A stretch of DNA of 64,000 nt, from NCBI GenBank assembly GCA_001661245.1, contig KV454018.1, forward strand, positions 743,996 to 807,995. Reading direction: 5' to 3'. A program made the position numbers and the translations under genes. Below are positions 1-64,000 of the stretch, one piece after another. The first letter of the stretch is position 1; each line of letters starts with the position of its first letter. The notes below the pieces were generated by a model. The model ran no database searches. It was not told the origin of the DNA and saw nothing but the letters and a program-made list of their open reading frames with translations. The stretch is from Pachysolen tannophilus NRRL Y-2460. Lineage: Eukaryota.

Positions 1-10089: not shown

Positions 10090-12798
10090 ATGGAGAAACG
10101 TGGTAGTGGGAAGACTTCAGAAGCTTCCAAGTCGCCGTTGATGACTAAAAGGAAGAGAACAAGAAATGGGTGTTTGACTTGTCGTGATCGTCATTTGAAA
10201 TGTGATGAACAACAACCTATTTGTAATAATTGTATCAAGTCAAAGAAAGAATGTTTAAGAGGTGTTCGGCTAAACTTTTTACAGTTGAATAAGCATAAGG
10301 TAGCTAGGAATTATTTTAACTATAAGCCCTTGGGGAATAATGTCAAATTTTTGGATCAGTCAATTGTAACTGCTTCGTTTTATCAAAAAGGGATACACTC
10401 GTATAAACCTTATATGTATTTACACTCAAAGAATGATTTGAAAAAAGCTGAGGTTGATTTTAAAAAGAATTTAGATGTGACTTTACCTCCATTGGAGAGT
10501 TCTCATAAGAGGCAAAAGTCTACGTCTAGAAGTAGTGGTAACTTGCGTGAAGAGAATTCCGAGTTTGCCAAGTTGATAGAGTTATCTAATAATTTTAATA
10601 ATTCTTTAGCTATGGAGATTGATGATAACACTGGAGGTGAATCGATTAATTTCTTTGATTTATTTCAAGATTCTTTTGATTATCTGCAACCTCCAAAAGG
10701 GTTATTATATTTTTTGGAGACAAAAGAATTTCAGCAGGATTCAAAAGATGGATTACGAAAGAAACTTTATGGGGAAAAATCTCATAAGAGACGGAAGAAG
10801 GCACAACCTGAATTTGTGGAGCTTAAAAGTAAGGAATTAGGACAATTTCAAGATCGAGATCAAAAAGATCACACTTCAGAAAGTAGTTTTGGTGAGGATT
10901 ATTATTTGGTTGATAGTGATGATGGGGAAAGTAATCTTTCAGAAAGTTCTGAGTTTACTAGTCAATTATTAAAACAGCAAAAGAAGTATGAAGGATATAT
11001 TATTCATGAAATTGATGATAAAACCGAATTATTAGTAAATGTGAACCTTAATCAGCCGATATTGGGGAAATTAGAAATTGAACTTTATAAAAACTTTAGT
11101 AATATTTGTTGTTTCTTTTTGGATATGGTGATTAATAGAGTAACATTTAGGAAAATAGATTATACCAATTTTTGGTCCAAATCTCTTGTTCCAGAATATA
11201 TATTAAAAGATGAATCATTGGCAAAATTTTTGTATCGATCTAGTGCCGAATTTATTGATTTGACAAGAGAAAATGAGAATTTGATTACTTTTGAAAAAAA
11301 AAATGAATTGGTTGAATTTACTGATAATTTTAGACAAAAATTAATTGAAAATTTCCCCAACTTACCAAAAGACTATAAATCTTATTTGAGTTTAACTAAG
11401 GTTGATCTTTTGAATTATGAAAGGTTAATAGTTGCTTCTACTTTATTATTGGTGGGAGTTTTCGTCAAGACTGTTATACAATTAAACCATAGTAAGAATG
11501 GTAAAGATAAAGTGGATTTCCAGAAATTAATAGATGAGTTGACAACGTTGAAGCAGATATTGTTGGATCCATTAGTGATGAATTTGAGTTCTAGTGATAA
11601 GAATAGTGGGAATCCAAGTATTATTGTTGAAAAATGTATCAATTCAGTTTTTTCAATTGATTTATTTACTTCAATTTTATTGAACAGAAAGACAATTATA
11701 GATCCATTTCGATTTAAAAATTTTTCTAAAATTGATACCAAAGAATTTTTAAAAATCCGTCATAACGATCAGTTAGAGTTTCGGTCGAAATATAAGTACG
11801 ATGATTCCAATAAAGCTGCTAATGAAGAAGATGACGAAGAAGATGAAGAAGAAGAAGATGAAGAAGATGACGATGATGATGAAGAAGAAGATGATGATAA
11901 TGATAATGATGATGAAGAAGAAGAAGAAGAAGAAGTAGAGGATGAAGAAGATGAAGTAGACGAGGAAGAAGAAGGAGAAGAAGAAGAAGAAGAAGAAGAA
12001 AATGATGATGACGAAGAGGAAAATAAAGAATCTTTATCTGTGCCCATTGTTTCGGAATATCCATCTTTGTTAGATGATACGTACAATTTGGCTACAATTT
12101 TCAAAATTTTACACAAGCTCAACTATGCAGTGAAAGATGGACATCCTGCACAATCAGACTGGAATTTGATTTTACAAGAGCTTAATATTTTTGAAAATAA
12201 TTTACCTATTGTATTTTCCCCCATTTCTATAGGTCCTTTAAAAACCAAGGCATCTCAAGCATTAGTTATGGTTGGTGTTGCTGATGTTGGAGAAAATTCT
12301 CCATCGAATGTGTATTCTTCGAGGCCTCCATTTCCAAAGATAAAATTTACCAGTGATATAGGATTAATATTACATATTATCCATCATAGCATATACTTGT
12401 TAAGTGAGAAATATAAACCTGAAAACCGTGATTCATTTTTCCAAAGAAGTAACCATAATTCTAAACATGATAACCAAATTGGAGGGATTCGTAAATCTTA
12501 TATGAATTTTAGGTTGATTAAATGGTATAATGAATCGATTCCACAGGATAAATCTTCAAATGTTAGTGAAGAAATTCATATGGCTAGAAGATTAATTTCA
12601 ATATTTCTTGCATTGGACGAAGATAGAAATACAAAGAATGTTGATATGATATGGCTATACTATTACTGGTGTTTCAATCTTGCAAAAGAATTTTTAAGTA
12701 AAGATGATTTGATTGAGTTAAATCGCAGGATGCTGAAAAGACCTAGAGAAGACCATGGGCGGAAGCAAAATCAATTAACTACTGTACACTGCACATGA
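10090..12798 (+). CDS. Zn(II)2Cys6 binuclear cluster transcription factor with a long acidic tract
   Basis: RTRNGCLTCRDRHLKCDEQQPICNNCIKSKKEC six-Cys motif; about 70-residue Asp/Glu run at about 11821-12030. Confidence 0.88.
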   Translation: MEKRGSGKTSEASKSPLMTKRKRTRNGCLTCRDRHLKCDEQQPICNNCIKSKKECLRGVRLNFLQLNKHKVARNYFNYKPLGNNVKFLDQSIVTASFYQKGIHSYKPYMYLHSKNDLKKAEVDFKKNLDVTLPPLESSHKRQKSTSRSSGNLREENSEFAKLIELSNNFNNSLAMEIDDNTGGESINFFDLFQDSFDYLQPPKGLLYFLETKEFQQDSKDGLRKKLYGEKSHKRRKKAQPEFVELKSKELGQFQDRDQKDHTSESSFGEDYYLVDSDDGESNLSESSEFTSQLLKQQKKYEGYIIHEIDDKTELLVNVNLNQPILGKLEIELYKNFSNICCFFLDMVINRVTFRKIDYTNFWSKSLVPEYILKDESLAKFLYRSSAEFIDLTRENENLITFEKKNELVEFTDNFRQKLIENFPNLPKDYKSYLSLTKVDLLNYERLIVASTLLLVGVFVKTVIQLNHSKNGKDKVDFQKLIDELTTLKQILLDPLVMNLSSSDKNSGNPSIIVEKCINSVFSIDLFTSILLNRKTIIDPFRFKNFSKIDTKEFLKIRHNDQLEFRSKYKYDDSNKAANEEDDEEDEEEEDEEDDDDDEEEDDDNDNDDEEEEEEEVEDEEDEVDEEEEGEEEEEEEENDDDEEENKESLSVPIVSEYPSLLDDTYNLATIFKILHKLNYAVKDGHPAQSDWNLILQELNIFENNLPIVFSPISIGPLKTKASQALVMVGVADVGENSPSNVYSSRPPFPKIKFTSDIGLILHIIHHSIYLLSEKYKPENRDSFFQRSNHNSKHDNQIGGIRKSYMNFRLIKWYNESIPQDKSSNVSEEIHMARRLISIFLALDEDRNTKNVDMIWLYYYWCFNLAKEFLSKDDLIELNRRMLKRPREDHGRKQNQLTTVHCT

Positions 12799-13275
12799 CC
12801 TACTACACCACACATTTGCACATACTACACCACTCACACCACTTGCACCACTTGCACCACCAACTTTGCCACCCCACACCACTCACACCATTCACATGAT
12901 CACCCCACACCACCGCTCTAAAACACGAGGCGGGGCAGAACAGTAGTGTGCGCGCGAACCAAAAATCAAATTTAAAAATTTTTTTTTTTTGAGTTAATTT
13001 TGCGTACCGCACGAGTGGCGAACTTGCGACGGAAATTGTTGTTGAAAAAGCATAAACAGTGTGTATAATAAATAATAATAAATATATATAGAAGAGGAAT
13101 ATAGATTATACAGTTTGATATTCTATAATTTGTGTTAAGGAAGGAGGAGTTTTAAGGGAAAGAAAAGAGAAATAGAATTTGTTTTAATTTAATTATAATT
13201 ATAGGTTTTTAAATAAAAAGAAAAAAAAAAGAAAAAAAAAGAAAGGGAATTGTTTTATTAGATTAGAAAGAGAAG

Positions 13276-13404
13276 ATGTCGAGTAATTTATCTCACCCTC
13301 CGCCTATTGACCCAAGTTTTATTACCGCCACTACAACTGCTGCCGCAGCTGCTGCCGCTAATACTCAACAGCAACATGATGGGTATAATCATCATCATCC
13401 TCAT

Positions 13405-13435
<31 letters not shown>

Positions 13436-14136
13436 TGGTGCTGGTACTGCTGCTGAAACCTTTTAGTAGTACATGGACTAGGGATAAAGAATTATTTCTT
13501 TGTGAAAAAGTGTCTAATTATATGCCAGATATCTTGACTAAATCCAAGACTCCTAAATGGAAAGATGTTTTAGATGAATTTAATGCTACTTTTAATTTGA
13601 GTAATTATAAGATTAAACAGACTAGAACAATGAGAGATAAATTTTTCAGATTGTATAACAAATTTTTAGCTGAAGATAATGGGAAGACTATTACTGATTA
13701 TAATGATATAGAATTAATATTAAATGGAATTAAATTAAAGGAATTAGAAGAAAAAAATAAATTAGAAAAACTGGATTTAATTTCAAATGAAAGGAAAAGA
13801 AAATTGGATGAATTGGAAGATAATTTAAATAATACACAACAAGTTGTTAGAAAATTACAACTGAGTTTACATAATAGAACAGCTAGTGATGATAATATAA
13901 TACAAGAAGATGAAATTGAAGATGAATCCCAAAGTGAAATAAACAATGAAGATCGTAATAATAGTAATAACAATTATTTTTCTTCAAATTATACTACAGT
14001 AGAAGTGAAATTACCAACTGAAATCAACCAATTGACAAGAAGAATAAATAGAGTTGAAAAAGATGTTGATTCTATTAAACTTCAATTAGGTAAATTAATT
14101 GCTTTACTTAATACTAATGAAAATAATGGTAATTAG
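13276..14136 (+). CDS. Uncharacterised protein with polyA/polyQ, a possible Myb/SANT-like (trihelix) DNA-binding domain and coiled coils
   Basis: 286-aa ORF; WTRDKELFL...KWKDVLDEFN...RTMRDKFFRL spacing; heptad-rich C-terminus; no orthologue recognised. Confidence 0.6.
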
Positions 14137-14455
14137 TGACTACTCATGAGAAACTAGCAATTAGCAATTAGCAACTAATACCTGGTACCTAGTAACTAGT
14201 AACTAGTAACTAAATACCTGGTACTTGATCTGAACTCGATTTGATATTTTGTCTCTTTTTTCTTTTCTTTTTCTTTTTTCTTTTTCATTTTTTTTTTCTT
14301 TTCATTTTTCTTTCTTAAATACTTTGTTTTGTCTGCCTTTGCCTTCTCTGTGAGACGCTGTGTACTTTTATTATATATTAGGTGATTTAACTAATTCAAA
14401 ATCATTTCTTTAATCTAATATCAAAGTTATTAGATTGTAGATTTAATTAATAATA

Positions 14456-14461
14456 ACGCGT
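14456..14461. promoter_or_regulatory. MCB element (ACGCGT) upstream of MSH3
   Basis: Exact ACGCGT 124 bp before the ATG, in otherwise CpG-poor DNA. Confidence 0.5.
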
Positions 14462-14584
14462 ACTTTTTTTTCACTTTAGTGAAAAAGCAAAAACAACAAT
14501 TAAAAAATAAAAATAGACAAAAAATTCAAATCAGTTCTATAAAGGTATTAATAATTATTTGAATAAATTGATTCAAGTTTGAGA

Positions 14585-17500
14585 ATGCCAGAGCAGCCAT
14601 CTATAAGTAGGTTTTTCAAGTCTAGTTCTGGCAAAGTTGATAATAATGTTAAATCAAATAAGAATGTTGAAGTTGTTGGTAATAGTAGGAAAATTTTAAG
14701 TGATTTTAAGCATACAAGTACGAGGAATGGGGATTTAAATGGAAATGGTGAAGGCCAAGCTGTTGCTATTCTGAGGAAAAGGATTTCATCTTCATTACAA
14801 GAACCAAGTGAGGATGATGATTTGGAGCTGGAAAATATGGTAACAAATGTTTCTACTAAAAAATTGAAAAAAGGTAAATCTTTGTTTGAACAATTAACAC
14901 CTTTAGAACAACAATTTATTAATTTGAAAAAAAATAATCCAGATAAGATCTTGGCGATTCAAGTTGGTTATAAATTCAAGTTTTTTGGGAAAGATGCTAT
15001 AACTGCATCACAAATATTAAATATTATGCTTATTCCTGGGAAATTCTCGGTGGATATAGATAATCAATCTCTGGAAGATTTAAATTATGATAAATATGCT
15101 TATTGTTCTATTCCTGATAATAGATTACATATTCATTTGAAAAGATTATTAAATAAAGGGTTAAAAGTTGGAATAGTTGAACAAATGGAAACAGCAGCAA
15201 TTAAGAAAATTGGTGATAATAAAAATTCATTATTTGAAAGAAAAATTACAAAGGTTTATACAAGCGCTACATATATTGATGATGAAAATGAATTAGATAA
15301 TGAATTGATGTTTAACAAATCTGGGAATTGTATTTTTTCCATTGTGGAAAATCAACAGCTGGATAGTAAATCAATTAGGATATCAATAGTGGCAGTACAA
15401 TTGATTACTGGAGAAATTATTTATGATGAATTTGATGATGATTTTGGTAGAAATGAATTAGAAACAAGGTTATTACATTTAGATCCAGTTGAATTTTTGT
15501 TAATTACAAAAAATGGAATATCAATTTCCACTGAAACAAATAAAGTCTTGAGAAATTTTAATTCATATAATAACAGGTTTAAAAAAAATTCTTCAGAATT
15601 AAGAATATTAAATAAGAATATGAAAAAGTCATATAATGAATATTTAAATGGATTAACAGATTATTTTAATAATCATAGTGAAAGCATACAGAAAACTTTT
15701 GATTTCATATTAAACAATTTGTCTCAAAATATTCAAATATGTTGTCTTGAATTGATTGAATATTTAAAAGAATTCAAATTGGATTCAATCTTTAATATGG
15801 TTTCTAATTATCAATCTTTTAATGAAATTGATAAACACATGATATTAGATTCAAACACAATTAGAAACTTGGAAATTTTCAACAATTTAACGGATGGTAA
15901 AGAGAAAGGTTCATTAATTTGGTTGTTAGACCATACTAGGACAAAATATGGTTATAGATTATTAAAAAAATGGGCTTCTAAACCTCTAATCAACAGAGAA
16001 GATATCTTGAAAAGACAATTGAGTATCGAAAACATCATTAATAATTGTAACTCAAGGTCTTTGGAAAATATAATAAAATTTCTTTCAGAATCAGTTGATT
16101 TGGAGAAAAATTTGAATAAGATTCATTATGGAAAATCTTCAAGAAAAGAAATTTATCTTTTCTTACAACAAATCATTCAAGTTTTAGAAATTTTCAATAA
16201 TAAAAATTTTAAAATTATTAAAAATGATAATTTCACTTCAGACTATTTGCTGAACTTATTCGATGATCTAAATGAAATGTCAAATAGAAGTTTAAAGTTG
16301 TTTGAAAGCTTTTTTGGTATGATCAACTCTTGGATTGCAAAAGACGATAAATTAGATCTTGAGAAAAAGAAATTGGAGTATTTCAACCAAAAGTTTTTCA
16401 ATTATGAAGTAATTCTGGAAGAACTTGAGAGTATGAGAATTTGTGGCAGGAATCTAGATGAAGAACTAGCAGAAATACGGAAAATGTTAAGACGTCCGCA
16501 ATTGCAATATATTTCAAATAATAAGGAGCATTACTTGATTGAAGTGAAAAATTCTGATATTAAGAATATACCGAAAGATTGGATTAAGTTTTCATCTACC
16601 AAATCTGTTTCAAGATTTAAATCTCCAAACATTATCAAATTAACGAACCAGCTTGAATATCACCGAGATTTATTGATAAATATAAATGACTCTTGCTTTA
16701 AACAATTTTTAAATGAAATTGATTCTCACTATGATGATTTAAATAGATTAGTGAAGATGCTTGCAACTTTTGATTGTTTGCTTTCACTATCCGCCTGTTC
16801 TTCATTGAACTTGAACTATAATAGACCAGAATTGGTGGATAAACCTTACATTGAATTATATCGAAGCAGAAATCCAATCATTGAAAATTTATCTTCCAGT
16901 TTATCCAGCTACATTCCAAACGATATTAGGATGTCATACTCAGATAACAGAATATCGATAATTACAGGACCAAATATGGGTGGTAAGTCGTCATACATTA
17001 GACAAGTTGCATTGTTAGTGATAATGACTCAAATAGGATGCTTTGTTCCATCTGACCGCGGTAGCAAGATAGGTATTTTTGATAAGATATTTATCAGGAT
17101 GGGAGCCCAGGATGATTTGATCAAAGGAGATTCGACTTTCAAAGTTGAAATGAATGAGTGTTCTTCTATTATCAAAAACTGTACAGATAGATCCTTGGTA
17201 CTTTTAGATGAGATAGGAAGAGGAACTTCTACAGTGGAAGGATTCGCAATTGCATATTCCATATTAGACTATATGATAAATGCAAAAAGTTCATTCATAC
17301 TTTTCATAACTCATTTCCAGTCTTTAAATTTTTTTGCCGAAAAGTACAAAGATGTGGTAAGAAATTTCCATATGGGTTACTCTGTTGTCGAAAACAACAT
17401 TAAGAATAATGAAGGAGAAATTAAAGATGATCTTCCTCCATTGGACATCGTATTTTTGTACTGCTTGAGTCAAGGAGTTTGTCGTAACTCGTATGGCTTA

Positions 17501-17704
17501 AACGTCGCTAAGATGGCCATGATTCCATTGGATATCATACAAAATAGTTACATCAAAGCAAAAGAGATGAAAGAAAATGTAGAAACAGTAAAGGAAAAAA
17601 ATTGGGGTTTTAAGGCTAGGCTGTTGATTGAAGACGTATTGCGCGATAGAAATCAAAATTGTCTTCTCGAATCTTTACAGAGTTTGGTTGAAAACATGGA
17701 GTAG
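14585..17704 (+). CDS. MSH3: DNA mismatch repair protein Msh3 (MutS-beta)
   Basis: ATG 14585; PIP box QPSISRFF; LTPLEQQ...QVGYKFKFFG; P-loop TGPNMGGKSSY; LLDEIGRGTST; FITHF. Confidence 0.96.
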   Translation: MPEQPSISRFFKSSSGKVDNNVKSNKNVEVVGNSRKILSDFKHTSTRNGDLNGNGEGQAVAILRKRISSSLQEPSEDDDLELENMVTNVSTKKLKKGKSLFEQLTPLEQQFINLKKNNPDKILAIQVGYKFKFFGKDAITASQILNIMLIPGKFSVDIDNQSLEDLNYDKYAYCSIPDNRLHIHLKRLLNKGLKVGIVEQMETAAIKKIGDNKNSLFERKITKVYTSATYIDDENELDNELMFNKSGNCIFSIVENQQLDSKSIRISIVAVQLITGEIIYDEFDDDFGRNELETRLLHLDPVEFLLITKNGISISTETNKVLRNFNSYNNRFKKNSSELRILNKNMKKSYNEYLNGLTDYFNNHSESIQKTFDFILNNLSQNIQICCLELIEYLKEFKLDSIFNMVSNYQSFNEIDKHMILDSNTIRNLEIFNNLTDGKEKGSLIWLLDHTRTKYGYRLLKKWASKPLINREDILKRQLSIENIINNCNSRSLENIIKFLSESVDLEKNLNKIHYGKSSRKEIYLFLQQIIQVLEIFNNKNFKIIKNDNFTSDYLLNLFDDLNEMSNRSLKLFESFFGMINSWIAKDDKLDLEKKKLEYFNQKFFNYEVILEELESMRICGRNLDEELAEIRKMLRRPQLQYISNNKEHYLIEVKNSDIKNIPKDWIKFSSTKSVSRFKSPNIIKLTNQLEYHRDLLININDSCFKQFLNEIDSHYDDLNRLVKMLATFDCLLSLSACSSLNLNYNRPELVDKPYIELYRSRNPIIENLSSSLSSYIPNDIRMSYSDNRISIITGPNMGGKSSYIRQVALLVIMTQIGCFVPSDRGSKIGIFDKIFIRMGAQDDLIKGDSTFKVEMNECSSIIKNCTDRSLVLLDEIGRGTSTVEGFAIAYSILDYMINAKSSFILFITHFQSLNFFAEKYKDVVRNFHMGYSVVENNIKNNEGEIKDDLPPLDIVFLYCLSQGVCRNSYGLNVAKMAMIPLDIIQNSYIKAKEMKENVETVKEKNWGFKARLLIEDVLRDRNQNCLLESLQSLVENME

Positions 17705-17997
17705 TTTATAACGTTAATCTATTTTATTTACTTGCATTGAAAACTAATCTAAAATTTTAGCATTAGTTAGTACCTTTAATTTTTTCTTTTAAACTTCTTT
17801 CTTGAAATCAAGATAATAAGTATATGTACGACATGTATCAATATAGACAAAATATAGACAATTGTAATAATAAACAATCAATATGCATTCATATTGAGAT
17901 GGATAAAATTTTATAAAACTTATAATATGAAATTGCAAAAACAAAAAACGGCTTTGCTTAATTTTTTAATTTTTTTTCTATTTTTCTTATTTTTTTA

Positions 17998-20900
17998 TCA
18001 ACGTTTCAAAAACTTTCCACCACTAGAATAATAATGATGCTTCGAACGGTTCAGACTATTAACAGAATAAGAAATATTTCCTAATGACATTTCAATCTCC
18101 TCCGGATTCCCATCATATATCATTTGATCATCATCTTCAAAATCATCCGAATCGTGATGTAATGTAATAGAATTAAATTTCTCAAAAGGATCAACATCCT
18201 TATTTTCTAATTTTTCTTTCTCTGGTTCTGAATCTTCTTGCTGCGGAGTTTTCTGTTTCTGTAGCTTTGTATTCTTCTTGACATTATCAAAAGATAAGTT
18301 GAAACTATCACAGTCTTCTTCATTACTATTAGAAGTTTTGGCGACTTTTGTTTTCTTATTTTTGGTGAATACAGGAACCATTGGTGGTTTTTGATTTCTC
18401 AATAACGCCCACTGAACGTTTTTGAAAAAAATATGCTGTTTTATATCATTAGCCCCATTTTTGGACCCCAATCTGTTTGTTTCATCCTTTATCAATAGTT
18501 TTTTAATCAAATTTTTACAACTAGATGAAATTTTAACTTCTGGATTACCACTACTGCTACCGTTGCTACCGCTACTACCATTATTGCTAAAAGCAACTTC
18601 TTTCTTCAATATATTAGCAAACGTCTGATTTCTTGTTGAACCTTTGAAGGGTGTCGTTCCATATAACATCTCGTAGATAAAAATACCCAAAGTCCACCAA
18701 TCTACCGCACTGGTATGCCCTTTTCCTCTAATAACTTCTGGAGCAATATATTCTTCAGTTCCAACAAAAGAATTTGTTCTAAATCCATCAATGCATGCCT
18801 TCGTATCGACTCCTGTTGGAATATTGCTATTGCTACTATTGCTCGAATAACTACTTGAGTTATGTCCATTTAGTACAACTCCTGGTCTACCAATATTATC
18901 AGATCTTTTGGATAAATCAAAATCGGAAAGCATAACATGACCAGATGCATGCAACAATATATTTTCAGGTTTTAAATCCCTGTATATAAAACCCATCATA
19001 TGCAAGTATTCTAAAGCAGCAGTGACCTCCGATGCATAAAACTTTGCGTCATTTTCCGAGATACACTTGGATTTTCTAGTTTGTAATGCTCTAAAAAATT
19101 CACCACCCATACAATATTCCATACAGAGAAATAAATAATCATTAGATTGGAAAGAATGATATAGAGTGACAATAAATGGATGATTTGAAGTTGCTAAAAT
19201 TTCTTGTTCCAGTAATGCTCTTTTAATTTTATTTCTTTCAATCATTTCTTTTTTGTTTAAGACTTTCATTGCATACAATTTTTTAGTCAGCTTTTCTCTA
19301 ACAAGGTATACTTTTCCAACATCACCTCTTCCCAATAATTTTATTCTTTCAAAACATGATGCGTTAACTTCAACATCGGAAATTCTCACAGAATTTGACG
19401 AATAAGTTCTACCACCAACAGATTTGTTACGTGGTCTTGATGTCACTTTTAACTCTCCTATATGCTTTGCCAAATCCATATCAGCAGTTGCTGGTAAATG
19501 TGAACTATGTGATAAGTATTGGGGATACAGTGGTTCTTGTTCCAACTCAAGTTTAGAATCTTGTTCACCAATCACTTTTAAACCTAATGGAGCTGATGCA
19601 ACTCTTCTCAATCTCTTTTGTATATTTGATGGAACAAATGATGAATTTTCATTTTGATTTAAATCCTGTTTTCTGTCTTCAGCTGTTGCAACACCATTTT
19701 CATGTTGATCTCTTTCTTCATCTGGTCTGATAATATTTATTGATAAAGTTGAATTATTTACACTGTAATCATGTTTCAACTTCATAGAATATTCCTGGTC
19801 TATAATATCACATTCATTTTCGGTATTCATCATTACCGTACCATTATTACCATGACTAGAACTTCTTATATGATGAGCATTTGAATTTTGATTATTATTT
19901 GCTTCTTCTAAATGAGGTGGTAAACCTTGATGCTGGAAGTATGGATTTGAATTTACCACCGACGATTTATTGGGTTGATTATTATTTATATGATTATGAT
20001 TACTGCCATTAATAGTGATAGATGGTGAACTATAGGAAGTACCTTGATCTTTAGTGAACATAACTTGGGATTTATTTGGTGCGACTGTTGTTGGAGTTGT
20101 TGTTCCTGCAGAAGCTGTATGAGTTGATGAAGATGACGATGAGTTTTCCAATCTTTTAGGGTTTGAAGAGGATCTTTTACGACGGATGAATTTCATTAAC
20201 GAAGACGAAGATTGATGTTCCGACGTTGATAATTGTTGTGGAGACCGAAGAGGAGGCGCATGCAGTTGCAGAGGCATTTGTACCTGTTGTGGCAAGGACA
20301 TCAGTTCATCGTTGGTGACCTCTGTTGTAATTTCTTGAGGTATATCCAAAATTTCATTTAATACACTGCTAGTTATATCGTTATCCCCCGGGTCATTATT
20401 TGATTCTGTAAATTCATTTCTAAATTTATGACCATTTTCTTGATTCAAAGTTGCATCATCATCTTCTTCATGATCAGTATAACCACTATCATTCCCATAA
20501 TTAGTATTATTACTACTTCCAAATTTGAATAAACTTTTAATCTTGGTGAATCTTAATTTTGAAGAAGTATTATTAGGACTTGAAGGATATCCATATTCTT
20601 CTTCCAGGTCCAATTCTTCATCTACTGCTTCATACGGCCCTATATTGTTATGAGTACTTTCTGCATTTACAACCTGTTCCTCGTATTGTTGAGCTTGTTC
20701 CTGTTGACTTTGTTCATGTTGACTTTGTTCCTGTTGGCGTTCCAGCCGCTCTTGTTGTGTTTTAACATTATTAATTTCATGTTCAACTTCGGCACTACCT
20801 TTTGGGCTAAAATAATCACTTCCATCAAGGTTATCATTATGACCACCATCACTTAAACGTTGAGATGTTGAAGAAAAATTTCCACTATTGCTGAAATGGC

Positions 20901-21552
20901 TCCCTGCAGGGGACGACATTGGAGGGAAAAATTCTTCAGATTCAAATGGGTTGCCAGTACTTGGGATAGTTGAAGGTGCAGAAGTAGTAGTAGTAGTATT
21001 ACTAGTAGTATTACTAGTAGCAGCAGCACCGGTAGGAGCAGCACCGACAGTGCCTCTCGGAAAGTTCAGCGCATCTTCTTCTTCCTCCTTATAAGTGGTA
21101 CCTTCTATCAAATCACCACCAGAACCAATACTTGTATTCCCATTGGCGCTACCATTATTATTATTATTATTATTATTACTATTTCCAAATGAGAAAAGTT
21201 TACCTAGTGACATTTTCCTTGAAGAATTCGATCTTGACCTTGTTCTGCTATGAGACCGCGATCTATTCCCATTTAACGAGCTATTATTATTATGGCCCGA
21301 TCTAGGAGGTAATAAATGGAAAGAAATTGAACCGCCGTTACTATTACTATTATTCGCACTATTATTATGGACAGCGGTTGCGGTAGCGGTACTGGTAGTG
21401 GCTGAGTTGGGAACACTGGATTTCCCTATAAGATTAATTGTATCGTTATAATTGGAAAAAGTTGGAGATGAAATATCCTCTGGTGAGTTTCCCGGTGAAA
21501 ATGGATTATTACTTATCGTACTATTGTTGAAATTTGATGTACTAGTACTCAT
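17998..21552 (-). CDS. FPK1: AGC flippase kinase Fpk1/Kin82 (Nrc-2 family)
   Basis: [65 protein letters not shown]; also RRVASAP motif. Confidence 0.93.
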
Positions 21553-21985
21553 TTTATATATTTCGGATCTTTATAGAAAGGGGAAAAACAGGAGAACAAA
21601 AGAGAAAACAAAACAACAAAAAAAAAAAAAAAAAAATAGAATCAAACAAACAAATTAAAAAATAAAAAAAAAAAAATAAAAAAGAAAGACCAGAAATGAA
21701 TAGATGCCGATGCCGAATACAATAATGAGAGACAAATAAATAAATATTGCTCTTAATACGAAACCATTTACTTTTTATTATATTATTATTATTATTATTA
21801 TACTAATTAATTATCTGATTTATCATCATTTTCTCGTTTTACTTACAAAAAAAGAAAAAAAAAACATAAAAAATTGTGTCGTGCACGAACAAATCAAATT
21901 GGAAAGTCTATAATAATATCAAAGAGAAGAGAGAACTAGCTATGTATTGGGTGGTGATGGGTGATGGTGGGATATGGTGAGTAGC

Positions 21986-22378
21986 TTAAGAGGCCAAGTG
22001 GGGTGGAAGCAAGAAGTTTGCGATTGATTCTTTGATGTAAAATATATGGTGACAGTTTCTGCAGACCATTTTACCCTCGACTATCTTTGTCTCTAGTAGT
22101 AATGTATGTAAATCTTTTAATAATTGAGAATTTTCTTGGTCTTCCCATGAAATATTTTCTGGTTTTAATGATGGCAACGAGTTATTTCCCAAATCTGAGG
22201 CCACTGATACCACTGCGGGCCAATCTAATCTTTCGAGCATTGCTGCTATGAACTGTGGGTTAAAATCTTGTTCTTCTTGTATGAGAGTTGTGTCTTGAAA
22301 CTTTAGCGGAAACGAATCTGGTGAGCTATCACAGGCCTTGATTGGACACCTGACAAAATTTGTTGTTAAGAACTTCAT
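21986..22378 (-). CDS. TRM112: Trm112 methyltransferase activator (copy 1; probably an assembly duplicate)
   Basis: MKFLTTNFVRC...GKMVCRNCHHIFYIKESIANFLLPPHL; identical to copy 2. Confidence 0.8.
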   Translation of the reverse strand: MKFLTTNFVRCPIKACDSSPDSFPLKFQDTTLIQEEQDFNPQFIAAMLERLDWPAVVSVASDLGNNSLPSLKPENISWEDQENSQLLKDLHTLLLETKIVEGKMVCRNCHHIFYIKESIANFLLPPHLAS

Positions 22379-22453
22379 GGATGGTAAAAGTGAAAGTCTC
22401 TATATATATATTCAAATGACAATTTACAACTTGTCAAGGGTTTGAATAATAGT

Positions 22454-33503: not shown

Positions 33504-34259
33504 AAAGAAACTAAATAAATTTATTATTAGTTCATGCTTAGTTTTCTTTTTCCCAATCCATTCCCGCCGCCGAGTTGTAAATTACTAAGTGAGTGAGTGA
33601 CTGATTGAGTTACTTAGTTACTGAGTGACTGACCCATAATATTCTTAGACTTGCTCTTAATTTGGAAAACTTGAAATGTATTACCGAGAAAATGTGTCAT
33701 GTCATAACATGATATTGCTTCTATTTTCTATCAATTTTTACCTTTATATTACTTTATAATAAACGCAGTAGCAAAAAAAAAGCCAATCAGAGTAGTGTAT
33801 TTTCCTCGCAAACAAGAAAGAAAGTATTGGAAAAATTACGTTTAAAGGTAAAAAGAAAACCTGTTGATAGAGGAAAAATCGTGACTAATACAATAAAAAC
33901 ATCTTATGTTCGAGGGAAATATGAGGGAACTATGAAGGAACTACGAGGAAATTACTCGAAGCAAAATAAATAAATAAATAAATAAATATAAATAAATATA
34001 AATATATATATATATATATATAAATATAATTTCAATATAATTTGAATATATATGACCCTTTTAATATCTAGAGTATTATTGATTCGGTCGGTTACTGTTT
34101 AATTCCGCAATTAGTTTAAACACGCGTTAATTTTTAGTTTTAGTTTTTCTTCGAAGCACAGTGTGTGTGTGTGAAAATTGAAAAATTGGAAAATAAAAAT
34201 ACACCACAAATCTCTATATATTTTTATTTTCTTTTAAAAAATATATATTTCTATATATC

Positions 34260-34294
<35 letters not shown>

Positions 34295-34583
34295 GTATAT
34301 ATATTGCTATTCTAGATTATATCTTTAATATTCATATTCAGGTAAAGGAAATTAACTGGTTGAGTTTCTTTCTTTCTTTTTTGTTTTTTTTTTTTTTGTT
34401 GGTATCTTTTTAGGTTTATCGCCCATTAATTTTATCAGCGGCACGGCACCTGCCTAAATTTAATAGTATTCGAAACTTTGTTTCGACACATATTCCAATT
34501 ACAATAATAAATTAAATTTTATCATTTCATTCATTTTCATTTTTATAACGCGCTGAAATCGATCAATATTATATATATATACA

Positions 34584-36296
34584 ATGTCAACTCAGGTTTC
34601 AGCTACCGCGGGTTCATCAACAACAACAACTACAACTGCAACAACAACAACAGCCAGTCCGACTACCGCCGCCACCTCCTCGGGCGCTGCTACTGCAGTA
34701 GGTGAGAGCGCCGGAGCGGGCGCGGGTGTAGGAGTAGGAGCGGCCGTAGGAACGGGCCTGGGCGTCGGAGCGGGCACTGCGAATATTGGTGTTGGAGTGG
34801 GCTCGGGAGTGGGCTCGGGAGTGGGAGTGGGCGTGGGCGGTACAGATAACAGAGCGGGATCTTTTACTTATCCGGAAATTCCAAGGACTTCTTTCACTTC
34901 AGAGCTAAATATTTTTAATAATGCAAATCTTTCTAAAGCAAGTGGACTTGGTAAGAAGAAATCAAGTACTGCCTCAAGAAAGAAAAAATTAGTTTCACCT
35001 TCTGGAAAATTTGAAATATCGCCTTTGTCGGACGAAAATGAAATGGCTATAATTGATGATGATGAAGAAGAAGAAGAAGAAGAAGATCAAGATCAAGAAG
35101 ATTACAAACATTCTCATAGTTTATCCAAAGCTCATCATCATGATCATCTTAATGACATCCATCAACATAATACAGTGTTATCGACTCAGTCCCCAGAAGG
35201 GATTGCTGCTGCTTCTCAAATTACTCCTAATAGGTTAGCGAATATATTGTTGAACAATGGTCCGTTACCAATTAGGCATATTACAAAACATTTATCATCA
35301 CAAATTCCAGATTTTGCCTTACTTTCGTTATCAAAGCAAAGGCGGTTAATAATGTCTGCTTTAGAAATGGGAGATGAAGAGACTGGATGTGTTTTTGAAA
35401 AAGTTGGATGGGGTCAATGGTCTGCAAAGAAAGCAGATAAGGCAGATATAGATTTTAGAAATAAAAGAGCAAGATCAAAATCAACAGGACCAGAAGAAAC
35501 AAGTGTATCACCTTCAAATAGAACAACATCATTTATGAAAAATGCTGCTAGAAGAGTTTCAATTACAAACCCTTTAACTGATCCACATAACGTTAAAGTC
35601 CCATTCAATCCTAGTTTTAATTCATCACATATCCCAAGATCTTTACATCAAGCTATTGCCTCATCATCATCTTCTGAGGATGAAAAAGACCTGGACGGTC
35701 ATGAAGAAGAAAATGATCTTGAAGATGACGATGATGACGATTTAGAAGATGATGACGAAGTTTTCAAATTTGAGAATGATGATTCAACGCAAATGCCAAA
35801 ATTTTCTTCAAGAGTCGTTATTCCACCACCTTCGGGTCTATCAGGACGTTCTGTAACCCCTCGTCGTGGAAGCATGAACAACAGTAATAATGGTAATAAT
35901 AATAACAGCAATAACAATAGTAATAATAGTAATAGTAATAATAATGGCAACAATAACAATTATAATGGAGGTATAAGAAAACCAAGACAACAAAGATCAA
36001 GATTGAACTCATTAGATTACATAGAAGCAACTTTAGATGGTAACAGTATTCAAGGAGGTTTAGATGCTTCCGTATTACCAGACAATTTAGTTATTAGAAG
36101 AAAACCAAGATCTTCATTTTCAGAATCTTACTTGAGGTCAACTCCAACTCCTTCGTTAAGAGTTTCTTCAAACGAAAATGTCTCATCAATGAAATTTGAA
36201 GATAATGATAATGACACTGATGAAGAAAATTGGAAGTCAATAGGCGCTGCAAAATTATCAGCTGCCTACACATTAATGGATTTGAGATCTATTTAA
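34584..36296 (+). CDS. STB3: RRPE-binding Sin3-associated factor Stb3
   Basis: ITPNRLANILLNNGPLPIRHITKHL, LSLSKQRRLIMSALE, FEKVGWGQW; C-terminal DTDEENWKSIGA and AAYTLMDL. Confidence 0.88.
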   Translation: MSTQVSATAGSSTTTTTTATTTTASPTTAATSSGAATAVGESAGAGAGVGVGAAVGTGLGVGAGTANIGVGVGSGVGSGVGVGVGGTDNRAGSFTYPEIPRTSFTSELNIFNNANLSKASGLGKKKSSTASRKKKLVSPSGKFEISPLSDENEMAIIDDDEEEEEEEDQDQEDYKHSHSLSKAHHHDHLNDIHQHNTVLSTQSPEGIAAASQITPNRLANILLNNGPLPIRHITKHLSSQIPDFALLSLSKQRRLIMSALEMGDEETGCVFEKVGWGQWSAKKADKADIDFRNKRARSKSTGPEETSVSPSNRTTSFMKNAARRVSITNPLTDPHNVKVPFNPSFNSSHIPRSLHQAIASSSSSEDEKDLDGHEEENDLEDDDDDDLEDDDEVFKFENDDSTQMPKFSSRVVIPPPSGLSGRSVTPRRGSMNNSNNGNNNNSNNNSNNSNSNNNGNNNNYNGGIRKPRQQRSRLNSLDYIEATLDGNSIQGGLDASVLPDNLVIRRKPRSSFSESYLRSTPTPSLRVSSNENVSSMKFEDNDNDTDEENWKSIGAAKLSAAYTLMDLRSI

Positions 36297-36951
36297 ATGT
36301 TTTTTTTTTTCTCTTGACTTTTTTTTCCTAATTTTTGCTTAATATTTTTTCTATCTTTTATTATTATTTATAGCTGCTCTTTTTCTTTTTCTTTTTTTTT
36401 TCATTTTATTTTTTTAATTATATTAATTTTGGGGAAGGTTTTTTATAATTTATTGATTTGGGATTAATTTTTATTTTATTTTATTTTATTTTTTCTCTTT
36501 GGATTATCTTATCCATTCAGTTAATTGTTTTATTAGTATATATTATTTTTAAGTAGATTTTTTTATAAACTAGTTTATCCAAATCATAATTTTAATTTTA
36601 TTTCAATTTTAATGTAATAGAAAATAACTTTATAAAGAGTTAAAAAGATTATTTTTGTAAAATACGATTAAAAGATTATTGAAATTTACATACAAGTTTA
36701 TATTTTATTTTCTTGCTTTCCATTAAAGACAAAGAAAGACAAGATAGACAAAAATACAAAAAACTTAAAAAACAGCATGATTAAATAAAATTTAAGAACT
36801 AACAAGAGGTTGAATAAAAGAATAAAAAAAAAAAAGTAATAAAAAAAAATTAACAATGGCCGTAAAATCTTTGAAAGTAAAGTAAAACTTGTCTTTTTTT
36901 TCTTTTTTTTATTTATTTCATTACTATAATTATTCTTTTCCAAATCTTTAT

Positions 36952-36983
<32 letters not shown>

Positions 36984-37166
36984 GAGGACAAAGATATCTC
37001 CAGATATACGTAAAAATATGCCTTTTAAAAATTTTTTATTCTTGCTTGAATGGAGAGGATATGTTAAACAAATAGACAACGACAACATAGTGATATTATT
37101 TTTTTTTTTTAGTTATCGTTTTATTTTTTTAAATTTTTTTTTCCAAAAATTTTGTTTTTTTTTCAA

Positions 37167-38066
37167 TTATGACAAGGTTGGGAAATTAGCATCATCGATA
37201 ACAACAGGTTTTGATGGTCTTGATGCACCTCTTGGAGCACCTCTTGGAGCCCCTCTACCTCTTGGAGCACCTCTTGAGCTACCACCTCTACCTCTTGAGC
37301 TTGAACCTCTACCACCTCTTGAAGGTCTTGGAGCTGGACGTTCAACTTCATCAGCAAATACTGCATCAAATTCAAGGATATTTTTTTCCTTTTTATTTTT
37401 TGATTTCAATTTCTTACCTGCAGTACCTTCAACAAAAACTTCTGTTGGTTTAACAAAAGCTTCTGCTTCTTCCCATTTATCCTGATCACCAGCATTTGGG
37501 GCTCTAATTTGCTTTGACGCAAGAGAATCTTGTTTTAATTTCATCTCAGCAAAATAATCTTCAAAAGATTTAGCAGCAGGTTTCAGTGGTTCTTCCAGTT
37601 CATCTTCAGCAGCCAACTCTTGTTCAACATCTTCTTCTGCAGCTTTTTCAGCATCAAATTCTTTATTATCATCACCCCAACCTTGTTTAACTTTCTTTTC
37701 AGTATCATGTTTTAAAGTCTTTGGACGACGATCAGTCTTTGGCTTTGAAGAATGTGGTTTAGGCAGAGGTGGTTCTTTACCCAGATTATCATTCTTGGAT
37801 CTTAAAGCAGCCTCATTACCTGTTGGTTTTGGACGATTCTTGTTAGCACGAGCCTTATTAGCTGAAGGTGGAGGAACATCCGATTTCTTTGAAGATGTAG
37901 TCTTCTTAACAACTTCCTTTGGTGTTGAAAGTACAATGGTATCATCTTCAACATCATTACCCAAGAGGGCAAAAAGATTCTAAAAAATATAAATAGTTAG
38001 TATCATAAAATTTCTTTCCATTTTTTTTTTTTTTCAATATTAACTACTTACCTTATTGTTCGACAT
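37167..38066 (-). CDS. STM1: Ribosome/G4-binding protein Stm1 (two exons: 38066-38052 and 37979-37167)
   Basis: Spliced N-terminus MSNNK/NLFALLGNDVED; KVKQGWGDD, RGG-rich tail, DDANFPTLS. Confidence 0.92.
37980..38051 (-). other. Spliceosomal intron of STM1 (72 nt, phase 0)
   Basis: GTAAGT donor at 38051, TACTAAC branch (+ strand gttagta 37996-38002), TAG acceptor ending at 37980. Confidence 0.93.
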
Positions 38067-38375
38067 TTTTCCTTTTTCTAATTCACTTCTTTTGAAAAGA
38101 AAATGTGAAGCAAGTCAACTATTTAACTCAATCAATTAACAATTAATAAAATTGAAACTAAAATTCTTTTCAAGAGAGAAAAAAAAACAAAAAAAAAAAA
38201 AAATTTTTTTTTAATATATATAATTTTAACTTGTATTTAAATTAATAAAAATTCACCACTTTTTTTTCTCTATTTTACACCTTTGAATTGAAATCTTTTA
38301 GTGTTTTTTCACCTTTTTTTGAGAGCAAAAAAATATTTTTTTTTTTCGTCGTCGTCGTCGTCGAGAAAAAAAAAA

Positions 38376-38386
38376 TGAAAAATTTT
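38376..38386. promoter_or_regulatory. RRPE element upstream of STM1
   Basis: TGAAAAATTTT; a CACGTG E-box lies nearby at 38408-38413. Confidence 0.55.
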
Positions 38387-39133
38387 AGTGAAAATTTGAA
38401 CAAAATGCACGTGTAAACATGAGTACGGATGCTACCGCAAACATCAGCAGCAAATGAGTAGTGTGAGAGCCGGTAGTTTTCCCGGTGGTTAGGCTAGGAA
38501 AAAGTGGTGGTTGCTAAATTCCTTCGCGAAGCTTCGTTGAGAAGCTTTATGGCGAGAAGTTCTAAAAGGCTACAGGTGTAATTTCCAGCACGAGCATACT
38601 TTACCATGGATTAAAAATATATAGATATAGATATAGATATAGATATAGATATGTATAGTTGTAAAAGAGAAATTATTTCAACATTGTAATAATGCTTGCT
38701 TATTTTTGTTCAGTTACTCATTGCTAGTCGGGTACTTTATCCAAAAATTGTTTGGTACTGCTGATCACATGAATCTCAATCTTATGCTCATGCTCATCGC
38801 TTGGTATAAAAGAATTTAGTGTGCACACGACTACTTGTTATTTCAATTAATTTGTAAGGCAGAAAAGAATAATGCGTGCGCATATACGTACGCATATACT
38901 TGTACGCGTATAATCAATATGCGCACACAAGTATACATGCACATATATGTATTTTAAGCATATAGATAAATAGATAGATAGATAGATCTATATTTAATAC
39001 TACACTTTAATGCAATTCATTTTCTTTTTCTTTTTCTTAATTCAAAATGACATTATAATAAAACAAATAAAATCAGTAAAGAGAATGAAATAGTTCATCT
39101 AATTGATTTTTCTTTTTTTTTTAAAAATAAAGG

Positions 39134-39176
<43 letters not shown>

Positions 39177-39303
39177 AAAAACGCAGCATATAATATTAAA
39201 AATAAAATAAAATAAAAATAAATCAATCAATCAGTTTAGCTTTTTTTTTTTTCTTTTCTTTTCTTTCTTTCTTTTTTTTTTTTTTATTTTTTTTTTGGGT
39301 TTA

Positions 39304-42300
39304 TTAATTTGTACTCTTACCATCGTTAATATACACTGTGCCAACTCTTGTAAAAAATAATTTCATTGCTGAACGTAATTCTACAGGAGCACTTTTATCA
39401 AAAATCAGTAAGACTAAATCATACATTGTTGGACAATTTTTAATAAAATCTTGTTCATCCAATTCGATATAACCTTGTAAAATTTCAACAACTACAGGTC
39501 TCCATGTAGTTATATTTCTTTGTTGTTGAACTTCATCCAATACAACAAAACGCTCAATTATAGTGACACACATTGGTATGAGTATTGATGAAATATGTTC
39601 TTTTTCTTCTGCAGAAACTTTATCAGGATCACAATATAATCTAAACATTATACTGATATAAACAGCAGAAGAAGAAGATTCTTGTTTTAACAAATTAGGT
39701 AATCTTTCAATAATACCAGCATTCCATAACCTAACTCTTAAATTATAATCATCATTAAATTCACGAGAAAATTTATAACTTTTTTCCAAAAGATTAGCTA
39801 AACTTATAAGATTCTTAAATGGAATAACTTCATAAAAATGATCATCTTCAAATAATTCAGATAATGTTTCAATCATTAATAATTGTAATACAGATTTAAT
39901 AACAATAGCAGATTTTTCTTTGGATTTTTGAAGACGTTGCTCTTCCTTTAATGATTTGATATTGACTGTAGAAGATGATCCATTGGTATTAGAAACAATG
40001 TTGAAACTTACATCAAGACTACTTTCACCATTTATACTATCTTCTAATTGATTTGAGCTTCTAGTCCCACTACCACTACCACCACCATTATTGTTACCAT
40101 TATTATTATTCTTATTATTACTATTACTATCATTCTTATTGTTGACTGAGCTTACAGTAGCATCATGGTTTAAAGGATCGGCTTTAAACAATTCCTTTGC
40201 AGTTGTCAAATCAAATAATTGTGCAAAAGCATCAGAAATCTTGTCCCAATGATGTTGATCAAATTTACTCAAATTTTGTGTAATCAATTGTTGAAGACAA
40301 GATCTTCCAATCCTGGCAATTGTATCGTTCTCTTGACATATACAAGAAACTAATAAATTCAAATAACCATCCAACATATTATTTAAAGTATCAAAGTAAT
40401 GAGTAAATAATGCAATCATATTTCTCAAAGCTTGGATCAACGTAGTAGAAAGCCAAACAGACATATCATCATTACTGTTGAATTGATTAATTTCCCATCT
40501 TCTACTCAATACACCAAAAATAGGAAATAATAATTGATTACAAACTTTAAACCAAAAATCTGGCTCAAAATGACCACCATATTGAACTAATGAATCAAAC
40601 ATAAAATTTAAAGCCTCAGATCTAACTTCTAAATCTTCACCAGTCATGATAACATCATGATATCCAAATAAAATTGGAAACCATAACTTCACCAATAAGT
40701 CTTTATCATCACCATTATCTAACATTACTTGCCTTTCTTCATCTGTTCCAAAACTCAATTTGGAAACTTTTTGAATCAATTTCTTTAATGTAGATAAAGC
40801 AAAAAGGCTGGATTTTTGAAATTTTTGATTCTTGGCCAATTCTGTAAAACAAGTAACTAATTCCACAAAAGCTCCTTGAGAATATACTTTTATAAAATGT
40901 TCTTTATTAATCTTGCTTGCAATGTTAGTTACTTTCGCAACAATTGTTTCATTAGAATCCTTTGCTGCAACATTAAATGCACCAAACATAGTAGTCCAAC
41001 CGGATCTAATCTTATCAGCTTTGACTTGGATCATATAACCTAATGATTCTAAAACTCTCTCTTTAACATCTGTAGCAATATTATTAGTGATGATATATTC
41101 AAATGGTTTTAAAAATTCTTTTTGGAATTTAAAATGAGATAATTCTTCAATTTCAAAAAATCTCATTGATAACTGTCTCAAAGAATCTAAAGCAAAAAAG
41201 ACAATAACTTTGTTACTATGACACCCAAATTGATTAAAAGTTTCACCCATAACTGACCATAAAGCAGACCATTGCACTCTAATACGGTCCATGTTATAAT
41301 AACAAACATCAACCATTTTTTGTAAGGCAAACATTCTTGGACTTTCACTTTGTCCTGAAGAATCAATTTCTTCACAAGAAACTTCTGATAAGGCTTTTAC
41401 AAAATCAATAATGGCATCACCGGCAAGATTACTACTTGCAGTGAAAACTTTATCAACTGCAACTTCTAAATCTGTTGAAGTGATCATCGGTAAAACTTCT
41501 GGATTCAATTGTTGATTTTGGAAATGTTCAAACGCTAACTGTGAAGGAGTTTGCTTCTTGGATGATAATGACGTGGCTATAGATATAAAAAAATTCCCTG
41601 AATGTGTAGTGGAATGTGTTTTAGAACTATCCATTGAACTTCTATTGGCCAATCTTGCTATGGCAACATCTGGAATAGCTCCAGAATCGACACCTTGAGC
41701 CAATAATTGTAATCTCTCTATTTGTGATATAGAAAGTATTATTTCTTTCCATGCTTCTTTCAATGTATTTCCTTCCAATATTGCAATTTCTAATAAAGTA
41801 TAGATAGCTGTAATATTTTTTGGCTTCATTTCCTCTAAATTGTTTAAATTTGCAAACTGAACTAATGCACCAATAAATGAAGTTCTAGCATAATCTAAAT
41901 CAAACATACATGCTATATGAATCGATAATTTAATACCTTGAAGACATATTTTATTTGTATCTTCATCTTCGTATTCTTTAAATGGAGGTGTTAATCCTGC
42001 CAATATTGACATCCATAATGTATCAAAAATAGATTTAACATGTTCAGAATGAGGAGATGCAGAGTAAAATACAACTTTACTTGACTCACCGGATCTTGAC
42101 AATTTACCTAAGGTTTTCACCAATTGTTCAGTTTTGATGGACATTTCTCTTGATGCATGCATATAAGCTTCCCTACTTACATCCTTTGAACCAAAGAATC
42201 CTGTAGATTGGGAAACTGCTCCTTCTCCAGCAATCAAAGCAGCATGTTGCTCACTCTGTAATTTAATTTCATTTTTCCTAATTTCGTCATAGGTTTTAAC

Positions 42301-45210
42301 TAAAAAGTCTCTAGGTAAATCTTGACCATCATCAATACCGCTGTTGTTTTTAATAAAGTCATCGACTGTCATTCGGTTTTTCACCTGAGGTGAATGTTGA
42401 TCAGTATTCAACATAACCACAGAATATGCCAAGACATAAGCAGTATCTGCATTTGCAAAAGAATCTGGATTTCCATCAACATATCTTTCTGCGAATTTTA
42501 ACATAAATCTATCAATTTTCTGGGCTTCTCCAGGTAATCTAAAGCTCTGTAGAAAAATTCTCATTGCATCAACAAATGGCATATTGTTAAATTCCATCTG
42601 ATCAATAAATGCATGCATAATTGCAATATTTTTTTCATCTCCTTCACCGAGATATTCACCAATAACTGCCTTATCCAAACCAATTTCACTATTTAATAAA
42701 AACCTGGCAATATCTTTTGGCGAGTCACTCAGAATAAAACCGTCTTTAATCAATTTTGCAACTCCTCTTTTCGGTGAATAATTAAACTGACGAACACCTT
42801 CCAATAAAGCTGTCTTACGCTGTTTCGAGGTTTCAAAAAGTGCTGGATCATCAACTTCTGTAGTGCTTTGACTATTAGAAATGTCATGGTAAGAAGAAGA
42901 AGAACTAAATGAAGGTGAATCCGGAACCAGAGGTGATGTGATAGCGGATCCATTGGTATCTGACCTACTTCTCAGAGGAACAGATAAAGAACTTGAAGAT
43001 TGATTTGCTAACGGTGCTGCTGTACTCTGCGACTTCTCAGTCCACGATGATAAAGATTTTAAAAATGCAACAAGGCAATCAATCGATGTCATTTTCAAGG
43101 CATATTCAATTGGAAAATTCAATGCACTATCAGGATTCGGTACATGTGATCCAAGTTTGCTAATGGATAATAATGGCAAACTTGATAAGCTGTAAGTTGC
43201 TAAAGGTTTGGTTAAATTTTCACGATAATGAACTTTTTGGGTAGCAGTAACTTCAACCCTTGTTAAAGATAATTTAGTCAAGTAGTCAATCAATGATTCA
43301 GAAATATTTGGCATGGAAGAATCACAATCGTAATTCAAATAAAATTCAATGACAGCTTTTGGATCATTACAAAGCTTCTGGATAATTGATAATAAATATC
43401 TCTTTTGATGAGATGTTGAAGTTTTCATTTCAGAAACAGGGAAATATATTTCTACAAGGAAAACAGGAATTTCCCTTTTGAATTCTGATCTTAAATTTGA
43501 AATCATTATCCAAAAGATTTCTAAAGATATTTCATAAACTGGAGCCAAAGACGAAGCAGCATTTCTTGAAAGTGTTAAACATAAATACTGTCTTACAGCA
43601 TCAATCAATCTTGTTTCTTCACTAGTAGTAGTACTTGTAATAACAACATCCTTTCTAACAAAGCAAACCAAATGCTCTTTCAAAATGTTATAAATTATAT
43701 GCAATGACAATAATTTCGATCTGATAGGATGTGATCTCAAATCTAATGATTCATTTTCCAAAGGTTTGATGGACAATTTACACATTGCCCTAAATATCAA
43801 GAATGCATCTTTAACAACAACCACTTCTTCTTCACCCAAACCTTGATTTGCTTCTTCAACTCTTTCTTCATCATCAGCATTTTCAAAATTATCCAAAGTC
43901 AAAGGTCCCGCCACAGTAGTATTTGTGTTTGTCATATTTTGTGAATCTAAATGTTGAGGAGAAGTATTACTTCTTGAGACAATGGATTGTTTTTTCATAT
44001 GTTCATCTAAAGGTTTTTTATTTATTCTTTCAAAAACTTCATTAACAATTTGAGTCAAAGAAGCTTGTGCAATTCCTTGGTTGACGGAGGACAATGATAA
44101 AATGAAAATATTATAAATTTGTCTTACAGCTCTTAATAATGTTCCACCATGAGCTGGAATTGCTTCATTTAATACACCAGCCATTAATCCTCTAATAACT
44201 TGTAATTCTATTCTTTCTTCGGTACCTTCACCTTCAAAACAGTCTGCAATAGTTTCAATGGCACCATCGATTAAACTTGAAGAAGGCACTGGGTCTGCAA
44301 TGTTATCGGTTAAATTACAGAGTTTGACTTCTGCAAGTTCATCAAATATATTGAATGTAAATGCTTTACTAAAACATTCCAAAGCTTCAAGTTTAATTTC
44401 TACTGTACGTGCTTGACAAGCTAATCTCAATGGTTCAAAGATGAAATTTGGTTCTGGCATTTCACCAGCAGCCAATTTTTCAATGGCTTTGTTACAAGCT
44501 TGGGATAATCTTGGTAATTTCTTGGCTTCTTTATATTTCAAAATCGATTCAAATGCAACTTTTAAGAAACCAGCAGATGCATGGCCATTAACAGACAAGG
44601 GTGGCTGTGACAAGGTGGAATTCGATGCTCTAGGTTGTAGTGATTGTGATTGTGATTCCCGAGGCGGTTGATCCTGCTGAGAAGTACTTGGAGCTGAAGC
44701 AGACGCAGAAGCAGAAGCAGAAGCAGACACGGACGCAGACAGGGACTGTTCTTTTTGCAGGTCATCAAGTGGCCCCACGCTCTCAGCACCGTCATTGGTA
44801 ACTTTTGGTTGATTATCCACATTTTCTTCTTCATCTTTAGCGCTATCTTCACCGGATGGAGTTTCCTGCTCCTTCCCATTTGAAATGGCTTCCTCTTCAT
44901 GTTTCCCACCATTGAGTTTTCCTGTATCATTTTTTGATGTTTCTGCTTCTCCGTTCAGCAACGACAAACTTGTATTTGAATCTATTTCTTTACCAACTTG
45001 GACTTCTTCCAGGGCTTCTGGCTGGGCTTCTGGCTGGCCGCCAGCCAGTGCGGTCCCATCTTCTGCCCCATCTTCCGCCGCTGCCTTTCTTTCTTCAACC
45101 GACTTCTTAACATCAACATCAGTTACAATAGATCCATTCTCGCGTAAATCTTCCTTGGGGAACTCATTAGAGGCCCCTTTACTCTCTGATTGATTCACTA
45201 CTTCACCCAT
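39304..45210 (-). CDS. SEC7: Arf GEF Sec7
   Basis: DCB/HUS regions (YLNYDCD), Sec7 domain FRLPGEAQKIDRFMLKFAERY and AYSVVMLNTDQH, HDS domains, LPNLLKQES. Confidence 0.97.
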   Translation of the reverse strand: MGEVVNQSESKGASNEFPKEDLRENGSIVTDVDVKKSVEERKAAAEDGAEDGTALAGGQPEAQPEALEEVQVGKEIDSNTSLSLLNGEAETSKNDTGKLNGGKHEEEAISNGKEQETPSGEDSAKDEEENVDNQPKVTNDGAESVGPLDDLQKEQSLSASVSASASASASASAPSTSQQDQPPRESQSQSLQPRASNSTLSQPPLSVNGHASAGFLKVAFESILKYKEAKKLPRLSQACNKAIEKLAAGEMPEPNFIFEPLRLACQARTVEIKLEALECFSKAFTFNIFDELAEVKLCNLTDNIADPVPSSSLIDGAIETIADCFEGEGTEERIELQVIRGLMAGVLNEAIPAHGGTLLRAVRQIYNIFILSLSSVNQGIAQASLTQIVNEVFERINKKPLDEHMKKQSIVSRSNTSPQHLDSQNMTNTNTTVAGPLTLDNFENADDEERVEEANQGLGEEEVVVVKDAFLIFRAMCKLSIKPLENESLDLRSHPIRSKLLSLHIIYNILKEHLVCFVRKDVVITSTTTSEETRLIDAVRQYLCLTLSRNAASSLAPVYEISLEIFWIMISNLRSEFKREIPVFLVEIYFPVSEMKTSTSHQKRYLLSIIQKLCNDPKAVIEFYLNYDCDSSMPNISESLIDYLTKLSLTRVEVTATQKVHYRENLTKPLATYSLSSLPLLSISKLGSHVPNPDSALNFPIEYALKMTSIDCLVAFLKSLSSWTEKSQSTAAPLANQSSSSLSVPLRSRSDTNGSAITSPLVPDSPSFSSSSSYHDISNSQSTTEVDDPALFETSKQRKTALLEGVRQFNYSPKRGVAKLIKDGFILSDSPKDIARFLLNSEIGLDKAVIGEYLGEGDEKNIAIMHAFIDQMEFNNMPFVDAMRIFLQSFRLPGEAQKIDRFMLKFAERYVDGNPDSFANADTAYVLAYSVVMLNTDQHSPQVKNRMTVDDFIKNNSGIDDGQDLPRDFLVKTYDEIRKNEIKLQSEQHAALIAGEGAVSQSTGFFGSKDVSREAYMHASREMSIKTEQLVKTLGKLSRSGESSKVVFYSASPHSEHVKSIFDTLWMSILAGLTPPFKEYEDEDTNKICLQGIKLSIHIACMFDLDYARTSFIGALVQFANLNNLEEMKPKNITAIYTLLEIAILEGNTLKEAWKEIILSISQIERLQLLAQGVDSGAIPDVAIARLANRSSMDSSKTHSTTHSGNFFISIATSLSSKKQTPSQLAFEHFQNQQLNPEVLPMITSTDLEVAVDKVFTASSNLAGDAIIDFVKALSEVSCEEIDSSGQSESPRMFALQKMVDVCYYNMDRIRVQWSALWSVMGETFNQFGCHSNKVIVFFALDSLRQLSMRFFEIEELSHFKFQKEFLKPFEYIITNNIATDVKERVLESLGYMIQVKADKIRSGWTTMFGAFNVAAKDSNETIVAKVTNIASKINKEHFIKVYSQGAFVELVTCFTELAKNQKFQKSSLFALSTLKKLIQKVSKLSFGTDEERQVMLDNGDDKDLLVKLWFPILFGYHDVIMTGEDLEVRSEALNFMFDSLVQYGGHFEPDFWFKVCNQLLFPIFGVLSRRWEINQFNSNDDMSVWLSTTLIQALRNMIALFTHYFDTLNNMLDGYLNLLVSCICQENDTIARIGRSCLQQLITQNLSKFDQHHWDKISDAFAQLFDLTTAKELFKADPLNHDATVSSVNNKNDSNSNNKNNNNGNNNGGGSGSGTRSSNQLEDSINGESSLDVSFNIVSNTNGSSSTVNIKSLKEEQRLQKSKEKSAIVIKSVLQLLMIETLSELFEDDHFYEVIPFKNLISLANLLEKSYKFSREFNDDYNLRVRLWNAGIIERLPNLLKQESSSSAVYISIMFRLYCDPDKVSAEEKEHISSILIPMCVTIIERFVVLDEVQQQRNITTWRPVVVEILQGYIELDEQDFIKNCPTMYDLVLLIFDKSAPVELRSAMKLFFTRVGTVYINDGKSTN

Positions 45211-45452
45211 AAATCCACTATCTATTATATTCTTATCAAAATATTAAATGAAATTATAACTGAAAAAAAAAAAAAAAAAAAAAAAAATTAAAAATTAAAA
45301 ATCAAAGATTATTCAAACAATTGACCCAAGATCAATTACAAAAACCAGGCAAATCAAACCAAAGAAAAATCCTTTAAATAAGAATGCCCAAAATAATCAA
45401 AAACAACAAATCGTCTCTTTAGAATTGAAATTAATTTTTAAATGATATTTGA

Positions 45453-45485
<33 letters not shown>

Positions 45486-45836
45486 ATATTAACCGCTTTC
45501 GAGATCCAGTACATTTTTGGGCTTTTTGACACCGGATGGAAAAACAGGAAAAAAAAAAAAAAAATCCAATTTTTTTGACATTTCGGCCACGACCGTGTTT
45601 TTGAGCATGATTTCTTTTGGTGATCAAAATTCCAGCGGTTAATTTTGTTTATCATTAACCATCAAGACAAAGTTATTTAAATTTTGTTTTTGCCTTTTTT
45701 TTCTTTTATTTTCTTCCTTCCTTTCACAAAGGAACCAAAAAAAAAAAAAAAAAAAACTTAAAAATCAAACAAAGAATTCAAAGCAATAACACAAATTTTT
45801 TAATTGATTAGATCGATAATTGAATTGTAAATTAAA

Positions 45837-48800
45837 ATGTCGATTTTTTTGGGTGTGTACCGTGCTCTTTATGATTACGGGGCCCAGAATGAAGAGGAGC
45901 TATCGATTGCTGAAAATGATATATTATATTTGTTGGAGAAATCTGATGTTGATGATTGGTGGAAGGTGAAGAAGAGTGATGATAGTCTGGGGTTGGTTCC
46001 CAAGACGTATATTGAGGTTTGTACTCCTATTAATAGAGCAACTGCATTGTACGATTATGACAAGCAAACTGAAGAAGAGATTTCATTTAAAGAAGGTGCT
46101 GTATTTGATGTTTATGATACTTCTGATGCCGATTGGATCTTGGTGGGGCTTAATAATGTTGAATTTGGGTTTGTTCCTTCGAATTATATAGAATTGGGTA
46201 ACGGCGGCAGCGCTGGCGGCAGTGGGAGCGCTGGTGGGATGTCTGCAACACCGGGTTCCGCCGCCGCCGCCGCCGCCACAGCGTCGGTTTTACAACAACG
46301 CCAATATGGATCCGTGGAAGAAGCTAATAAGATTTTACCCCCACCACAAAGACAGCAACGAGATGCTGTTGCGCCGGTTCCTGTGATGTCTGAGGATGAA
46401 CTGGTTCCTCCTGCTAAACCTTCAAGACCTGGGAGAGATATTCAACGAGAAGATAATCTGTACCAACACAAATATGAAGACGAAGGAGGAGAAGAAGGAG
46501 AAGAAGAAGAAGCACCACCGGCAAAACCTTCAAGGCCAAGGTCAAGCACTTTGCAAAGCTCAGCTACTAGTAACGATGGGTATTACGATGAACCTCTGAA
46601 TGATCTTGAATTCTCAAAAGATGATTTTTTCACTTGGAAAGTTCAAGAAATTGACGGTCGTAAGAAAATTAAAAGTACTTTAGCAATTGGTCACTCTGCA
46701 GTTTATTTATCACCAGAAGTTTCTACAGGTGAAACTCCAAGAAGGTGGGAAATTAAAAATTTAATTGAAGTTAAAAAGGAGAAAAAACATGTTTTTTTCG
46801 AATTTAAAAAACCTGTTTATACAAATATTGAATTACATGCTGGAACTGAAGATGCAGCTTCTGCAATTGTTTCTGTAGTTGGTGATATTAAAGGTGCAAT
46901 TTCAATGAAAGGTTTAAAAGAAATTAAGGCAGCATCAATTGCTCCTACAGAAAATGGTTACAAGACAGGAAGAATTATTTTTGATTTTGAAGCAGCAAGT
47001 GATGATGAATTGACTGTTAAGGAAAATGATACTGTTTACATTATAAATGATAGAAAATCTAGAGATTGGTGGGTTGTAGCAAATATTGAAACTGGAGAAG
47101 AAGGTCTTATTCCTTCAAATTATGTTGAAATTACAAAATCAGCAATGCCACCATCAAATCTTTTCTCTAAATTCAGTAATAGAATTGCTAATCCACACAA
47201 GAAAAAAACTAAAAAGAAGGAAAAAGAACGTAGAAAAGAGCTTGAAGAAGATTCAAGAGTTAGACTGAAAGATCGTCGTGATAAGAGAGATCGAGAAATG
47301 CGGGATAGAGATGAAAGAGAAGTAATTCGTAAACAAGATGATAAAGAAAGACTGAGACGTGAAAAGAAGTCCGGATCGTCTACAAAAGAAGATAAATCTA
47401 AACCAAATCCTCATAGAGTTCGTACTTGGATAGATAGTACTGGAACATTTAAAGTAGAAGCTGAATTTTTAGGATGTGTTGATGGTAAAATACATTTACA
47501 CAAAACAAATGGTGTCAAGATTGCAGTTGCAGCACCTAAACTATCAGTTGAAGATTTGGAATATGTTGAAAGATTAACTGGTATGTCTTTGGAAAATTAT
47601 AAACCAAAACTGAAAGAACAACTGAATGGTAAAACTAAAATTTCAAAAGATGACTCTACTGGAGTTTATCCAAGAACAATTACGAAAAAGTCAACTGGAC
47701 GTGAACCAGAATATGATTGGTTTGAATTTTTCCTTAACTGTGGAGTTGATGTAAATAACTGTCAGCGTTATACTTTGAATTTTAATCGTGAGCAAATGGA
47801 TGAAAATATTTTAGAAGATATTACTCCTTCACTTTTAAGAACTTTAGGTTTAAAAGAGGGAGATATTTTGAGAGTTATGAAATTTTTGGATAATAAATTT
47901 GACCGTAAGAAAAATGAGCCAGCATCTCAAGAGGGAACTCAAGGTGGTTTGTTTTCAGAATCTCATGGTGCATTGAAGACTGATAGAGGTGCATTGTCTT
48001 CTGATTCGCAAATTGATTTATCACAATTGCCTTCAATAGGTAAGAATTCAACAGAACAACTTCAAAAGACTAATGGTAATGGTAAATTTGAAGATGATGC
48101 TTGGGCTGTTAAACCAGCTGCTCAGACTGGTTCACAATCTAGTTTATTACAGCCGCTGCAGCAGCCTTCTAGACCTTCATCAGTTCCAACTCAAAATTTA
48201 ACAGGCTCTATTTCTGATCTTGTTAACTTGAAACCGATTGATGCATTGAATTCAAACAATAATAATAACAATAGTACAGGAGTGCAAAACCCAGTCCCTC
48301 TTAAACCAACCGCCCCTGCCTTACAACCAGCCAAGACTGGAGCGGATCTAGCACTGCAAATGAATTTAGTTCCTCAACAAACTAGTGGTACTATGGCTGC
48401 TCAGAGAACTGGTGCTAGTATGTTTTTATCTGCACAACCAACAGGATTTGTTCCTATTGGGTTTATACCAATTCAACAAACTGGTGGATATTTGCAGGAT
48501 CAAAGAACAGGTGGTTTAGTTGCTGTGAGAACAGGAGGTACTACTATTGGTGCTTCATCTGTAACAGGTTTGATAAATCCGGTTACCACAGGTGGATTTG
48601 GTACAGTACAGACCACCTTTGGTACTTCTACCAACCCATCTTTACCTTTACAACAAACTGGTCAGTTGCCACAGCTTACAGGTGGTGCTGGTATGATGCC
48701 ACAGACATCTTTTGGTACCACCTCTTCATTGCCATTACAACAAACGGGTTTTGTTCCACAAACTTCATTTGGCCAAATGTTAGTTCAGAAAACAGGTGGT

Positions 48801-49394
48801 AATATGGTAATGCCACAAACTTCATTTGGTAATAATGTCAATCCATATCCTTTACTGCAACCAACAGGAAGTTTTCCACAAAATAATTTTAATAATCCTG
48901 GTCCTACCACAACTTTCTCATCGCAGCCTACAGGGTTTATACCTCAAAATACTTTTACTAATAGTGCACTCTCTTTACCATCACAGCCAACTGGTTTTAT
49001 GCAACAAAATACATTTGGATCTAACAATAGTTATTTACCTAATCAGCAAACAAATTCTTTAGCATCAAATTCATTTGTTGGTGGTAATATGTTTCAACAG
49101 AATGGGTTTAACAATCAAAATTTGCAACAGCAGCAAACTTCAATCAACAACTTAAGCTCAATGTTTCAAAATACAGGTATTTCCTCAAATCCAACAGCTT
49201 CTTTTGGACAACAACCAACTTTTAACACAACTTTTGGTCAAGGGGGAGCAAATCCATTACAAGCTCAACCAACTGGGTTTGGTTTTGGAAACGCTCCTTC
49301 CACCAGTTTTGGTGTTCAAGAGCCATTACAAGCTCAAAAAACTGGAAGGGCTAATTTAGCCAACGCAACTCCTGACAACCCATTTGGATTTTAA
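45837..49394 (+). CDS. SLA1: Endocytic adaptor Sla1
   Basis: Three SH3 domains (ALYDY, FDFEA), SHD1 (RTWIDSTGTFKVEAEFLG...HLHKTNGVKIAV), SHD2 (YDWFEFFLNCGV), QxTG repeats, ANLANATPDNPFGF. Confidence 0.96.
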   Translation: MSIFLGVYRALYDYGAQNEEELSIAENDILYLLEKSDVDDWWKVKKSDDSLGLVPKTYIEVCTPINRATALYDYDKQTEEEISFKEGAVFDVYDTSDADWILVGLNNVEFGFVPSNYIELGNGGSAGGSGSAGGMSATPGSAAAAAATASVLQQRQYGSVEEANKILPPPQRQQRDAVAPVPVMSEDELVPPAKPSRPGRDIQREDNLYQHKYEDEGGEEGEEEEAPPAKPSRPRSSTLQSSATSNDGYYDEPLNDLEFSKDDFFTWKVQEIDGRKKIKSTLAIGHSAVYLSPEVSTGETPRRWEIKNLIEVKKEKKHVFFEFKKPVYTNIELHAGTEDAASAIVSVVGDIKGAISMKGLKEIKAASIAPTENGYKTGRIIFDFEAASDDELTVKENDTVYIINDRKSRDWWVVANIETGEEGLIPSNYVEITKSAMPPSNLFSKFSNRIANPHKKKTKKKEKERRKELEEDSRVRLKDRRDKRDREMRDRDEREVIRKQDDKERLRREKKSGSSTKEDKSKPNPHRVRTWIDSTGTFKVEAEFLGCVDGKIHLHKTNGVKIAVAAPKLSVEDLEYVERLTGMSLENYKPKLKEQLNGKTKISKDDSTGVYPRTITKKSTGREPEYDWFEFFLNCGVDVNNCQRYTLNFNREQMDENILEDITPSLLRTLGLKEGDILRVMKFLDNKFDRKKNEPASQEGTQGGLFSESHGALKTDRGALSSDSQIDLSQLPSIGKNSTEQLQKTNGNGKFEDDAWAVKPAAQTGSQSSLLQPLQQPSRPSSVPTQNLTGSISDLVNLKPIDALNSNNNNNNSTGVQNPVPLKPTAPALQPAKTGADLALQMNLVPQQTSGTMAAQRTGASMFLSAQPTGFVPIGFIPIQQTGGYLQDQRTGGLVAVRTGGTTIGASSVTGLINPVTTGGFGTVQTTFGTSTNPSLPLQQTGQLPQLTGGAGMMPQTSFGTTSSLPLQQTGFVPQTSFGQMLVQKTGGNMVMPQTSFGNNVNPYPLLQPTGSFPQNNFNNPGPTTTFSSQPTGFIPQNTFTNSALSLPSQPTGFMQQNTFGSNNSYLPNQQTNSLASNSFVGGNMFQQNGFNNQNLQQQQTSINNLSSMFQNTGISSNPTASFGQQPTFNTTFGQGGANPLQAQPTGFGFGNAPSTSFGVQEPLQAQKTGRANLANATPDNPFGF

Positions 49395-49835
49395 GTTTAG
49401 AGAAAAATGATCAAAAAATTTTTTATTTTATTTTATTTTTACTTCTAATTTTTGATGACAGTTTCAAGACTTTTTTTTTTTTTTCACAATATGAGCTTAT
49501 CACTTTTTAAATTTTATCCTAGACTTGTGTTTTTCCGAATTTTGTTGTTATTTTCTAGTAAATTAGTTTTAACTCAAGTTTCTTTCTTTTCATATTTAAG
49601 CTAAAATAAGCTGTAACATTTGTGTTTTCTCAAAAATATATTTATATCAAGATTAAAAGTTTTCAATGTTCATCATAAGTTTTTTTACAAAATTGTAGAT
49701 ATTATCAAAACTTTAGAATATTAAAATAAAACAATTATTTAAGAAATGATACAATGGTACCTTTCACTATAAAATAGAAAAGAAATAATAATATTAAAAA
49801 AAAAGCAAAAAAAAAAGCAACTATATATAAGTTTC

Positions 49836-50777
49836 CTAATAACCAAAACCTACATGGCCATACCAAGGATTATCGGTATATCTTTTATGAGGACCTGATT
49901 CCAAAAATTCGATATCTTCCTTAGTCAATGGAACCAATTTTTTAACAGATTGAATTCTCTTTGGATTTAATGATTTTGGAATAACGATTCTGCCACTTTG
50001 AATATGATAACTATATAGAATCTCATTAATATTATAATCTTTATACTTCTCCGTCAAGGCAGCAGCTCTTTTATTTTTAATCAATGGAGCACCATTTCCA
50101 CCACCACCCAAGGGAGAATAAGCAGTGACAATAATATCATTTTCAGCACAAAAATCACCCAATTCAGTTTGTGGGAATTCTGGATGACATTCAATCTGAT
50201 TATTGACAGGTTTAACTTTACAAGTCTTTAACAATTGTTTCAATTTTCTAACTGGGAAATTGGCTACACCTAATGATTTAATCTTACTTGTCTTGTGATA
50301 AATTTCTTCCATCTGCCTATAAGTATCCAAGTAATCAGCCTTTTCAGCCAAGATAATTTCACCCAGATCATCAACAGGAGTCAGTGGATAACCATCTGGA
50401 CCTGATTCAAAACAAAGAGGCCAATGCTGCAAGAACAAGTCCACATAGTCAACACCCAATTGTTCTAAAGACCGATCCAACGATTTTTCAACCTTATCAT
50501 GCATGGAGGGCCAAACTTTAGTGGTGATGAACAAATCTTCACGTTTAACAATCCCTCTATCAAACACATCTTTCAAAGCCTTACCAATATAAGGCTCAGT
50601 TTCATAATACCATGCAGTATCAATATGCCTAACACCTTCTTCAATTGCTGTAATAACCGCCTGGGTGATCTTATGATGCTGGCTTTCATCTTCATTATAT
50701 GTACCTAACCCAAATGCAGGTACTTTCTTCCCATCATTGAGGGTGTAATAAACATCAGTCAATAACTTTGGAGACAT
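49836..50777 (-). CDS. ARA1: Aldo-keto reductase, D-arabinose 1-dehydrogenase type
   Basis: ATG 50777; GLGT, RHIDTAWYYETEP, REDLFITTKVWP, LQHWPLCFE...TPVDD, DYLDTYRQME, IPKS. Confidence 0.8.
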   Translation of the reverse strand: MSPKLLTDVYYTLNDGKKVPAFGLGTYNEDESQHHKITQAVITAIEEGVRHIDTAWYYETEPYIGKALKDVFDRGIVKREDLFITTKVWPSMHDKVEKSLDRSLEQLGVDYVDLFLQHWPLCFESGPDGYPLTPVDDLGEIILAEKADYLDTYRQMEEIYHKTSKIKSLGVANFPVRKLKQLLKTCKVKPVNNQIECHPEFPQTELGDFCAENDIIVTAYSPLGGGGNGAPLIKNKRAAALTEKYKDYNINEILYSYHIQSGRIVIPKSLNPKRIQSVKKLVPLTKEDIEFLESGPHKRYTDNPWYGHVGFGY

Positions 50778-51381
50778 ATTCAATTCAATTCAATTCAATT
50801 CAATTAAAACAATATTATTTAGATATTCAATTTTAAATAATTCACAATAATGAATTTTTTTACAAACCAGCCTACTTGAACTTGATTAATATATATATTA
50901 TACGATATTTACATAGATAGATATTTGTAGAAAGAGCAACTGTAAAGTTTGAGCATGAGCAAAGTTGCTCATGCTCTTTCCCGCTCCTCCCCCCATCAAG
51001 GTTCAAGGGAAATAATTGATAATTTACATCAAGATTAATAGATCAATTACATACCAATACAAAAGATAAATCAATCTCTTTAATTCATCTCTCTGATCTA
51101 GATCAATTAAGGATAATTAAAATAACTATTAGTATCAATTTGGTATCAATTGGGCGGACACACTCGGTGAATTTACCTAAAACGTTTTTACTTAAAAAAA
51201 CAGGAAAATTAAATAACAAATAATAACAAAAAAAAAGAAGCAACAACAGAAATTTAAATAATAATTGCAACATGATTAGTGCTTTCATTGTGAGGGTAAA
51301 AAGTAATAAATATTATTTCTGAAAATAAAAAATAAAAAAAAAGAGAGAGAGTAGTAGTAAGGGTTTGATTATTGTGAAAGG

Positions 51382-53517
51382 ATGAGTTCTTATGCTGTTG
51401 TTCCTCCACCTAATTATAAAGATGGTATGAGTATTATGGATATGATTGATGGGTTACCGTTACCATTTGAGCAGACTACAAAATCAATTGCGTTACCAGA
51501 TAGTGAAGAAGATGGGTTTTCACCAATATTTAGGAATAATGCATCTAAAGAAAATTTAATTTCTGTTATACATCCTAAATTATTAACTCTGTATGATTTA
51601 TTTGAAAATTCTGTTAAAGAATTTGGTGATTTTAAATGTATTGGTAAAAGGTTATTTAATAAAAAAAATAATAAATTTGATGATTTTTTCACTTTTAAAA
51701 CTTATAGAGAAGTTCAAATCATTAGAAATAAGATTGGAAGTGGTGCTTTACATTTAATGTCTAAATATCCTGAAGTTGATCAATCAAATATCATTTTGAG
51801 TTTATATTCACCAAATAGAATTGAATGGTTATATGCAGATTTAGCATGTCATGCATTTTCTATAGCTGATGTTGCATTATATGATACTTTAGGTCCTGAA
51901 TCTTCAAAATATATTTTAACACTTACCAAATCACCAATTATTATTCTTGCAAAGGATAAAATTCAAACCATTTTAAATTTAAAAACTAATCATGATGATT
52001 TATCAACTTTAAAAGTTGCAGTATCAATGGATGTATTGGATCCAATTGAAGATTCTGAAATTATTCAATTGGCTAGAGAAAAAAATGTTAAACTTTATGA
52101 TTTTGATGAATTGATTGCTATTGGTGGTAAATTCCCATCAGATGTCATTCCTCCAACAAGAGATACGATATTTACCATTTCTTTTACCTCGGGTACAACA
52201 GCGGTACCAAAAGGTTGTTGTCTAAACCATTCTTCTGCAGCAGCTGCAGCAGCTCTTTGCTTTACTCAAATTCATGTGCCAAAAAATGCCATTTCATTGG
52301 TTTTCCTACCTCTTGCACATGTGTTGGAAAGATACAAAGTCTTGTACGAAATGTCTCATGGTACAGCAGTTGTTTTCCCTCATAATCCTTCAAAACCATT
52401 AACTTTCTTGGAGGATATAAAAATTGTTAAACCTACTCATTTATCTGCAGTTCCAAGATTATACAATAGAATTGAATCTGGTATTAAAGAACAAATTGCT
52501 TCAGCCAAGGGAATAAGTGGGATTATTCTGAGATTTGCAGTTTCTTATAAAATCAGTGCTGTTAAATCAGGAGTTCATGGTGATGAAACATATATATGTG
52601 CCCTTTTAAATAAATTGGTTATAAACAAGATTAGAGAAAAAATCGGTTTTGCTAATTTAGATTTCTTGATTAGTGGTTCTGCTCCTTTAAGCAGTGAAAG
52701 TATTTTATTTTTAAGAGCTGTTTTAAATTGTGGATTTTATCAAGGTTATGGTTTAACTGAATCATTTGCTGGTATTGCAATTACTACTCCGAAAGATACT
52801 AATCCAAATTCTTGTGGTGCAATTGGTGTTACTTCTGAAATGAGATTAAGAGATATTCCAGAGATGGGTTATTCCTATAAAGAAAATAGATCTGGAGAAT
52901 TATTATTAAGAGGTCCACAAATTTTTCAGGCTTACTATAAAAATGAAAAAGTTTATGCTGAAGCAACCAAGGATGGTTGGTTTTATACTGGAGATGTTGT
53001 TAAATTGACTGAAAATGGCAATAAACTTATTGTTATTGATCGTGCTAAAAATTTCTTCAAATTAAGTCAAGGTGAATATATTGCTTCTGAAAAGATTGAA
53101 AATATATACTTATCTAACGTTCCTTTCTTGAATCAGTTGTTCATTTATGGTGATTCGTTCCAATCTTTCTTGGTAGCAGTTGCTAACGTTGACGCAATTA
53201 AGTTATTTTCTTACTTGAAAGAAAATTTCTCTGAAAAGCATTTTAAAATTAAAGATCTGAAAACTTTAGAAAAAGCTTTAAACACTCCTGAAATCAGAAA
53301 ACTAACTTTAATTCAAATTAACAAATTAATTTCTAAATCAAAACTTAATGGATTGGAAAAGATTAAAAATATTAGTTTGGTCGAACCTTTTACAGTTGAA
53401 AGTGGGGTTATCACTCCAACTTTGAAAATTAAAAGACCAAATGCTAAAAAGTTTTATGATGGACAAATTAATGATATGTATGAAGAGGGAATTCTAGATA
53501 CGAAACTAGATGAATGA
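51382..53517 (+). CDS. FAA2: Long/medium-chain fatty acyl-CoA synthetase (Faa2-like)
   Basis: ISFTSGTTAVPKG, FLPLAHVLE, QGYGLTES, GWFYTGD, IDRAKNFFKLSQGEYIA, TPTLKIKR. Confidence 0.8.
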   Translation: MSSYAVVPPPNYKDGMSIMDMIDGLPLPFEQTTKSIALPDSEEDGFSPIFRNNASKENLISVIHPKLLTLYDLFENSVKEFGDFKCIGKRLFNKKNNKFDDFFTFKTYREVQIIRNKIGSGALHLMSKYPEVDQSNIILSLYSPNRIEWLYADLACHAFSIADVALYDTLGPESSKYILTLTKSPIIILAKDKIQTILNLKTNHDDLSTLKVAVSMDVLDPIEDSEIIQLAREKNVKLYDFDELIAIGGKFPSDVIPPTRDTIFTISFTSGTTAVPKGCCLNHSSAAAAAALCFTQIHVPKNAISLVFLPLAHVLERYKVLYEMSHGTAVVFPHNPSKPLTFLEDIKIVKPTHLSAVPRLYNRIESGIKEQIASAKGISGIILRFAVSYKISAVKSGVHGDETYICALLNKLVINKIREKIGFANLDFLISGSAPLSSESILFLRAVLNCGFYQGYGLTESFAGIAITTPKDTNPNSCGAIGVTSEMRLRDIPEMGYSYKENRSGELLLRGPQIFQAYYKNEKVYAEATKDGWFYTGDVVKLTENGNKLIVIDRAKNFFKLSQGEYIASEKIENIYLSNVPFLNQLFIYGDSFQSFLVAVANVDAIKLFSYLKENFSEKHFKIKDLKTLEKALNTPEIRKLTLIQINKLISKSKLNGLEKIKNISLVEPFTVESGVITPTLKIKRPNAKKFYDGQINDMYEEGILDTKLDE

Positions 53518-53645
53518 AAGAGCTACAAAAGATAGCTAATACTTATTTTTTTTTTATTATTATTATTTTAGTTTTATTTTATATTTGAATTTTTCCTATA
53601 CTTTCTTTTCTGGTTATTAATATTTAATAAATAAAACGACTAAAT

Positions 53646-56525
53646 TTATAAACACAAAACTTCTTGTATGAATTTATCATTTTTAACATCATTGACGTAT
53701 TTCTCATTAACTAGTTTTTTCAAAAGTTCTACTGCATCCTGGATTTTGGTATTATCGTTCAAAGCATTTTCATCGACATTTTCTTTCCATTCCTTCAAGA
53801 TTTTTTTCAAAATTGCATTTCCAGCTAAGATTTCCTCTTCAGAACACTTTGATTTCTTTTCTCTTACATATGGATCATCATTGTTATATTCCTCCAACTC
53901 TGTAGCTTTTCTTTTAGCCATGGATATAATTTTTTGAGGAAAATTGACAATCTCAGCAACGTGAACACCAAAAGATTGATCTGAGATACCTGGCTCCACT
54001 TTATACAATAATGTAATATCTTCTGATGTACCTTTATCATCTTCTATATGAGCTACAACATGCAAATTGTCTACTGTCTTGACAATATCAGCTAAATTTG
54101 TCAATTCATGGAAATGTGTTGCAAACAAAGTAAAGCATTTGATCTTAGTTGAAATGTGCTCACTTATAGACCATGCTAACCCAAATCCATCATATGTAGA
54201 AGTACCTCTACCCAATTCATCAACTATAATAAGAGAGTTTTTAGTGGCAGCTCTTAAAATTGAAGACATTTCCAACATCTCTGTCATAAAAGTAGACACA
54301 CCTTTTAATTGAGAATCAGATGCCCCTACTCTTGCCAATATTGAGTCGAATATACATAATTCTGCTTCGGTACAAGGAACAAAACAACCAATCTGCGCCA
54401 TTAATGCGATTACTCCGATTTGTCTAATATACGTAGATTTACCACCCATATTTGGTCCAGTAATAATAGAAAATTCCTTTTCATTCGAAATTAATGTTAC
54501 ATCGTTTGCAATAAAAGTGATATCATCTTGACTTTCTAAGCATGGGTGTCTAGAATCTTTTAATACACACTTTCTAGTTGAATCGTCAATTCCACCAGAA
54601 ATTTTTGGTTTGACGTATGGAATTGGTGCGTAGGATGAAACATGGGCAAATGAGACCAAGACATCTAATATGGAAAGTTTTATAGAAAGTTTAATGAAAA
54701 GGGAACTATAAGTAGAAGCAATAGAGACTATTTCCTTGATTAAACCATTGGAAAGTTTCTCATATTCTTCCTGCAACGAAGCGACTTTTTCTGATAATTC
54801 TTTCAATTTTGATGTTGTGAAGAAAACACCAGATTTAACTGTTTGCAATTCTTTATAATTCTTATCTCCTCTAATGACAGAAGAATCAGTCCTGGTTAAC
54901 CTAAAACACCAACCATGAATATGATGATTTTCTAATTTTAATTTTTTATCCATTTCCATTTGTAAATCTTCAGCTGCCCATCTATGACATTTTTTAATTT
55001 CATCTTTGACTTTGACTAATCGTTCATTGATCAGCATTAAATTTTCATCGAATTCTGGGTTTACAGTGACTAAATTGTTAGAATTCAATTGAGAAGCGGA
55101 AGTTGCTTCATCTAATGCTTTCAAATCAATTGTAGATTCGACTAACTCCTGGAATTTGTTTAATTTTACTGAATAATCAAAAATTGGATCAACCCATAAC
55201 TCTTTCATAAATTCTTTTAAATTAACTTCATCAGTTGCATCCTCTTCATCCATCATATCATTTAAAGATTGAGTGAGAAGTTCTAATAAATCTGGTAACT
55301 TGACACATAATTGATAACATCTGATCACATCATTCAAACTAGATGATGCTGATTTAGGGTTACTCAATTTTTTAACTAATTTAACAATATCAGGCACTTG
55401 ATTTAAAAAATTATTTTGTAAAGAAGTACGTAAATTGGAGTCATTCACTAAAAGTTCAACTACTCTCAATCTTTTGTTAATTTCTAATTTATCGACCAAT
55501 GGTTGTTTCAACCATTGAGAGAGTAATCTTGTACCACCAATAGTCTTACAATGATTCAACAAGCCGAATAAACTTGAGTTTTTATTCATTGGATTAGCAT
55601 TTATATGGGCTTGTGGAAAAAGATTCAATGCTCTAACTGCAGAATAATCCAATTTCATAAACTGTTCTAATTTATAATCAATTAAAGACCAATTACCAGA
55701 ACTTTGATCATCGTTAATCAAATTCAAGTAATTAATTAATGAGTTACAACAGGCCTGTGCTAAGAATAATGATGAAATACTATTTGTAGACAATACTAAG
55801 TCATCACCAGTTAGCCTTCTTAGATCCTGTTCTATATTTTTATTATTAAACTCTGAAGGTTTCATTGTTGAAATAACAATATTACAGCGGTCAATAACTT
55901 GTGTTAATTTCACAAAATCTAAATCTTTTTGCTGTTGATCACCTGAAGATGGAATAATACATTCATTGACACCTAATTGAATCAACATTGATTCTAGATT
56001 TGAAAATAACTCATTATCAATAAATTCGGATAACCCAATAATCTTATTATTGGTATCAACAAAACACAATCCAAATTTCTTACCACCTTCCAGATTACTA
56101 TTAACCAATTTAACTGAAGCAATTATTGGCAGAGAGTTCAAATCATTACTATTGATCATATCTTCAATTTGATTCAAGTTCCCTGGAGATGCCAATTTCA
56201 ACAATTTCCAATTTTTATCATAAATTTCCAACTTATGACCCATTTCTAAAATAGCAATCTTTAACAAGTTGGAAAAAACCGATGGTGATATAGTGACATA
56301 CTTGATCTTATGATTATTATAATTATGATATTTGATAACCGAATTTGTCTTATATATGATTTCAGCAACAAGTTGGGCGTCATCATCTAACACGATGTAG
56401 TAATCAACTTTATCAACAACTCTTATAGTCTTTTCATCCTTTTCTGAGAGCCTTAAAAAGCTCTTATAAAAACTCGACTCATCAGAACTATCACTGAACT
56501 TCAACTCTGGCCTGATACTAGACAT
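53646..56525 (-). CDS. MSH2: DNA mismatch repair protein Msh2
   Basis: MSSIRPELKF start, ASPGNL, TGPNMGGKSTYIRQ, DSQLKGVSTFM, DELGRGTSTYDGFGLAW, FATHFHELT. Confidence 0.97.
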   Translation of the reverse strand: MSSIRPELKFSDSSDESSFYKSFLRLSEKDEKTIRVVDKVDYYIVLDDDAQLVAEIIYKTNSVIKYHNYNNHKIKYVTISPSVFSNLLKIAILEMGHKLEIYDKNWKLLKLASPGNLNQIEDMINSNDLNSLPIIASVKLVNSNLEGGKKFGLCFVDTNNKIIGLSEFIDNELFSNLESMLIQLGVNECIIPSSGDQQQKDLDFVKLTQVIDRCNIVISTMKPSEFNNKNIEQDLRRLTGDDLVLSTNSISSLFLAQACCNSLINYLNLINDDQSSGNWSLIDYKLEQFMKLDYSAVRALNLFPQAHINANPMNKNSSLFGLLNHCKTIGGTRLLSQWLKQPLVDKLEINKRLRVVELLVNDSNLRTSLQNNFLNQVPDIVKLVKKLSNPKSASSSLNDVIRCYQLCVKLPDLLELLTQSLNDMMDEEDATDEVNLKEFMKELWVDPIFDYSVKLNKFQELVESTIDLKALDEATSASQLNSNNLVTVNPEFDENLMLINERLVKVKDEIKKCHRWAAEDLQMEMDKKLKLENHHIHGWCFRLTRTDSSVIRGDKNYKELQTVKSGVFFTTSKLKELSEKVASLQEEYEKLSNGLIKEIVSIASTYSSLFIKLSIKLSILDVLVSFAHVSSYAPIPYVKPKISGGIDDSTRKCVLKDSRHPCLESQDDITFIANDVTLISNEKEFSIITGPNMGGKSTYIRQIGVIALMAQIGCFVPCTEAELCIFDSILARVGASDSQLKGVSTFMTEMLEMSSILRAATKNSLIIVDELGRGTSTYDGFGLAWSISEHISTKIKCFTLFATHFHELTNLADIVKTVDNLHVVAHIEDDKGTSEDITLLYKVEPGISDQSFGVHVAEIVNFPQKIISMAKRKATELEEYNNDDPYVREKKSKCSEEEILAGNAILKKILKEWKENVDENALNDNTKIQDAVELLKKLVNEKYVNDVKNDKFIQEVLCL

Positions 56526-56655
56526 TCTTCTATCAATAAGCTATGAATCAAAGACGTCAAAACAAGAACAAAGAAGTTATAAAAAATAAATTCAATGAGA
56601 GTACAATTATTGAAAATTATTAATAAAAAAAATAATACCTTTAAAAGTACATGAG

Positions 56656-56661
56656 ACGCGT
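56656..56661. promoter_or_regulatory. MCB element (ACGCGT) upstream of MSH2
   Basis: Exact ACGCGT about 130 bp before the MSH2 ATG. Confidence 0.55.
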
Positions 56662-57011
56662 TTTTTTTTTTTTTATTATTATTTATTTATTTATTTATCT
56701 CTTTTTGACCGATAAGCTTACACCGATTTACAGGGAAAAGACACCATATTTAAAATAACACATTATATAGATAATCAATAACATTGTGATAATAAAAGAA
56801 GAATAAAAAGGAATAAAAAAATATAAAAAAAAATCAAGAAAAGAAAAAAAAAATAGGCGAAGGACTCAGGTAGCTATATAGCCAGCTGTATAACCAACTG
56901 AATGTTGCGAAACAAAAAGATATAAAAGGAGTTGAAATTTTTCAACAAAATCTAAAGAAAAAGAAGATGATGATTTTCTTTTCGTTTTAATTCTTATGTT
57001 TTGTAATTCTA

Positions 57012-58499
57012 TTAATTCATATCCTTATGAACTTGAACTTGTTCATCTGTGTTTGAATCAGTGATGTTACCCCAGAAAGGACTTAAATCTTGACCTGCAC
57101 CGTTAAAGATCAACAAGTTTGGAGTATCCTCTGGGACACTAGCCAAGGTATCTTTTGTAGCAAAAGCCAACACTTGTTTTTTCAATTGCAGTGGTGTAAC
57201 AACACCACCGGAAGCGAAAAATTCTGAATCTGAATCTGGATGTAAAGATAAGAAATATGTTAATAAGCCAACAATGTGTGGAGAAGCCATTGAAGTACCA
57301 GACATTGATGTTGTTGCTTCAGGGTAACCGATATAAGTTGATAAGATGTTTAAACCTGGAGCAAAGACATCAACACATTTACCGTAATTTGAAAAATATG
57401 CTCTATAGTCGTAAACACTTGAAGCACCTACTGTGATAGCTAATTCTGCACTTGCTGGAGAAGAATAACAAGCATCATCATTTTCATTACCGGCAGCAAC
57501 ACCGAAATGAATTCCAGCTTTAACTGCAGCATTAACGGCCATATCTAAGGCAGGGGAATTACCACCACCCAAGGACATGTTTGCAGTTGAACCTTTAAAA
57601 CCTTTTTTACCTTCTTTAACAGCCTTTGTGTGAGCATTTGCAACAAATTCAACGCCTTTTATAACATCAGACATGGAACCAGAACCATCTGAACTTAAAA
57701 CTTTAACGGCAACAACTTCGGCATTTTTAGCAATACCATAATCTTTAGACAGAATAGTACCTGCACAATGAGTTCCATGACCATGATCATCTTTATCCTG
57801 ATTACCAGCTGGGATTGTTTTACCCCATTTAGCTCTTCCTTCAAATTGGTTATGTTCAATATAGATACCTGTATCGATAACATAAGCGGTAACACCTTTG
57901 CCACCTTCATCATCATAAAGATAATCATAAGTATCAGCATAATCTAAACTTTTCCTTGATGAAATTCTAGCTAATCCCCAAGGAGAATCTTTTTCAATAG
58001 CGAATTCATTAGCATAAACTTTTGAATCTTTTTCAACAAAGGCAATTAAAGGATCATGACGAATAAATTCTAAAGTTTGAGGTAAAAAAATTCCTGAATA
58101 ACCATGAACCAAATCACCAATTTTAAATTCTTTTAATAAATCTCCAGAGCCTTTAACTTGCAGAATAAATTCATTACCAGGATCTTTTTTTTCTAAAATA
58201 TCAATTTCTATTAATTGTCTTTCCAATACTTGATTTTTATGGAAACGTAATCTTTCTTGATCCAACGTTTTTTTGAAAACAACAATATAAGAATTTGGAA
58301 TAATCTCTCTACCTTTTAATTCAGATGAATAAATAGGAGCAACTTTATCAATTTTATTAAATTTATTAAAAAAAAACTTATGGGCGCTATCCTTGTTTAT
58401 TAACAAATCAGTATCATCATTCCTATAAAGGGTAGGAATAGTTAAAGAATACGATAAAACAGTAAAACTGAAAATAAAAAAAACAAAACTCAATTTCAT
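57012..58499 (-). CDS. PRB1: Subtilisin-like serine protease, vacuolar protease B family
   Basis: Signal peptide, I9 propeptide (PNSYIVVF), YVIDTG, HGHGTHCAGTI, ANMSLGG, SGTSMASPH; could be a paralogue rather than the orthologue. Confidence 0.85.
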   Translation of the reverse strand: MKLSFVFFIFSFTVLSYSLTIPTLYRNDDTDLLINKDSAHKFFFNKFNKIDKVAPIYSSELKGREIIPNSYIVVFKKTLDQERLRFHKNQVLERQLIEIDILEKKDPGNEFILQVKGSGDLLKEFKIGDLVHGYSGIFLPQTLEFIRHDPLIAFVEKDSKVYANEFAIEKDSPWGLARISSRKSLDYADTYDYLYDDEGGKGVTAYVIDTGIYIEHNQFEGRAKWGKTIPAGNQDKDDHGHGTHCAGTILSKDYGIAKNAEVVAVKVLSSDGSGSMSDVIKGVEFVANAHTKAVKEGKKGFKGSTANMSLGGGNSPALDMAVNAAVKAGIHFGVAAGNENDDACYSSPASAELAITVGASSVYDYRAYFSNYGKCVDVFAPGLNILSTYIGYPEATTSMSGTSMASPHIVGLLTYFLSLHPDSDSEFFASGGVVTPLQLKKQVLAFATKDTLASVPEDTPNLLIFNGAGQDLSPFWGNITDSNTDEQVQVHKDMN

Positions 58500-59234
58500 C
58501 TTCTACTCAATCAAATCTATAAAATTGAAATTAAAATAAAATTAAACATATATTACTATTAGTATTATTTGTTAATTATAAAAGTAAAAAAACCACTAGA
58601 AGATTAAAATATAGATAAAATATACAGGAAAAGACACATTAATAGATAAGAGTGATTTTTTTACAAAATGATTTGATTCGCGGCGGCCGCCTAAAAAAGG
58701 AAAATTTCAGGGAAAAAAAAAAACTCCCGCAAAAACGACATGGGGGAAAAGAAGCGGCGGTAGTGGCACCAGTGGCAGCAGCAGTGGCGGCTTTTTATTA
58801 TCAGTGGAAGGAAGGAGTAAAGTAATGGATGGCGGAGAGGGGGGAGTAAAGGGGGTATCAATAGGGGAAAGAAAAAGAAGGGACCGGGGTCGGGACAGAA
58901 GTCGGGGCAGCGGGACGGGCGAGCAAAAAAAAAAAAAAAAACGAGAACGAACCAAAAAAAGAAAAAATTAAGCTTATCTATGTGCAGCAGTATGAGCCAC
59001 TGTCGTGTGAGTGGTGTTAAATGGTGTAGTGTGATATAACAAAAAAGTGTGGTGTGAGTGGTGTGAATGGTGTAGAAATAGCTCAAATAGTGCGGGATGT
59101 ATGTACATGAGGTGTGAGGTGTAGTCTCTGTGTGAGATGTGTTCTCGGTGTAGGTTGTACGGTGTCGGCAGTACAAAGTGGTGTGATATGTACAGCTATT
59201 TGGTTTTGCTTCAAGTGAAAACAGCTTGTTGCTG

Positions 59235-60563
59235 CTACCGCTGTTGCTGCTGTTGTTGTTTTTGCTGTTTTTGCTGTTTTTGCTTAGATTGGCGATTGGC
59301 GCTTGTAGTTGGAAATTCATTTAATCCAATAAAGTTAATCGCTCCATGGTCAACAATAGCTGCAATCAGTGCATTCAGTGGACTTTTGTCTATGAATGCT
59401 TTCATATCTTTTAATTGAAGAAAACCCTCACTACTACTATTTATGACTTTTATCTTAAAATCTGGTGAAATTAATCTTTTTTTAGAGAAATCGGGTTGAG
59501 GCCTCCAAACAAGAAAAGTAGGTGTAAATTTCGAATTTTGAAAATTTTTCTTAATTGGAACTATTTGTAATTTTTGTAAAATAGAATTATATGACTTGTA
59601 ATAAGTATGCTTGAAATGTAATGGATGGAAAATTGAAACTTTAAATAACTGATGTTTTATTAAAACCAATTTAATGTTCTGGAAAAGCTTCATAAAAGGT
59701 TGTAACAACAAATTCTTAAGGTTATTTAATAATAATATAGATAAACTTCTTGAGATGGCAATTTTTAGGTTTGTATAATCTATGCTTGATTCTTCCATAA
59801 AAGAATATTCATTATTTTTTTTAAAATCATTTTCATCTCTTTTGAAAAATGTCTCTTCATTTTCAATTTCGCTTTCACTCTCATTTTCTTCAATATTAGA
59901 ACTTCTCAACACTATATACCCTAATCTTTTTAAATGGCTGTAAACACAATATTCATCATACTGTTGTTGATTCTTAATCAACAATGTATAAATTTCTTCA
60001 AGACTCATCTCTAAACTTTTAAACTCATTCTTTAAATCAAATAATTTTGGATCTTGTAAAATCTTATTCTTATCATATTTTACAATACAACTTCCTCTTT
60101 CTACCAAATATAAAACTTCTTCAAAACCAAGCCATGTCCTATTAAATTTATCTGTATAACCTAAAGTCTTTACAAAACCTCCTTTAGGTTGTATCATATA
60201 ACATTTATCCAAAAAAATATTGTAAAAAATAGTGCTCTGATTAATTCCAACTTGTGATGAAACAAATCCTCTCTTATAACCCAAAGTATCAAACATAACA
60301 GATCTATTGATTTTCAAATTAGCTAAATCATAGTCATTGCCCTCTGATAATGGACCAAAATCTTTACCATTCAGTAATATCCCACCACCATTTTTCAAAC
60401 CTATTCCAAGTTTACTCAATTTCTTCTTATTTTTACTCTTGTTTCCCTCCTTACCTAATAGTTGTGTCCAATCCTGAATACCTTCATTATCCTCATTTTC
60501 TTCATCCTCGTTTCTATGAGTAAAGAGAAGCTTATCCTCTTCATCATACTCCATGAACTCCAT
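59235..60563 (-). CDS. SEN54: tRNA-splicing endonuclease subunit Sen54
   Basis: ATG 60563; QDW, PKGGFVKTLG...WLGFEEVLYLVERGS, YCVYSHLKRLGYIV, VWRPQPDFSK, AIVDHG. Confidence 0.85.
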   Translation of the reverse strand: MEFMEYDEEDKLLFTHRNEDEENEDNEGIQDWTQLLGKEGNKSKNKKKLSKLGIGLKNGGGILLNGKDFGPLSEGNDYDLANLKINRSVMFDTLGYKRGFVSSQVGINQSTIFYNIFLDKCYMIQPKGGFVKTLGYTDKFNRTWLGFEEVLYLVERGSCIVKYDKNKILQDPKLFDLKNEFKSLEMSLEEIYTLLIKNQQQYDEYCVYSHLKRLGYIVLRSSNIEENESESEIENEETFFKRDENDFKKNNEYSFMEESSIDYTNLKIAISRSLSILLLNNLKNLLLQPFMKLFQNIKLVLIKHQLFKVSIFHPLHFKHTYYKSYNSILQKLQIVPIKKNFQNSKFTPTFLVWRPQPDFSKKRLISPDFKIKVINSSSEGFLQLKDMKAFIDKSPLNALIAAIVDHGAINFIGLNEFPTTSANRQSKQKQQKQQKQQQQQQR

Positions 60564-60762
60564 CTCCACAACAGCGTTTTTAATCTCTTTAACAATAAGT
60601 TTTTAAAAAAAAAAAAAAAAAAAATTTTATATTTTTTATACTTTTTTTTTATTTTTATTTTTTTAATTGATCTCATTATATTTTTCACAAAGGAAATCAT
60701 ACTATTGTAAAATTAATATAGTATTTGAAACAAGTTATACAGGATAATTTGTTAACTTAATC

Positions 60763-61149
60763 ATGTCGGGGGTTACAACGTATCAATCTATTTCAGTATC
60801 ACTTTTGGAAGACTTATTAGAACCTATAATAAATGAAATAGTTTTGGAAAGTTTGAACAACGAACAAATATTAAGAATTAAGTATGGGAATTTAAGCAAT
60901 AGATGGGATATATATAATAATAATACAACAAGTTTTAACACTACAGAGAATAATGGTACAGGTAATGGAAGTACCAATGGTAATACTTTAGCTGGCAGTG
61001 CTAATGGTACGCCAGGACCTTCGAATAGTAATAGCAGCAGTAATAACAATATAGAGTATTTCCAGTGTTTAAACTGTGATAGAAGAATTGCAGGCAGTAG
61101 ATTTGCTGCGCATATTGATAAATGTTTAGGTGGTAGGACACGGAAGTAA
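60763..61149 (+). CDS. SGF11: SAGA DUB module subunit Sgf11
   Basis: C-terminal zinc finger YFQCLNCDRRIAGSRFAAHIDKCLG. Confidence 0.9.
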   Translation: MSGVTTYQSISVSLLEDLLEPIINEIVLESLNNEQILRIKYGNLSNRWDIYNNNTTSFNTTENNGTGNGSTNGNTLAGSANGTPGPSNSNSSSNNNIEYFQCLNCDRRIAGSRFAAHIDKCLGGRTRK

Positions 61150-61275
61150 GCATATCAAGAATAATAATAATAATAATAATAATAAAAAATTGATTAAATA
61201 AGCATATATATACATATATATATATATATATATTCGATACATACTGATATAAATATAGAATTTTAGTTTCTTTTA

Positions 61276-61962
61276 CTAGTTTTCTTCCCTATTACTTAGT
61301 TCAACTAGCCATTTAAATATATCTACAATTTCATCATCGTTACAACTATGGCCCAAATTATCGTACTTGCGACATTTAACATTGTTAAACCCAAACTCAT
61401 CAATTAAAATTTTTTGTGTTCTTTCGTACTGTTTAAAATCTATTACTTTGTCCCTTATTCCATGTCCCAAGAAAATTGGAGTATTCAAATTATCCAGCTT
61501 GTTCTGATTCTCCAAGATATAATTATACAAGGGTAAATACCCACTTAGTCCAATTATACCACCCAATTGATAATTGATAAGGTTCACCAAGAGTAAACTT
61601 AATGCACAACCTTGACTAAACCCACCAACTATTATATTGTTTAAAGGTATATTTTTTTCTAAATTTTCATCATTAATAATAGTAATTAAATAGTTTAATG
61701 AAATCAATATATTCATCTTATCCTCATCTACAAGAATATCACTCAAATTCTTAAAATCGTACCATGCTTTAGCCTTGGATTTTTGAAGTGTCAATTTCAA
61801 TACTGGACTATCAAGAAAGATAAAATTAAAATTATCAAGTACCTTAAATTCTCTAGCTCTTTCTGATAAAAAAGTCCACCCATCCGACGAATCCCCGAGG
61901 CCATGCAAAAATATTAAAGTATACTGTGGTTTCGAATCATCTATAGAAGGTATCCTTATCAT
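61276..61962 (-). CDS. Acyl-protein thioesterase 1 / phospholipase-carboxylesterase (YLR118C-like)
   Basis: IFLHGLGDS, AWYD, GGFSQG, LSGYLP, GHGIRDKVI, LGHS. Confidence 0.88.
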   Translation of the reverse strand: MIRIPSIDDSKPQYTLIFLHGLGDSSDGWTFLSERAREFKVLDNFNFIFLDSPVLKLTLQKSKAKAWYDFKNLSDILVDEDKMNILISLNYLITIINDENLEKNIPLNNIIVGGFSQGCALSLLLVNLINYQLGGIIGLSGYLPLYNYILENQNKLDNLNTPIFLGHGIRDKVIDFKQYERTQKILIDEFGFNNVKCRKYDNLGHSCNDDEIVDIFKWLVELSNREEN

Positions 61963-62098
61963 AATAATGGGTCCTAATAGTTTTTATAAAATAAATATAT
62001 TTGATTATGATATAGATTATTTCAAAGTAATTCTTCTAAAATTCTAAATTTTCAAAATAAAAAAAAAAAAAAATTTTTTTTTACATATAGCAAAAAAA

Positions 62099-62116
62099 AA
62101 AATTTTTCAACTCATC
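62099..62116. promoter_or_regulatory. RRPE plus PAC ribosome-biogenesis elements upstream of UTP23
   Basis: AAAATTTTTCA (62099-62109) followed by CTCATC (62111-62116), about 120 bp before the ATG. Confidence 0.65.
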
Positions 62117-62235
62117 AAATAAAAGTTATTATCAAACAATTATAATTAAGTTGTTATCAAAATAAAGAAGAAGTGAAGAAGTGAAGAAGTGTTAAAGAGC
62201 TATAGAGAGCCAAAGAGAGTCAAAGAGAGTTGAGG

Positions 62236-63096
62236 ATGAGACAGAAAAGAGCTAAAGCATATAGAAAACAGATTAATGTTTATGTTCATACTTTTAAGTT
62301 TAGAGCACCTTTCCAAACCATAGTAGATGCAGAGTTAGTATTACATTGTGATAAGACTTCTTTTGATTTACAGAAAGGGTTAGATAGAACTATTCAAGCA
62401 GAAGTAAAACCAATGATTACACAATGTTGTATGCAGGAATTATACAAGTCGAGGAACCAAAGAGCTATAGATTATGCCAAATCATTTGAAAGACGTCGTT
62501 GTAATCATCCACCTTCGGACCCTCTTTCTAGTACCGAATGTATCAAATCGATTGTTGATATAAAAGGTGAAAATAAACATAGATATATAGTGGCAACACA
62601 GCTTGATGAACTTCGAAGATATCTTAGAAAAATTCCTGGTGTTCCATTGGTGTATATGAATAGATCTGTTATGGTTATGGAACCTTTAAGTCAAGCAAGT
62701 TTAAAAATTGAAAAAATTGTTGAAAAAAGGAAATTAACTAAAGGTTTAAATGATGCCAAATATGCAGGACTACCTCATAATGAAGATGAAGAAAAAATTA
62801 ATATCATCAAGATGGAAGGAGAGAAACCCACAGTTTCTAAGAAAAGAAAAATTTCAAAAGAACCAAATCCATTAAGTGTGAAAAAAAAGAAACTGAATAA
62901 ACCAGAACATAATCTGGAAACTAATATCAATAATAATAGTAATAACAAAGATGACAAGACAGAAGATGGTAAGACAAAGAAAAGAAAGAGACACCATGGG
63001 AAGCATAAAATTACTACTATAAATCAAGATATCGAGATTAGCGATAGGCAAGCTGAAAATTTGAGTACCCAGGACAAAGTTCAGGATAATGAATAG
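62236..63096 (+). CDS. UTP23: SSU processome PIN-domain protein Utp23
   Basis: ATG 62236; MRQKRAKAYRKQ, KPMITQCCM, FERRRCNH, NKHRYIVATQ, PGVPL, EPNPLSVKKKK. Confidence 0.95.
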   Translation: MRQKRAKAYRKQINVYVHTFKFRAPFQTIVDAELVLHCDKTSFDLQKGLDRTIQAEVKPMITQCCMQELYKSRNQRAIDYAKSFERRRCNHPPSDPLSSTECIKSIVDIKGENKHRYIVATQLDELRRYLRKIPGVPLVYMNRSVMVMEPLSQASLKIEKIVEKRKLTKGLNDAKYAGLPHNEDEEKINIIKMEGEKPTVSKKRKISKEPNPLSVKKKKLNKPEHNLETNINNNSNNKDDKTEDGKTKKRKRHHGKHKITTINQDIEISDRQAENLSTQDKVQDNE

Positions 63097-63619
63097 ACGG
63101 TAGTGTGGGACGGTAAAGTGTGCCATTTTTAACCAAAGATCAACTGGCATTACTTACTATATATACTTTTCATAGTATATATATTTCCGAAAAGAATTAG
63201 ATATTGATTATCAGAATGTCTCATGATTAGCCGATAGCGAATGATTTAATTCCTAAAATTAGTGAGATTTATTTTTGTCTCTCAAGGCTTTGAACACTTA
63301 TCAGCCTCAAAGATAAAAAAATAAAAAATAAAAAAAAACCAATCATTATGTAAAAAAAAATAATAATAAAAGATTGGTACCTTATCAATGCATAATAGCA
63401 TATGTAGTTGATAGATAGCTGATATTTTTTGCATAGATAGACAATAGATGATCATAAATATATATATATACAATAGTTCAGTTTATTTTTTTTTGGCTAA
63501 GAAAAAAAAAATAAAATTAAGATAAATAGATAAAAGAAAGTAGGTCAATATATATATATATATAGAGAAAGAGAAAGAGTAATTATTATAATAGTTAATT
63601 TTGTTAATAGTAGGCAACA

Positions 63620-64000
63620 ATGGCATCATCTGTCAAGCTTTCCGGTACAACTACTTCTGCACTAGAGCCAATTACTTCGAGGCTTTCTATAATTCAGAGT
63701 AAGCTGACTGAAAAAAGAGAAATTGATCCAAGAAGAGCTAAAGATGAGGAAGAATTATTAAAAGAAATCGGTTATAAGCAAGAATTGCATAGGACTTTTT
63801 CAACTTTTCAAACTTTTGGTATAGCATTTTCTATTATGGGTCTTTTACCTTCAATTGCAACATGTATGGGTACTGGTTTATATACTGGAGCCTCTGGATT
63901 AGTATGGGGTTGGTTTGTTTCTGGAATTTTCATCTTATCGATTGGTGTTGGTATGTCAGAACTTTGTTCTTCAATTCCAACATCTGGTGGGTTATATTAT
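63620..64000 (+). CDS. UGA4: APC-family GABA permease, 5' part (runs off the window)
   Basis: Not in the ORF track; hand translation from ATG 63620 gives LLKEIGYKQELHRTFSTFQTFGIAFSIMGLLPSIA...SELCSSIPTSGGLYY. Confidence 0.85.
   Translation, partial: MASSVKLSGTTTSALEPITSRLSIIQSKLTEKREIDPRRAKDEEELLKEIGYKQELHRTFSTFQTFGIAFSIMGLLPSIATCMGTGLYTGASGLVWGWFVSGIFILSIGVGMSELCSSIPTSGGLYY

What the first reader, a model, noticed from the sequence alone, without database searches (positions are those of the whole stretch)
13435..57752. CTG appears to encode alanine (CUG-Ala code), so the ORF track mistranslates it
Seen in sequence: kinase K-I-K-R-A-L-CTG-E-Q-E (19210-19212, minus), recalled as KRALAEQE in Nrc-2-type kinases. 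Protease H-C-A-G-T-I-CTG-S-K (57750-57752), recalled as GTIASK in Prb1. Msh2 N-S-CTG-P-I-I (56130-56132). CTG also sits in Ala-rich low-complexity runs: Sec7 S-CTG-S-A-S-V-S-A-S-A (44740-44742), Stb3 G-T-G-CTG-G-V-G-A-G (34758-34760), and polyQ-CTG-V-CTG-V-CTG-CTG-CTG (13435-13455), which reads AVAVAAA. Established: CUG=Ala is known in Pachysolen tannophilus and relatives (NCBI table 26), distinct from the CUG-Ser clades. Inference: the genome belongs to that clade. Some CTG sites (Sen54 NA-CTG-IAAIVD, Faa2 GII-CTG-RF) are ambiguous. No tRNA(CAG) is in this window.
Basis: partly seen in the sequence, partly recalled or inferred. Interest (0 to 1): 0.75.

Follow-up and report, generated by a model that had tools for sequence, protein, structure and literature searches.

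The report
Known CUG-alanine code of Pachysolen

Summary

The interpretation, CTG = Ala (NCBI table 26), is supported:
- The public protein records for four of the window's genes differ from the table-11 translation at all 23 CTG codons and nowhere else. Each has Ala there.
- Exact table-26 translations of two more ORFs are in the public collection; their table-11 forms are not.
- A paralogue on a contig of identical length (947,628 bp) is named Pachysolen tannophilus NRRL Y-2460.

My own Codetta-style tally on four orthologue sets recovers the standard residue for 59 of 61 sense codons.
- For CTG it gives Ala: log-odds +6.4, against Thr -2.5, Ser -5.3 and Leu -13.0, over 11 well-aligned sites.
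- No CTG occurs among 181 Leu-box codons in Leu-majority columns, where 11.9 were expected.
- The Ala signal rests largely on two sites, and a few CTGs sit at Leu-like positions.

Mass spectrometry and a tRNA-Ala(CAG) are published for this species (PMC4937558). The tRNA gene is not in the window and no whole genome was held.

Verdict: correct, already known, low interest.

The parts
19210..19212 (-). CTG codon, aa 781 of the Fpk1/nrc-2-type AGC kinase (ORF 17998-21552)
   Evidence: 114 of 119 homologues have Ala, 3 Val, 1 Leu, 1 Thr. The single Leu is in the closest non-self relative, P0393. The public record has A.
19288..19290 (-). CTG codon, aa 755 of the same kinase, inside the kinase domain
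   Evidence: A variable column: K 30, A 25, S 12, V 10, R 9, L 9 of 119. Log-odds A +1.20, S -0.03, L -0.61.
57750..57752 (-). CTG codon, aa 250 of the Prb1-like subtilase (ORF 57012-58499), next to the catalytic-His motif HCAGTI
   Evidence: A 65 and G 54 of 119 homologues, with no Leu and no Ser. The public record has A.
58161..58163 (-). CTG codon, aa 113 of the subtilase
   Evidence: A 38, T 15, S 11-12, V 10, Q 9 of 115-119 homologues; L 4-5.
57189..57191 (-). CTG codon, aa 437 of the subtilase
   Evidence: A 42, T 20, E 16, S 11, L 1 of 119.
56130..56132 (-). CTG codon, aa 132 of Msh2 (ORF 53646-56525)
   Evidence: A 44, S 28, N 17, T 12, V 8 of 119. With sequence weights A is 0.24 and S 0.27, so this site does not separate Ala from Ser.
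13435..13455 (+). Five CTG codons (aa 54, 56, 58, 59, 60) after a polyQ run in ORF 13276-14136. They read AVAVAAA under table 26.
   Evidence: One search gives the coordinates. The exact table-26 translation of this ORF is in the public collection and the table-11 one is not.
44740..44742 (-). CTG codon, aa 157 of Sec7 (ORF 39304-45210), at the head of a Ser-Ala dipeptide repeat
   Evidence: Under table 26 the stretch reads QSASASVSASASASASASAPS, so Ala continues the alternation. There is no orthologue test at this low-complexity site.
34758..34760 (+). CTG codon, aa 59 of Stb3 (ORF 34584-36296), in a Gly-X repeat
   Evidence: Searches show GTG[A]GVGAG. This is consistent with Ala but not discriminating.
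8809..8811 (+). CTG codon, aa 1102 of the flocculin-like ORF 5506-9123, in the column after CPL(T/S)
   Evidence: The other 9 repeat units carry Ala in 6 (GCC, GCA x5) and Ser in 3.
8386..8388 (+). CTG codon, aa 961 of the flocculin-like ORF. This is a counter-example: it sits at a Leu-like position.
   Evidence: In the column STA_x_VS, 7 of the other 9 repeat units have Leu (TTG, TTA, CTA codons), 1 has Phe and 1 has Gln. It is one base away from TTG or CTA.
59367..59369 (-). CTG codon, aa 399 of Sen54 (ORF 59235-60563). Ambiguous site.
   Evidence: It aligns with Leu of human TSEN54 in a weak local match of 1.8-2.9 bits. The exact table-26 translation of this ORF is the public record.
42730..42732 (-). 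CTG codon, aa 827 of Sec7, at the start of the Sec7 domain. Variable site.
   Evidence: The five best solved homologues carry P, K, L, L, L. I read this by eye from the alignments printed.
4995..5070 (-). tRNA-Asn(GTT), the only tRNA gene in the window
   Evidence: It shows that the decoding tRNA(CAG) is not in this window.

Best explanation
The window is nuclear DNA of Pachysolen tannophilus (order Alaninales), a budding yeast that reads CUG as alanine (NCBI table 26).

Mechanism, as published for this species and not testable in this window: a tRNA derived from tRNA-Ala by an anticodon change to CAG keeps the alanine identity elements (the G3:U70 pair and A73). Alanyl-tRNA synthetase does not read the anticodon, so it charges this tRNA with Ala. 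The ancestral tRNA-Leu(CAG) had been lost.

Consequence for this window: any translation by table 1 or table 11 puts Leu where the protein has Ala. That affects 101 codons in the 24 long ORFs, of which 97 lie outside one doubtful ORF.

Most present-day CTG codons lie at weakly conserved, hydrophilic positions. The few at conserved positions are at Ala columns.
For: Shown here:
1. The public records for the window's own subtilase, Msh2, Msh3/6-like protein and kinase differ from the table-11 translation at 23 of 23 CTG codons and at no other aligned residue. Each has A there.
2. In an exact look-up, the table-26 translations of 2 of 5 further ORFs (Sen54 and the polyQ ORF) are in NCBI/UniRef on a contig of 947,628 bp. 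The table-11 translations were found for 0 of 5.
3. A 63%-identical paralogue, P0004, on a contig of the same length is named Pachysolen tannophilus NRRL Y-2460. The nearest named relatives are Kuraishia, Candida boidinii, Ogataea and Komagataella.
4. In the column tally on 119+119+149+119 homologues, 59 of 61 sense codons return their standard residue. CTG returns Ala at +6.4, against Thr -2.5, Ser -5.3 and Leu -13.0, over 11 sites with at least 70% occupancy. In the control, 11-site samples of true Ala, Leu and Ser codons return A in 2000/2000, L in 2000/2000 and S in 1981/2000.
5. In a bootstrap over sites, Ala is best in 4243 of 5000, Leu in 0 and Ser in 1.
6. There are 0 CTG among 181 Leu-box codons in columns where at least 50% of homologues have Leu. 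The expectation was 11.9, P = 4.7e-6. There are 2 CTG in Ala-majority columns and 0 in 114 Ser-majority columns.
7. As a positive control for the Ser alternative, many homologues, probably CUG-Ser yeasts translated with the standard code, show Leu at conserved Ser columns, up to 7 in P0476. The query shows 0 of 61 such columns and 1 of 73 conserved Ala columns.

From the literature (passages read):
- LC-MS/MS of P. tannophilus NRRL Y-2460 found Ala at 97.2% of 907 fully supported CUG positions.
- The tRNA(CAG) carries G3:U70 and A73 (PMC4937558).
- The Ala clade comprises Pachysolen, Nakazawaea and Peterozyma (PMC5951914).
- NCBI taxonomy places the species in the order Alaninales.
Against: The in-window statistical signal for Ala over other small or polar residues is modest.
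- It rests largely on two sites. Without kinase aa 781 and subtilase aa 250, Ala scores 1.9 against Gln 1.8 and Thr 1.2. Without the subtilase gene, Ala scores 1.3 against Arg 0.0.
- If all 22 CTG sites with at least 5 aligned homologues are used, Thr (0.3) and Ala (0.1) tie.
- CTG is under-represented at Ala-majority columns. It makes up 2 of 82 Ala-type codons there, against 23 of 178 overall.

Some CTGs sit at Leu-like positions.
- Flocculin aa 961: 7 of 9 paralogous repeat units have Leu.
- Msh3-like aa 63: Leu in 23 of 123 homologues and Ala in none.
- Sen54 aa 399: Leu in human TSEN54.
- Sec7 aa 827: Leu in 3 of 5 solved homologues.

At the 8 further CTG sites where I could read at least one aligned residue from solved-structure alignments, no homologue has Ala.

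The decoding tRNA could not be examined. It is not in the window and no genome is held.
Confidence: 0.96

Rival explanations
1. CTG is read as serine, as in the Candida (table 12) or the Ascoidea/Saccharomycopsis clades.
For: Several CTG sites lie in Ser/Thr/Ala-rich low-complexity runs where Ser would fit as well. With sequence weights, Msh2 aa 132 is Ser 0.27 against Ala 0.24. At flocculin aa 1102, 3 of 9 paralogous units have Ser.
Against: Summed log-odds are -5.3 for Ser against +6.4 for Ala. Ser was best in 1 of 5000 bootstraps. There are 0 CTG in 114 Ser-majority columns, while homologues that appear to come from CUG-Ser yeasts do show Leu there. The two conserved CTG columns have no Ser at all: 0 of 119 each. 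The public records carry Ala.
Confidence: 0.01
2. CTG is ordinary leucine (standard code). The hydrophilic contexts would reflect only a rare codon that happens to lie in poorly conserved regions.
For: A few CTGs are at Leu-like positions: flocculin aa 961, Msh3-like aa 63, Sen54 aa 399 and Sec7 aa 827.
Against: Log-odds are -13.0 over 11 sites, and -9.2 even without the two strongest Ala sites. There are 0 CTG among 181 Leu-box codons at Leu-majority columns against 11.9 expected, while CTA, CTC and CTT all appear there. Leu was never best in 5000 bootstraps. Kinase aa 781 is Ala in 114 of 119 homologues.
Confidence: 0.01
3. CTG is decoded ambiguously, as Ala plus a substantial share of Leu or Ser, in the way Ascoidea asiatica decodes CUG stochastically.
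For: The CTG sites are a mix of Ala-like and Leu-like positions. Sequence alone cannot exclude this.
Against: The published proteomics for this species found Ala at 97.2% of 907 supported positions. Only 8 positions were ambiguous and 18 non-Ala, which the authors attribute to strain differences or errors (PMC4937558). CTG is absent from conserved Leu and Ser columns.
Confidence: 0.02

Closest known systems
Pachysolen tannophilus nuclear code (NCBI translation table 26; the CUG-Ala clade, order Alaninales: Pachysolen, Nakazawaea, Peterozyma)
   Same: Same organism as far as can be told and the same reassignment. CTG aligns with Ala, is absent from conserved Leu and Ser columns, and is already translated as Ala in the deposited proteins.
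   Different: Nothing differs. The tRNA-Ala(CAG) and the peptide evidence were not re-examined here. The name of table 26 is recalled; the tools only showed that code 26 reads CTG as A.
CUG-Ser1 clade (Candida albicans and relatives, table 12) and CUG-Ser2 clade (Ascoidea, Saccharomycopsis)
   Same: The same codon is taken away from Leu in budding yeasts. CTG is depleted from conserved Leu positions and re-appears at new positions.
   Different: There the new meaning is Ser, through a tRNA-Ser(CAG). In this window there are 0 CTG in 114 Ser-majority columns, and Ser scores -5.3.
Standard-code Pichiaceae (Leu2 clade: Kuraishia, Ogataea, Komagataella, Candida boidinii)
   Same: These are the closest named relatives by protein identity, about 57-65%.
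   Different: They read CUG as Leu (PMC5951914). Opposite the window's CTG codons their proteins carry varied residues, and Ala at the conserved kinase site.

Membership tests
CUG-Ala code (table 26, Pachysolen clade) | CTG codons align with Ala in orthologues from standard-code species | tested here: met
   Ala is the best residue at +6.4, with the next best at -2.5, over 11 well-aligned sites. Bootstrap support is 4243 of 5000. The support is moderate and leans on 2 conserved sites.
CUG-Ala code (table 26, Pachysolen clade) | CTG is avoided at conserved Leu positions | tested here: met
   0 of 181 Leu-box codons in Leu-majority columns are CTG, against 11.9 expected (P = 4.7e-6).
CUG-Ala code (table 26, Pachysolen clade) | A tRNA with anticodon CAG that carries the Ala identity elements (G3:U70, A73, no long variable arm) | not testable with these tools
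   The only tRNA in the window is tRNA-Asn and no whole genome is held. It is published for the species (PMC4937558).
CUG-Ala code (table 26, Pachysolen clade) | No tRNA-Leu(CAG) in the genome | not testable with these tools
   No genome is held.
CUG-Ala code (table 26, Pachysolen clade) | Peptides with Ala at CUG positions | not testable with these tools
   Published: 97.2% of 907 supported positions (PMC4937558). It was not checked whether this window's sites are among them.
CUG-Ala code (table 26, Pachysolen clade) | The organism belongs to Pachysolen or the Alaninales | tested here: met
   The window's own proteins and a paralogue named Pachysolen tannophilus NRRL Y-2460 lie on a contig of 947,628 bp. 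The deposited proteins have A at CTG.
CUG-Ser code (table 12) | CTG codons align with conserved Ser | tested here: not met
   0 CTG in 114 Ser-majority columns. Ser log-odds are -5.3.
Standard code | CTG is used like the other Leu codons at conserved Leu | tested here: not met
   Leu log-odds are -13.0.

The most novel reading that the evidence does not exclude
A minority of CTG codons sit at positions that are Leu in paralogues or orthologues: flocculin aa 961, Msh3-like aa 63, Sen54 aa 399 and Sec7 aa 827. These might be decoded partly as Leu in a site- or context-dependent way. That would be a residue of the old meaning, rather than plain recent Leu-to-Ala substitutions by single TTG/CTA-to-CTG changes.
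Probability: 0.02. Interest if true: 0.55.

Novelty: already known. Interest (0 to 1): 0.08.

Why it matters
For the scan, this is a practical point rather than a discovery. Every window from this genome, and from other Alaninales, must be translated with table 26. Otherwise about 6.5 codons per 1000 are misread as Leu.

The side observation may be more useful. Large protein collections seem to contain proteins of CUG-Ser and probably CUG-Ala yeasts translated with the standard code. This puts false Leu into conserved Ser or Ala columns.

Tried and rejected
- The whole genome was asked for, in order to find the tRNA(CAG). None is held.
- Earlier notes on this genome were looked up. There are none.
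- Solved-structure alignments were used to add CTG sites: Sec7 domain, aldo-keto reductase, Sla1 SH3, acyl-protein thioesterase, Ipk2, Faa2 and Sen54.
  - They covered 8 sites with 1 to 5 distant homologues each, all at variable positions, with no Ala. They therefore add no discrimination.
  - I read these alignments by eye.
  - Two searches returned nothing because I had set the E-value limit too strict. I repeated them with the default limit.
- Including poorly aligned CTG sites (occupancy below 30%) in the tally washes out the Ala signal, leaving Thr at 0.3 and Ala at 0.1. I report the tally for well-aligned sites and say so.
- The 'reverse' count at conserved columns rejects Leu, but it also shows that CTG is rarer at conserved Ala than GCN codons are. 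By itself it therefore proves depletion from conserved sites rather than Ala.
- Exact look-up of Stb3, Sec7 and Faa2 found neither translation. The public gene models presumably differ in extent.
- A search for the genome paper of strain NRRL Y-2460 found only papers that cite it. That paper is therefore recalled, not read.
- I did not use sequencing-run searches, because the species was already clear and sample or study identity is not needed.
Full report
**What is in the window.** The window is AT-rich, with 24-37% G+C in 4-kb windows. It is densely packed with typical budding-yeast genes.
- a flocculin-like wall protein (5506-9123 +);
- a Zn(2)Cys(6) factor (10090-12798 +);
- an Msh3/6-like MutS homologue (14585-17704 +);
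- an AGC kinase of the Fpk1/nrc-2 type (17998-21552 -);
- Stb3 (34584-36296 +);
- Sec7 (39304-45210 -);
- Sla1 (45837-49394 +);
- an aldo-keto reductase (49836-50777 -);
- an acyl-CoA synthetase (51382-53517 +);
- Msh2 (53646-56525 -);
- a Prb1-like subtilase (57012-58499 -);
- Sen54 (59235-60563 -).

The 24 ORFs of at least 150 aa hold 15,468 codons, of which 101 are CTG.

**Check of the observation.** The only tRNA gene is tRNA-Asn(GTT) at 4995-5070 (-). ARAGORN finds it with and without intron search, and so does Rfam.

**Whose DNA it is, and what the public record says.** The protein searches returned the window's own gene products as database entries, each on one contig of 947,628 bp.

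For the subtilase, Msh2, the Msh3/6-like protein and the kinase, these entries differ from the table-11 translation at 3, 3, 7 and 10 residues. That is exactly the 23 CTG codons and nothing else in the aligned extent, and each has Ala there.

I also ran an exact look-up of five further ORFs in both codes. The table-26 translations of Sen54 and of the polyQ ORF 13276-14136 were found in NCBI/UniRef. No table-11 translation was found. Stb3, Sec7 and Faa2 were found in neither form, presumably because the deposited gene models differ in extent.

A 63%-identical paralogue of the subtilase, on a contig of the same length, is named 'PACTADRAFT_52071 [Pachysolen tannophilus NRRL Y-2460]'. The nearest named relatives of the other genes are Kuraishia capsulata, Candida boidinii, C. 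arabinofermentans, Ogataea and Komagataella, at 57-65% identity. This fits the position of Pachysolen next to the standard-code Pichiaceae (PMC5951914). NCBI taxonomy places the species in an order named Alaninales.

So the window comes from the species in which CUG = Ala was discovered, and the deposited annotation already applies it.

**Independent test from the sequence.** I did not want to rest on the annotation alone. I aligned four window proteins with their homologues after removing the self entries:
- subtilase, 119 homologues;
- Msh2, 119;
- Msh3/6-like protein, 149 representatives at 50% clustering;
- kinase, 119.

For every codon of the query I summed the log-odds of each amino acid in the sequence-weighted column profile. 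This is a Codetta-like tally.

For 59 of 61 sense codons the best residue is the standard one. The two exceptions are CGA, with 3 sites and four residues nearly tied, and CTG.

Over the 11 CTG sites with at least 70% column occupancy the scores are Ala +6.4, Thr -2.5, Gln -2.8, Ser -5.3 and Leu -13.0. Further checks:
- Samples of 11 true Ala, Leu or Ser codons from the same alignments return A in 2000/2000, L in 2000/2000 and S in 1981/2000.
- A bootstrap over the 11 CTG sites gives Ala in 4243 of 5000, Arg 287, Asn 219, Thr 110, Gln 109, Lys 26, Gly 3, Ile 2, Ser 1 and Leu 0.
- Random 11-site sets of any codon reach 'Ala best with at least 6.4' in 1 of 5000.

**Reverse count.** In columns where at least 50% of homologues have Leu, the query uses 181 Leu-box codons. 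None of them is CTG, although CTG is 6.6% of Leu-box codons in these genes, which gives 11.9 expected and P = 4.7e-6. CTT (12), CTA (10) and CTC (4) do occur there.

Two CTGs lie in Ala-majority columns: kinase aa 781, with Ala in 114 of 119 homologues, and subtilase aa 250, with Ala 65 and Gly 54. No CTG lies in the 114 Ser-majority columns.

**Limits of the in-window evidence.** The rejection of Leu is robust. It stays at -9.2 even without the two best Ala sites. The preference for Ala over other small or polar residues is moderate:
- without those two sites, Ala scores 1.9, Gln 1.8 and Thr 1.2;
- without the subtilase gene, Ala scores 1.3 and Arg 0.0;
- with all 22 sites that have at least 5 aligned homologues, Thr (0.3) and Ala (0.1) tie.

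Most CTG codons sit in variable, hydrophilic stretches. At Ala-majority columns CTG is rarer than its overall share: 2 of 82 Ala-type codons against 23 of 178.

Some CTGs are at Leu-like positions:
- In the flocculin-like protein, the unit with CTG at aa 961 (8386-8388) aligns with Leu in 7 of the 9 other repeat units. By contrast, the CTG at aa 1102 aligns with Ala in 6 and Ser in 3.
- Msh3-like aa 63 has Leu in 23 of 123 homologues and no Ala.
- Sen54 aa 399 aligns with Leu of human TSEN54 in a weak match.
- Sec7 aa 827 aligns with P, K, L, L, L in solved homologues.

The other sites I could read from solved-structure alignments are:
- aldo-keto reductase aa 132: Lys;
- aldo-keto reductase aa 138: Ser, Asn or Lys;
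- Sla1 aa 51: Thr;
- thioesterase aa 156: Gly;
- Ipk2 aa 103: Ile;
- Faa2 aa 626: Thr;
- Sen54 aa 396: Asp.

None of these shows Ala. They are all variable and decide nothing (read by eye).

Under CUG = Ala, such Leu-like sites are simply Leu-to-Ala replacements reached by one base change from TTG or CTA. That reading is inference.

**A control that separates Ser from Ala.** Many homologues in the database carry Leu at columns where at least 80% of sequences have Ser. This holds for 14 kinase homologues, with up to 7 such columns in P0476, and for 15 Msh2 homologues. This is what CUG-Ser yeasts look like when translated with the standard code.

The query, translated with table 11, has 0 Leu in 61 conserved Ser columns and 1 in 73 conserved Ala columns.

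The closest non-self relatives come from unnamed assemblies and are about 63-67% identical. They carry the only Leu at kinase aa 781 (P0393) and at Msh2 aa 132 (P0122). P0393 has Leu at 2 conserved Ala columns, and P0002 has Leu opposite 2 of 38 of our GCN-Ala codons, against a mean of 0.5% in other homologues. This suggests a second Ala-clade species translated with the standard code. I could not see their DNA.

**Mechanism.** What follows is taken from the literature (passages read), not shown here.
- LC-MS/MS of strain NRRL Y-2460 found Ala at 97.2% of 907 fully supported CUG positions. Eight positions were ambiguous and 18 non-Ala, which the authors attribute to strain differences, errors or spurious mischarging.
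- The authors propose loss of tRNA-Leu(CAG), followed by capture of the codon by a tRNA whose synthetase ignores the anticodon (PMC4937558).
- A later study defines the Ala clade as Pachysolen, Nakazawaea and Peterozyma, and counts three independent CUG reassignments in budding yeasts (PMC5951914).
- The genome paper of strain NRRL Y-2460 is not in the searchable library; one search found only papers citing it. I cite it from recall only.

**Verdict.** Its interpretation is correct at about 0.96 confidence.

The finding is already known. It is the type organism of NCBI table 26, and the deposited proteins of this very scaffold already carry Ala at CTG.

The interest for discovery is low. The practical lesson is to translate this genome with table 26. 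A second lesson is to be aware that proteins of CUG-reassigning yeasts in large collections are often translated with the standard code.

Noticed in passing
window 5506-9123 (+): A flocculin-like wall protein with 10 repeat units ending in (C/F)PL, holding 14 CTG codons. In one unit CTG (8386-8388) replaces the Leu found in 7 of the 9 other units. In another unit CTG (8809-8811) sits where 6 units have Ala and 3 have Ser.
   Followed up: partly
proteins P0393, P0122, P0002, P0476 and others: Database homologues from unnamed assemblies carry Leu at conserved Ser columns, up to 7 in one kinase. The window's closest relatives carry Leu at conserved Ala columns. They are probably CUG-Ser and CUG-Ala yeasts translated with the standard code, that is, mistranslated entries in the protein collection.
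   Followed up: partly
window 22454-22759 and 31768-32004: Two runs of N, 306 and 237 bases. They lie inside two of the stretches without a long ORF.
   Followed up: no
window 58691-59320 (-): A 209-aa ORF that overlaps the 3' end of Sen54 by 86 bases. It has no Pfam match and its Leu-box codon use is unlike the other ORFs (CTC 5, CTA 4, CTG 4, CTT 6, TTA 3, TTG 4). It is probably not a gene, so 4 of the 101 CTG codons counted may not be coding.
   Followed up: no
window 53646-56525 (-): The public Msh2 record (898 aa) covers only residues 27-924 of the 959-aa open frame. It is shorter at both ends although the frame stays open.
   Followed up: partly
window 34584-36296 (+), 39304-45210 (-), 51382-53517 (+): The full-ORF translations of Stb3, Sec7 and the acyl-CoA synthetase are not in the public collection under table 26 or table 11. 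The deposited gene models must differ in start, end or introns.
   Followed up: no
window 936-4730 (+), 24427-25698 (-), 36982-37485 (+): Long ORFs of 1264, 423 and 167 aa without any Pfam match at E <= 1e-5. They were not examined further.
   Followed up: no
window 14585-17704 (+) and 53646-56525 (-): Two MutS homologues lie 36 kb apart in the same window: an Msh3/6-like protein with all five MutS domains, and Msh2.
   Followed up: no
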